NCBI RefSeq assembly: GCF_023055435.1
Contig: NW_025964001.1
Span: 29,078,001-29,142,000 of the forward strand
DNA length: 64,000 nt
Direction of reading: 5' to 3'
Origin: Haliotis rufescens
Lineage: Eukaryota
Shown: piece by piece, positions 1 through 64,000 of the stretch
Layout: the number at the start of each line of letters is the position of its first letter
Position numbering within the stretch: position 1 is the first letter of the stretch
Notes under the pieces: generated by a model
What the model was told of the DNA's origin: nothing
What the model saw: the letters and a program-made list of their open reading frames with translations, nothing else
Database searches by the model: none
Translations under genes and position numbers: made by a program

Positions 1-147
1 TTCCTATGAGCGGATATAAGGTGTATATTATGTTAAATAATAAAAATTGAACACATGTCACAGATTCAATGGTCACTACTTCAACAAAGGACGCTTTTTA
101 CCGATATATTTCTATAAAAGAGTTAAAGTTAGTTTAAAATAGGTTAC

Positions 148-523
148 CTATCATGTCAAGTACGTCTTCTAGGAGATTTTGTGGTGAAGATTCTTCTGCC
201 GCATGAAACATCTTGTCGCTTGAGGTATTGTTCAGGATGCTTGGAACATTATTCATAGGCACAAATCTGCATTGGGTTTGTGTTAGAGGGTGGTTTCTGC
301 AAGGCTGGGAACTATATCTGGTGTTGCTTGCCGCCGGTAGGGTTCCACTGTAGTCTGGACAACTCCATGGGTTCTCTTGGGATACAATTAGAAGAGCCGG
401 CTCGTACATTTGTTGTGGGTCATCCAGACCTGGAAACTTTGTCATATCCAGATTGTAGGTGATGTCGGTTTCGATGAACAGAGGCTGTTGCAGTCGCAGG
501 GGCACAGGAACACCAACCTCCAT
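148..523 (-). CDS. Paralogue A of uncharacterised 'QPLxIDT-LDMSKFPGLDDP' family, coding exon 1 (exon 2 lies beyond the window start)
   Basis: Translates MEVGVPVPLRLQQPLFIETDITYNLDMTKFPGLDDPQQMYEPALLIV...NLLEDVLDMI. Phase-1 donor ATAG|GTAACC at 148/147, equivalent to the donor in the other paralogues. An in-frame upstream ATG at 541 is an alternative start. Confidence 0.85.
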
Positions 524-604
524 TTCAGTATATCTCCTCATGCTTGTGGATGTGGAATGGACAATGATATCATAACATGTTTCAGCTGTACATCATCTTC
601 GCTG

Positions 605-970
605 GACCAATCAAGTTACACGCCTGTACCTTCACCATCAGGGCTAAGCCAATCAGAACAGATGTCTCATTGAGTAGCGGGCTGGAGTGAGTTATGATAA
701 CAAATTACGTCAGTTAGGTGCACGCTAATGCTGCTATTTACGGCTGAATTGTAACATGTGGCGGGGATTAGTCACGGGTGGATTGAGTGTAGATAGACAG
801 CGGTGGACAAGCCCCCTTCATTCACCTGCACTTAACCCTCATCAGTTTAATCGCCATGTCTACACAACTCCTCCCGCGGCACACTAAGGGACATTATGCA
901 AATGTTTTTGTTCGATGGGCAAGAACTGTAATCCGTGATGTAATTTAATGGGTGGTGTATACTACTTCAA
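605..970 (-). promoter_or_regulatory. Upstream region of A: two CCAAT boxes plus a block conserved with the upstream region of B
   Basis: CCAAT at 607-611 and 649-653 (TGATTGG on the sense strand). Collinear motifs at 753-967 are shared with 8680-8905. Confidence 0.6.
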
Positions 971-2444
971 GGGGCAATAAATGGATCCGTGTTGTTATTT
1001 TGAGCAATATTCCCTTCTTGTCTGAACAATGTACGCTTGTAAATTATCCCAATAATGTATTCTTAACATGATATTATGTATTTATTATTCATACCAAATG
1101 CATCAAGTGTACTTTCATCTCGATAGGATAATGTGAAGTGCAGCACTAAATCGTTTAATATATATGAGGCAGTACATTTAGATGTAGATTGTTTTGAATA
1201 TGTATGAATGAAGACGTGCAGTTTTATCAACGCATAAAGGAATATTCGATCTTTTCGTCTCAAACTCTTTTCTATAATGGTATTATGGAAGACCCAAACT
1301 TAAACTCGGACGCTGGATCCCAGTTTGATGAACGCTCCGACAACTTGTGAAATGTCGAGACGGAGCCAAGCTTAAACGATTTCCCGCTTTCCCAATACTC
1401 AACATTATTGATTTACTGCTGACTATAATACACTAGCACATGTTTCGTATTGATTCTTAGAAACGTTAGTTCAGTGAGCCACTAGAACAAGAACTGACAC
1501 GATGGAAGGTAACGGGCAAAACTCCATAAACTATTTTGTATCACCACGGCCCGTTATACTTCGATAACTACTGTCACATGTCTACACACAATTCTTTTTC
1601 ATGCTACCATGGACTTTCATGTAATAAATTCGCACAAATATATAAGAAGATATCAATAGAAAATTACATTGTCCAATGCATGTGTCCACTGGAGTACATC
1701 GAAAAAAATAAATATTATTGTAGTTATGTTTATGTGGGAATTATGAAAAAGTGATATAGATAATACAGACGGTTTAGGTCGAGTGAAATTCAAATGAGAT
1801 TTATCTATTGTAATATTCTGATCGTTGTCAAAGCAAACTGGATACGAGCACTGGAAGTTAGTGAAATGTGAATCATTTGACAACGCTGTTGCTATCATCA
1901 CTTCATTTAGACTTAAAAAGGTGGTATATATGTATTTGTTCTATAATGTATTTGATAGAATTTACATTGTAAGTGTCCTTTCATTTGTATAAATATATTC
2001 CAATATTAAACGTAGAATGTTGCCACTGTAATATATTTTACTAATCACAATTGCAAAACATACCAACAAACATCTGCCCGCCATACATAAAACAAATTAA
2101 TTTATGAGTTTATGATGTAGCACTGCATGATGGATCATATGTTTAAGGATGTGACATTAAATATATACATCATTGTCATTGTTGTCATTGTATGTCATTG
2201 TTTTGTCGAAAATATATACAGAAGAAGAACATTTTTTTGTGTCACACATCATATGTTACATTATCATGATCATTTTAAAATACAATAAATAAAAATATTT
2301 TTTTCAGTGCGCTTAGCGTGTTGATGAAGGGAAGACAAACTGAAAAGGATCAACCACTAGTTTTTGATTTGATACCCTCTCGCATGCAGATATTTAGCAT
2401 TGGATTGTCATACTTTTCTGTCGTACTGCTACCTCTTGTAGGAA

Positions 2445-2606
2445 AGGGTCGATGAGGGAGTCTTGTGCTTGAAGCGCGAACTCGTCACGCCGAAGACCCG
2501 GGTTCGATTCCACACATCGGTACAATGCGTGAGGCCCATTTCTGGTATCACCGCCTTCATAATGCTGGAATATTTGTAAAAGCGGCATAAAACGACACTC
2601 ACTCAC
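2445..2606 (+). mobile_element. tRNA-derived SINE, family 1 (degenerate head)
   Basis: B box GGTTCGATTC, body matches 28264-28429, (ACTC)n tail, imperfect TSD TCTTGTA(G/A)GAA. Confidence 0.85.
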
Positions 2607-2781
2607 TTCTTGTAAGAAGCCTGCAAACTTCGACCAATTGAACGCATATACATGGTGTCCAGCCCATGTTTCAAACCTCAGCTGCATTCCATGCATCTTA
2701 ACAACACCAGAAAAATACTTGAGGGTGTGAATCTTTACCGCGTATAGGAAGCAAAATTTAATAAATCTCAGTTCATCTTAA

Positions 2782-3434
2782 AGGGGAAGTGTACACGCAA
2801 AAATCACTTTCTTTCTTTTTCTAAACAAAACGCAATTTTAGAATGAATTAGTATCTGTGTTTGAAAATATACACTCATTTTTTTTCACAGTGAAAGTAGG
2901 AAGCTCACAATAGTGTTAAAATGATATGCCGTTATGAGGCCTTCGTTTTACGAGCGAAACAGGCCTGAGTTATCCCCCTTTGATTATGACGTAATTGGTG
3001 CCAATTCAACTGGGTCCCTGTCTATTCTCAACGCAAAAGATATCAAGGACCAGTTTGCGGTAAAACAACATGGTCTACGACACACTCCGGCGCAGTAGTG
3101 ACTCAGCATAACACAATTCTGGCTGGCATCTGAGATGCTAGAATCACAAAACTGTACCTACACCACGTGAAGCGGCTCTAACAAAGCATGATGACGTCAT
3201 AATGTTTATCAATTGGCACCAATGACGTCATATTGCAAGGGGCATAAGCCATGGTGTTTTTGTGATGGAAATAGAACACTTGGTAAATGTGAAAAATATA
3301 AATCGTTTTATTGCAAAAAATATGTTAATTAAATATGATGTTTTTATATTTTTGTCTATGACACTTCTATGTTAACACTTTTAATGTGGAAAAAGTACAA
3401 GAAAAATTGGTTCATTTCCGTGTGAACTTGCCCT
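2782..3434. mobile_element. Non-autonomous DNA transposon (MITE) with TTAA target site, Kolobok-like
   Basis: TTAA on both sides (2778-2781, 3435-3438). Termini AGGGGAAGTGTACACGCAAA and revcomp AGGGCAAGTTCACACGGAAA match 16/20. Internal inverted repeat ~2967-3006 vs ~3211-3249. Confidence 0.75.
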
Positions 3435-3829
3435 TTAAGTAAGGATAAGATGTAGGGATGAACAACGTTTTTACTGCAATTAGGAACAACGTTTCGATGA
3501 AGGTTCTAACACAGTTATCAAGCAAGTAACCTACACCGAGACATCGCCCTCTAATTGTTATAAACAAGTTGTTCAAACATATATCTTATCCCATACTAAG
3601 TACTCAACTTCTAAATGCCTCTCAAGAAGGAACAAATGTAAGTCAAATCATCCTGACAATCCCAAGAGGCGACGGGGAAGTCTTGATATCAAAACTGACA
3701 CTCCTGTCACCGAAGACTATGTGTGAAGCCTATTGCTGTCGTCTTCCTTCATGTTATTGTTAGACAAAAAGGGACCGTTTCCAAAATCATAAGAAATCAT
3801 TGTCCGCATTTCCATTATATCATGAACAG

Positions 3830-4790
3830 GTGTAAATGAATCACAATCAAATTTTAATGATACCAGGTGTTCGTGAAAAGGTGAGCATTTCCTGCCTCAC
3901 CGAGTGCTCCCGTCACAAACACATGCGAAGACAAGTCAATTGTACCATGGGACACATGTACCACATGTCAAAACAAGGAATTGCATCGGCCATAATTTTT
4001 ATCACTGACGCGTCAAATTTGGAAACGTCCTCCATATGTCTGCCATAAAACTCTTTGACAGCTTTACTGAGGCCTTGAATGTTTGAAATCTCGGAGTATT
4101 GCATTGGACAAAACTTTTGTCAGTCATGCTTCAAATTATGAAATGCCCATACGTATCTACCATAAAACTGCTTTGATGGCTTGAACGTTGTATCCGTGAT
4201 CAAACAACTTTTGTGTGAGAGTGGCCCCACGATATGACGCTCTTTCAAATCTTCGTAAAAAAACATTCTCAATTGAACCTAACAAAATGTGAGATGTAGA
4301 CACCAAAGGCTTGATCTGCTGGAATATGATCGACATAAAGGGATAGGGTTATTGGAAACTTGAAGTCAACCCCCTTGTCTTACAGCCGTGTGGAGAAATG
4401 TTTGTCACTCTGAATCTAAATGCACAGATCTGTATATGAGGAAGATGAGGCGGTATCACTGGCCTCTTTTATTTCGAGCTCAGGTGGGTAAATCAGTAGA
4501 AGGCAATTGGCTATTGGACCATTTATGAACGATATAGGATTATGGATATAGCTGAAGCTTAAAGTTAAACTTCTTGGCCAAATTAATTTTTTTTATTTTG
4601 CCCATCCTAGCAGAAATTCTTATTCATAAGTAGAAATAGATCAGCAAGAGTACGGGTCTTCCGGAAGCGCTCGTTAAATCTCCAACATCATCATCAACAA
4701 AAAGTGAAGCACAATTGGTGCCCTGGGGATGCCTATCTCTGGTCTAAATGTCTCATCCCTTTCATATAGATGGTATCAATGAGGAAGTCC
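3830..4790 (-). mobile_element. Decayed Penelope-like retroelement, RT C-terminal region
   Basis: Minus-strand remnants IGIP.GTNCA (~4740-4710), RL.DKGVDFKFP, FGVYISHFVR and FYGR; many stops and frameshifts. Homologous to 33240-33620. Confidence 0.7.
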
Positions 4791-4871
4791 AGGACTCACT
4801 CCCCCATGACAAATACTATTTACACGTAATGAAGAGGAACCGCCCTTTATCCTGGTGAATATGGTACATAT

Positions 4872-5002
4872 NNNNNNNNNNNNNNNNNNNNNNNNNNNNN
4901 NNNNNNNNNNNNNNNNNNNNNNNNNNNNNNNNNNNNNNNNNNNNNNNNNNNNNNNNNNNNNNNNNNNNNNNNNNNNNNNNNNNNNNNNNNNNNNNNNNNN
5001 NN
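4872..5002. other. Assembly gap
   Basis: Run of N. Confidence 1.
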
Positions 5003-6525
5003 CAGTAACATATTTAATACAAATACGAACCAGCGCACACAGGGATACAAAATTTCTCAGCAATGTGGAGGGGAATTTGCAAAGGGATGTGTATTCCATA
5101 TTGTAATTGTGGTCCGACAATACAGCTTAATGCCAATCGTTTTATATCAATGCTCACAACAGTTCGTATTTGTTTATGACGGGTTTTCGTTAAATGTTAC
5201 GCGTGTTTCGTGTGTTCTTCGGTGTGTGCTCGTAAGGAAAACAATCTGCACAAAGTGAACTTATTGTACTTGTATTAAGTGAATAAGGAAACGTACAACT
5301 TTATGGATAACATCTTCTGGTTTATTGCATATAGCGACGGTTGTATGTAGATCACGCTAGAACTAGAATGCCAATCAAACAGCATTAAGTGTACCGCTGG
5401 TAAGTCTTTTGTGTGGCATCACATTTTGGTGCATGTTTGAGATAGGTAACCCTAAATACATGTCAGTCTAAACTGTTAATTTTAAATGTTCTCTGTGAAC
5501 GATCCTTTTAACATTTCGACATGAGCAGGTTGATTTTCTTTGGATGGTGTTGAAGGAAGAACACTATATGTTTAACAAAATCATCTTGGATCAGAGACAT
5601 GTTAATAGTTATGTTATCTGTTCTTTAAGTTCGGAATGAAGATTTTTCACCCACTTTATTCAAACCAATATGCTCATGCCTCTGTTACTCTGAACATGTT
5701 ACATATTGTTTATAACAAGAAATATAGTTTCTTGTAACTTTATATTTGACATTTCCAGTTGAACAAATAAGTCCCTCGTCCTTTGATTGCATCTAAGACT
5801 ACCGACAATGAGATATAGTGTGTTGCGATGGAAATTAAAATGTCAAAGTACCGTCCTCATATATAATCCCTGATATAACTGCACTTATCACAAAGCCCCA
5901 CTGATATACCTTCTTATCAAAGTAATAAACACACTTTGTCAGCACATAGTTACAAAGTAAATATGTCGGTAAATTCTTTACATAAGTATATGATCTTTAT
6001 ATGAACCCGTTATGCAATATCTTACCACAACCTTTCTACTTCTCGCAGGGAGCTGCCTGATGGGGGTTCTCGCGGAGGTCGTCCGATAAGTGGCATTGTT
6101 AACACAGGGAATGTGCACTGCTACATAGACCAATCCCACCATCTAATTGTATTCAGCCCCTGGGTGTATTTCAAGTTTATGTCACGGTTTGGCAGATTAC
6201 CTGATAACTGATTTGACAGGAGTTGATAATTACCGACTTCCTAAGCCCTTGATTTGAAGATATTTAATCGTACTTGTAAACATTGCATCACGTATTGTTA
6301 AAGCATTCTCTGCAGAGACGTGGGAATATCGCTGACAAAGATGAGAGCTTCCTGTTATCATAGGTGGTTTTGCAGATTTGGTCTTTCCTTATATATGTTG
6401 GAGTGAATACATCTTGAATGGTTTGCATAACAACAGCTGTCCAAGTTAACATAATACATAAGGAAGTAGTAAAACATTGTTTTGGATATTTGTTAAAGCA
6501 TGGTAACATAATACATGACCTTAGT

Positions 6526-6742
6526 TAGTTAGTTTGTTTGTTTGTTTGTTTGTTATTTAACGCCACACTCAGCAATATTCCGAAATACGCATCAGTCGGA
6601 AAGCGCACGTTAAATCTCCAAAGTAAGTAAGTAAGTAAGTAATATTCCAGCTATATGACGGCGGTCTGTAAATAATCGAGTCTGGACCAGACAATCCAGT
6701 GATTGACATCATGAGCATCCATCCGCGCAATTGGGATCGATG
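6526..6742 (-). mobile_element. SINE family 2, 5'-truncated, carrying a nested LINE-tail insertion
   Basis: Matches 7857-8126 in reverse. 13-bp TSD ACATGACCTTAGT (6513-6525, 6743-6755). Confidence 0.9.
6582..6640 (+). mobile_element. 59-bp 3' tail of an I/Nimb-like LINE with (AAGT)n end, inserted in a SINE
   Basis: Reverse complement of 46688-46746. TSD AATATTCC (6574-6581, 6641-6648). Confidence 0.85.
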
Positions 6743-7216
6743 ACATGACCTTAGTGGTTCATCTCTCCACTGTTGCTGATATATAGGTATGACATGGACA
6801 TTAATACATAAAATAAAAATAAAAAACTACCCACACACAACTAAGGTTATTTCAAAAGAAACTAAAAACATGATATCTGTCCTTCAGTTGATTTTTATTG
6901 TTCGTACTTAGACGAAACCATTTTGTTGCTTCGGGGGATGGAACCCGTACATCCATAAAATAGAAATGTAAGTCATCCTGTTACCAAGCAAATGAGTAAA
7001 ATATACTTTATATGTATATATTCATGTAATGTTGAATGATCCATAACATATCTGTATGAACACACTGTTACCTCTTCATATAGTGAATTGGTGCAGAAAA
7101 AAACAATACGGTAAAATACATTTGGCATCCGGGAATGTTCATAGCACCTTTAAGAAAATTATTTCTCATATAAGTATAATGATATAAATTAAATATAAAA
7201 TTGTAAGATAATGCCT

Positions 7217-8501
7217 TTACGTCACAACACGTCTTGTAAACGGTGGCACTTGCTGATATCCAAGATACGATCCATGGTAACCATAGTAACGACCAATATC
7301 GAAAGTATCGAGTCCTTTACATTGTCGCTTTTGTATGTCAGATTCAAACCCGTCATGTGTTCGCTTCCTCTTGTAAGATACACTATCTTTGACAGCTGAC
7401 AAGGACTGCAGATTACGCACACAGTCAGAAATCCGACGTAATCCAGTATCACCTGTTGGACATGAAGGTGTGTTGTTCTGGACGTGTCTCGCGCCATGGA
7501 AGAATCTGTAATGTATGTGTCCATTCTGCTGGTAATTCCTTGATAACAGAGGTGGGTGTGACAGATCAGAGTGACACAGACGAGGTGTATTCGTGTTTGG
7601 TACTATCGTATTGCTTGAAGTTGTACTCTCTGGAATCTTCATTAATCGTTCAAGTAATCCGTCCGCGCAGGTATCTGAAGAAAAGGAATAATTAATTCGA
7701 TTTAGTGATAATGTAAAGCACATACCAGCAAGAAAATCGACATTATAAACGTTTTTTATCCTGACGTCGTTAATTATTTTTTATACTGATCAAACTTATC
7801 AACAGCAGCATCAGAAATTGATAAGGAAGGAGTCATCAGTAGTCAACAATAAACGACCCGTGAAGATTCCGGGGTAGAATAGGTCTTCAGCAACCCATGC
7901 TTGCCGTATAGGTGACTATGCGTGTCGTAAAAGGCGACTAACGGGATCGGGTGGTCAGGCTCGCTGACTTGGTTGATGCATGTCATCGATCCCAATTGCG
8001 TGGATCGATGCTCATGATATTAATCACTGGATTGTCTGGTCCAGACATGATTATTTACAGACCGCCGTCATATAGCTGGAATATTGCTGAGTGCGGCGTT
8101 AAACAACAACCCAACCAACCAACCAATCAACAATAAACGAAATATTTACCTATCACATTGAGAATATCCTCCAAGATATGTCCACAAGATGCATCAGAAT
8201 GATTGCTAATGTTGTTGTCGGGAAACTTGGAAGGTGTATACACGTGCCTTGGATACTGCACACAACAGGAGGACATGGCATTGTCAACATCTGTAACTTC
8301 ACTGGGCGGAATGGTATATGCACAATGATAGAAATAGTTTGAAACTGTGTCCGGTGTGGCGATCAACAATGCTGGCTGCTGAAGGTGGGAGGGGTCGTCC
8401 AGGCCAGGGAACTTGGACATATCCAAACTGTAGTTAATGTCCGTGTCGATGTAGAGCGGCTGTTTTAGTTGCGGAGACACTGTAGCAGCTGGATGTAACA
8501 T
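7217..8501 (-). CDS. Paralogue B, join(8501..8150, 7674..7217), ~269 aa
   Basis: CACCATG start. QPLYIDTDINYSLDMSKFPGLDDPSHLQQPALLIAT. Donor ATAG|GTAAAT and acceptor CTTCAG|AT join in frame. Exon 2 contains KRKRTHDGFESDIQKRQCK (bipartite NLS-like). Confidence 0.85.
7857..8126 (+). mobile_element. SINE family 2, full length, in the intron of gene B
   Basis: 14-bp TSD TCAACAATAAACGA (7843-7856, 8127-8140). Tail GCTGGAATATTGCTGAGTGCGGCGTTAAAC followed by (CAAC)n. Confidence 0.92.
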
Positions 8502-8679
8502 GGTGAAGCAGATCTACAATATACTTCTCTGCTCGAAGGCACACTTGCTATGAATGAACTGAGCTGTTGAGTTGTCATATGTGCCCAGTCCATCAACCCT
8601 TGATTAGTCTGTTTCTCTGGTGTGCTACCTGTTTATGGAGCTAAGCCGGTTTAAATATGTAATTTAAATTTGAGCTGGC

Positions 8680-8905
8680 AACATGTGCTTCCTATTAGTC
8701 ACGGTTGGTTTCTTAGGCATATCGCCATCTTTTGACAGACGCCGTGTGGTGTTTACAGTGGTCTCTCATCAGTGACTTCCCAATCACCCTGTCTACACAT
8801 TCTCAGCGGGGTTCACGCGGAGACAGGTCATTACACAAATGTTGTTACAGGCAGTGAAATTAATTCACCTTCGTGACGTAATATAATGGATGGGTTGTAC
8901 TACTT
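8680..8905 (-). promoter_or_regulatory. Conserved upstream element of B, homologous to 753-967
   Basis: Seven collinear motifs shared with the upstream region of A, with near-identical spacing. Confidence 0.6.
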
Positions 8906-11900
8906 AACCGAATTCATAATTGGCAATCTGAAGTTTATGGTAAGCTAACTATGTTTATATAGTGTCAAATATATTCTGTGGGTAATTTCATAGAGGCCAA
9001 AATGTGTGAAAATATTTCTTTACGTTGTTCTTGTGTTTATCTTGGCACATGTACCATAAGATGTATGTATTGGTTCCAAAAAATGCAGTATTAGTTTTTT
9101 TGAAACAGAAATACATATGTATTAATTCTTATCGGAAATAATTATATATGTACAACAAAATAATTGAAGATTGCCACATATAAGTTAACGTGCTATATGC
9201 ATGCAAAAACCTTGCTTTCAACAATATTTATGTACACCGTGTCCAGATTAGTTTCTCTCCGAAATTATATTCTCAAGTGCCATGTTATGTACTTTACATT
9301 TAAACTGCGCATAGAATAATACACACAAAGAATACTCGTTTTAAATTTCCATAACAAAATATTTATCATGAAAACATACATCTTTGATTTGAATGTATAT
9401 TTGCATGATAAGAGACATTAATAATTCGGAAACCTGCTTACAGCCGTACATCAGATACAGTACAATATATAATACACGAGGCAAAAACGTTGTTTAAGTT
9501 AATAATAATATTGTGGCGTTGGAAGTAATATCCGTGTAAAAAATGAAATCTCTCATGTTTGAAATAAGGGCACAGGAACAAACATAGATTTTGATCTCCA
9601 AGATAAGAGTTGCATACATGACATTTTGTCATTGACAAGTTTATTGAACAACCTCCTAACTTCAATGGTTAATGAATGATTCGAAGCATGGAATTTTAAA
9701 AAAGGATAGCGAGGGAAAATAATCTGAAGTAAATATTATTTTAACAAAAGTTTGATTTGATGCAACTATAATATCTACCTTTTGATGATAAGAGCATGGA
9801 GATTGGCCACATCTTGGAGGATCCTTTAGCATCAACCATTGCCTAGAGAATATACAGGTTATTCCAACCACAACTATCCAAAATATGTTTGTTACATAAA
9901 AAAACACGGGAGACAATATACTCTGTCAATAAATGTCCTTTATAAACCTTTGTATGTAATAACTGAAAACCTATTTTCTTTTTGTTTTGGAAACATCAAT
10001 TTAAACCAAAAGCCTAACGTCCTTTTCTTAAACAAAACATCTCAGGCACACGATCTGTTTCTCAATAAAGCATGTGCTCCTTCGTAATTTGAGGCTTAAT
10101 GTTAAAAATAACTTAAGTCATTCTAAACCCTAGATTTCACGACGCTACAAGGGGACTGGAGAAATCATATGATCAAAGGCGATAAATAGATAAAAATGAC
10201 AAAAGAAAAAATTCCATGATCATACGAAAACACTACTAAAAGCATAGTTTGGTCTACAATTCCGACTATATCTTAAGCATGTGTTTATGAATCATTATGA
10301 AATAGTCATGATACCAGGTGTTCGCGAAAAAAATCTTGTTCAACTGGTAGTACCCTATACAAACACATGTAAAGGCAAATCAGTTGTTAACCTGTAAGAT
10401 CACAGGAACATATGATTCAAGTCAAATTTTGAAATGTCATCCACATTGGTTGGGAGGTTCAAAATTCTAGTTCCAGATAACGGCAAATACACTGCGTTTA
10501 ATCCTTGCTCCTTTGACATGTAACAGACTCATTAGTTTTTCTAATTATATGATATTTAACACCCAAACATGTATCCTTATAATAAATATATGGAATATTA
10601 CCGCTGATTGTAAATACATAATTCATACTTCGAACATCACACCAAATATGACAGCCTTTGTTGTAAATGTTAATTATAGGCTTCCTGGTGACACAGACAG
10701 GCAGACAATAGTTTATTAATGTCTCACTTCTGTACATACATAAAACAGCTTGGTACAACTTGACAAAGATAGAATGTACAGAACCATTCAAAAGAATTAT
10801 GAGTGACAAATTATCATAAAATTTATACACAAATGATATAAAGATGATATAGTAAAACGTTGTCCATATATAAGATGCCTTCTACGATTAAGAATTAAAA
10901 AGCAGACTTTGGCAAGTATAAAACACACACTGGAGTCACTGAAAATTAAACAAAGTTTGTCGATATCAGGTTTATCTAAAACTTTATAAGATTTAACAAT
11001 ACATACATTAAAAAGAGTTGCCCTGATATCGTCACATAATACGCAGTGAAACAAAACATGGACATCGTCTTCTACGCTGACATTACAGTGAAAACATTTT
11101 CTATCGTGGACAGGTATACCTTCGTGTATTCATTCATACACCATTGTTCCACAACATTGTTGTTGACACAAGATTCATCAAATATCTCTACACAATACTG
11201 TTAGTCTTCCCTTTGTGATGCATTCTTTGTCTGTTGAAGTAAGAACCACGGATGATAAAGAGTAAAACGTGACGGATGTGTATTATATAATTGATCTGTT
11301 CAAACGATAAACTAAGTATGAAGACCTGTGTTTCATTTGAACACAAATACTTGTATTTCTTTTCTGAAATGTACTAGGGGCTTGGTTAATCTCCATCAGT
11401 TAACTGTCTCTCATTTCAATGTTACTCATTGTTATGTCACGAACGTACCACAACTATTCTGTTTATGGTTATATACGCGTGACTGGTATGGCTATTTAGG
11501 CGGGGAAAGAAATAACACATGCAAATGCTAAACATTCGATTACAACTTCAGACTATTTTACATTTTCATATGTATAATATGATGGATATCTGACAAATGA
11601 ACCATTACATGTGAAGTTCCTCAGTTACATTTATTATTAAACATTGGGCGCGTAGAGCATTTCACGCTTCATATCACTTTCATCAGCTGTTGTTCATGCA
11701 TCAAATGAACTACATGTATTCAGAATGCAACACATGAGAACGAAAATTAATATGAAAGATTGGGGTAACAAATGAAGAATCAGTGACAATATGTGTCTCA
11801 TTCATTTATTAATTTAGGTAATTGTAGAAAAATATTTATCTGTACCTGCATATTTATGTACGTTTGATGTTTCTTCCAGCAAATTATTGGTTTTGCTACA

Positions 11901-12229
11901 GAAATAAATACCAATTTGACAAAATAACAAAAGCAGACAAGCTATGCTTTGTCTCAATTGCAATACATGCACAGGGACACTGGTAACAGGTATGTTTTAT
12001 AGGAGAAGATTAGTGTTTAATTTACATAAACATGCACGTATTAACTCCACTCACTTTTGCAATATTGAACTTCAGTGTAAATTTAATAATTTATCACCCC
12101 TCTTTATCATCTGGTATGAAATAATGCAACATGTGACTATTATTTTTAATAATATTTTAATAATAGTTACAAGACCTTTCCATGATAGTGAGAAATCTCT
12201 GCTAAAAGCAGAGTTGGTTCTACGATTAT

Positions 12230-14340
12230 GACTATATCAAGCATGTGTTATTGAATCACTATCAAAAAGTGATGATACCAGGTGTTTACGAAAAGGTAAC
12301 GTATCACGCCCCACCGACGTACTTTGGTATTTTTGAAGAAAGAACATGCTCGGTTTTGTAATATTACTTGACATAAAAGGGACATAGAACGCACCATTCT
12401 TGTCGCACAGTCGTGTGAGTATTTTTGTCGCATTGATCTAAATATGAAACAGATACGGCGATTTCACTGGTCTCATATTTCAAGATCAGGGAAACGTCTA
12501 CTTGACATTTAATGAACGATATCCGGTCATCGACATACCTGAAGCTTAAGCTGTAGTATTGATTTTGCTATTCTGACTTATAAAGAGTCAGGTCGGCAAG
12601 GAGGGCAGCACCATTGGTTCCCATGGAGTTGGCTACTTCGTGTCGAAATTTTATGTCCCCAAATTTCATAAAGATGTTATCTTTGAGGAAGTCCACCATT
12701 TCACATATTGTTTTCTCAGTAGACTTCAGATCACATTTGCTTTCATATTTGACAAATTGTCCTCAACCTGAAATTAGATATGAAATTGCGGTTAATTCCA
12801 TTTGTCTCATATACTTTCTGTGAATATAAAGACAGTCCTTTGGTGATAGTATGAAGGATTATAGTTAATGTTTGAGACAAGAATTTTGTTGGTATATTTT
12901 CAGGACGCAGCAACATCTCTTTGGAATCTAGCACAAAAAGGATTGGATGTGTTTTCAGGTTTTCGAGTCCAAATGTTTGTAGTAGTGATGCGTGATTTGG
13001 CAGATTTCTTCCCTAGTGAACATACTTGCCTTATATGTGACAAATATTGTATGTGTTACTTGTACCAAGTTCTTTGATCAAATAATTGAGTTCTTATCAT
13101 ATATAAAACTGAGGTACAGCTCTGTTCCAAAAGTAACTTTAAACATTGAATATGTTAATGTTTCGGTGCCGCTATGCCAATCATGTTCATATATATATAC
13201 TTTAGGCGTGAAATGAATTCTGATAAAAAGATTTTGAATGGCGAATATGCTGCTGTTGCCTGATATGGGTTTTTTTGTTGTTGTTGTTTAACGACGCACT
13301 CAACAATATTCCAGCTATATAAAGGCGGTCTGTAAATACTCAAGTCTTGACCAGACAATCCAGTGATTTATATCATGAGCATCGATCCACGCAATTAGGA
13401 TACGACGATATACATCAACCAAGTCACCGAGCCTGACCACCCGATCCCTTTGGTCGCCTCTTGCGACAAGCATAGTCGCCTTTTGTCCGAAGCTAAATCT
13501 AATCAGGGTATATTAGAATTTGCAAGTTTGTCGAGTGGGATTGTTGAACAATTTATTTGATATGTCATTTATACCAAGGTTGTTGTTTTTTATCAAACAA
13601 TAGATGCTTACATTATAATGGTTATGTTAAGTTTAGGCTTTGTCAAGGGGACAACAGTTACTGCAAACTGTTCATGTTGGACAGCCAGGCTTTGGATGAC
13701 GGCTGCCTGGGATAGAATGAGTTTATTCTATTCAATTGTTGTGTTTCCTTTTCCAGTTTGTGCATTCTTCCAATGATCACACTCCAAAATGCCTTAACTC
13801 AATCCGAAAAACATCCATCCGGTTCATCTTCTCCTTTGGTCCATTTTTAGCATCCCCTTTGACAGGATCCATAGGAATATTAAAGTAAGAGGGTGGTAGC
13901 AGGCTGATATTTGGAGACATTTGAGTAACTGACGATTATCTGCCAAAACAGATTCCATAGGAAGTAAAAGGCAAAATAACGGTGAAAATGATACGTGTAG
14001 ATCAATTCCCTTGTTTGCAAATTTCCAATTCAGGGAAATGCGATCTTTTGTGATTTAGTGGAGTCTGTTTCGGATTTGGCCAAATGTTTCAAAGAAATAT
14101 CAAAACTATACTCTCTAGTCGATACTGTGGGTTCTTACTCACATGCTGGAGTCGTTTGATTTCCTTCAACGACACACAGTATAACCTTGTTCTTACTTTC
14201 TGCAGCCCCAATAGTTACTGAAGGAGGGTCAACTAATCTTCCAAATCCATGGTACCATTTGGCCTTCGTCCTTTCCTATGGCTGCGGTGGCGTCATTGGG
14301 ATGCCGGAAAAAGACTAAATAAGTTGACGGTACGTCGATG
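12230..14340 (-). mobile_element. Large decayed Penelope-like element
   Basis: Minus-strand remnants KNGPK..EP (~13850), VVP.DKA (~13660), PMGTN.A.LLADL.LY (~12625) and RT catalytic FRYVDD (~12545-12526). Interrupted by a SINE; boundaries approximate. Confidence 0.7.
13268..13484 (-). mobile_element. SINE family 2, 5'-truncated
   Basis: Reverse match to 7900-8126. Confidence 0.88.
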
Positions 14341-15375
14341 GGAAAGTTAAGAATTATATCCACACTACGTAAGGTATTGTATATAAACAATTAAAATATA
14401 TCCATCTATAAAACTCCCAGGCCCACTGTAAGCTCGCATAATGATATCGTAACACAAAATCTATTTCCACAATAGTACAAACATGAAAGTAAATTGGCAT
14501 GAGCAGAAATTTACGTTTGTGGAAGTAAATCAGTAAAAGGGCATCCTGCTCTATGTAAATGTCTCTCCACAAAGACACTTTACTATTAACAACAGTTTGT
14601 GTACGTTGCCTTTAAGCCATGAAGAGGAGAACATTACGATTCACAATTAATCAGACTTTAACATGATGTTAAGTTGAATCGGTTTCATTCAATAATGTAG
14701 TGATGGATGGACGTGTATTGGAAGAATCTTCGTTTCGCCTTTTATCATTGTCATATAGGTTATATTTTATATTTGACCCTTTGGTTTAGAAATATTTAGA
14801 CAATCTAATACTTGTATCATTAGAGCATACCATTTATTATATGATATTATTCCGACGATCCTTTTGTTAAACAATTAAATTTGTAATATGTTATTGTTAA
14901 TTGAGTGATACCATCAATTAACCGACTTGTATAATCTTGCCTTTTACATTTGATACATAATATATATGTACTTGCTTTACAGAGCGATATTTATCACTTA
15001 GAGATGAACCTACTGTGTTTTGAGAATCTGAGGTAGTTACACAATAGAGTAGATGCTTCTTGATTTGGAACAGTGCGCTTTAGGATAATGCCATCGAAAT
15101 CAACTTAAAACGTTTAGGTAAATATAATTGCATGTTAAGGTGAATAATATTCTTCAAATTTCAACATGCCCAATTCTGCGACAACTAATTTGTTGCCTTT
15201 AGCATTGCCTTGAAGGTTTATATTGACATATATAAACTTCATATAATATTATTACTAACCTTTTACTGATATTCATGTCCTCCGCAATGATAATACATGA
15301 TTCTACTTAACAAAATAGGGAATGGTTTATTGACGGTTTATTCAATAGCTACCATGTATGTACATTGTAAATAAT

Positions 15376-15540
15376 GAGTGAGTGAGTATGGTTTTTACGC
15401 CGCTTTTAGCAATATTCCAGCAATATCACGGCGGGGGACACCAGAAATGGGCTTCACACATTGTACCCATGTCGGGAATCGAACCCGGGTCTTGGGCGTG
15501 ACGAGCGAACGCTTTAACCACTAGGCTACCCGACCGCCCC
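15376..15540 (-). mobile_element. tRNA-derived SINE family 1, full length
   Basis: A box TAGCCTAGTGG, B box GGTTCGATTCC, (ACTC)n tail. TSD TGTAAATAAT (15366-15375, 15541-15550). Confidence 0.95.
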
Positions 15541-15938
15541 TGTAAATAATGTATTTATGTCTCTTTTGTATTTTGTCCCAGAGGTTTTAGTTCTATTAAC
15601 ATGACTGATATATACATCCTGTTCAAGCTGGAGGTGAAATGACTCTCTTTCCACAATTTTCATCTTTAAGAAATAGTTTAAGAAAATAGTAATTTCTTTG
15701 CTTCATAAAAATCCTATTATGTCTCCTGTATGTAAATATCTAAGTGATTGATCGGAGTCAATTTTATGACATCAAAACAGATGTTTCAAACATGGCTGTT
15801 GTCAACTTGCCCTGTGGCACCCAATAACGACTCAACTGATGACGTTCAATGAGACTCCTGGGCTTAAGTAATTCGCTCAGGTTAACACATTATATCAGTA
15901 AATCCTGTGCTATGACGCAGTGAGTTTTATCAGTTATT

Positions 15939-17800
15939 GAAGAAGAAGAAGAAGAAGAATATTTTATTATAGTGTCACCCGCTGTACATATAAAATGACA
16001 AGGCAAGATGTAAAACTTCAGCGGCCGGCCAAAATGGCCTACGAGACACTAAAAGACTCATAAAAACATTATTTTATATATGTACACACCACATTTAATA
16101 GCAATTATGAAAATAACATTCATAATATTATCCCCCATACAAAAATCCTATATACACACAACCACATCCATTCCCACATCCAGACCTTCACTCACATCAG
16201 CTTACGCAAACCACGCAAACACACCCGCACATTCAGACACACCCAAACCCTCATTGACATCACTTCAATCACATCCGAACCCTCACCGTCACAAATCACT
16301 CTCACACACACCCTATTTCTTAAACACACCCTCACCTGTATCCGTTCCCGCATCCACACCAACTCCCTCATCCGCACCCATCAACCACGTCCTCACTCGC
16401 ATCCTCATCCCTCCCCGTCTCCACAAAAAAGAAGCACCAACCACGCACAAAGACACCAACAAAGTAACAATCTACCGCCGCATACACACACTCCCTCCCA
16501 ACGACCCCCCCCCCCCCCCCCCCCACCCCCACCCCACACACACACACACATACAACATGAAACAAGCACCCATCACAACCTCTCGGGCCAGCCACCCATC
16601 ACAACCCCCACACATCAACCCTACAACACAGCAAAACATGATAGATGATAAGAATTATCACACGCACACAACTACCCAGTTTATTGTTTTATATATTTTC
16701 TTCTCCGATACATTGAGAAGATTAATGCAGCAAGTGGTTTAACCAGTTCGTCGCACTGCATTAAGAATACGGTTTGGTCTGCCGGAGACATCGTAATAAA
16801 CGAGGGGTTAATAAGGGATACTTTCTGCCAAAGATTAAGTCTTAGCTCTCTATAACAGTCACACGTTACCAAAAAGTGAACTTCATCTTCAACAGTTTGG
16901 CCGTTACATAGTTTACAGACGCGTTCAGAAACAGGGGTTTTCGGGCGTGTATAACGACCTCTTTCTAATTCTAAGGGTAAAGTTCCACAGCGAAGTTTAG
17001 CTAAAGTGCTTCGTCGTGATCTATCCAGAATATGGCGTACATAAAATGAAACATTCAGTGTATTTTTAAACAATCTAAACGTTCTAAGCTTATTGCCTGT
17101 AGTATGGCCAGTGTCATTCCAAACTCCACGCAACCAGTTTTCTCTGTCAAGTTCTATCAGTTTTGATTTCAAAATTTGGAAATCTATATTACCAATATTA
17201 TAGAGATCCAAAAATGGTAGATCAAAAGAACCAAACATTCTTACAACTCTGCTGTCCCAGGACTTTCGGTATGACAGAGACCAATTTCTGATACGAGCTA
17301 TAATTCTCTGCGGGGGAGCTGAATTCAACTTCTTCCAGAAACGCACAACTTCGATTTTATGTTTAGTAATAATCGATGACCAACCCATCTCCCCTCTTAC
17401 GGCCAAATTAGAAGTAGTTTTTCCTACACCCAAGAAAAAGCGGCACGCTCTATTTTGGATGGCATTTATGCAACTAAATTCTCTGGTTCCCCAAATTGCT
17501 GCACCATACGTTAAGATAGGTTGTACAAGATTGTCATACAAAGTACTGAAAACATCATAGGTCATTCCTCCAACTAATTTAAATTTACTAATAATTACAC
17601 TGAGGGCTCTTCCGGCAGATTTAGCAATTTGTTTAGCTGTGAAATTTAAATCTAGGTGTTCCTGGAGCCAAAGTCCCAAATATTTATATGCATTACAAAT
17701 TTCAATATTCTCTCCTCCACAGTGAAAACTGACACTGGAACGCGTAACAGACTGCTGTCTATAATGGACAATTTTAGTTTTTTTGGTATTAATTTGAAGA
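15939..17800 (-). mobile_element. 5'-truncated non-LTR retrotransposon (RTE-X-like), ORF2 C-terminus plus GT-rich 3' UTR
   Basis: ORF 16681-17679 reads YKYLG...KLRTFRLFK...LAKLRCGTLPLELERGRY...ERVCKLC..VEDEVHFLVTC (CCHC). Ends AATAAA followed by (TTC)n. Confidence 0.9.
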
Positions 17801-18079
17801 CGCCATCGTCTGCACCAATTATCAACGCTATTACTCGAGTTAGGTAAAAAGACACAAAGAGCCTTTGACGCTTATTGTTATACAGCGTGCTTTATAGCCC
17901 ACTTACAAGGCGATGGTGTCATTTGTTTACAACGCGCCCATAATGGTAGGCTGTGGGAGATCTGGATTTAGTGACGTTACTCATTGTATGGTGACAGTTG
18001 AATCCAGCTCTATTGCGTCTACGTTCACAAGCCGCTTATATCATTTAGCCTTAGAGCTTTAATAATACATTTTAAAAGT

Positions 18080-18690
18080 TGAAAAATGCAACGTACAGAG
18101 ATTTACAGCTAAATTTAGATGTGGTACCCTCCCTCTGGAAATTGAACTCGGTCGTTTCTTGAAACCAAAAATTCCCTTACATAATCGTATTTGTAAACAC
18201 TGTAATACAAACAGTTATGTTTGGGGTTATGCCTCGTCTCTTTGCCCAAAATTTTGTCTCATGACCCCTATAGATCAAACCACATTCCTTATGAAGTGCG
18301 ATAATTTATCCTATTCTGTAGCTGCACTAATTAAATCCATGTACAAACGTAGGTTATATAACAACGATTCATAAACCCATTCCAGTATTGTATGCCTCTG
18401 TATATTTTATATTTGAGAAAACATGTAATTGTATGGCAATGCTTGTCATAAATGTACGAGCATTATACTTTTATCTCGTATTTTGTGCACCATTAACAAA
18501 TAAACCACTGTCCACTATAACTATTTTAGCACTTGCGGTGCTTTTAAGAACATTAGTGTCTAATAGGCCCACGCTGGCCGGGCGATGTATATCTTTTAAT
18601 ATATTTTACCTCTTGTATAAATTGAAGTAATTTTATGTATACACCGCTGGACACTTAAATAAACTATTTTTCTTCTTCTTCTCTTTCTCT
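18080..18690 (+). mobile_element. Degenerate 3' fragment of a related RTE-X-like LINE
   Basis: AKFRCGTLPLEIELGRF..RICKHC. 3' UTR motif TAGTGTCT..TAGGCC..GGCCG shared with 16020-16050. AATAAA followed by (TTC)n. Confidence 0.85.
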
Positions 18691-19949
18691 TTAAATTTGA
18701 AGATGATGAGCGGTATAATAAATGTATTAAAATACAATATGCGTATAACACTTGACAGCCTTCACAGAAAGATACGTGGAAAATAAAGATTTATTGAAAT
18801 GTTATAAAAACGTACGAACGTAAATTTCAGTCTTTACTTTTCACCTCATCAATGTATGGTACCAAGAAGGAAATAAACGATAAATAGTCGAAAGAAACAA
18901 TATATTAGCCTTTGTATGTGCATCCTCCTTGGTAATCTGCTCCTCTCGGTTGATTTTATTATGTTTCATTTTCATTTAAGAATAGCTTTTTGACCGTCAA
19001 AGAATACTTCTACATTGCTTCAAAACAAACAACTTATAACAATCAAGTTAAACAACCGTTCTTTTAATTTACATAAACGTATCCGGGGTAAATGTTTGCT
19101 TCTCCGTTTGTTACCCTGAAACAATGTATTCAACCGATAACGGTTTCGTACAATATTTTAACTGAGAGCGAGATATCCCTATGTTCTGAAACTTTGATCT
19201 ATCATGAAGTGATATCCACTCATGATCACTTCACAGGGCGTTTTCACACATATCAAGCATCCTGTGTCAAATAATTTCCGCCAGCATCCAGCAGGTCTAA
19301 TCATCAATAACCAACGTATCCGTCTTAGATTGTTGTTTAATTGCACATGCCATCTTGACAGGCATCAATACACCGACGTAATCCACTCATGTAGATTGCT
19401 TGTGGTGTCAATTAATTTCTGACTGATCACGGGGAGCGCAAGGGTCATTAATCACAATTTTCCTTGGCATGCAGATTACGTCATGAAGTTTACGCCTTTA
19501 TGTATTGTTCGGACTAATTTTTTCAAAAAAGTAAATACAAACTTATTTTTCAGAAATTGTCTGGAATGATTTACATGCCACACAGCTCCAAAACATAATG
19601 TGAGGTTTCTAAAACAAAAGATACTGGAGCAATGTAAATCGAAAATATATTTGACGTGTTGAAAGTATACCGGTACGATAAGACATGTAAAGATAGTGTA
19701 TCGGGGTAAAATGAAACTTTTGAGACTTACAGTTAACAATGTCCACATCTTTTTATCATTCATAGTTTAGTATTTCTCCCAATAATGGGCTTTCTTCGAC
19801 GTGCTCTAGAATATTAAATGCGGTAACAGATTAATTACAAAACTTCAATACATCTTATCATCAGAGGACACGTATAACATTTCCACAAATAGCGAAATCA
19901 TTCACAATTCCAAATAGTTCAGGACGTTGTAGTGCTACCACCTGCAGAA

Positions 19950-20050
19950 TCAATCATTGGCTTGTCTGGTCAAGACTCGATCATTTTTCAGACCGCTGTC
20001 ATATAGCTGGAATATTGCTGAGTGCGGCGTTTAAAAACAAACAAACAAAA
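19950..20050 (+). mobile_element. SINE family 2, 3' fragment
   Basis: TTGTCTGGTC..GACTCG..ATATAGCTGGAATATTGCTGAGTGCGGCG followed by (CAAA)n. Confidence 0.85.
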
Positions 20051-20610
20051 CTACCCTGCAGCGCATATGAACACATTTTTCAAGCCTATATCACAGTATT
20101 TGATATAATGTGGCGTGTTTGATTTTGTAGATTTAAAATGACGAATGACTTGTTGGTTCTTTCACTAAATGTAGGAAGAATTTCATAAACATACCGTGCT
20201 CGACATAATAGGTCGAATCTGGTAATAAAGAAGGTTTTAGGTAATTCCAAACATACTCTATGTTAAAGAATCGCTTCTCTGATAGAAGTTTGGGGACAGT
20301 GTCGTTCATAACAAAATCAAGGTGCATTAACTGTAATTCTCAATATTCTCCAAATATTTGAAACATATTCCACAATTCTCAATCTTTTCCACGTGATAGT
20401 AATTGTAATGTGTTCTGTTGACTTATATAAAGAATTGACTAGGTATTGTGACTTAATGTGTTGGGTCCAAACCACTATCAGAGAAGTCCAGATGAAGTCC
20501 AGGGATTTCTCTGAAACACACGCACAATCTTTCATATGAAAATTATATGTAAAAATAATTTGACAAATATTTATAAGGGACGTATCTTCAGTAAGTTTCA
20601 TAGCTGAAGA

Positions 20611-20754
20611 AGTGAGTGAGTGATATGCGTTTCTGTGCAAGCAATATTCCAGCAATATCACGGCTTTACACGCAGTACGTGTGCATGTATGGGGTGAATC
20701 GAACCCGGGCCTTCTGGGTTACTAGCCAACGCTTTAAACATCAGGCTACGCCCC
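20611..20754 (-). mobile_element. SINE family 1, degenerate
   Basis: Reverse B box GAATCGAACCC, tail GCAATATTCCAGCAATATCACGGC, (GAGT)n. Confidence 0.8.
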
Positions 20755-21210
20755 CATAGACAGAGACACCGCCAACAGAAAACAAATGAAAAATCAAATG
20801 CCATCCTTACACAGGGAAGACGCGATAACCCAAATTAAAAAATAATACTTTTGTAGTCTCACCAGAACTTAATACCCATGGGTGAAGCATTAAATCAACA
20901 AAGCCAGCTATTTACTACGATTACACAGCGGTGAATTGAAAGCGTTTCAACGTGTGAATAATTACAACCTCCTCGTATAAATTGCCAGACAAAAACAACA
21001 TCAAAGCTGATTTGTAATCCGCGAGTATTTCACAGGTATTGTCAAACAAACACCCCGGGGTATACAAGTATTCAACCTCGGGGGATTGGAAGGGGACGGG
21101 GTGGGGGTGCGTGAGGCAATACATCGTGTCATTTATGTTAATCATCAGTCACACAATGGGCACCGCTGTGGGTAATTCTAACCGGCGCGCCATGGTTGAT
21201 TAAATCCTCC

Positions 21211-21333
21211 ATTGATTGGATGAGTACAGTCGGTCCCAAGTGATTTGATTGGACGCTGCCACAGTGAGTCTTAGTGACCTGAGTGACACGAGGGGTATAA
21301 AGTGACGTGATGTAATCGGTTGTGCCATCATTC
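21211..21333 (+). promoter_or_regulatory. Core promoter of C: two inverted CCAAT boxes, TATA box, Inr-like site
   Basis: ATTGG at 21215 and 21248 (33 bp apart), TATAAAG at 21296, CCATCATTC about 30 bp further downstream. Confidence 0.7.
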
Positions 21334-21354
21334 ATACCCAGTATCACGATTACC

Positions 21355-22131
21355 ATGATGGACGTACCTCCCCACCTGCTTCAACCTCTGTGTATCGACA
21401 CCAACATCACCTACGAACTGGATATGTCCAAGTTCCCAGGTCTGGATGACCCACAACATATGTACCAGCCTGCTCTGTTGATAGCCACTGACTGGAGCGA
21501 CTACCATGAAGCACAACTTGTCACACATGACGCCGATGTTCCCGAGGATGACTTATACTCTCTCATAGGTATGTGTCTATCAAATCTATTAAATTGCATG
21601 AATCAGAAACATTTAAGTGTATCTTATACAATCCTTCAGCCAGTATTATTATGCAAAGGTTATGCAAATATTTCAGCTAAATCTAAATCTAGATATATCT
21701 AATCTAAATCATTACCAGATATTGCAAAACATATTGTTGTATATTATATATACTTATATCTGCATTGTTATTTTTCAGAATCCAGTCAGGTCCTGTTCCC
21801 GGAATTTACAGATTCAAGCAGTGATGAAAATGCCAATTTCGAAGCTCTCTTGGATGAAGTGATCTCCTCAACGGCATCTTGCGGCAACCTTTGGGATGAA
21901 TCAGATTTCACTTTGTCGGATTTAAAATCCTCAACAGACTGTTGTTACCAATCAGAGTTATCGCCCCTAGGCGGAAGGGGCCAGAAGCGACGTCATTCCA
22001 GTGATACTGACCATTTGTATACCAGCAAGAAATACAGAATGACAGAAGTTGACACGCATACAGCAATGCTCCCATCGCTTGTTTCTGTGTACCCAACTTC
22101 CAATAATTGCATCTTTGGAAGAGATTCATAG
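21355..22131 (+). CDS. Paralogue C, join(21355..21568, 21779..22131), ~188 aa
   Basis: ACCATG start. QPLCIDTNITYELDMSKFPGLDDPQHMYQPALLIATDWSDY. ATAG|GTATGT and TTTCAG|AA join in frame. Contains FEALLDEVI and RGQKRR..KKYR; ends PSLVSVYPTSNNCIFGRDS*. ATTAAA at 22338. Confidence 0.9.
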
Positions 22132-22826
22132 ACATTATTGAAACCAAAAAGAGACTTATTACTTGACCTTGTCAAACACGAGATGTGCTATGTTATGTCA
22201 AATCAGAGTTATTATTGAGCAATTTGGTGCCAAGAAATTATTTTCATGCAAATATAACCGTATTACTGATATTTAGTACATAGTGCCAAATCCTGTTACA
22301 CATTTTTACAAATGGTTTTGCTTGTTATATTTGTTGTATTAAAAATGTATATATTCCCCTTTACGCTACTTTCTATTTATGTCCAATCTGTATTACAAAG
22401 GAGTCGACTCTGGTAAAAAGGAGTCCAGCAGCGCAAGATTACCATAATCCGTTTGGTTTAGAACGAATGTGTTGTTAAATGGACTCAGTGGTAGACTAGC
22501 CTGGAGGTCTGTTCTTTATCAAAGCGGTTGACATCACAGTGGGAAATCGACACCCATTCAGCATGAATGCCAACTGCGAACACAGGGAACGGCCGATCAA
22601 CCTACCACCTGGGACGACGTCAGATTGGTACCCATTAACGGGATATCTTGCCGCACATATAAGAATGACCCCCCCCCCCCCCCCAAGTCACTTCACTTAC
22701 ACGTGGCCTCAGTTTGATGCCTTTGTAAAGGCATTGTTATGGCAAGTTGTATTACAAGGGTTATGATGTTCTTGTTTTACATCAGATGGTAAATCATAGT
22801 GGGCCAAATTTGGGAACCGACCACTG

Positions 22827-23500
22827 GTAGTTTCTTATAGATCGTAAGCTTACATCTTATCAAACACCCAATTCCATTCTCGTCCCTACTCTCTAGTCCT
22901 GAAAACAGTACATCAACTTGATGTAAATGTCTGCCAGGAGAACGGAAGGCCGATGGTTTCGTTTCCCTGACCGCGTCATACGAAAGATGGTACTTGTTGT
23001 TGCCCTGACTGCTTCTCGACAAGGGGTAGAAAGCAACCTCATCACATGTACAGCTCTGAAATAAGAGACTTGAGAGAGAGAGATGGTGTTTTTACGTGCG
23101 CTTTCCGACTTAATGCGTATTTCGCACACGGGCCCGCCAGGCCATTTAGTGGTTTTACCGAGTAGGGTATGTCCGAAAAGGGAGGGCATCCTGGGGGACT
23201 TTGCGGTTGGTTGCTTATCTAATTTTGGGGAAATATGAAACTTTGAAGAATGCCGTGCTATAGGTGAGAGACTAAGGGAGTTTGTGTTGTAGTGTTTATT
23301 TTTTTTAAAAAATAGGGTTTAAGCATGGTGATAGCCTGTTATAATTAGGAAAATGCCTTTTGCTGGTCGTTTAGTGGGTTTAGGAGTGTTGCTAGAGATA
23401 TTTGGTTGTTACAGTTTATTGTGGATTTGGGGGTTATTCTGCGTTGTTGGTGGTGTGTGCAGTGTAAAAGTGCGTGTTAAGGTGTTTCTCTTAGGTTACA
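22827..23500 (-). mobile_element. Composite repeat: unclassified block plus I/Nimb-like LINE 3' fragment
   Basis: Collinear with 34645-35280. The 23090-23500 part matches 46700-47140. Confidence 0.7.
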
Positions 23501-24237
23501 GCGAGAGCATCACCTGTGTTGTGTTTTGAACCGATGAAACTTGAACCAGGAATTCCTTGCATAGGGTTCCCGACTTGGCTCGAGGTATCTTTATATGACA
23601 TGCAACAATAAAGGTATGCATAAGCTCAGTGCATATCGAATGTGCATTCGTTATCGCATGACAGGTTACTCAAACAATAGTGTATGATGAATCAGAAATC
23701 TTATTCATGAAACGATCGTAAGATCTATTATTATTATCCCCCAAACCGCCTACTATTTGGGTTCGGCGGTTACATAAAAGGTATCCCACCAATCAATTTT
23801 ATACTTACATGCAAACATTGTTCTCGGACATCAAAGACGACCCGCGAGTTACATGGCAATTTGCTGCAATTCATTGTTGATCTCCCTAATCAACCATCGA
23901 TTAGCACCGCGGTTGCTGATATGTCGTCTTTCTTCCTGTCGACATTGTTTATAGTTTTACGTTTGATATGTTCTTCATTGAATCAGAAACCAAGAAATAT
24001 TACTTAATGACATGGTGTCTGCTTTAGCGGCACATGTACCCAACATCAAAGTAAGTCTCAAAACTTGTCCGTCACAATTGTAGGCTGTATACCTAGGCTG
24101 TATACATTTATACAAGTAACTTATAGCCAGCGATACCATCTTATTCATTTGTTTGATCACGATACATTTGAACGTGAAGCAATGCAGAACGTTGCCTATA
24201 TCGCTGACGCATACTGTCTGTGATGGAGCGTATTATG

Positions 24238-24388
24238 TGTAGCAGGACGTGGAGTCATCCCACAGATGACATTCTCACCTTGTCAGCTTGATGACGGGGT
24301 TAACCTCTTTGGTTAACTTTGGACTTCTGATCAGAAGGTCCGTGGTTCGAATCCCATTATGGGACTCGGAAATTTTATGGACGCTACA
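24238..24388 (+). mobile_element. Short TGTAGC...GCTACA-bounded element with a tRNA-like (Arg-TCT-like) segment; possible solo LTR or TRIM
   Basis: 6-bp terminal inverted repeat, flanks TATG/TGTG. GGACTTCTGATC anticodon-like arm and B box GGTTCGAATCCC. Confidence 0.4.
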
Positions 24389-24654
24389 TGTGTAAATCTT
24401 TCTCACAGTTTATGAACAGTGAGATGAGCATGTACTAATAAATGTGTTTATATCGAAAAAATATTTTGGATCAAAGTCTTAATTTAAATAAAATGTATCC
24501 AGATTTTGAACAAATATCTGGTCTCACTACAAATCCCAGCGCCTCACACACACCACACCCTGTATGAATATTTAATTGTCGATTATGTAGAATAACGCAC
24601 ATGCAATGCCGCATAAAAGCTTACCACCGTGTTTCACGGTATCGTTTGAACGTT

Positions 24655-24765
24655 CCACAGTCCCGAATATTCACGTTTTACAGTCCCGTATATTCATCAG
24701 TTACGTATCTTGTGCCATTCACAGTTCGGTATTTTCAACGTTTCACAGTCCCGTATTTTCAGGTT
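24655..24765. repeat. Degenerate minisatellite, ACAGTCCCG.ATATT unit
   Basis: About four imperfect copies. Confidence 0.6.
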
Positions 24766-26969
24766 GTTTCGAAACTGTAAAATTCTATGGTAAATAATAC
24801 AACACATACTTAATGTGCATGAATGTATTTGCCTCATGACAAACGTACAAATAATAAATCCAATCTTTAAGTACAACGCTAATATGCTCACAAAGTAAAA
24901 TCTAACAACGCACATTCGAATCTAATTCAAGAGTTGACTAAGATAGAAATAGAAAACAGGAACGCATATCACTAGACTAACAATAAGTTAGTCCAACATT
25001 TAGTCTCTGAAATCTTATATTACACAATCTCCTTCTTGACTACAAATAACTATGTGAAAGCTTATATCCATGAAATGAAATGTATTTTTACCAACATGGT
25101 TATTCTTTTACCAACAGTGCTATGCGGATATTCGCATTTGAGTAAGAAAGAGCACATTCAAACATTAGATTCTCTTTAAAACTTCATATTAAAAACTGGC
25201 AGATTTTCAATTAAGTAAATGAATTGTTTAATATAAACTTCAAATATTTTTAATATGTATACACATCTAGCTTGACATGTAGAATTTATGTGTTACATCT
25301 AACCTTCATTAATGTATTTTTTTGTATCAATGGAGCGGTATTAACCAGAGACCATATAATAGGTCTATTATATGGTCTCTGTATTAACATAGCGCTTCGC
25401 TTATTTACCAATCCATTTTCACATTTTGGAGGGAAAATAGATATGTTTAAATCATATAAGCTTTCCAGAACTCTCGGTATTTACACCAGTTATTAATCAT
25501 GGGAATAGCTGGAATATTAACGTTTAATTATTTGAATGTTTTCTTTCTAAATCAAAATAGTTTGTAACACTGTAATTAATTACACTGTCTATAGTTGATG
25601 GTAAATAGCTTCAGCAACCATTAAGGTTTTTGTTGAGGACAAATGCTTAATATCTCCTTGATCTTGATAAAACATGCATTCCCTCTTATCATCGCGTTAC
25701 AGAACGAACTGTAATAAATAACACTGTCTTTGAATTGTCTGGCACTCGATAAAAGATCAAAGCAATTCAACGCCGCGTGAGACAAATACCTCGGGATGTT
25801 TATTGTATAATACCACATCCAGATAATGATCTTTTAACGCTTTACGATGACAAAAATTACTCTAGACCGTCCAATACTTCAGCTAACAGATGGTACGTAA
25901 GGGACCACAAAGAATACACATTTGATAGTTGTTGCTCGACTACATCTTTCAGGATCTATTAAATCTTGAGATAAAGTTACGTCATTGCATCAAACAATGC
26001 GAGATTACGTAAAGCCAATATATACTGCTCAAAACAAATAAAAGACCACCCACAATTGGAAGGATGCATGTTGCAATACCTACCAGCCTTGACAAATTAA
26101 CGATAGTCATATGAAGCAATAGGGTGTTCTTTAACGTCTTGTGAGTAGCATATAGTTATGTGCAGTAGTTAGTGATATGCTAGTCCTGCGCCATGAATGA
26201 GGAATTAACATATATAGATACTAAAACCTTGGCAAGTCTAGATCAAACGGCAGAAGAGGAAAAGTTCTTTTGAAGAACAAACTTACACTTATTTTAAAGA
26301 AATGTTTTCAAAGACTTATTGTTAGTCCGGCACCATGACCGTGGGATATATTTATTTTATGAAAAACAAAACCCATACAAAAGCAAGTCTAGCCAGCTCA
26401 AGCTAGCTCTAGCATAGGGATTTGTTTGGTACAAATTACTATGTTAAAGCTTATATATATGAACGTAACAAGAAATTATAATATTTCATGTATCAATTAC
26501 ATGCATGAATCATGTCTATATTTGTCTTGTAAGTTTAAAGAAGTATTTGGCTTTTCTTGTCAAATAAAATGCTTATCTTATCAAGCGAATTGCTATTTAC
26601 TTAATGGCGCAGCCTCGAGTATATGTATACTTTGTCATCTCATGCAATAAACATCATGTGATTGTTTATCATTTAGTTTTTAATGCATACTGAAAGAAGT
26701 TCCCGCAGTTTTATCACTCGGGCGAGATATCGTTTTTATGCTTTCAGATAACATCAGTATTCGCTGCTAATTGCATAAGGTATTAGCATTTATATTTCCA
26801 GCCACATTGGGTCAACGCGATACTGTATTGATTGATTGTTCATGACGTTGTCTATCTTCCAGTGAGTGTTAACATTGCGTTTTTACAGTAAATATATATA
26901 TGACTGTAGATGCTATTTACAGTTGTTAAAGCAAATACTTTTCACACAATGCTCACCCATTTGCTTATG

Positions 26970-27131
26970 GAGCGGTCGGGTAGACTTGTGGTTAAAGCGT
27001 TCGCTCGTCACGCCGAAGACCCGGGTTCGATTCCCCACATGGGTACAATGTGTGAAGCCTATGTCTTGTATCCCCCGTCCTGACATTACTGGAGTACTGC
27101 TAAAGGCGGCGTAAATTCCAATTCACTCACT
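26970..27131 (+). mobile_element. SINE family 1, full length
   Basis: A and B boxes. TSD CCATTTGCT(T/G)ATG (26957-26969, 27132-27144). Confidence 0.93.
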
Positions 27132-27340
27132 CCATTTGCTGATGAAGTATTTAATGGGGACTTTAACACTGGAAGAACATGGAAACAAGATTGCATGGAT
27201 ATTGTTGCATACCGTACGTGATATAAACGACTCCAGATAAGTTAGCATCTATTGATGCATGTTTCCGATGCGGTTATATTCCTTTTTTCTAAACAGTACA
27301 CGCATCACGTTTTTCCGTCACTAGAGAACGATATAATGAA

Positions 27341-27458
27341 ACAAAGTAGACACAATTTATGGATAACAACATATTTAAGCAAGGTCTGAGGGTCTATACC
27401 GAAACGTCGCCTTTACAGTATTAAAGAAGTTGTTATCCATAAATTGTGTCCACTTTGT
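27341..27458 (+). mobile_element. Penelope-like terminal-repeat remnant with 30-bp inverted repeat and degenerate hammerhead core
   Basis: ACAAAGTAGACACAATTTATGGATAACAAC ... GTTGTTATCCATAAATTGTGTCCACTTTGT enclosing CTGAG-GG-TCTATA-CC-GAAACGTCG. Confidence 0.5.
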
Positions 27459-27898
27459 CATCCGCCAACTACTAAGTAATGCCTATCAAACAGATATAAT
27501 ATAAAACAGAACGATTTAAGATTTAGGTCTGTTTTGTAGGCATGGTAACCAAGTTGTCTAGGTCGATGAAGTATGCTGCACAGAGTGTCCTTCTAGGGCG
27601 TGCCTGAAACCTAATGTCGTGAGTTCGATTACCAGATTCGCTCCAAATATGATTCCCGGTTGATCAGCACCAGACCTGTGCGCTCGGGAATCATCGTATT
27701 GTAAATTGTTTAAAACCTACGTCACTTCCCGCTTTCTTCTCATAAATCGTCACGCCGTGATATAACTGATATACTGTTCATATTGGCGTTAACCAGACCC
27801 ACTTACTAAACCGTTAGATGTTTCCTCCCATCCTGTAAGACAGTTTCCCGCTCAACAAGAACTGTTTCATTTTGTCCTTCTGTACCTATGCTGGATCA

Positions 27899-28196
27899 CA
27901 CCCGTGAAGATCCGCCGTAGAATAGGTCTTCAGCAACCCATGCTTGCCGTGAAGATCCGCCGTAGAATAGGTCTTCAGCAACCCATGCTTGCCGAAAAAG
28001 GCGACTTCGCTTGTCGTAAGATGCGACAAATGGGATCGGGTGGTCATGCTCGCTGACATGGTTGAAGCATATCATCATATCCTAATTGCGTGGATCGATG
28101 CTCAATCACTTTATTGTCTGGTCCAGACTCGATTATTTACAGAACGCCGTCACATTGCTGCAGTATTGCTGAGTGCGGCGTTAAACAACAAACAAA
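27899..28196 (+). mobile_element. SINE family 2 with a 45-bp tandem duplication of its 5' end
   Basis: 13-bp TSD CTATGCTGGATCA (27886-27898, 28197-28209). 27902-27946 is repeated at 27947-27991. Confidence 0.92.
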
Positions 28197-28263
28197 CTAT
28201 GCTGGATCATGTGGTCATGCTCTGTGACTTGACTGATTGCGAGTCATCGTGCTTCGATGGCAT

Positions 28264-28429
28264 GGGGGCGGTCGTGTAGCCTAGTGGTTAAAGCGTTCGC
28301 TCGTCACGCCGAAGACCCGGGTTCGATTCCCCACATGGTTACAATGTGTGAAGCCTATGTCTGGTGTCCCCCGCCGTGATATTGCCGGAATATTGCTTAA
28401 GCGGTGTAAAACCATACTCACTCACTCAC
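28264..28429 (+). mobile_element. SINE family 1, full length
   Basis: A and B boxes, (ACTC)n tail. TSD CGATGGCAT (28255-28263, 28430-28438). Confidence 0.95.
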
Positions 28430-29042
28430 CGATGGCATCGATCGTTGCTCTTGTTGGTAACGGGTTTGCCAAATCCATACCCGTGCAATTACAAGCCACC
28501 TTGATATAGGTAGAGTATTTTTGAATACCAATTGTCTACATACCAGCTGTGACAGCGTACATAAATAAGTATGGTTTTAGGGACAAAACTACCATACTTT
28601 TGTATAGACACAAAAAGTAGAAATTACACCAACTTGTAAATCAATAAGTTTATGGGCAACTGGTTATAATTATGGTTTATCAATGACAGTGGAGACATGT
28701 GTCACGTGTTTTTGATGTGTTTTCGATATTGATCTGAAATGTACTGCCGCGTTCCGGCAGCTTTAGGTTATTAAAGGATGACTTTGATGTCTATTAAGTC
28801 AATTAGTTTTGAAATATGAGTCTGTATTATTAAGTTCACATTTTTGGATTTAACCCCTTCTCATTCGTTTAAGCTTGATTGATGGGATTTAAGAAAATGT
28901 TTAACAAGAATAAAATATATACTCCAGATCAAAGTTCACTGGAAGTTCAAGGAATGAGGTGTTAATATATTTTTTTTAATTACTTAAATCACGGACCTAC
29001 ATAACCTATATAAATAGGTTATGTAAGTCCCTGCTTAAATTG

Positions 29043-29260
29043 GGAATTTAACGTGCGCTTTCCGACATATGCATATTTTGCGCACGGGCCCGCCAGGCCA
29101 TTCGGTGATTGGTCGAAAAGGGGATATCAGAAAAGGTGAGGCAACAGAGGGGGGCTTTTAGGATTGCTTACTTAATTTGGAGAGCAAATTTGGAATTTTG
29201 AAACATACAATAACTTGCGAATGGCCAGAGTTTTATGGTAGCGGGATGAGAAGGGATGTA
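29043..29260 (-). mobile_element. I/Nimb-like LINE 3' UTR fragment
   Basis: TTTAACGTGCGCTTTCCGAC..GGGCCCGCCAGGCCATT matches 46710-46770. Confidence 0.75.
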
Positions 29261-30302
29261 TTATTTTGTTGCCTCCCACAAAACTCAAAAAGAATATTTT
29301 CCTATTACATAATCTGATTTATAACAATTGGGCTATAACAATCCTTTCAGGGACGGTTAATTACGGACGAGGGCTACCATTACCCTGGCATCAATGATGT
29401 CATAAAAGACCTGCACGTAAGCATCATTTACCATCTGTCGTTAAATTCAAAGAAGGACCGCCAATAGCGATGAATACAAGACAAAAAGCTAATCCCGGGC
29501 AGCCCCTCCACCCCTAACGTGACATTTTGTGTAAATTAGTCGTAATTGAATTTCCCCCTTAATCCACGGTTGGACTCCTCTGTCCCGACCAATGTCCCCT
29601 GGGGTCAGATGGTCGGTCAGTTGTGACACATGATGATAATGTCCAGGTAAGGTGTACATCCTGTTATTAATTCGTTCGACGCATGAATAGCCACTTGTAT
29701 CAGCAAAAATAGAACTCAGGTGAAAGATGGCCCTTGTTAATGTAATCAGGGACATGGCGTCTCGGAGGTCTATAGTTCAAAGTGTGGCGGGTGCTATTAT
29801 TGGAACAATACCTCCTTTTTAATCTCTGAATTAGCAAAGTAATGAAGTTTTTATTGCCCTTACTTCTTTTGTTGAAATAATCATCTCCAGATAAGATGAA
29901 CATTAAATGTATTGCTGCATATTCGTGAAAGCGAGACGAACATTTACCTCCTAAAATGTAAATATTTAATATTGTTTAGATGAAATTTTTTTTTAATACA
30001 TGATAGTAAGGATCTTAAAGAATTGCGTCAGTTTGTAGGCTTGACAGGGTGTTTCAGACTTGCTTGGTAGTTTTCGAATAGTTTGTTTAAGGGTCTGTAT
30101 AAGAGATAACTTTAAAATGAAATTACCTCACTACATTTGAAACCATGTATTTCTGGTTCAACCAAGTAAAAAGCAACAAAAATCGTTTCCATTGTCATAA
30201 GAAATCTCTAATAAGTTCATTGTACGATTCCGGCTATATCATATTCATGTATGTATGCATCACTATGAAATAACAGACACCAAGTGTTCGTGTTTTTTAA
30301 AA

Positions 30303-30305
<3 letters not shown>

Positions 30306-30352
<47 letters not shown>
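30306..30352. repeat. (TTA)n microsatellite
   Basis: About 15 direct copies. Confidence 0.95.
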
Positions 30353-30353
<1 letters not shown>

Positions 30354-30687
30354 ATAAAGGTATATTGCCTATGTGGTTTTAGACATGTCTTCAAAATCGT
30401 ATTGATGTAAGATTATTGTTAAACGAAAGAAAACAAAAGCGCCAGTGTCTGGGGGGTTATTTCAAGGCACATCTATAAACAGTGTACATCATAAGATGAT
30501 AGATGATCCGATAATAGCTCGCACCCCAGCCGAGTAAATATCTTGGGGGTATTGTTTATCTCCTCCCACTGACAAGCGACGCCCTGGGGCGAGACGGTGC
30601 TCCGTGTCAATTCGGTAATCGCTTGACACATTGGCTCTCCTCGCGTTATAATTAACGGCGTCGCGTTTCTCATTATATCAACTCACG

Positions 30688-30768
30688 TCTGATTGGTTGT
30701 TTAGGATAAGTGTCGTGTGATGTGATTGGCCCATGTAAAGAGTCACGCTACTGACAGGCCTATATGTC
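30688..30768 (+). promoter_or_regulatory. Promoter of D: two inverted CCAAT boxes and a weak TATA
   Basis: ATTGG at 30692 and 30725 (33 bp apart, as in C). CCTATATG at ~30759. Confidence 0.6.
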
Positions 30769-30814
30769 CTTGGTGAAACGATCTGAGGCATTATTCCCAT
30801 GTGTCACCTTCACT

Positions 30815-31628
30815 ATGTTGGACGTACCTACTCATCTCCTCCAAACTCTAAGTATCAACACCAACATCACCTACGATCTGGATATGTCCAAGTTCCCAGG
30901 TCTGGATGACCCACAACATATGTACCAGCCTGCTCTGTTGATAGCCACTGACTGGAGCGACTACGTCTACCATGACGCACCGTGTGTCACACATGACGCA
31001 AACAGTGTTTCAAGTTCCCATGAATCGGACGGTGTCTTAGAAAGCGATTTATACTCTCTTATAGGTATGTATACATTGTCACCAGAATCTGAACGTAAAA
31101 GTAACGGATATTGAAAGGATCTTTACGTTTTTTACATTATTCATTTTTCATGTGCTTATGCATATAATTTTGAAAATGATCCTATAGTGAACAAATTTAC
31201 TTATGAACTGCTCTTTTTTTCTTACAGAATCAACTGATGCCTTGCTGACAGACCAAGGTTTCGCTGTCGACGACATTACTATGCAGACACTCCTCGATGA
31301 CGTCCTTGCAGATTCAGTGATACCAAGTGACATATTTGGATTAATTGACTTGGATACTGACAGTCAAAGTTCCTTGTCAACAAGTGATTCTCCACAAACA
31401 GACCATACAACCCCCAACATTGGATTAACCTGTTCCCCGGACATGGAAGAATTACTCCCTGTTAGAACTTGCGGTAGAGGTCAAAAGCGACGTCTCTCCG
31501 ATGACGCCTGTTACCCGGATGTTGAAAAAAGATCAAAGATGATGGAGTCATTCACGCAAGCGTTACCTTATTTGGTAGTGAATTTGTGCCACGAATCCAA
31601 GAATGGTGGAATTGGCAGAGAGTCATAG
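30815..31628 (+). CDS. Paralogue D, join(30815..31064, 31228..31628), ~216 aa
   Basis: MLDVPTHLLQTLSINTNITYDLDMSKFPGLDDPQHMYQPALLIATDWSDY. ATAG|GTATGT and TTACAG|AA join in frame. Contains MQTLLDDVL and RGQKRR..KRSK; ends SKNGGIGRES*. AATAAA at 32063. Confidence 0.9.
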
Positions 31629-31715
31629 ACTTACAATCACAAGTGACAAACCAGTTCCATTATCATAAGATCAATGCTGAGTCCCTGATGCTGTACCGAC
31701 TATCAGTATATCATA

Positions 31716-31906
31716 AGCATGTGTTAATGAATCACTATCAAATAGTGCTGTGAAATGCGAACACCCAGTATTGTATTGCACGCGGAACAGTCAGTATAGT
31801 ATTAATGCGAACAATGACTATTAGTACATCATTAGCATGTGTTTATGAATCACTATCAAATAGTGACGTGAAATGCGAACACCCAGTGTTGTATTGCATG
31901 CGGACA
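31716..31906 (+). repeat. ~73-bp direct duplication in the 3' UTR of D, starting with a dispersed repeat motif
   Basis: 31716-31789 vs 31834-31906. The AGCATGTGTT.ATGAATCACTATCAAATAGT motif also occurs at ~10275, ~12240 and reversed at ~59845. Confidence 0.75.
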
Positions 31907-32270
31907 AGGATGAATGAAGCATTCAGATAGATGAAGCCATGTAGCTTCTTGTGCAATACCCAAAAGGGATTTTTTAGAGATGTTATTTACATAATACGAG
32001 GACTTATGGTGCCATACATATTGTTACATATTTACATTTGTTGATTTGATTTATTGTTTTCAAATAAACCCTATTTCTTAAAAATATGTTGTGTTTTTCT
32101 CACAGTTGTTATGCGTGTTCCAACGAGAAAGGTGCAGGAAAGTAAACATTTTAAAACACTGGCCTTAAAAGCGGTGCCCCTATTGATAGTTTCCATACAT
32201 TTAAAAAACTTGCTACAGCTCGTTTCGAAAATGGATGTCTGTTAGTGGCCCAAGGGCATTCAATGTCTGA

Positions 32271-32538
32271 GTTTCGTTTAACGCCGCTTTTAACAGTATT
32301 CCAGTTATATCACGGCGTGTCAGCTTAATGTGGGAGGAAAGCCCGAAGTGATGCAGGTCTCAGGAGTTTACCACTTCGGTGAAACCCACGAGCATGGGTA
32401 TAGTGCTGACAAACCTAGAAACATAATCGGGGCGAACCGGGATTCGAACCCACAATCATAGGTTTCTGGCGTGCCCAAGGGACGCAACTCTGCACAGCGA
32501 ATCGCGGCGCCTTAGACGACTGGGCCACCTGTGCCCCC
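32271..32538 (-). mobile_element. tRNA-derived SINE family 3, full length, with V-domain-like core
   Basis: A box GTGGCCCAGTCG, B box GGTTCGAATCCC, core GTGGGTTTC...TTCCTCCCAC, shared tail GGAATACTGTTAAAAGCGGCGTTAAAC. TSD TTCA(A/C)TGTCTGA. Confidence 0.85.
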
Positions 32539-32624
32539 TTCACTGTCTGAAGTACACGTTTCTTTATGCGTTCCATCATAACATAGAAACTAACAACTGA
32601 GATTATTTGAAATTTATACTGGTG

Positions 32625-32843
32625 GGTTTTATGTTTAACGCCTCACTCGGATACGTGACGGCGGTCTGTAAATAATCGAGTCTGGACCTGACAATCCAGG
32701 AATTCACATTAGGAACATCGATGTACACATATGGGATACGAAAACATGCAGCTTTAACCAAGTCAGCGAGCTTCACCGCCCGACTCTGTTACTCGCCTCT
32801 TTACGACAAGCATTAGTGACTGAAGACCTATTCTACCCCGGAT
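32625..32843 (-). mobile_element. SINE family 2, degenerate
   Basis: Reverse match to 7868-8105. Confidence 0.85.
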
Positions 32844-33022
32844 GAGTGGACGGGGCGTATCAGTCAGTATTTCTAATTGATAGACATTACGTAACCCAAG
32901 GGATTAAAACCGTCGAATCCCCGAAAAGAACAGTGACACCTTTAGTTCTACACAGCATGTGCTACATGCTTCCATACACACATGATATATAAAAGCGACA
33001 GAACCCTTTCCATATTCATAAG

Positions 33023-33234
33023 TTTTTTGTTTGTTTTTTTAACGCCGCACTCAGCAATATTCCAGCTATGTGGCGGCGGTCCGTAAATAATCGAGTCTCG
33101 ACCAGACAAATCAGTGATTGATATCGTGAGCATCGATCCACGGAATTGGGATACGATTACATGCATCAACCAAGTTAGCGAGCCTGTCCACCCGATCCCG
33201 TTAGTCGCCTCTTACGACAAGCATAGTCGCCTTT
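33023..33234 (-). mobile_element. SINE family 2, 5'-truncated
   Basis: Reverse match to 7910-8126. Confidence 0.9.
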
Positions 33235-33239
33235 ACATA

Positions 33240-33620
33240 TGGTAGTCAAAATAGGGAATTGCATCGGACATATATTTATCACTGATGCGTCAAATTTAAA
33301 AATGCTTTCCACATATCTACCATAGAACCTTGAATGTTGTAACCATTCTTGAGAGTAGTATGACGCTCTTTGAAATCTTGGTAGAAAGAGCATGCTCGAT
33401 TGTACCTCAAAAAATGTGAAATGGTAGGCACCAAGGGATGGAGCTGCAGTAATATTGCTCCACATAAAGGGAAAGTTGACCATTGGAAAGTTGAAGTCAT
33501 CCCTCTTGTGGAGAGGTTTTTGTCCCTCTGAATCTTTATGCATACATGTAGATCTAAATATGAATCAGATGAGTCGGTCTCACTATTGCAAACCAGTTTA
33601 CCAAACATCTTTTAGCGCTG
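33240..33620 (-). mobile_element. Penelope-like RT C-terminal fragment
   Basis: SYLDLH...KRDDFNFPMVNFPFMWSNI..P / ISHFLRYNRACSFYQDFKER / FYGRY spread across frameshifts. Confidence 0.8.
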
Positions 33621-34503
33621 TCGCATGCCAGAAACTAGTCCTGCACCATGACCGTGGAATATATTTATTTTATGAAAAAAAATAATCTAGAAATGCATAC
33701 AAAAGCAAGTCTAGGCAGCTCAAGCTAGCTCTATTCCTGAAATCAGCATAGGGATTTTTTTGATTTTTTTAGAGTCAAGAAGGATATTGTGTAATATAAG
33801 ATTTCAGAGACTAAATGTTAGTCTAGCCAGAAACCTATAATTGTGGTTATTGTTATGCCTCTAGGTTTGCCAGCACCATATCTGCGATCAAAACTGGCAA
33901 ACGCCTAAGACTTCCATCACTTAGGTTTTTCTCTCAGATCACGCTGACACGCCGTGATACAACTGGAATACTGTTCATAGGGGCTTTTAACCAAACTCAT
34001 ACTGCAGTATCGCTCGTCAACATGATGCGCGAAGCTATCCCATTCTGTGGCGCTTTCACACCTCCTTTCTCGCTAGCACTTTCTTTTGACTGAAATTGTG
34101 TCAATGGCGGTGACTCCAGTTGAGCAGAACAAGCTTACAGCTTTCTCGAACACCTGGCGTCTTCGTTGATTTTCTGCAATCCATTCATATAATTGGCACC
34201 ACTAAATTATCTCTTATCTAAATTATCCTGGCTCAATTAACTTGACTGATTGCTTTGTAACACATAGATATGCCTATATGTGCTACTAAATATGTCAAAA
34301 AGATGCAAGGAGATGATATGTCAAATAACATTTGAAACATGTTGTTGTAGTTGAAGGAATCCTATGCAGTAAGTGTGTCAATGAGTCGTACGCCGTTTCG
34401 AAATTTCGAAACCATAATCTTATTATACAGAAAAAAGTAGATAAGTATCACATACTGCTAAATACGGTAAAACGGTTTGATGCCTTAAACTTCATGCAAT
34501 ATA

Positions 34504-34639
34504 NNNNNNNNNNNNNNNNNNNNNNNNNNNNNNNNNNNNNNNNNNNNNNNNNNNNNNNNNNNNNNNNNNNNNNNNNNNNNNNNNNNNNNNNNNNNNNNNN
34601 NNNNNNNNNNNNNNNNNNNNNNNNNNNNNNNNNNNNNNN
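34504..34639. other. Assembly gap
   Basis: Run of N. Confidence 1.
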
Positions 34640-34644
34640 TCCCA

Positions 34645-35500
34645 TAGTTTCTTACAGATCATAAGCTTACATCTTATCAAACACCCCAAACCATTCTCGT
34701 CCCTACTCTCTAATCCCGAAAACCGTAGATCAAGTAGATGGTACTTGTTGTTGCCCTGCCTGGTTCTCGACAAGGGGTACAAAGCAACCTCATATCACGT
34801 GTACAGCTCTGAAATGAGAGACTTGAGACCTTAGAGAGAGAGAGAGTTGGTGTTTTCAGGTGCGCTTTCCGACTTTAGGCGTTTTTCGCACACGGGGCGC
34901 CAGGCCAATTAGTGGTTTTGCCGAGGAGAGTATGTATCCTGGGGGATTTAAGGGTTGCTTATTTAATTTTGGGGAAATTTGGAATTTTGAAGAGATATAG
35001 GTGCTATAGGTGGGGAAACTAATGTAGTTTGTGTGGTTGTGTTTATTTATTTATTTTAAATTATAGTTGTAGGGTTTTTCAAGGGTTTTAGCATGGTGGT
35101 AGCCTGTTTTAATTAGGAAAATGCCTAATGCTTTCAAGTTTTATAGGTCGTTTAAAGGGTTTAGAAGCATTACATGACACATTGGGTTGTTACAATTTAT
35201 TGTGGTTTTGAGGGTTGTTCTGTGTTGTTGTTAGTGTGTGAAGTGTAATAGTGCGTGTTCAGGTGTTTATTTTTGTAGGTGTTTTAAATATTTTTTATAT
35301 TTCCTTTAGGGGTTTTAGCATAGTATGGAATGATTTTTTGTAAGATGTGGCTTAGTAGGCCTGTTTTAATCAGAAAAAATGCCTAATGCCTTAAAGTTTT
35401 GTAGGTCGTTTTGTGGCTTTAGAAGTGTTGCCAGAGACATTTGATAGAGTTTATTGTGGATTTGATGGTTGTTCTGTGTTGTTCTGGGTGTGCAGTGTAA
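34645..35500 (-). mobile_element. Composite repeat plus I/Nimb-like LINE fragment, with internal duplication
   Basis: Collinear with 22827-23500. ~35085-35250 is repeated at ~35310-35500. Confidence 0.7.
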
Positions 35501-35529
35501 CCGCGGAGTTCCATATATACGCTCTCTCG

Positions 35530-36010
35530 TTTATCAGTTCAGTTCAGTTTATTATTCTCCAAACCACCGTCGGTGGTACAAAAGAGTACAAAAGTACAAG
35601 CATGTAAACAAAGTATTAATATGTGACAAGATGACAGTATGTCATGCATGAATATGTTATATCTTTTCTGTTTTGTGTTTTCTTACTGCTTTAAATATTT
35701 CATCAATATATCTCGATAGGTTTTTAAGATACCTCGTGTTTTGACTGGATAATAACCTCTTGAATGTATATAAATTAGACCAATTATCTTGGTAAGCAGT
35801 TGGTAAGTATACACTTCTATGTTTTGACAGAGGCTGGCATCTAAACAGATAATGGAATTCGTCTGCAACTGAAGGAGAGTTGCACAGTTCACATACACGA
35901 TCCTCTTTCTTTACATTATTCCAACGGCCGGTTTCAATAGGTAAATTATGGTTACATGTTCTAAATTTTAAGATTGGAATATACATATTTTTATCGATGT
36001 AGTGGTTCTT
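35530..36010 (-). mobile_element. RTE-X-like LINE 3' fragment
   Basis: KFRTCNHNLPIETGRW..EDRVCELC..ADEFHYLFRC. AATAAA followed by a (CTGAA)n tail. Confidence 0.85.
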
Positions 36011-39000
36011 TGATCTGTTGACTCCTAGACAAGAACCCCTGGGGTCTACTGCAAGACGGTACCGTGAAGATGCGGCATATTGACACGGATTACGTGTCAT
36101 TTTACTGCGAAGGTCAACTGTAATTAAGTCTTCCAATGGATAAAACTGAACAGATAATCTAAACCTGAATAGATAATCTATTGTTACAACAACAATAATA
36201 TTTTTTTTTTAAGAGTAATTTACGCTCACCTATCTCACGCATCGCTCAACGAAACAATGCGATGCTAGACTAATGCTGTCATTCATGACATGAGGGTACA
36301 ACATGGCGGTCATCAATAAACGAATTGTGGGTCTGTTGTATTAATCAAAGTACATAAACATCAGGGGAGAAGCAGATTAGGGAACAGAGGTGCTGACATT
36401 ATCTTTAGGCGTTGTAATACATGACGTAAGAGCGGCCATTGCCATTCAGGCGTAATATATAATGGGCATCCCATTCATGATGTTTACAAATCTGCCATGT
36501 CAAAGTGTTGTGCTTGTGTGCTTTGATCACAGAAGCTTCAACTTTAAGACTCGATTTGAGCTGAATGTCTTTGATCAGTGAAACCGCTTAATGCGACATT
36601 GATAAGATGTACACAAGGCTATTTGCATTTTATCACACAAACTGAACCCAGTTTACAAACATATTAGTATGATGAAAGAGGTTGAACTTCCGTTATGAGG
36701 ATAAATCAAAGAAGCTGTCTTTGTAAACACAGCAAAACAAAATAGCTTTCATTGCTAGCTTATGTTTCGAGGCATTTAGATTGTTAAATCTTTTTAAATT
36801 AGTTCATGTTGGCGAATGTCAGTTTTATGCATTGTATGTTTAATTTGTTTACAACTGACATGTATATTTTACCAGCTATTTTAAAATGTATTCCTGGAGC
36901 GGCGTTTACGTAATCATTCTTGCTTGTTTACTTATCCAAATATAAGGTAAGCGAAATAAATTTGTTTAAATCAGATATGTTGGCTTATATAGTCAATTTA
37001 TCTTGACAATGAAGACATACAATCTAATGACGCAATTCATTTGTGTTTAAAATATTGAATTCTTAAACTCTCGTAATACAATAATATCGCAATTGACATT
37101 AAATTCAGTTGTTATGAAAATAATAGTGTCGATGGTATACTAACTTCGGAATTTAACAGAAAAGCGTCATACCTTTTATATATTTAGGCAAAGAAACGTG
37201 TGTACGTTTGTGTGTCAAGTTATGTCGATTTTAGTATGAAATTATAAACTTATCAATCGTGCATTGAAGTTACACTTAGAAGTGTGTAGTTGTATAACTC
37301 ATTTGGGTTTACCTTTATCTTTCTAATTATATCTAGTTTGAAGGAAGTAAAGGAATTTCGTACTCTATATTTTAAATCTTACTAGGTTCAGACAAAAAGC
37401 CAAAGCGTCTTTGCAATTATGGAAAAAATATCCTTAGATTCTTATCAAAATTGGTAAACAATTTCAAAATACACATTCAAATGTTCTACTTTCTATTATC
37501 TCTCCTTCATCACTACACCGGGGCAGTCTTTGCGTCCACATTGCTAAGCCATTCATAAAAGACATTTTGATTTAGGATACTTCTCCTAACCCCTTTCCTA
37601 CCGTTTATTTGTTCAATTACTTGGTTGACATAACATTAGTGTTGGTACAAAAGAAAATCAACATTTAGTGGTGCTTACCAGTCGTCTCCACAGGCAGAGG
37701 AGCCTAGGGGTTTACTGGTCGAATGACAATTTACGGTTTGAACAACAAAGATCACCAATGCCTTAATTACGTGTCGGGATGCTTCATTGTTCCCTTACAA
37801 AAGACATATTCAAACCGACATTAACCTGCGTCTTTAACAATACCTCATGCCATTTCAAGGCTAATTTTGATCTCAATAGAACCATTCAACAACACGCACA
37901 CAGCGGACGCGTGAAGATAAACCTGTCAGACGCCATGTACAGAAATCAGGGAGTGGGCATTAAGAACTGTAACGTACATCTGTTGTATTGATTAACGGCT
38001 ACAGGAGATGAAAGGGGTGGCAGATAAGAAACACCATCAGCACCAGACACTTTAGTCTGGGTCTTCATCCCTGGCAATTGATGACACAATATACTGACAA
38101 TCGTCACTCAAGGGAAATGTTTAATTAACGTTCCTGCCGACGATATTTCTTAAAAACCGACAGGAGGTCTTAACACATTTATGGCGTCCATGTTGATTAT
38201 TTTACGTAGTAATCAGAGCAACCTTACAAACTGGTGGCCTTATGTAAGATGCCAGTATCCATTTCTAAATAGTTGATGACAACATGGAACGGGCTTATGC
38301 AAGCTTTGTGGACTTAATCTAGTTTATAACAAGTTCGTTTAAATCCTTGTGTCATTACAACACTGCCCTTAGGTTTCCGCTTGATAAAGTATAAGTAGAA
38401 AGTATGTGGTATTTTATTGTCTAATCTATTTATTTGAGCACAGAATATTTGAAAAACATAGGATTTCAAAAGTCACGACTTAGACATCTTTACGAGACGT
38501 TCATAACCGTCATAAGTTCATATTTGAAATATATTATGACATTGGTATTGCAATATATTGTTATGATAATCTTTGACTGTATGCTATACCTACTGATGGG
38601 TCCTTGAAATTAATGCTCATAAGTTTCTGAATATTCCGAGGATATGTGTTTTTGAAGTTTAGTTATTAATGTTTGTGTTTATACTGATTTGATCAGTTTA
38701 GATGCTTTGTATGGCTGTATTGGTTTGTTTGTGATGATATTATATTGCCTTTTTGTACATTGTTTGTATGTTATATATTACATTTTAAAAGCATTTTACA
38801 TACCTCATAACCTACAACTGACATCGTGTACATTGCGTTAGATTGAAAATAATCATCAAATATATCATCTTACCATTCCAAGGCTTACATTGTAACCACT
38901 CTTCATACATGCCGACATTAATGAACGACAACTTTAACACTTCTGGCGTCATGTTCAGAATATAGTTATCAAGCATAATATTCAATAGTTCGCTTTTTTA

Positions 39001-40819
39001 GACACGGATGTACACGGAGTCAAGAGGCCAGCTCAATCAATTCAAGTGAAAGATACACAATTCGTTTGTTTTTTATGTTATGGAAACTGGGTGTCTGTGT
39101 AATTGTTAAGACTACCTGTTGAGCAGAATGTTGTAGTATGTTAAAATACTCCACCAAATTTTGCGTTTGTTGATTATTCTCTGGCGGTGACGTTGTATAC
39201 GCATTTGATGATATATCTGCTCAAATATTCCACACAGGGTTAATCTGTTAATGGTTTTTTTCTGATAACATAATAAGATATACTGATATTTTGTCAGAGT
39301 TTAAAGTCACATGTTTACCAGCCAGAAAGCTGATTAAAAAGTCCAGTCCAGGTTTAGTTTGGACCTGAATAATAGTTGCAAATGTTTAGCAGTATATTAG
39401 TATCAGGCCATTATTTAAATGCCACTCATGTGAGAAGGTCATATCCTGTAGTTTATTAACTGAAACTAAACAAATTAAATCAGCCAGAGCATCGGACGTG
39501 CATGTTTCAAAAGCTGACCGTCCGTGACATAAAAGGCCCGTCTCGCACGGTCTGGCAAGGGAACATTTAAAATAAACTTTTTTGTTGAACATGATAAATG
39601 TCAGCCATTATGTCTGATAAGAACCCAAGCCAACTCACAATGCAAGTCGTCATGGTCACAGAATGTTGATCATGACCACTTTATTTCATGATTTACATAG
39701 CCCAGTGCACAAAGCCACTGGACGCCCATCACACCAATAATTACACCTGTGACTTCAAAAGGTAGCTCATAAAGTTCGTCGTTGTATTGTAATCATCTGA
39801 AACATAAAGAAGTCCAACCTGCACTTGTGCATTTCTTTGTCCGTATTTTCTTTTTTATCCCAATTTTTCCTTTAAAGTGAAATCGAGCGAATCGAAGAGG
39901 TCGTTTTATCGCCTTTCGTTTGATATTTACAAATTATAGCGTAAATCTCAGGACCACATTGTAGTTCTAATGCTGTCTTCCTGGCTTGAAGTACCTTGCT
40001 CGTCCTGGTTACATATGGCGTGTTAACGCGGCGCCTTTTATCCATTGCTAATGTCGTTCCTATTCCCTCCCTGTACAGCGTGACAAAAGATACAAATGTA
40101 TACCTACACCAGGGTAATATTTATTTCTGGGATCAAGAGAAGGCTGTATGTTATGCAATTCAGTGGTGACTGAATAGAAGAACAAATTAACACTCTCATT
40201 ATCGGTATTGTGCTTTCTCACGCTTTTTGCGGAAAGGGGACCCTTCACATAAAATGTGACTGATTACCACTACAAACAACTTTGTTTTCTGCATTAATTT
40301 AACATAACAGTGTCAAAGTGACCCTTAAGGTGAGTTTTAAAAAAAACATTTCCTTGTTGATTCTCCATTTTCATTCTACAGATATTTAAAAAAATGAACA
40401 GCAAATCATTGTGCAATGTTATGTCACAAGGAACTTTTATGGCACATACAAGTACGTCTATTGTTGTCACCACGCCAATTAATGCCATATTTTTATCATC
40501 GCAATGCAGAGCTGCAAAATCTCTATATGTGATTATCGACGACTTTGATTAATCAACACTCTCTTCAAATACATATTTAGACTTAATACCGAGATGGAAA
40601 GTAAATTTTAATCCAAATAAGACTGGATCAAACTTATTTTCTACAACATTCAAGGTTTTATTGTGGACATGTGTAAACAATTCTAAATTTGACGTATCAT
40701 TGACAAAAATAATGTCCGTTGCAGTTCCCTATTTTGACATGTGCCATGTGTTCAGGTGGGTTTGTTGTCAGGTGAACAATTGATTTAGCATGTGTCGGTG
40801 ATGCTTGGTATGGTAAATA

Positions 40820-40822
<3 letters not shown>

Positions 40823-40874
<52 letters not shown>
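40823..40874. repeat. (TA)n microsatellite
   Basis: About 25 copies. Confidence 0.97.
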
Positions 40875-40876
<2 letters not shown>

Positions 40877-43597
40877 TTCGAGCACAGAATTGCATAATGA
40901 CATTATATGATGAAGAGATTATCGCGCTTGTGTATGGTAAACATATATATTTACTTTACAGGATCAGCTTGATAACCTCTATATATTAAGCAATGAACTT
41001 CACATATTCAAAACATACGGAACGAGAGTTAATCAGAATACTCATTGTAAACTTCCATTTGGTTTTGGCGACCTAAATGGACACAAATTTTGATTTTTGA
41101 GTGATATTTCAACTTGTGGCTTCGGATTTTACGACGGAGACGGTCTTCATTATGTATTCTTCATTATAGTTCAAATTTCAGCCATGTTAGATCTAACTGG
41201 TTATTTTCGACAATAAATAGTATAATAACTATATTGTTCGGTAATTCAGATTTGTCAGATGCATTAATTTAAAAATTAATGAATCTGTCCATGATTATTT
41301 TAACAAAACTAATCGCTTTAGTAGCTTGTAAGTGTTATTTATAATATTTGTACAAAACAATTACGTTGTGTAAAATCATGATTTACTGCCTAGTCGAGTT
41401 AAGTCATACTATTATAGAATTGTCTGAAGAGTGTTGTTCTGAGAAATGTATCGATAATATGTGTACTGAAGATGTCTTCAGGTGTTGACCAATCCAGGTT
41501 TTCATTCATGGAAATAAAATATTGTTTAAACTTAAATAGAAAATTATAGCTAAAACTTAGGTAGCTCAATAGGTTATTTAGACTTGCAGCTTGGCATTGA
41601 CAAACTTGTATAACCAAGAATATATGCATTTATACGCAAATGCAAACAAAGCCATTTAGAATTTTATAAATATGATCAAAAATAATATATGTAAATCCTC
41701 CATTGTAACCTGTGCCGTGTGCTGCCCCTGGGCAAAGGTTAAGAATCGTTAATACCATTCTTTGAAAAGACTATATTTCTGCTAATGACAGGACATAGCC
41801 GGTCTTGCATTATACAGAAGGAAACGCTAAGCCGATCTTTACCAGAGGTTGCCATGGCGTTTACACAGTGATGATTATGGAGTTCGGAACTGGTCACTGG
41901 TCATTTCACACGCTCGTGTGTTAGTCATTAGCCGCTTATCGCCCCTCTTGTCACAGATGACCTTCCATGGAGCCATCCAACAGATGTTAGTCGGCCCCAT
42001 CACGTGTGACTTAGCACAGAGCTTATAAATTCTGACCCTGGAATCTAATCTCCGGTTCCATTGTGTTGATGAAAGGTAATTATAAATGATATGTATCAGT
42101 TTGAGAACAAATAATGTTCACCTACATCACAGAGGTGACATTTATGAAGCCGCATACAAAGTGCGAAGTGCACTTGACGCTGAAGCGTGGTGTCAAATTG
42201 TGGATGATAAATACATAAAAAAAACATGTTGCTTATAACCCATATTCGTTATAGAAGAAGCCATAAAGGACAATCGTGGAATAATTGTAAATGGTATAAA
42301 CATATACGCAACTCGAACGCATATATATTGAGCTAAATGTGTATGTGTGTAATACAGGAATTCACTTGTGACACACACCTTGGCACAGATGTCCAGCAAC
42401 AGGTTTGGTTTAAACATATTTTTATTTCAAAAGAAATCTGGATCGGTAAACAAGCAAAACTTGCTTATGTAAATACCTCTCCAGGTAATAACTTTACAAC
42501 AACTGGTTATATATCAGATTATATGTAAGATAGTGCTAAACATAAACATACTAAATGCACAAATGAAATATATGAAGCCAATACAAGTGGTGTCTGTGAA
42601 ATAAGATATAGCAGTTTTCCATTACTACATGCATAAAATTAAGCTACTCGAATCTTTTGCTTTTGACAATGAAATCGTGAACTGATTTAAGAATAGTCAT
42701 GTTTGTAGAACTGCTAACTGAACTATTGCCATGTAATATCGTTTTTAAATCATACCCATGTGTGTAGAAGTACATAGTGTTTCTGATATTTTTGACAGGT
42801 ATAGAAAAGGTTTTACTGGGTACCCTCGCATAAAACCTCCAATCTAACACGCGTTGTATGAAGCATGCATGATATGAATACGGTAATATGTCTCATCATA
42901 CATTCAATCAACCAATCATGTAGCATACCATATAGTCTATGGATTTTAATATTTTTACACAATAGATTTCTGAAACAATTCTAATGCTGATTTAATCTAG
43001 ACTGGTTTTGATTAAAATAAATGCAGATATTCCACTCAAGTAGAAAGGCAACCAACAACGTGGCAGGCTGTCATGTTTACAGGACAGGATGCTATTACTG
43101 TCAGATCTCGACACTGGTCATTTCGTGCACATACAGGAGAGATGCTGATGAATGATACATTCAGAACTTGCAATGTCTTTTCTTAACAGAAAAACAAAGT
43201 TTGCTATCACCATCATGCACTATACTGACAATAAATCAAACGCGACAGATAAATAGGGTAAGTTAATGGGGATGGCAATGCTAGCATATTATGTCACGGG
43301 TGATAAAAGAGAATAATTTACGATTGTTGTAATAATTAAACACAGTTGTGTATATTGATTAATGATAGGCTCGCAACATCAGCCGGAGGCTATTATGCAA
43401 TGTCCACAAGCGAGGTGATTACACAGCAGGTAGACCCTGAACACTCGTCACTTTGCCCACACACTATTCCGCCTTTCAACTTCCATCACAGATGACCCCG
43501 CTTAAAAGCTATCCATCAGACCCTGAGAGAGATTTGTTTGCCACATGATAACGATATAATTACCAGTTCCTAGCTGTCAATCATTCTAAGCTCAAAC

Positions 43598-43665
43598 CTG
43601 ATTGGCTGCTACTGGTGGCATAAATGAGACTATATAAAGATCAGGAGAATCCCAGCAGTCATTTA
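43598..43665 (+). promoter_or_regulatory. Core promoter of E: inverted CCAAT box, TATA box, Inr
   Basis: CTGATTGGCT at 43598, TATATAAAG at 43631, TCATTT with its A at 43661 (30 bp after the TATA start). Confidence 0.75.
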
Positions 43666-43674
43666 CAGACAGAC

Positions 43675-44760
43675 ATGGGCGTTCCGACACATCTGTTACA
43701 GCCTCTTAGTGTTGATACCAGCTCAAGTTATGATCTCGACATGTCCAGGTTTCCAGGCCTGAATGATCCAAGATACAAAAATGAACCTATGTTAATGGTT
43801 GCACAGAGATCTACAAATTACTGTGGATATAACAACATTCAATGGACGTGTTCTGGCAGAAGGGAGAGTTCAATCAGGCTCCCCCAAACAATTCACCATG
43901 CGGATACCAGTTTAACTTCCAGATGTCCACCAATGCATTCTTCTGTGCACCCAGTGGATGTTCCTGACGATCTGCTTGAAATCACTGGTAAGTGGAGCTC
44001 GGTACTGATAATGCATACTTCATGCTTATGTTCTGGAAATATTTCTTCATGGATAGTCTTGGATGAATTAGAATTTTGTTGTTGTCAAATCGAATATTAT
44101 TATGACCTCTACTTATACCAAATGCCAAATATAAATGTACTTATTTAGATTTATAAATAATTCAAATATGAATATTCAAGCCTTGCTTCTTTATTCTCCT
44201 CAGATCTCCAAGCTCAGGATTTGTTGGAACTTCTGGATACAAAAGAATATGAGATTCTCGTCGATGATATTAGTCAAGAACTGCAGAGACATGATCAGTT
44301 ACCAGATATACAGATCCTTGCAGTCGAACAAAAAAGGGATTGTACTCATGATCAAAGACAATTGCATACAAATTACCATCGACCAGATCTACATTCAACG
44401 CCATTTGAACAAAGGAGATTCAGTTGTTACCAAAGTGAAATACCTCAGCACCATCCAAGGAATACCACGCCGTACAACAGGTCTTTAAATATGTGCAAGG
44501 ACTTCAAAGGATATGTGTATCCCACATACAACATGAGCACAAACAGATGTGTGGCTGTAAATGCACCGGTTAATTCATTCGGAAATACTTTAGTAAACCC
44601 TGTCGGTAATAAATCTGTAGCCACAGCTGTCAGGAACAAGAGGAAATGGTCAAGTGATAGTGACAATTCCCATAAGAGGAGATGTCTGCAGGCGAGACAT
44701 GTGGATTACCTTGGGCAATATTCTGTGATAAGACAAGGGTCTCAGATAGGAGTGATGTGA
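43675..44760 (+). CDS. Paralogue E (most divergent), join(43675..43987, 44204..44760), ~289 aa
   Basis: MGVPTHLLQPLSVDTSSSYDLDMSRFPGLNDPRYKNEPMLMV. ACTG|GTAAGT and CCTCAG|AT join in frame. Contains DLLELLDTKEYEILVDDI and KRKWSSDSDNSHKRRC. AATAAA at 44935. Confidence 0.88.
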
Positions 44761-46687
44761 TAGATGCCATCGATAAAACAGTTCCTGACGCATATGGATA
44801 ATATTTCTCACGATGTATATTGTGTGCATGTGTGTAAAGATAACGCGTATGAAAAGCCAAATCGTGTATACTACTTGCAGAGTGCATGCAACTAATTCCG
44901 TCATTGTTATTTATTTGTTGCATATTTTATATTGAATAAACCTTATTTTCATAGTTGTGCTTTCGGTTTATTTTCTTTCTTTACTCCACTTTCTGATCTT
45001 CTCCATCTCTGCATTTCCATTTGAATTGTAGTTAGTTGGTAATAACTACTTTCTGTGCTAAGTATGTGTTTTTGAAAACCCAACAAAGAACAGTTAAGTG
45101 AAAATACGAAGAGAAAAGCTTACCTGCTGTGATATATTTCACAAACGACAATTACGCTTCATAACATATGTGGTTGCCTGATGTTGTTTGACAAGTCGAC
45201 TTTCAAAATTCTCCACACAATCCGAATTTATCACGTACAAAGACGCCATAGACTTTCAAACAAATATCAAATTGGCGTTTTTAATCCAGCACAAAATCCC
45301 AAGGATTCTCCATATTACTTTCCATCTCTTTCAATGTAGAGCCACTGACACTTTCAACTTCTCGTAAAAGCTTTAATTGGGACCAACCAGAAGTCATGCT
45401 GGCTTTTTAAGCCATGAAAAACGCTAATGTGAATACCGGCATCGTTCTGTGGACAATGGAGCCTTGCTGTTGACCCCAGACTCCTGGTACACCCTAGGGG
45501 TGACCCATGCCCATTCTAGTCAACTTTGTAAATGGACATTGATCAGTGACCGTGGCGATAACATGAACGTGATAACACCCAGTGATTTCTTTGAAGTGAC
45601 ATGCTGCAAAATGAATGAAAAGAGCTAATTTATTCTTGAATAATGAATGATACAAGTAATCAATATGAACGTTATAAATACTGGATTTATAATTTAATCA
45701 ATCCTCAATTCTTGCAAACTCCATTGCAAATGAAGTTTCATGTCTATTGTATTAATTAACATACGATTAAGGACCATTCATGAGAGAAAGGGTCAGTTGT
45801 TTAGCGTAGTGTACAATGGTGTTTCAATAGTCGCTATTTACAGGTATGTGAAGCGCAATATCATCAGGAACAACCATATGTGGGATGGTGTGTTGTCTAT
45901 TTACGAATGATGTAATAAGGATAGCATGCCTGGAAATGGCATCGATAATTAGACAGTTATAATGAGTTATACTATCACGCGAAACGCGGTTAATTATAAA
46001 AATGAAATTGATAAGCTAAAACACGTGACATGAATCCTTGTATGGACGGTAGCGACAGCAGGGGTTGGGGATGGCTGAACATGTTCTGATTACTCCTGAT
46101 GGTCGTTTGCCATCCTGTATATTGACCGTGGAGTGGATGTATTAGGCAGCGGTTGTGAGGTATATTCTAGTTACCTTCCATTGTTATAAAGATTCAACAT
46201 GGATGGTATTGTGATGGGCAACAATAGAAGAAAATGCGTTCGATTGTAGCATTTTTATACCATGTTAGTTGATACCTGTATTATGTGAGTCAATACAAAC
46301 GTTTCAGTTTTTGTAGATTGACGTTGATCACTTTGCCTTTGTGGAACATTCTACACCATCCAGTGTCCCTTGAATAATGTGGCCTTGTGTAATATTGGAA
46401 TTCAATGAGTAACACTTCGAAGGGCGAAATGTACTACACAACCATAGTGAGTGCGCAAACCAAATCAATCGGAAAACAATATCATTCCTTATTCAGAATT
46501 ATATTAAGATCAACACAGGATATAAACAGTATATTGATAACCCACATATTATGCCATCTGGCGGAAGTCTAAGGACACTTTTCTTACCAAGTCAGGGGTC
46601 TGTACGTAGGGGTCGAACGCCACCTTTAACAATTTGTAGTTGTATAATGCTGCTTGTTCAATGTGGGCAGATAACACATATAGTTGA

Positions 46688-47367
46688 CTTACTTACTTAC
46701 TTACTTTGGAGATTTAACGTGCGCTTTCCGACTGATGCGTATTTCGCACACGGGCCCGGCCAGGCCATTTAATGTGTTTCCGAAAGGGGCGAAAGTGGTC
46801 TGAGCAACCCAAGAGGGGGCTTTAGGGGTTGCTTATATAGAATTTGGGAATTTTGAGATTTGGAATAGATGCCGATGGGGTTGGGGAGGAGAACTAAGGG
46901 AGCTGGGTATGGTGGATGTTTGTTTGTTTATGTGATTTTGATTTGGTAGATTATTGTGTTTTTAGATGCGTTTTATTAGTTCCGTTTTGATTAAGAATAC
47001 GCCTAAGGCCTTGAAGTTTTCTGGTTTATTTTGTGGGTTTAGTATAGCTTCTAGAGTGAGAGACTTGTTTAGATTGAGGGTGGTTTGTAATGCGGTTCGA
47101 TGTGTTAGGTAGTGTGTGCAGTGGATGAGTGCGTGTTCTGGGGTTTCTAGTTGTTTGCAGTGTGGGCAGTTACCTGTAGTGTGTTTTTTTTATTTTTTTA
47201 GGTGGTTATTTAGGTTGGTGTGTCCTGTTTGGAGTTTAGTGATTTCTCTGTCGATTTTATTTGATGGATGGAGAATTTTTGGTTTGGTTAGTGGTTTGCT
47301 GAGTACTTTTTTGATTTGGCTATTTGAGTTTAGATAAAGGTTATGCCTTTTTTTGGGTGATTTTTTG
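46688..47367 (-). mobile_element. 5'-truncated I/Nimb-like LINE, ORF2 C-terminal zinc knuckle plus 3' UTR
   Basis: KLQTGHTNLNNHL..GNCPHCKQLETPEHALIHC, (AAGT)n tail. 11-bp TSD CATATAGTTGA (46677-46687, 47368-47378). Confidence 0.9.
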
Positions 47368-50300
47368 CATATAGTTGAGAACCAAGGGTCATTATCAGGG
47401 TAATTAGTTTCCCACCATAGCCAGCAAATCAGGTAAGCTAATACCTTGACCATTAAGCCACCCTTCCCCCGAGTGTTGATGGATACTCTTGACTCTACTC
47501 TTGAACAAAGAACTGCATTGCGCAATCTAGCGTTATCAGGGTTGGTTATCTATTTGTTTCATTCACACACGTTTATGGGGGAGGAAATTGACAGGGACAA
47601 CCCCTGTCCTAATAACCGTGAGCTGCTTGACACCGGTCACAGCAATCAATATTTACAGCTCTTGATTGTATTCGTAATCACGTAACCGTCCAGAAAGCCC
47701 ACGGAATTATTTTGACAGTTGCGGTTAATTATTCATTCGTTATCAGCACAGAACGGCCATGTTACCATAAGCAAAGACATTACATAACTGTCTGGAGTAT
47801 TGCAGTATTTGTCTCTGGTGGTAGCTGGCGGCCACGATTTCCGCCCATATAACGAGGGAATTTATACAAAGACTTATATGAAGTCCCTGATCCAGCAGTA
47901 CAGATTTGAATCAAATCATCGCCTATAATGTCTGAATACATGGAAGCTTAGTCTGGGGAACCGTTGTGTTTCCACCGTTTAGCATGCCAAATCAACATAA
48001 ATCATTGACATGGGTAGTGTTTGTTTGACATTGTAATTGGTGATTATATTTCCTACATACCCTTTATCACGCCCATATAGTTCCTGTACATAGCATAGCG
48101 TATAGTTGCCCTTCATAACTACTGTTGTCTCCCACATATACCTTATCAAGCCCAATAAAGTTCCATAACATATCTTAGCTTAAATATAAACCGTCAACGC
48201 CAGATAATAATCAGTCTTGATTGTCTGCGAAATAGATTCCATTGGGCGTAAAAGAGATCACTGAAAATAAAAATGACACCAGGTCTTCGCGAAAAGGATA
48301 GACATGCCCTGCCAACATTTTAACTACTGATTGGTGATAAAGCTTAATGTGCACACAAAGTAGTGGTTGGGGCTTAGTAAAACTATTACATGATTCAACC
48401 AGGGATTTTAAATACAGATATTTTCATCTTTTTCGTTAGCCATTTGGAATATGTATCCCCGTATTTCAAAAGATAAACTGCCCATATTGAAGATGGTTTT
48501 CCTTTGTTTTACGCCACAACATCTTAAAAGTCATTCAACAGACTTGAAAGACATAGACATGAATTTTGTTATGTTTTTCGAATCTACATTTCCGGTGCGT
48601 ATTTGCAGCACAAATGTATACCAATTTTAAGGACGCTGAAAATGGATGCACTCTGTAACGTGTACATGCTATAAAAATGTGTTGTGATGAAATAGCGCAA
48701 TAGAAAGGTTTGTATGCACACGCGCCATGTGTTGTTCGAACAGAACAAATTCATGTGCAATGTATGCAATCAACAATCACACCCCAAGACATCCAGATTC
48801 GACTGCTAGAACTGCTCGATATACTCAGCGGTGCAGATCAGCTACTTCGCTTTAAACAATATTTATTCCATTTCCCAGGATAGATGGACAAGCAACTAGA
48901 TGTCTATCTGAACATGTCTCTTAAACCTTATATAACAAAGGGTACATTAATACATGATTTGGGATGAGTAAAAGATATTATATAGCATACTGGATATTTC
49001 ATGAACGTGGGCGAAATTTGACTCAATAAGACTATGGTCACTGTACACATCTATATGTGTCTCATCGTAGACAAGATGACAGTAACAATTATGCACATAC
49101 TCTCTTAAACAAAAGAATAGGCAATTCATAATTGTTGCTTGCTTCAATAGAATATCTTTCATATTGTTGCATGACAAGAAATATGAGGAATAAATGTATA
49201 TGGGAAAACCTAGGACATTCAAGGGTTAATGATATTTATCTTCATCAGCTGTGGCGAAGCGAGTACGATTAATTGATAGTGTTACTAGGCAACAGAACCA
49301 AAGGGACAACGTCAAAACATGTACGTGATTACATTTGTAAAGATGAATACTCAGATTGTTTCGAGCCTTCAAGTTGCTCAGTTTCAAATCACCATGTGAT
49401 AAAGCATTTTATGTGAATGGCATGTAAATTTCTGTGACACGTGAAGGCCTCGGACACAAAAGAACACGGTCAACTATTGTAAATACCATATTTCGGGCTC
49501 ATAAATCAAACAGGCAGTCTATTTACATACGTGACACGGAAGGGACAAAAGCTGGTTATAAATAATCACAACCTTTGGAAAAGCCGTTTCGATTTACAGT
49601 GATGAGTACGTTTCTCACAAAGACTGATGACACACGCTTTACCTTAATCTTATGGAGAATCAAAAAGCCATGTGTGAATGTTTTTGACACAATGACAATA
49701 ACTTTTGATTATGCAGTTGAAAGGGGAGGTAAAACAGGGTTTTTTCCATAATATGTACCACAAATAAAATCTATTAAAATCGAATGTACTTATGGCTTCC
49801 AGGGCACCTGCCATTTCGGTAAAATTGTTTGTAAAATTGTTTAGTTCATTTTCGCAAATTGATTTACGGACTTGATACCAGATATATCTCCTATAAAGAG
49901 GCACCGATTCTGTAAGGTATGACCAGAAATATTCAGTTCAACTGTTTATTGTACTGGAGTTACATTGGTATGTATAATAATATTGCATACGTGTATACAT
50001 GATATTTAATTCACGTATTGATAGTTAAAGTATTAAATTAAATCGCAATATGGATGTATGAACAGAAATGCCCTTTTACATTACACATTCACATTTATGA
50101 ACCAACCTACCGTCATATGACTGGATTAGTTATGATAACGTTGAAAACCATGCCGACTCATTTCACGAAACATTTCCTCTTGGCAAATACACCAGCAATC
50201 AATATATGGATATACATACATTTACCATTACAGTACATGTTTTGAAAAGAAGTTCTTTGCATGAGCGTCCTAACAACAGCTGTTTCAGAACAGCGTGTGT

Positions 50301-50757
50301 TTCCTCACATCAACATTACGCATGACGATGCCTTCCTTAGATGTCACTCATTGTATCAGTTTACAAATAATGGTGTTGCTTAGGTGGTTAAACAAAGGAC
50401 ACGTAATTGTAATATGCTTTGCATCTGGTGTGGATCTAGTATTTCCCAAGTGAAATTATCAAAGAAATGTGCCAGATTACATTCTAAGTCCCTTCTTATA
50501 TCCATTACGTAATAGTATGAAACTTATTCTGTTCTTAAGTTCAACATTTTAGATTTTTTTCTAAAAACATACACAAACTTATGAAACAAAACCAAATGAG
50601 CTAATTTGACCAAAGACGGTCAAGCACAATTAGTCCCCTGCGGTCTTGGCTCAGATTGACTGGCGGACATGCAAGCTTTGAAAACCAGTCACGTAAGCAC
50701 TCAAATTCGTTTTCATATTACAGAAATGATTGATGTGCAACACTAGAGCAGCTTAGC

Positions 50758-51535
50758 GGGGAATTGGGGAGATACCTATTAAACATCCATGTTAAGTTAA
50801 GAATGGTATCATATTGGGGCAAATTAGTTCTATCAGAAACCAAATTATCAGGTATAGTGTACAAACTTATGTTCAAACTCCAAATTGCCCACCCAGAGTT
50901 TAAGTTCCCACTTGTAAATGAAATCCAACGTATTTTACAAAGTACAGGTCTGAATCACATTTGGCTGCCTCAGGAATTTCCCAGTGTACAATGGATAAAG
51001 GCTAAAGTCAAAACTGTCCTTATAGATCAATTTTTACAAAGCTGAAGGAGTAGTAAAGTGAATTTCTCAAAAGGACACTATTATAATTTGTATAAAGATA
51101 TCCTCTCAGTAGAAGACTACTTATTGTATTTACCTCATAATTTACGCATCTGGCTTACCAAAATCAGAACCACCATCCACCGACTCCCAATTGAAACTGG
51201 CCGATGGTATAACCTCAATGGGGAAGATAGGCTTTGCTCTCTCTGTAAAAATAAAATTGGTGATGAATTCCATTTTATACTAGAATGCCATGAATCGGAT
51301 CATTTAAGAAATAAATATCTCCCATTATATTATTGTAAATATCCAAATACTGAAAAATATGTTGCACTTATGACTTGTTCTTATAAACCTCTCCTCTTAC
51401 GACTAGCCCAGTATGTAAAATATGGACTGCGTATGCTCCACTAACTATTGTCTCATTTCTTTGTATATATGTCTCTCTTGTCAACTTCTTTATGTCACCT
51501 AGGTGATTCATTAGAAATAAACATCTTCATCTTAA
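50758..51535 (+). mobile_element. RTE-X-like LINE 3' fragment with in-frame stop
   Basis: GELGRY..RMVSYW...KIRTTIHRLPIETGRW..DRLCSLC..GDEFHFILEC. AATAAA followed by CATCTT repeats. Confidence 0.88.
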
Positions 51536-52455
51536 CTTTGCCTCATACAAACTGAACACTGAACAGTTCAACTATTTTGTTCCCAAATGTCCTTGGCATA
51601 ATCCTAATGCTTTTCGGAAACGCATTAGCAGCGATGTCATAGTGTTATACACCTCTTTTAATTGTTTCACTTTTTGTTCTGCTCAACATGTTACCCGAGC
51701 ACAGCTTGAAACTATTCCCTGATAGGATCAGAAGCCATCCTGTTTTAATTTCATAACATTTTATGTTCGTAACAGATGTACGAAATCAGCAATTATATTT
51801 TGTGCCATGTTTTCCGTTTGCGCAACTGTCTATGCCTGTTTCGAAATTAATAGTGGCTATATATGTTATAGAAATTATCCAGATTTGTATATCGGCACAT
51901 CGTTGTTGTCGGCGTATGATTTCACATGTTTCAGTTATTTTGCTTACATGTCATGTTTTTGAAACTGTGAGCGGAAATGTACCTTCTTAATTGCATATGT
52001 CTCATTCAGAATGCAACTTCCTATTTTTAAAATTCAACGCAGTCTCCAATGGTGGATTATAATCATGTTTAGTGATGCCGACAATTTCTTGGAGAACAAT
52101 AGTTAAAATTAAAAGCCCATATTAAAACTCTCTAACAGCTCCAACGGCTATATTTTGCAAAGCTGATGGGAAACAAAGCTGATTCATATAAGTGCCATTA
52201 TTCTTCTTTGTAATACAATTTATCTGCATTTACTTTTAATATCCGGATAAGCTTACAAGAATCAGAACCTTCATCTTCCGACTTCATATTCATGCCTTGA
52301 AACTGGTCAATCGAACAAAATTCAACAGGAACTAAGACTCGGTTCATTTTGTGAAAATACGGTTTCGGTGTCATTAATTTGATATTATAAGATAAATATT
52401 ATATATTCCATCAATATACTCCCAAAACAAATTAATCAGAAACGCCTCACTCTAG

Positions 52456-52602
52456 TGGGGTGGTCGTGTAGCCTGTGGTTAAAGCGTTCGCTCGTAACGC
52501 CGAAGACCCGGTTCGATTCCCGACATGGGTACAATGTGTGAAGCCCATTTCTGGTGTCCCCCGCCGTGATATTGCTGGAATATTGCTAAAACCATACTCA
52601 CT
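52456..52602 (+). mobile_element. SINE family 1
   Basis: A and B boxes, tail, flanking CTCTAG direct repeat. Confidence 0.92.
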
Positions 52603-54087
52603 CTCTAGAAATGTTTGTTTTGTAAGTAATTAAAAAAATGAATTGTTGAGAGTAAGATGTGTGACAACTTGAAACGGATTTGTCATGTGAAAGTAATCAC
52701 GGTGTTTTACCAATACCAAGTATAACAGTCCATTGTCGCTGTTGCGGGTGTTATGATAAAGGATACGTCATTCTAATTGTCTTGTTGTGTTATTGTTATT
52801 CTTGTAGTGACTAATTGGCAATACGTTTGCTTAGTTAAATCGTGACAGCTTTTGTTAACAGTACGGGGTAATAATGTTGTCGTAAGGCTTGAGGTATAAT
52901 TCGTTCTTTGTCATCACTGATTTTCAATGACCCATTCATATAATTTTCATCACCATTGTGCCTTTATCGCAAAATAGAACCTGCTCCAGCAGATATACGG
53001 GATGCGAGATTATTCTCTCGCGTTGACGTTTTGCATTTATTAGACAGGCATGTTCAGCATATCAATGTGAATATGACAGTGGCTCCAGTATATGAGCTGT
53101 ATCTTTGTTGTTAGTAATTTGTATGCATGCAAGTAATAGCTGATATGCTGAACAAATGTTTAGGTCAGGAGAGAATGTTTGTTTTCTACATATGACATAA
53201 TCGGACAAGCATATTAACATAATTATTGAAATGTAAGAAAATGCTTCTGTCCCACAAGAAGACCTTTTTTATGATAGAGACCCACGATGTGAAGTATATC
53301 TCATAACTTTCTTTTGATTGAATTATTCAGACAAGAAAAATGATAGGTCGTACATTTGGTAAAATATCATGCTCAAACATAGAGAAGACACTTAAAACAT
53401 AAATTCGAAGCTTAATTAAAGAATCTGCTAGATTTGAAACAAATATGAAACGTTTAGTTTGAAGAAACCTTTTCCAAATTACAAAGGTACAAAACATTTT
53501 GGAATTGATTACTGCTTTCAATTTTCACGAGACAGACGGCAGAATGGGCTGACAGAAAGAGCGCATGTTCAAATAATTAAACGTCACCAAATATTGACTA
53601 ACGGTATAATAGTGGTAACACTGAACTATTTGAATGCAATTACAATGCACATATCAGAAACTTATATTTGACACATCTAATGATCATTCAAATGGTGTCA
53701 TTGTCCTAATGCATTGAGCTAAATAAATCTTTTAAACATGATTGTTGTCTTATTGAAGATGGAGTGGTATTTAAATAAGTATTTTCTGGTTTACCAAAAC
53801 AGTATCACTTCTGTGGAAAATATACTACAAATATATTCAAAACTTAATAGTTACATAAAAGGCGTCCGATTTTAGTAATTCCCGTTTCATCAATGACGCG
53901 GGCAGATAAACATCAAAGCGCTACCGATTAATTATTGCCTATTTAGAGATGTTAAAACACACCATCGGACCACCAGACAGGCGGCTCCTTGGGGTTGCAA
54001 CATGTCATTTGTGCTAATCACCTTTACACAATGAAAGCTTTCACGTCGTTTTAACAGCTTCGTGTTTTCATACGGTATCATAGGAAA

Positions 54088-54190
54088 TGTCTGATTAGCT
54101 CGGTAAGCTAAACGATCTGATTGGATGTCTAAACGGGCTTACAGCACATTGTTTAAATACCCGTGATGTAACCGTGGATGGCATAGTTCC
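54088..54190 (+). promoter_or_regulatory. Core promoter of F: CTGATTAG/CTGATTGG, TTTAAATA, Inr-like TAGTT
   Basis: ATTGG at 54120, TTTAAATA at 54152. Nearly identical in G (60660-60760). Confidence 0.6.
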
Positions 54191-54200
54191 CTTCACAACC

Positions 54201-55207
54201 ATGCCGGACGTACCTAGCCACCCGCTTCAACCTCTGAGTATCGACACCAACATCACTTATGCCTTGGATATGTCCAAGTTCCCAGGTCTGGATGACCCAC
54301 AACATATGTACCAGCCTGCTCTGTTGATAGCCACTGACTGGAGCGACTATGTCTACCATGACGCACAGTGTGTCAAATATGACGCAAACAGTTGCTCAAG
54401 TTCCCATGAATCGGACAGTCTATTAGAAAATGATTTATACTCTCTTATAGGTATGTATATTGTCATTGTGATCTGTGTGACAGTATTAGTTTTAGCAATC
54501 ATAACGTGAAAGTAATGCACATGGAAGGGATTTTGTCGATTCTATTTACATTTGTTATGTGGCTCATGAAAATAATGCTATGTAAGTGAGACAGAGAAGG
54601 CCACATGGTCATACGACTTAGATTTATTTGTAGACGGCTAATATTTTCTAGTCCCATTTATCATATGGTGAGTATCTGCCTCACTGGTACGAAGATCTTG
54701 AACCATGATGTATCAATGACATGGTAACCAGATTAATAATGCTTTTTTGTGATCAGTTCTGTTGTTCATGTTACTGTTTTCTTTCCAGAATCCAGCCAGG
54801 AGTTCCTAACAGATGTCGACACCAGCAACATAATTGACGATCAAACTTTCCTGTCTCTTCTGGATGACGTCGTTGAAGACAGTGACGTGATCACCCCCAT
54901 TGACATCAGTCCAGGCACATCCAACACCATAACAGAATCTCTAGAAGACACCTGGGATTGTCTTGACGATGAAGTTCTTTTCCACACAGACGAAACAGAG
55001 CAGCACACCTGTGAATTTGTCTCAAAAGAACAGTTATCTCCCTTTGCATCATATATCAGGGGACAAAAACGACGCCGAAATGACGAGAGCATAAACGTGT
55101 CTGCTAACAAGAAATCGAAAATGGGGGATAGATCGTCTCTGCATATTCCAACCATGGTTACCGTTTGTTCTAGGTCTAATGGATGTGAACTCCAGAGGCA
55201 ATCATAG
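54201..55207 (+). CDS. Paralogue F, join(54201..54450, 54789..55207), ~222 aa
   Basis: ACCATG start. QPLSIDTNITYALDMSKFPGLDDPQHMYQPALLIATDWSDY. ATAG|GTATGT and TTCCAG|AA join in frame. Contains FLSLLDDVV, WDCLDDEVLF and RGQKRRR..KKSK. Confidence 0.9.
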
Positions 55208-58200
55208 CTGATAATTTCTTTTATTGCCTTTGAGCCCCATCGATCTCAGTGCTTGAACCTTTTGTCTACTCCACGTTACTTTGAATACTCAATATAGTGC
55301 ATACGTTTGTTCCAAGTGACCTATTGTTCTATTTGTACAGTACATACACAAAAGTATCTTTTACACAGATACATGATACCTACCATGTTTCGCATGTTTT
55401 GGCTTTTGATATTATCTACATCTGTTACTTATCTACACCCATATCTTCTGTTACATGATTAAACTTATATCAGTGAAGTACAGTTGTTTTTTGTTATTGA
55501 TGCTGGACAAAACATGATGTTTAATATGGCTCTGTTTTCAATACACATTGTAATGGTGTAATTCAAGTAAACGTTTAAACACTTGTTGACGATTAGACTC
55601 GTGTTGAAACTTCCAATAAGTTCAAAAGGACTAGTAGCCAACACAAAAACATTTTCAAAACATTTTCATAAGGTTTCATCAAAGCTTTTCGTTTTATTAA
55701 CGTTTTGGACATGTTTCACAACCATTCAATATGTTACTAAAATGTTTTATTATGTTATTCAAGAACATCAAGCTATAACATGGGCGAAACTATTAGAAAC
55801 ACTACAAATATGTTATGCCAGAACATATTTGATATTTCAAACATTGTGGACAAGTAAGGGAAACCAACCCATACGAATAAGCGTAACTGCGTCTCACAAT
55901 TATAATTAGCGCCATCGATGAACACTGTCTTGGATTGATAACGCCCTGGTATAACGATTTTACAACAGTTACAGTTAATCTGTGGACGAAGTGTCAAATG
56001 AAAATAGAGCTGATATGAGTAAGACAAAACTTTATATGATTTTGAGCGTGGGGTGGTTGATACATAGTACTTTGCCGTCACTATCCGGCCGCTATTGCAT
56101 TCGGCTTTTGGTTGCCTACCTACCACTGACACTTATTGGCATTTCTTCCGTATTATATCTGAAATTTATGATTTTACAGTACTATACTACTAACTTTGAT
56201 GTTTTTTGGAAATATGAGCAATTTCGAAGATTTCAGGTGATAGAAACGTTGTGAAATGGATTATATGGAAAATAATTACAAGACACATTCTTTAGAATTG
56301 GCACTAACTGAACTAAATATGGATCATCTGGTTCTTGTTTTTCTTTGCATGACTTCCCCGCGTGTATTTTCAAAAATTTAAATTGAAGCAACGTCTACAA
56401 TGTGTATTTATAATATTTCCCCCAAACAATCAATTCATCATTTTCGTTTTTCATGAAAACGAGGAAAAGTAAAACGAGTCGGGTGCTGTAACGTGTTTGC
56501 ATAAGTGGTCGCTCGCTAGTGAGTAGTCAAAAGCTATCACAATATATTTCCAGTGAGGTGGTCATCGTTTGTTGATTTTTAACATGAAAATATTAATCGC
56601 AAATGCTTTTGTAACAAGGAGATAGTTGTAGGCAACATAGGCTCCTAACACCAATGAAATATTCTTTAAAAAAAGATTGCAACCATATTCGTTCGGTTTT
56701 CGATAAACATGTTTTATCACTATATATTATATTGAATTTGATTTAGTTCTGTCAAAAACATGTTGGCCAAATAAAATTCATAGGCTTGATTCACTGTAAC
56801 TGTAAACTGTTCCGTGATGAAGGTGTCAATCGCAGCTTGTTACAATGCCCGTTTAGACAACAGAAGTCCCCAGTATCTCATGTTTGTAGTAAGGGGCGAC
56901 AAGCTGACGTGTTTGATTTGTTGTCTTCGTACCCGAATTCGTGGGATGTGGTTCATAATATCAGTCACTGGTTTGCCCTGCCAAGGTTCCATTATTTCAT
57001 AAAGCCGGGGTATTGTGTGGAACAATTACGTTCGAATTGTCTAAGATATGGTTCTTAATTTACATTACTTCTCTGTCGACTGATATATTTCCGACGTTAT
57101 TCAAGTGGACATTAAATTCGCACTAAAGTGTTCCCCCCAAAAATCATGCAATTATACCAGTTATTTCATCTTTGGATTAACTATATGCTTACTGATTACA
57201 GTTAAAGTTATGACTTTGTTATAACGTGGAACATTGTTGTTTTCGCTGCGGCAAGAGGGAAAAAGGAGACACGAGCATTCCAGTGGATACAAAATGACAT
57301 TTCGGATGTACTGGTGAAAACGCCAAAGACACACGTGAATGTGAATTATGTGAACACATGTGCACAAACTGTTGTTAAATACCATGTTATATAAACAAGT
57401 ATCTGTTGATGTCAGGTTTTGGCTGTAAATAAATGTTAAAATTGGATTTGTATCTGCACTCAACCGCTGATCATCAAGTGGATGGGTGTGGGGGTGGGGG
57501 TGGGTTTCCTGCTTGTACCACATTTTGCATTCCAGTGTAACTCGTGATGCTATTATAGTGACCACATCAAGCATTCAGTTCATCAAACACTTACATATAC
57601 ATCGTTGTTATAATACCGATAAAACTACAATTGAATATTATACTAAATATTTTATGCATCTGCTCAAAGCATTATCAATTGTTTTTTATTTCAGAAAGGT
57701 GGATAAAAATCAAAACCAAAGAATGAAGATTCTGCTGAAATCAACAATCAAAAGGTCTTTTTCTAAAGATATCAACATCTCCACAGACCTGTGTCTTGAA
57801 GTTTTTTGTTGAACGCTCACATGACCATTCTTAATTTCTTTCATGCAGTACAAGCTTAAAGTGTATACAGTATCCGACTCTTTGTCAGATGTATATTGTT
57901 AGTTGGTGTTTTACGTTTTGAACATTGGCAACAAAACACCAACTAACTGTTAACTGGGCTATTCCGTTTTCAAAACATTTTTGAGACGTTATAACCACAT
58001 GTTGCAGGATATGTTGCTGAAACGTTTCTGCAACCATACAAATTCACGTGAATGAAACATTATTTAAAACATTCCGGAACATTTCGTGATTTCGTGTTTT
58101 TATAACATTGTGGTGTTAACCGGGCTGTGACGTAAGGTGCATTGCAAATTTGAACACAGATGCAAAGAAGTAGTACGTATATATATATATAAAACAATAT

Positions 58201-60771
58201 GTATATATATATATGTAAACTGAACTGAACTGTTATAAAGGAATCTCGAAAGTTATGGACCTGCTCAAGACCTGCCCCCTTCCATGTTGACTGGAGTCGT
58301 GTCTTGAAAGCCAAAGGCAGTTTTGTTCTTGAATACTTTGGGTCAGTTGCACATTAGCTCATTTGTGTCACCACAGAGTTAAAATGAGAATATGCATTCT
58401 ATGTCTCAACCGGATGCTTCCCACATTACTCCGTAACAAACGCTGCACCATGTCGAATGCATATTTTGAGGCAAGGTATCTATATCGGCTTATCCGTTTG
58501 CCAATTCTTTCTTTTCAGTTGTTGTACCATCTTTACATTTTAAAATAAGATACTGTTTATACAAAGCGCACATTTCCGGCGAAAATGTTGTGAAATATAT
58601 TGCAGTAAACAAGGTGATCACAAAAACCTCATTTTGAAGGGAGTGATAATATGTGTGACAATGTGAAACGCATTTGTGATGTGAAAGTAATCACGGTGTG
58701 TCACCAATACCGAACATAAACAGTCCATTGTCACTGTTACGAGTGTTGTGATAAAGGATACGTCATTCTAATTGTCTTCTTTTTGTCTTGCTGTGTTATT
58801 GTTATTCTTGTGGAACCAGCTGTAGTGACTGATCAGCAATACGTTTGCTCAGTGAAATCATGACAGCTATTGTCACCAGCACGGGGTACTTGCCTGTAAT
58901 CTTCTTTTCGTAAGGGAATATCAATTTGAATATGACAGTGACTCCATTGAATGAGATGCTTCTTTTTTGATAGTTGTGTGTAGAAGTGTGATTTAATTAA
59001 AGTGATGGTTGATATTCTTGCTGAACAAATGTGTCCCCAGGAATATAGTTTACATTAGCGATAAAAGAATATATCAAATATGACGTTGTTTTGTCATGAT
59101 GTCAGAAGTTGATGGCAATGCATTAATATAATTATTTGTAAACTATTCTGCTATGTACAGAATCTCACATCTAACATATACATACAAGGTATTTACAGAG
59201 CCAAAAAGACAATCTTGTGTGATGACTTCACCATTGAAGTATGCTACAAAAATCTTCTTACACTAAAGACCCACAATGTACAATATCTAAGAATATATAC
59301 AAATAGAGATAATAAAATAGACAACCGTGAAATAAAGAACAAAGCAGAGGATTATTCATAAAAAGACTCGGGAAGCGTCCCTCGTCTTGTCATATAGGTA
59401 TACACATTATCTGGTATAAACTTAGTAATTTAGTATTGCACTTAAGAGGTGAAACAATTTGTGAAATAAAGATGTACCCCTGATATACCTTGTTTTGTTC
59501 TTGTAGGCATTACGTCATGGCGCGTGAAGTTATTTGTTTGTTTCTTTGTATAATGCAGACAATGGAAATGATAGGTTTGTCAATCGAAATTGAATACTGT
59601 ATCATACTCAAAGTAAGTGAGGAGTTTTTAGACATATGTTCACAACCAAATTTAGGCATATGTTCGATTTGAAACTAACACGAAAAGATTATTTAAGAAA
59701 TCTAGTTTCAAAATGACAGAGGTAAAACATAATTTTTGATTTTCATTGCTATGTTCAATTGGAGAGACGGACAAAACAATTTGTTTCATAAAATAAAAGT
59801 TATATATACAGATAAGAGCACATATTCAAATAATTAAAACGTACTATTTGATAGTGATTCATAAACACATGCTCATGATATAGTAGGAATTGTACTTTCG
59901 ATGTTTTGGGCAGAGATTGCTTATGAATATGGAAAAGGTTTTGTCGCTTTTATTTGCAAAATAGCCAAATATTGACATTCGGGTTATTGTAAGACTTGTA
60001 ATACATCAATATTAGAAAATGATAATGTTATTAGAATGCAGATACAAATATAAAACGCCAAACTCAGAGAATAAATAACAAGTCTCGATAATCCAACGAA
60101 ACAGATTCCATTAGCCGCAAAAAACAAAAGTGAGGTGAACATTATTTGAAGTGATCACTGATGACTGACGACACTAGGTGTTCGCGAAAGGGTAATATTT
60201 GCCACATTTAACCTGTCGGAGTATTCAAATTGTGTCATTATATTAATGTATTGAGTTAAAGATTTGTGTGTACATCTTTGACGTTACATGGCATTATATC
60301 ATGGAATGATATTTAAATAAGCAATTTCTGAATTACTGGTTTGTATATCCTGTTTAACTTTGGGGTTATATTCAAAAGGTAAGTAGTTACAAAATCTATT
60401 TCACTCAAAGACTAGGGAACGTGGCGATATATGCAGTAATTAATGTGTAAGCGATGACGCAGGCAGACAAACATCAAAGCGCTGCCGATCAATTATTGCC
60501 TATTTAGAGATGTTAAAACACACCATCAGACCACCAGACAAGCGACGCCTTGGGGTTGACGCGCATTGCAACGTGTCATTTGTGCTAATCACCTTTACAC
60601 AATAAAAGCTTTCACGCCGTTTTAACAGCTTCGTGTTTTCATACGGTATCACAGGAAATGTCTGATTAGCTCGATAAGCTAAACGATCTGATTGGATGTC
60701 CAAACGCGCTTACAGCACATGGTTTAAATACCAATGATGTAACCGTGGATGGCATAGTTCCCTTCACAACC

Positions 60772-61591
60772 ATGCTGGACGTACCTAACCACCCGCTTCA
60801 ACCTCTGAGTATCGACACCAACATCACTTATGCCTTGGATTTGTCCAAGTTCCCAGGTCTGGATGACCCACAACATATGTACCAGCCTGCTCTGTTGATA
60901 GCCACTGACTGGAGCGACTACGTCTACCATGACGCACATTGTGTCAAATATGACGCAGAGGATTCAGCAACTTCGGACAACTTAGACGATTTATTTGTAG
61001 ACGACTTACATTTCTTAATTGGTACGTATTATATTAACATCAGTCTATATCACTAATATCTGCCTATGCAGCTGTTAATCTATTATTGATTTTGGAAAAT
61101 TTTAACCTGATTAATAATACTTTGTTGTGAGCAGTTGTTCATGTTGCTGTTTTCTGTCCCCAGAATCAAGCGAGGCGTTCTTCACAGATGTCAGCAGCAG
61201 CAACATCATTGACGATCAAACTTTCCAGACTCTTTTGGATGACGTCATTGCAGACAGAGACGTCATCGCGGCCATTGACATCGATCCTGGCACTCTAAGC
61301 AACATAACGGAACCTCTAGAAAACATCTGGGATTGCCTTGATGATGAAGTTCTTTTCCACACAGACAAAACAGAGCAGCACACATGTCACGACGCAGTAT
61401 TTGTCTCAAAAGAACAATTACCTCCCTTTGTGTCATGTATCAGGGGACAAAAACGACGCCGAAATGACGAGAGCGAAAACGAGGTTGCCAACAAGAAATC
61501 GAAAAAGGCGGATATATCGTCTCTGCATATTCCAACAATAGTTTCAGTTTGTTCAAGGTCAAATGGGTGTGAACTCCAGAGGCAATCATAG
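60772..61591 (+). CDS. Paralogue G, join(60772..61021, 61164..61591), ~225 aa
   Basis: ACCATG start. QPLSIDTNITYALDLSKFPGLDDPQHMYQPALLIATDWSDY. ATTG|GTACGT and CCCCAG|AA join in frame. Contains FQTLLDDVI and RGQKRRR..KKSK; ends SNGCELQRQS*. Confidence 0.9.
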
Positions 61592-63319
61592 TAGAGAATT
61601 TCTTAAATATCTTATTTTGTGCCCAATCAATCTCAGTGCTTTGACATTTTGTTGACTTCGAATTACTTGGAAAACTCCATATAGTGCATTTGTACCAAGT
61701 GACCTATAGTTCTATTTGTATTATACATGTGTATGAAACACTATTATTATATACAAACATTCAATGACCATTACACTATTTTGCGCACTTAGTGCCATTT
61801 TATATTGATATTATTTACATCTGTTATTTATCTACAATGTTCTGTTACCTGATTAAACTTGAATGAGTGAAATACGCCGTTCTTTTATTGATGCTGGACA
61901 AAACGTTGAAAAGGGTTACTCTGACGCTTATGCCAACATGGAAGTTTGGACTGGGAATTGTTTTGTGTTTACGGACAATTTACCTTCTGACTTCTATGTT
62001 GCCTGGATGCCCATATGACTGTTGTTGGTCCCAGTGTGCAGGAACAGCATATGAAGGAAACAATCATGCACTATACCTATGGGACACTCTTCTGCAGTGG
62101 TAACATTCAGACAGAGCGGTACTTCATGCAGGAAACATCCAATAATCATACGGGGTCATAACTGATACGGTTTGATATGCTTTTACTACAGGTTAGAATT
62201 TCAATGCTACCCGTGGTGATATCGAATGTATTGAATGCATTGTCTTGCTGTGGAATTCATTGAAACACTACAATCCTCCAATGTGTAAATTATTTGGCTG
62301 ACAAATAATCCATACAGTCTTATCAAAACACAATGTGTTGTAAATAATTCTGGTCGGACACTCGTTGAATGAACATTGAATGAATGCCAAGCGGATTAAT
62401 CCTTAAAACACTACTTTGTCAAAACCTTATACATCCTTCTGTTTAATTTATAGCTCACGTTATCTAACAATTGATCCCATTCACGATAAACCCGTATTGA
62501 TAGACTTGTCGCTTCCTTGGCGAATAGTTTTAATCAAGGGATTAGTCCAGGGCCCCAAGCAATCTTTCACCAGATTGAAATAGTGTTAGCCCTTCATAGA
62601 ATTACTTTCCTTGTTTCCATTAGAACGGCCATACCTGTTAATTGCGTGTCTTAAAGGAAAACAAAGGTTCATCAAGTGCTAAAGGTTTGAGCAATGCTTT
62701 AATGATTTCTTTTCTTTAGAGCACTTACTGCAGAAGCTTTGTATAGATTGTAATCTATGAATGCAAAATTGGAGGTATTGTCAATTCTTTAATAGAATGG
62801 TTTTCCAAATCATTTTCTGGTAATGACTGTGGTGTCTTATCAAAATAGTATTTACACTAGATGTACGCTGGAAGTTACCTTTATGTTTCGTGATTATTAA
62901 TAATCTGTAAAATCTCTATGGATTACGTACATTATATGTATATCTACCTCATAGTCCTTATGGCCGGGTATTGTATTCATTTTGTGAATTTTATATCAGT
63001 CTTTAATACGTGACACAGTAATGAAATTATTTTCTCCTTCTTGCTATGGGCCACCGTAGTCATGGTTGAATGTCAGTTCTTGAGTATATTCATATTCGAG
63101 GAAGAACACTGACGTAATAATCTTCAAATAATATAAAAATATAAAAATGAAATCTGAATTATTCAGCCTTATGGGTTTCTATGTAATACTGTATACTCTT
63201 ACTTAACACTTACAAGTACATAATACCAATTAGATTGAAATTTGAGTCTGTGCTGTATTTTAGTACCTTTGGTGTGTTTTATATCTAGTATTCAACGTGT
63301 ATGACTCATTCTTGTTATA

Positions 63320-63457
63320 AGTGTGATAGCCTCGTGGTTGAACCGTTCGCTCGACACGCCGAAGACCTGGGTTCGATTCACCATTCCTGGTCACCCGCCG
63401 TGATGTTGCTGGAATACTGCGAAAGGCGGCGTAAAATACAATTAACTAATTCATTCA
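63320..63457 (+). mobile_element. SINE family 1, degenerate with internal deletion
   Basis: TAGCCTCGTGG, GGTTCGATTC, tail GTGATGTTGCTGGAATACTGC..GGCGGCGTAAA. Confidence 0.85.
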
Positions 63458-64000
63458 TAGATATAGATAAGATGTTTTATTGGGACGGTGCCCTTACGCT
63501 TTATCAATTACCGTCAATATCGGTGTATATGTAAATGTACATTATCTGCTTCAAAGGTTTCACGTTTTAATTCATAGAAAATATTTGAAATTGCTTCTTT
63601 CATTATTATCACCAACATTTTTTTTTATACCAGGATAAAATGCATATTGTATATACAAATTCGTGCATTGTTGAGAATGACGCATGCAGTATAGTAATGT
63701 TGCTATGACCTTACATTGTAATCATAACTACTTCTGGAATCACGTAATATAGGCTGTTTACGTACATCTTATCTTAAGAGTGTGTTTTATCATACACCTG
63801 TAGATATCACCATTTTAAATAACCATTGTAACTTACCACTTTTAGGAAGCATGTGCTTCAAAATGTTTATGCGTAGAAAATTATTTTATGTATAATGTAA
63901 CAATATATTTAACTGTTTATCTTATCATTTACATTCTTAATATTTATATTCCTAAACTGTGACTATGATTATAATATTATGTATAATTTTATCTCATTTT

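What the first reader, a model, noticed from the sequence alone, without database searches (positions are those of the whole stretch)
148..61591. Cluster of seven paralogues defined by an unrecognised 42-aa N-terminal module
Seen in sequence: seven genes (A 523-, B 8501-, C 21355+, D 30815+, E 43675+, F 54201+, G 60772+) are the only intact host genes I can find in 64 kb. All begin with an indel-free module, [V]PxxLxQ[PT]Lx[IV][DEN]TxxxYxLD[ML][ST][KR]FPGL[DN]DPxxxxxP[AM]L[LM][IV]. All have a phase-1 intron right after an acidic hydrophobic helix, and the six complete copies splice into open frames of 188-289 aa. Outside the module, A, B and E cannot be aligned with C/D/F/G, so the cluster looks old and the module is under strong purifying selection. 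I cannot match the module to any family I know. Inference: a lineage-restricted clustered gene family, possibly undescribed. The six-frame ORF track splits these genes into unrelated-looking pieces.
Basis: partly seen in the sequence, partly recalled or inferred. Interest (0 to 1): 0.92.

Follow-up and report, generated by a model that had tools for sequence, protein, structure and literature searches.

The report
Mollusc family of small acidic nuclear proteins
The seven genes are real members of a family of at least 25 tandemly duplicated red-abalone genes, listed in RefSeq only as "uncharacterized protein", that also occurs in limpets, scallops, mussels and pearl oysters and matches no described protein family; their function is untested.

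Summary
Seven two-exon genes in the window share an indel-free N-terminal module of about 40 aa and a G|GTA phase-1 donor straight after an acidic helix. Six splice into frames of 188-289 aa.

The genome is Haliotis rufescens. RefSeq proteins LOC124146629, LOC124146633, LOC124146643 and LOC124146649 match my models for C, D, E and G, all named "uncharacterized protein".

- The genome holds at least 25 copies in two clusters on one contig.
- Relatives occur in other Haliotis species, Lottia, scallops, Mytilus and Pinctada.
- Pfam, PDB sequences, two fold searches and the paper library gave nothing.

Three elements are conserved family-wide: the module, acidic amphipathic helices around the conserved intron, and a C-terminal bipartite nuclear-localisation motif. 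Most proteins have pI near 4 and are largely disordered.

My best reading is nuclear adaptors or cofactors that dock through the module. This is inferred, not shown.

The near-identity of the module among C, D, F and G reflects concerted evolution, most likely gene conversion, and not purifying selection alone. A 79-nt block is identical in five paralogues whose exon 2 is only about 50% identical.

The parts
148..541 (-). Gene A, exon 1 (Met at 541 or 523; last exon base 148, donor G|GTAACC). Exon 2 lies outside the window.
   Evidence: H. asinina orthologue P0014
8150..8501 (-). Gene B, exon 1 (117 aa plus 1 base), carrying the module and an acidic helix
7217..7674 (-). Gene B, exon 2 (151 aa plus stop), with a KRKR-x10-KR motif
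21355..21568 (+). Gene C (LOC124146629), exon 1
21779..22131 (+). Gene C, exon 2 (116 aa plus stop)
   Evidence: P0092, 188 aa
30815..31064 (+). Gene D (LOC124146633), exon 1
31228..31628 (+). Gene D, exon 2 (132 aa plus stop)
   Evidence: P0001 holds both exon peptides; 216 aa
43675..43987 (+). Gene E (LOC124146643), exon 1
44204..44760 (+). Gene E, exon 2 (184 aa plus stop)
   Evidence: P0082, 289 aa
54201..54450 (+). Gene F, exon 1
   Evidence: H. cracherodii orthologue P0086, 222 aa
54789..55207 (+). Gene F, exon 2 (138 aa plus stop)
60772..61021 (+). Gene G (LOC124146649), exon 1
61164..61591 (+). Gene G, exon 2 (141 aa plus stop)
   Evidence: P0088, 225 aa
21425..21503 (+). 79-nt block inside the module. 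It is 100% identical in C, D (30885-30963), F (54271-54349), G (60842-60920) and a fifth copy outside the window, and 96-99% identical in five more copies.
   Evidence: no RNA-structure signal, z = 0.30
21212..21249 (+). Gene C promoter: two inverted CCAAT boxes (ATTGG) 33 bp apart, followed by TATAAA. D has the same layout (30692-30729), and so do most other copies.

Best explanation
The window holds seven of at least 25 tandemly duplicated genes of red abalone (Haliotis rufescens). They belong to an undescribed protein family shared by gastropods and pteriomorph bivalves. Each gene has its own short promoter with inverted CCAAT boxes and a TATA-like box, and two coding exons split by a phase-1 intron whose position is conserved. 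The product is a small protein. It is strongly acidic in the three window paralogues measured (pI 4.1-4.3; E is near neutral at 6.9) and mostly disordered. Three elements are conserved: (i) an N-terminal module of about 40 aa with the core L-x2-D-x4-Y-x2-D-x3-F-P-G-x9-P-x-L; (ii) one or two acidic amphipathic helices around the intron; (iii) a C-terminal classical bipartite nuclear-localisation motif, KR[KR]-x10-12-K[KR]. The most likely working, which is inferred, is as follows. The protein enters the nucleus through the bipartite motif. It docks on a conserved partner through the module. It then presents acidic helices of the transactivation type, so it acts as an adaptor or cofactor without a DNA-binding domain. 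Duplication lets the tails diversify, while gene conversion and selection keep the docking module uniform across paralogues. Shown here: gene structure, family membership, conservation pattern, concerted evolution and promoter motifs. Inferred only: nuclear location, docking and cofactor activity.
For: Gene models and their identity to RefSeq proteins. Family size and clustering. Relatives named only in molluscs (Haliotis x3, Lottia, Mizuhopecten, Argopecten, Pecten, Mytilus, Pinctada). Conserved module plus invariant K-R of the bipartite motif across 21 diverse members. pI 4.05-4.5 in 10 of 11 proteins, a bipartite motif in all 11, and 9aaTAD-like patterns in the helices of most. AlphaFold2 gives the module pLDDT 82-89 without regular secondary structure, then helices at 72-92 and 99-112, with the rest below 50. 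Module omega is 0.1-0.35 with saturated dS against A/B/E. Between H. rufescens and H. asinina orthologues the module is the best-kept part in both pairs; the motif and tail are also better kept than the middle in E, less clearly in D. Intron position is conserved in Mytilus, where the unspliced read-through ORF P0069 can be set against the spliced model P0023. ATTGG is 13-fold enriched, and orientation-specific, at -170 to -60 from the ATG.
Against: The 9aaTAD pattern is permissive, and acidic helices also serve as export signals or degrons. Paralogue E is not acidic (pI 6.9) and has no 9aaTAD match. One subgroup (five copies at 29.16-29.19 Mb) and LOC124146599 have no motif-bearing exon 2 within reach. 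No partner is known. A self-association test gave no verdict.
Confidence: 0.55

Rival explanations
1. The proteins are short-lived regulators linked to the cell cycle or proliferation. The N-terminal module would be a degron or docking site for a ubiquitin ligase, kinase or phosphatase rather than for a transcription factor.
For: Many copies carry two inverted CCAAT boxes 31-34 bp apart close to the start. From my own knowledge, that spacing is typical of NF-Y-driven G2/M promoters. The proteins are disordered and rich in Ser/Thr (15-23%), as many unstable regulators are. The module is conserved yet has no regular secondary structure in the models.
Against: No recognisable KEN or D-box motif is conserved. 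These promoters have a TATA-like box, unlike typical G2/M promoters. CCAAT boxes are common in many promoter classes. Nothing was tested for expression timing.
Confidence: 0.2
2. The module is kept alike only by gene conversion among young duplicates and has no function of its own. On this view the genes are fast-evolving, possibly dispensable orphans.
For: A 79-nt block is identical in five paralogues. Module dS is 0-0.45, against saturation in exon 2. F against G shows mosaic identity: 94% upstream, 99% module, 73% rest of exon 1, 86% exon 2.
Against: The same module, with the same invariant residues, is found in bivalves and a limpet, where conversion with abalone copies is impossible. Against A, B and E, synonymous sites are saturated while dN stays at 0.15-0.43. 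All seven frames in the window are intact.
Confidence: 0.04
3. The genes derive from a mobile element or a virus and are multiplied by transposition.
For: Copy number is high and the intergenic DNA holds retroelement debris, for example the LINE-like ORF at 16684-17679.
Against: All 25 copies sit in two tandem clusters on one contig and are not dispersed. Each has its own CCAAT/TATA promoter and a spliceosomal intron at a conserved position. No Pfam transposase, RT, integrase or capsid match was found. tblastn finds no dispersed fragments in the window.
Confidence: 0.03

Closest known systems
RefSeq 'uncharacterized protein' models of Haliotis rufescens (LOC124146629, LOC124146633, LOC124146643, LOC124146649, LOC124146599) and their orthologues in H. 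cracherodii and H. asinina
   Same: The sequences are identical to the window's C, D, E and G models, with the same splice junctions.
   Different: The family relationship, its conserved elements and its range across molluscs are not recorded in anything I could search.
Small acidic transcription cofactors without a DNA-binding domain (for example the CITED, SERTAD/TRIP-Br and LBH proteins; named from my own knowledge)
   Same: The layout is similar: short, disordered, acidic, with amphipathic helices of the activation type, a nuclear-localisation motif and a short conserved docking motif.
   Different: There is no sequence relationship. Scans of all Pfam-A at E<=10 returned none of these families for 23 family sequences. 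The resemblance is one of design only.
Tandem gene families with concerted evolution confined to one segment
   Same: A conserved 5' segment is homogenised among paralogues while the rest diverges, giving mosaic identity.
   Different: Here the homogenised segment is a protein module that is also conserved across mollusc classes, so selection and conversion act on the same 114 bases.

Membership tests
Any Pfam-A family (includes LBH, SERTA, CITED and transposon or viral domains) | hmmscan match at or near the family's gathering score | tested here: not met
   Zero families at E<=10 for 7 exon-1 and 6 exon-2 peptides. For 10 full-length relatives only noise appeared (E 0.06-0.25, bits far below cut-off).
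Any protein with a solved structure | Sequence-profile or fold match to a PDB chain | tested here: not met
   Profile searches gave best E 0.17-0.69 on unrelated chains. Foldseek gave no match. VIA-align gave best Z 4.0, all single-helix matches.
Classical bipartite nuclear-localisation signal | Two basic clusters, KR then K/R-rich, separated by 10-12 residues | tested here: met
   The pattern is present near the C-terminus of all 11 members examined. The K-R of the first cluster is invariant in a 21-member alignment. Function as an import signal was not testable.
Acidic transactivation domain (9aaTAD pattern) | Match to the 9aaTAD pattern within an amphipathic acidic helix | tested here: inconclusive
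   Matches fall in the predicted helices of C, D, G and most relatives, but E has none.
NF-Y (CCAAT-box) dependent promoter | CCAAT pentamer at a fixed distance upstream of the start, often duplicated | tested here: met
   17 of 25 copies have ATTGG at -170 to -60. Density there is 10.2 sites per kb against 0.76 per kb further upstream. The element is orientation-specific, and pairs are 31-42 bp apart. NF-Y binding itself is not testable here.
Mollusc-wide family defined by the N-terminal module (proposed here) | Module core L-x2-D-x4-Y-x2-D-x3-FPG-x9-P-x-L near the N-terminus, with a phase-1 intron after the following acidic helix | tested here: met
   All seven window genes meet it. So do 25 genome copies. 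There are 61 database representatives at E<=1e-3, at least one of them (P0040) a false positive. Mytilus shows the same intron position.

The most novel reading that the evidence does not exclude
The 40-aa module is a new protein-docking element that defines an undescribed, mollusc-wide class of nuclear adaptors or cofactors. In abalone the family has expanded to 25 or more genes. The docking end is held uniform by selection plus gene conversion while the effector tails diversify. The result would be a combinatorial set of adaptors feeding one conserved partner.
Probability: 0.3. Interest if true: 0.55.

Novelty: new variant of a known kind. Interest (0 to 1): 0.4.

Why it matters
Mollusc genomes are full of unnamed gene models, and few of them have been organised into families with defined conserved elements. 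This one now has a clear signature: the module, the intron position and the bipartite motif. It has a known range across gastropods and bivalves, a large tandem expansion in a farmed and endangered abalone group, and a clean example of concerted evolution confined to a functional segment. That is enough to seed a Pfam-type family. It also gives simple experiments, such as localisation, tethering assays and a pull-down with the module as bait. It does not bear on any long-standing open question that I can name.

Tried and rejected
Spliced transcripts, and the source organisms of the unnamed Logan/ENA relatives, therefore remain untested.
- Word-indexed protein search: A's exon 1 found nothing. 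Two family profiles found only Haliotis and scallop members. The exhaustive profile search was the one that worked.
- ESM Atlas gave no usable hit.
- Structure: two AlphaFold2 models gave no globular fold. Foldseek and VIA-align wide gave nothing beyond generic single helices.
- Complex prediction, with two copies of residues 1-115 of D, gave no verdict (score 0.00, controls not run, alignment not used). It is evidence neither for nor against self-association.
- An RNA-structure explanation for the identical 79-nt block is rejected: z-score 0.30, and no Rfam family lies there.
- Paper searches for eleven full gene or protein identifiers and two LOC-number prefixes of the family found nothing.
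- Motif resemblances recalled from memory were checked by eye and rejected because spacing or key residues do not fit across the family. These were the eh1 FSIDNIL motif, calcineurin PxIxIT, CtBP PxDLS, the PIP box, the HCF-1 motif and the SERTAD C-terminal DIDT..YD motif.
- Joined spliced sequences were never typed or submitted. Exons were searched separately by reference. Full-length work used the database proteins P0001, P0082, P0088 and P0092 that the tools returned.
Full report
**Observation**

A gap-free block of about 40 residues aligns in all seven. Its invariant positions include Q, L, T, Y, L-D, F-P-G-L, D-P and P-x-L.

Each first exon ends, straight after an acidic hydrophobic stretch such as D-L-Y-S-L-I, at a G|GTA donor. 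The donor leaves one base of the next codon, so the intron is phase 1. Phase-compatible acceptors with the best polypyrimidine tracts give exon 2 starts at 7674 (B), 21779 (C), 31228 (D), 44204 (E), 54789 (F) and 61164 (G). The resulting totals are 269, 188, 216, 289, 222 and 225 aa.

Exon 2 of A lies just left of the window, with its acceptor at window -275 in locus L010. It matches the Haliotis asinina orthologue P0014.

The two assembly gaps (4872-5002 and 34504-34639) are intergenic, lying between A and B and between D and E. No model touches them. I did not try to fill them, and the order of the genes across them rests on the assembly.

tblastn with all exon peptides finds no further fragments in the window.

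**What it is**

A profile of the seven exon-1 peptides finds 25 places in the window's own 1.33-Gb genome, at E 1e-37 to 1e-9. Twenty lie on contig C223 between 29.04 and 29.26 Mb; the window is 29.078-29.142 Mb. Five near-identical copies lie at 58.28-58.31 Mb on the same contig.

Nearly all of these copies have the same Met-proximal module and the same G|GTA donor. Fifteen of them have an exon 2 carrying a KRK...KR motif within 1.5 kb.

An exhaustive profile search of 1.84 billion representative proteins gave 61 hits at E<=1e-3. At least one of these (P0040) is a false positive. The top hit, P0001, contains both exon peptides of gene D exactly. It is XP_046372979.2, 'uncharacterized protein LOC124146633 [Haliotis rufescens]'.

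P0092 (LOC124146629, 188 aa), P0082 (LOC124146643, 289 aa) and P0088 (LOC124146649, 225 aa) match my models of C, E and G, junction residues included. The genome is therefore red abalone, and RefSeq already carries these gene models, without a name.

Named relatives are all molluscan and all 'uncharacterized' or 'hypothetical': H. cracherodii, H. asinina, Lottia gigantea, Mizuhopecten yessoensis, Argopecten irradians, Pecten maximus, Mytilus edulis/trossulus/galloprovincialis and Pinctada imbricata. Many further members come from unannotated ENA and Logan assemblies.

**Architecture**

An alignment of 21 diverse full-length members shows three conserved elements in otherwise unalignable sequence:
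- the N-terminal module, with invariant L, Y, D and F-P-G, and near-invariant D and P-x-L;
- acidic amphipathic helices;
- a C-terminal motif, K-R-[KR], then about 10-12 residues that often include S-x-D, then K/R-[KR]. This fits the classical bipartite nuclear-localisation consensus.

Within the window, A, B and E can be anchored to C/D/F/G at these elements.

Ten of the eleven members examined have pI 4.05-4.5. All eleven are 15-23% Ser+Thr and all carry the bipartite pattern. The helices of most match the permissive 9aaTAD pattern. Paralogue E is the exception, with pI 6.9 and no such match.

AlphaFold2 with family alignments gives the module pLDDT 82-89 but no regular secondary structure. 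It places helices at about 72-92 and 99-112 in D. The C-terminal half scores below 50.

The intron position is old. In Mytilus, an unspliced read-through ORF (P0069) ends ...E-L-I-G-S-Y, where the spliced RefSeq model (P0023) reads ...E-L-I-E-S-C. This is the same phase-1 site after the helix.

**Searches for a known family**

- All Pfam-A at E<=10 gave nothing for the 13 exon peptides and only sub-threshold noise for 10 full-length relatives.
- PDB sequence profiles gave nothing relevant.
- Foldseek gave no match. VIA-align against 48,161 chains gave a best Z of 4.0, all generic single helices.
- ESM Atlas gave no usable hit.
- Full-text searches for eleven identifiers, plus two LOC-number prefixes covering the cluster, returned no paper.

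I did not submit any hand-joined spliced sequence. Exons were searched one by one by reference, and full-length work used the database proteins returned by the tools.

**Selection and concerted evolution**

In the 38-codon module, synonymous sites are saturated between A, B or E and the others. dN is 0.15-0.43. Where dS can be estimated, omega is 0.1-0.35. Together with the conservation in bivalves, this shows purifying selection on the protein.

Among C, D, F and G the picture is different. Module dS is 0-0.45, while dS in exon 2 is saturated; the exception is F-G at 0.29. Nucleotide identity is 89-99% in the module against 49-53% in exon 2, and roughly 45-60% in introns and flanks, again apart from the F-G pair.

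A 79-nt block (21425-21503) is 100% identical in five paralogues and 96-99% identical in five more. F against G is a mosaic: 94% upstream, 99% module, 73% rest of exon 1, 86% exon 2.

The block shows no RNA-structure signal (z = 0.30). Gene conversion confined to the one segment that selection keeps similar is the simplest reading. The similarity within the window therefore overstates selection, but the cross-class conservation does not.

Between H. rufescens and H. asinina orthologues of D and E, the module is 84-91% identical, against 60-73% for the middle. In E the motif (88%) and tail (96%) also stand above the middle. In D they do not clearly do so, at 65% and 71%.

A tree built from the module separates a gastropod group from a bivalve group. 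It pairs A and E with their H. asinina orthologues, so the paralogues predate that split. Forty columns resolve little else.

**Promoters**

Aligning 350 bases upstream of the seven genes shows shared TGATTGG elements. In 17 of the 25 copies ATTGG, the inverted CCAAT box, lies between -170 and -60 from the ATG. It is often present twice, 31-42 bp apart. A TATAAA or TTTAAA box follows about 40 bp downstream, with the ATG 50-60 bp after that.

The element occurs at 10.2 sites per kb there, against 0.76 per kb further upstream. It is orientation-specific, with 28 ATTGG sites against 2 CCAAT sites. This argues that each copy is an independent transcription unit with a short leader, probably NF-Y dependent. 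NF-Y binding is inferred.

**How it most likely works**

Shown here: the gene models, the family, the three conserved elements, the disorder and acidity, the promoter motif and the concerted evolution.

Inferred: the proteins are imported into the nucleus through the bipartite motif, dock on a conserved partner through the N-terminal module, and present acidic helices as an adaptor or cofactor lacking its own DNA-binding domain. I put this at about 0.55, counting the descriptive part; the cofactor step alone is nearer 0.35.

The main rival, at 0.2, is a short-lived, proliferation-linked regulator in which the module is a degron or enzyme-docking site. The paired CCAAT boxes and the Ser/Thr-rich disorder suggest it.

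Conversion-only similarity without function, and a mobile-element origin, are both close to excluded. The first fails on conservation across mollusc classes. The second fails on strict tandem clustering, each copy having its own promoter, the conserved intron and the lack of element proteins.

A self-association test of residues 1-115 gave no verdict and counts for nothing either way.

**Verdict**

Four corrections apply:
- the genes are already modelled in RefSeq;
- the family has at least 25 members in this genome and spans gastropods and bivalves;
- paralogues outside the C/D/F/G group share more than the module;
- gene conversion contributes to the module's uniformity.

Interest is moderate. 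This is a clean, definable new protein family with a neat case of segment-restricted concerted evolution. But unnamed lineage-specific families are common in molluscs, and the function is only inferred.

Noticed in passing
G000:C223:58.28-58.31 Mb (loci L019, L021-L024): A second cluster of five nearly identical 198-aa family members lies 29 Mb from the main cluster on the same contig. Their module variant reads ...DLDTTKFPGLDHP...
   Followed up: partly
G000:C223:29.16-29.19 Mb (loci L006, L007, L008, L011, L013): A subgroup has an intact module and a ...YLQ G|GTATG donor, but no exon 2 with the KRK...KR motif within 1.5 kb downstream. The intron may be longer, the C-terminus different, or the copies truncated.
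   Followed up: no
window 16684-17679 (-) and 16080-16739 (+): A 332-aa ORF has a C-terminal Cys/His knuckle that looks to me like the tail of a non-LTR retrotransposon ORF2, though Pfam gives no hit. A Pro/Thr/His-rich low-complexity ORF lies on the opposite strand. The region has strong negative GC skew (-0.29).
   Followed up: partly
window 28270-28341 (+): Rfam gives a tRNA match (34.9 bits; gathering score 29) that ARAGORN does not call. It may be a tRNA-derived SINE head or a decayed tRNA gene. A 45-bp tandem repeat with 2.1 copies lies close by at 27902-27994.
   Followed up: partly
P0018 (Lottia gigantea V3ZM82) and P0038: In the limpet members the module is followed by a CxxC-x17-CxxC insertion, with weak zinc-ribbon-like Pfam hits (zf-C2HC5 and Spt4, E 0.1-0.25). 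Many bivalve-type members instead have H-x4-5-C-x-C right after the module. Abalone C/D/F/G have lost these cysteines.
   Followed up: no
P0012, P0017, P0031, P0060 (unnamed ENA/Logan proteins): Some relatives carry two or three tandem copies of the module. Others have it after a Pro/Gln-rich N-terminal extension of about 200 aa, so the module is not always N-terminal. The source organisms are unknown.
   Followed up: no
P0040 (E 1.7e-6): A 480-aa bacterial-looking protein with four internal repeats matched part of the module profile. I take it for a false positive due to a repeated ...TPGISD...IPAIII... stretch.
   Followed up: no

Follow-up and report, generated by a model that had tools for sequence, protein, structure and literature searches.

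A mollusc-wide family of clustered abalone genes encoding candidate nuclear docking cofactors

The two-exon gene c3 of Haliotis rufescens had been predicted to encode a nuclear transcriptional cofactor that lacks a DNA-binding domain. It lies in a 64-kb window, as we call the whole stretch of DNA analysed, together with closely related genes whose proteins are mostly of low-complexity sequence. The question raised by this locus is what such proteins are for, and in particular whether a short conserved module docks them on a nuclear partner and to which class that partner would belong.

Gene cluster and family range

A motif scan of the window revealed seven paralogues of a single two-exon gene, c1 to c7 (Table 1), which are also the only matches above threshold of a profile built from 38 module sequences. 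No eighth copy was found in the window; the next profile match, at position 62683 (E 0.03), is not a module. All copies have a phase-1 intron immediately 3' of an acidic amphipathic segment. The start codon of c1 is the ATG at 541 or that at 523, on the minus strand. The gene originally proposed at 21355..22131 is confirmed by the gene model, by a public protein and by contigs that skip the intron. The c3 protein, of 188 amino acids, is that of H. rufescens LOC124146629 (P0001; 100% over exon 1, identical in length and sequence), and the intron is missing from a contig of run X1 and from one of run X2, which come from two studies and for which the RNA origin is an automated guess. The intron is retained in run X15, and the region is uncovered in X6. 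The gene c3 is expressed and its intron is spliced.

Table 1. Gene copies in the window and elements of copy c3
Feature	Position	Strand	Basis or remark
c1 exon 1	148..541	-	Exon 2 beyond window edge; P0015 (H. rufescens LOC124146619) begins at ATG 541
c2 exon 1	8150..8501	-	269-aa model; length and sequence equal P0018 (H. rufescens)
c2 exon 2, coding part	7217..7674	-	Middle non-acidic; bipartite basic motif present
c3 promoter-like region	21214..21301	+	Inverted CCAAT at 21214 and 21247; TATA at 21296; consensus match only
c3 exon 1	21355..21568	+	Gene model
c3 conserved module, residues 10-44	21382..21486	+	Profile alignment; AlphaFold extended chain
Tract of identical or almost identical DNA in c3, c4, c6, c7	21418..21504	+	Likely gene-conversion tract
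c3 acidic amphipathic helix A, residues 65-71	21547..21567	+	Directly 5' of phase-1 intron
c3 intron	21569..21778	+	210 nt, GT-AG
c3 exon 2, coding part	21779..22131	+	Gene model; contig support
c3 acidic amphipathic helix B, residues 92-100	21838..21864	+	Translation, alignment
c3 bipartite basic motif (predicted nuclear localisation signal), residues 141-158	21985..22038	+	Pattern and alignment
c4	30815..31628 (exons 30815-31064, 31228-31628)	+	216 aa; equals P0003 (H. rufescens)
c5	43675..44760 (exons 43675-43987, 44204-44760)	+	289 aa; orthologue P0016
c6	54201..55207 (exons 54201-54450, 54789-55207)	+	222 aa; orthologue P0005
c7	60772..61591 (exons 60772-61021, 61164-61591)	+	225 aa; equals P0006 (H. 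rufescens)

Inverted CCAAT boxes occur in the 200 nt upstream of the start codons of six of the seven copies (c1, c3, c4, c5, c6 and c7), with two each in c1, c3 and c4 and a background of 0.1 per 200 nt. TATA-like boxes lie upstream of four of the seven; in c5-c7 the last CCAAT precedes the box by about 30 nt. The cluster is interrupted by assembly gaps, seen as runs of N at ~4870-5010 and 34500-34640 (267 N in total). ORF remnants located between the paralogues, at 16681-17871, 18066-18374, 10797-11129 and 35657-36208 on the minus strand and at 50734-51444 on the plus strand, presumably resemble the C-terminal part of LINE reverse-transcriptase proteins. The abalone family is larger than these seven genes, with other Haliotis paralogue groups (P0010, P0037, P0009, P0025, P0032 and P0007) absent from the window, and H. 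cracherodii possesses multiple nearly identical proteins within one group (P0023, P0024, P0027 and P0029).

A search with the module profile retrieved 65 representatives at E <= 0.001 among 1.84 billion; three of them (P0076, P0079 and P0085), in which the deeper profile found no domain, were dropped as false. Twenty-six proteins were looked up by cluster, and every named one is from a mollusc and is annotated as 'uncharacterized' or 'hypothetical'. The named genera are Haliotis, Lottia, Patella, Pinctada, Argopecten, Mizuhopecten, Pecten, Ylistrum, Mytilus, Magallana and Solemya. By sequence, the family is mollusc-wide and extends beyond abalone to limpets and six bivalve lineages; the gastropod/bivalve split dates to the Cambrian. 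The order of the elements, namely the module, an acidic helix at the end of exon 1, a variable middle and the bipartite basic motif, is kept in the limpets and bivalves (Lottia, Patella, Pinctada, Argopecten, Mizuhopecten, Pecten, Ylistrum, Mytilus and Magallana), while the Solemya protein has no clear helix. The module was confirmed in none of 54 candidates from viral contigs. Among 70 candidates from metagenome contigs, the one confirmed is a 12-residue, 92% match in an unrelated ORF (L001:3001-3036), which we take to resemble the C-terminal region of a glutathione transferase.

The conserved module and its identical DNA tract

The module is densely conserved over 35 residues, with alternating hydrophobic positions. 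In an alignment of 38 modules, Tyr20 and Phe27 are invariant (38/38), Leu12, Asp23, Pro28 and Leu41 are found in 36-37 (Pro28 in 36), Gly29 and Pro39 in 34 and Ser25 in 22, and residue 30 is hydrophobic in all 38. The length of the loop differs by up to eight residues across members, and the module is neutral to acidic with no basic cluster. Among the older paralogues, the module displays pS values of 0.43-1.03 and pN values of 0.11-0.32, and is under purifying selection at the protein level. Two proteins, P0019 and P0038, contain tandem modules, with two full copies each; P0019 has four stretches matched by the profile, of which two are full and the others partial. This tandem arrangement fits a self-contained binding unit. 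Both proteins have the bipartite basic motif and lack an acidic region.

The surroundings of the module vary. The limpet members (P0040 and P0055) carry a paired CxxC motif of four cysteines after the module, and among 39 unnamed relatives a His-x-Cys-x-Cys motif lies downstream of the module in 11 and a Cys cluster upstream in 6. The members with Cys/His clusters are subsets of P0042-P0070 and P0080-P0099, and the downstream motif is found in many bivalve-type members. These clusters beside the module represent a possible zinc site. The oyster members P0096 and P0097, from clusters of 45 and 99 members, comprise many sequence variants, and in P0098 the first part of the module is kept and is followed by a frame shift. 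The C-terminus is Arg-x-Ser, a possible phospho-motif, in c3, c4, c6, c7, P0007, P0008, P0009 and P0055, and differs in other members.

AlphaFold modelled the module as an extended chain with short turns only, one of them at residues 24-26, and with neither paired strands nor tertiary packing. The module pLDDT was 75 with an 18-sequence alignment (pTM 0.28) and 83 with 38 sequences (pTM 0.34). High local confidence without packing is usual for peptides that fold on a partner, and is not proof of such folding. The module is thus predicted to be extended and non-globular, as expected for a partner-folded peptide. A complex of two module copies, predicted without an alignment, scored 0.01 and was given no weight either way. 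A sequence search of the PDB returned one match, in a reductase (E 1.4), and with the deeper profile it returned nothing; fold searches that used the model of the module as query also gave no match, a result that carries little weight for an extended chain of 45 residues. A CIITA fragment from the ESM Atlas (score 0.80) was rejected because shuffled proteins reach the same level a third of the time, and querying the ESM Atlas with the Mytilus module returned nothing. Given the near-exact match in the unrelated metagenome ORF and the weak one in the reductase, the core of the module looks like a generic turn pattern.

At the DNA level, 79-96 bp are perfectly identical, synonymous sites included, among c3 (21418-21504), c4 (30878-30980), c6 (54265-54349) and c7 (60842-60937). 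The synonymous difference among these four copies is 0.00-0.22 in the module versus 0.30-0.81 in the tails; the contrast is significant for the well-aligned pair c6/c7 (Fisher p 0.001) and for c3/c4 (Fisher p 1.6e-11), where the alignment of the tails is less reliable. A tree of the tails of 29 named Haliotis proteins groups them by orthologue across species, with supports of 100/99 for c3, 100/98 for c4 and 97/85 for c7 with its asinina partner, and separates strongly acidic from near-neutral tails. Identical module DNA in genes with old and diverged tails points to gene conversion, which is the likely cause of the tract and would keep the module alike among the abalone paralogues. At residue 35, a single site within the tract, the rufescens and cracherodii members of the c3, c4 and c7 groups have His and all three asinina members have Gln. 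A nucleotide-level element may instead account for the identity; RNA structure as its cause was rejected, the fold being in no way unusual (z -0.03). Short contigs covering just this tract appear in two runs, which is a hint only. As a localised conversion tract, it would be a clear example of homogenisation confined to a single module, with divergence in the remainder of the gene.

Acidic helices, tails and the basic motif

The 12 acidic motifs listed in the original prediction are all present in the translations (12/12, checked by eye). A lone acidic-helix pattern is no more frequent in acidic tails than expected by chance (shuffle p 0.07-0.35), and what reaches significance for helix A, as far as sequence comparison goes, is its constant placement at the exon-1 end and not the pattern alone. 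A second pattern, resembling helix B, is present in five of ten named non-abalone proteins (p 0.007-0.046). Seventeen of the 39 unnamed relatives, versus 0.5 expected, display a signature of a helix followed by read-through of a splice donor. This signature was defined post hoc and at the protein level only, as a hydrophobic helix pattern followed by Gly and the residue expected from a donor, in relatives that look like ORFs reading through from exon 1; it suggests that helix A and the position of the intron are both conserved.

The middle region has a net charge of -19 to -28 in c3, c4, c6 and c7, and is near neutral (-4 to -6 over 168-204 amino acids) in c1, c2 and c5, the values for c5 and c6 being taken through orthologues. 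Using a general composition rule without a shuffle control, 39-residue windows that are acidic and rich in W, F, Y or L were found in 19 of 23 proteins; there are none in c2, the Solemya protein, P0019 and P0038, and only one in c1. The activation-like acidic region that had been anticipated for the family is, by this composition, found in most members and is absent or marginal in c2, c1 and some relatives. Two copies, c2 and c1, have almost no acidic middle.

The bipartite basic motif is present, as had been claimed, in every complete copy (6/6, by eye). The pattern, which was fitted to these genes, matches 27 of 30 full-length family proteins versus at most 0.1% of tail shuffles. Among sequences not used for the fit, the strict pattern is found in five of the ten named non-abalone proteins, and a relaxed post-hoc version in all ten, at 13-47 residues from the C-terminus (shuffle p <= 0.002). 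In an alignment of 16 proteins, the first two basic residues of the motif constitute the sole invariant columns outside the module. The motif is a predicted nuclear-import signal, kept across gastropods and bivalves.

None of the seven copies in the window has a hydrophobic 19-mer above 1.27, a hydrophobic N-terminus, or a C2H2 or CxxC motif. Searches of Pfam returned no family for 13 exon pieces at E up to 10 and none for 38 modules, and only weak, unrelated matches, of E 0.056 or worse, for 20 full-length proteins. The predicted lack of zinc-finger, DNA-binding and membrane features holds for the abalone copies; that of a zinc finger does not extend to the limpet members with their paired CxxC.

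Candidate partners and known cofactors

We put at about an even chance the proposal that the family members act in the nucleus as cofactors by docking on a single conserved partner, which is probably a transcription factor. The bipartite motif, by its sequence pattern, would likely import the protein into the nucleus. The 35-residue module would likely wrap around a single conserved partner, most probably a DNA-binding transcription factor, and the model together with the conservation suggests that it binds as strand, strand, turn, variable loop and strand. Helices A and B, from their composition and position, would likely contact or recruit coactivators. This proposal is favoured by the element order kept across gastropods and bivalves, by the extended module without packing and by the tandem modules, as well as by a layout parallel to that of OCA-B, for which the available part of PMC13043367 describes a docking peptide plus an acidic activation stretch. 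It is opposed by the members in which the acidic region is absent or marginal (c2, c1, Solemya, P0019 and P0038), by the resemblance of the module core to the FPx-hydrophobic form of a ribosomal RACK1 motif, and by the Cys/His clusters that flank the module in many non-abalone members, so that the module may be metal-assisted and not purely disordered. Furthermore, nuclear enzyme inhibitors and unstable degron proteins also combine a basic motif with acidic helices.

In an unlikely competitor, the proteins regulate, within the nucleus, an enzyme of signalling or of the cell cycle. The module would then attach by strand addition to a phosphatase, kinase or ubiquitin ligase, as in Cip/Kip proteins or calcineurin regulators, leaving the helices to serve as secondary contacts or as degrons. 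An N-terminal extended binding region with a C-terminal bipartite basic motif is also the Cip/Kip layout, and in its last strand the module has Pro39, Leu41, a hydrophobic residue at position 43 and then Ala, His, Asp, Val or Thr, a series that resembles the calcineurin docking pattern PxIxIT. CCAAT-box promoters, which are common in cell-cycle and stress genes, precede six of the seven copies. Nevertheless, Pfam yields no match in the exon pieces and modules, or at significant E in the full-length proteins, the CDK-inhibitor domain included; the conserved unit of 35 residues exceeds a single docking motif, and two position-conserved acidic helices are explained more easily as coactivator contacts. 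A different division of labour, which we regard as improbable, is that the same module competes for its partner, so that paralogues with a neutral middle (c1, c2 and c5) block or repress and the family comprises activators and antagonists. The two tail classes, set apart in the tail tree, and the multi-module proteins without an acidic region (P0019 and P0038) would agree with such decoys, but the near-neutral copies retain helix A and often helix B.

A ribosome-associated role, with binding to RACK1 through the core Phe27-Pro28-x-hydrophobic, as in ZAK, SERBP1 and LARP4 and with shuttling to the nucleus, is very unlikely in our estimation, even though nearly all modules have the form FPxL or FPx-hydrophobic (Phe27 and the hydrophobic residue 30 in every module, Pro28 in all but two). 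This is the RACK1-interacting motif given in the accessible parts of PMC12823453 and 10.64898/2026.08.26.747346, and its FPx-hydrophobic form also appears in that of PMC13293227. The CR1 of LARP4 is described in the available text of 10.1101/2024.11.01.621267 as 13 residues long, with Ser in position 7, residues 5-7 in a helical turn and FPPLP invariant; supposing, as we infer, that the 13-mer ends in FPPLP, the Ser would lie two residues before Phe, as does Ser25, and the model of the module has a turn at 24-26. The motif is, however, common and not specific, being carried by ~6% of ribosome-detected proteins according to this partly available literature, and the core recurs in the unrelated metagenome ORF and, weakly, in the reductase. 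Gly29 and the two flanking strands fall outside the motif as published in those portions, no second RACK1 helix motif is conserved in the family alignments inspected by eye, and the basic motif is kept family-wide. We give equally little credence to the module being a small autonomous, possibly zinc-assisted fold or a self-association unit. The dense conservation with alternating hydrophobic positions and the Cys/His motifs of the relatives and limpets would suit such a fold; against it are the two AlphaFold runs without tertiary packing, the abalone copies devoid of a Cys/His cluster and the lack of a structural match to the short extended model, the last being weak evidence. Likenesses to the adenovirus E1A, SMAD-interaction, LIM-binding, DCAF7-binding and TFIIS-N-binding motifs were also considered and rejected, as each covers a few residues only.

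Returning to cofactors that dock on a transcription factor, a more elaborate version can be drawn, which we offer as speculative and rather doubtful. The family would constitute an ancient mollusc-wide cofactor system with a new type of docking module. All paralogues would plug into one shared transcription factor, with conversion holding the plug constant across the abalone genes; the interchangeable tails, acidic or neutral, would decide between activation and antagonism and so provide a single factor with tunable outputs. A 35-residue motif shared from abalone to oysters and mussels suggests a conserved interface on a hub, and provides a defined bait for finding that hub. Regulators without a DNA-binding domain are easily overlooked by annotation. 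Searches of open-licence papers by six gene or protein identifiers and by topic returned no paper on the family, nor was it found by Lottia identifier or motif in the four supplementary files of a screen for spiralian motifs (PMC7441323), where entries under other identifiers would escape. The family is real and, on these searches, undescribed; it brings a new conserved module to a layout of a known type.

A comparison with known systems would place this layout among the docking cofactors. The abalone copies have no DNA-binding domain, signal peptide or membrane segment, and carry a conserved motif of nuclear-import type, as judged by its pattern. The docking-plus-tail design of the original prediction agrees with these features, with the extended module and with the positioned helix, although the profiles of the OCA-B, VGLL, CITED and SERTAD families to which it had been likened give no match. 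OCA-B, OCA-T1 and OCA-T2 (POU2AF1-3) have a short conserved docking peptide, to which the module would correspond, and lack a DNA-binding domain of their own, as the abalone copies do; they also have an acidic activation stretch, to which the acidic region of most members may correspond by its composition. The OCA-T1 and OCA-T2 genes lie in a gene cluster, according to the accessible part of PMC13043367. By contrast, the OCA peptide binds both the POU domain and DNA, whereas the module described here is neutral to acidic, and the POU2AF profile of Pfam matches none of the 13 exon pieces, 38 modules and 20 full-length proteins. The TRIP-Br/SERTAD proteins, which the family would resemble, are coregulators of small size that act in the nucleus and combine a conserved N-terminal region with an acidic activation region, as stated in the available part of PMC2671481. 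They differ in the SERTA heptad domain, which Pfam does not find here, in that the basic motif of the present family is C-terminal and bipartite, and in that its module is modelled as extended and not helical. VGLL and CITED proteins also combine a docking peptide with low-complexity regions and no DNA-binding domain; the Pfam profiles Tondu and CITED C-terminal domain gave no match here, and their defining motifs are not seen in the family alignments. Cip/Kip proteins resemble the family in their N-terminal extended binding region, disordered middle and C-terminal bipartite basic motif, and differ in the CDK-inhibitor domain, which was not matched; a module starting ~10 residues from the N-terminus leaves no room for a cyclin-binding arm. 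The RACK1-motif proteins ZAK, SERBP1, LARP4 (CR1) and RNF10 have, in the parts of the sources available, the same Phe-Pro-x-hydrophobic core after a short turn, which in the present family is embedded in a 35-residue unit with a required Gly, two flanking strands and a conserved bipartite basic motif. By analogy, the family would work like OCA-B/OCA-T or SERTAD, while appearing to fall outside both of these groups as well as outside VGLL, CITED and Cip/Kip. If its partner is a transcription factor, molluscs have their own cofactor of the OCA-B/VGLL type, tandemly expanded in abalone.
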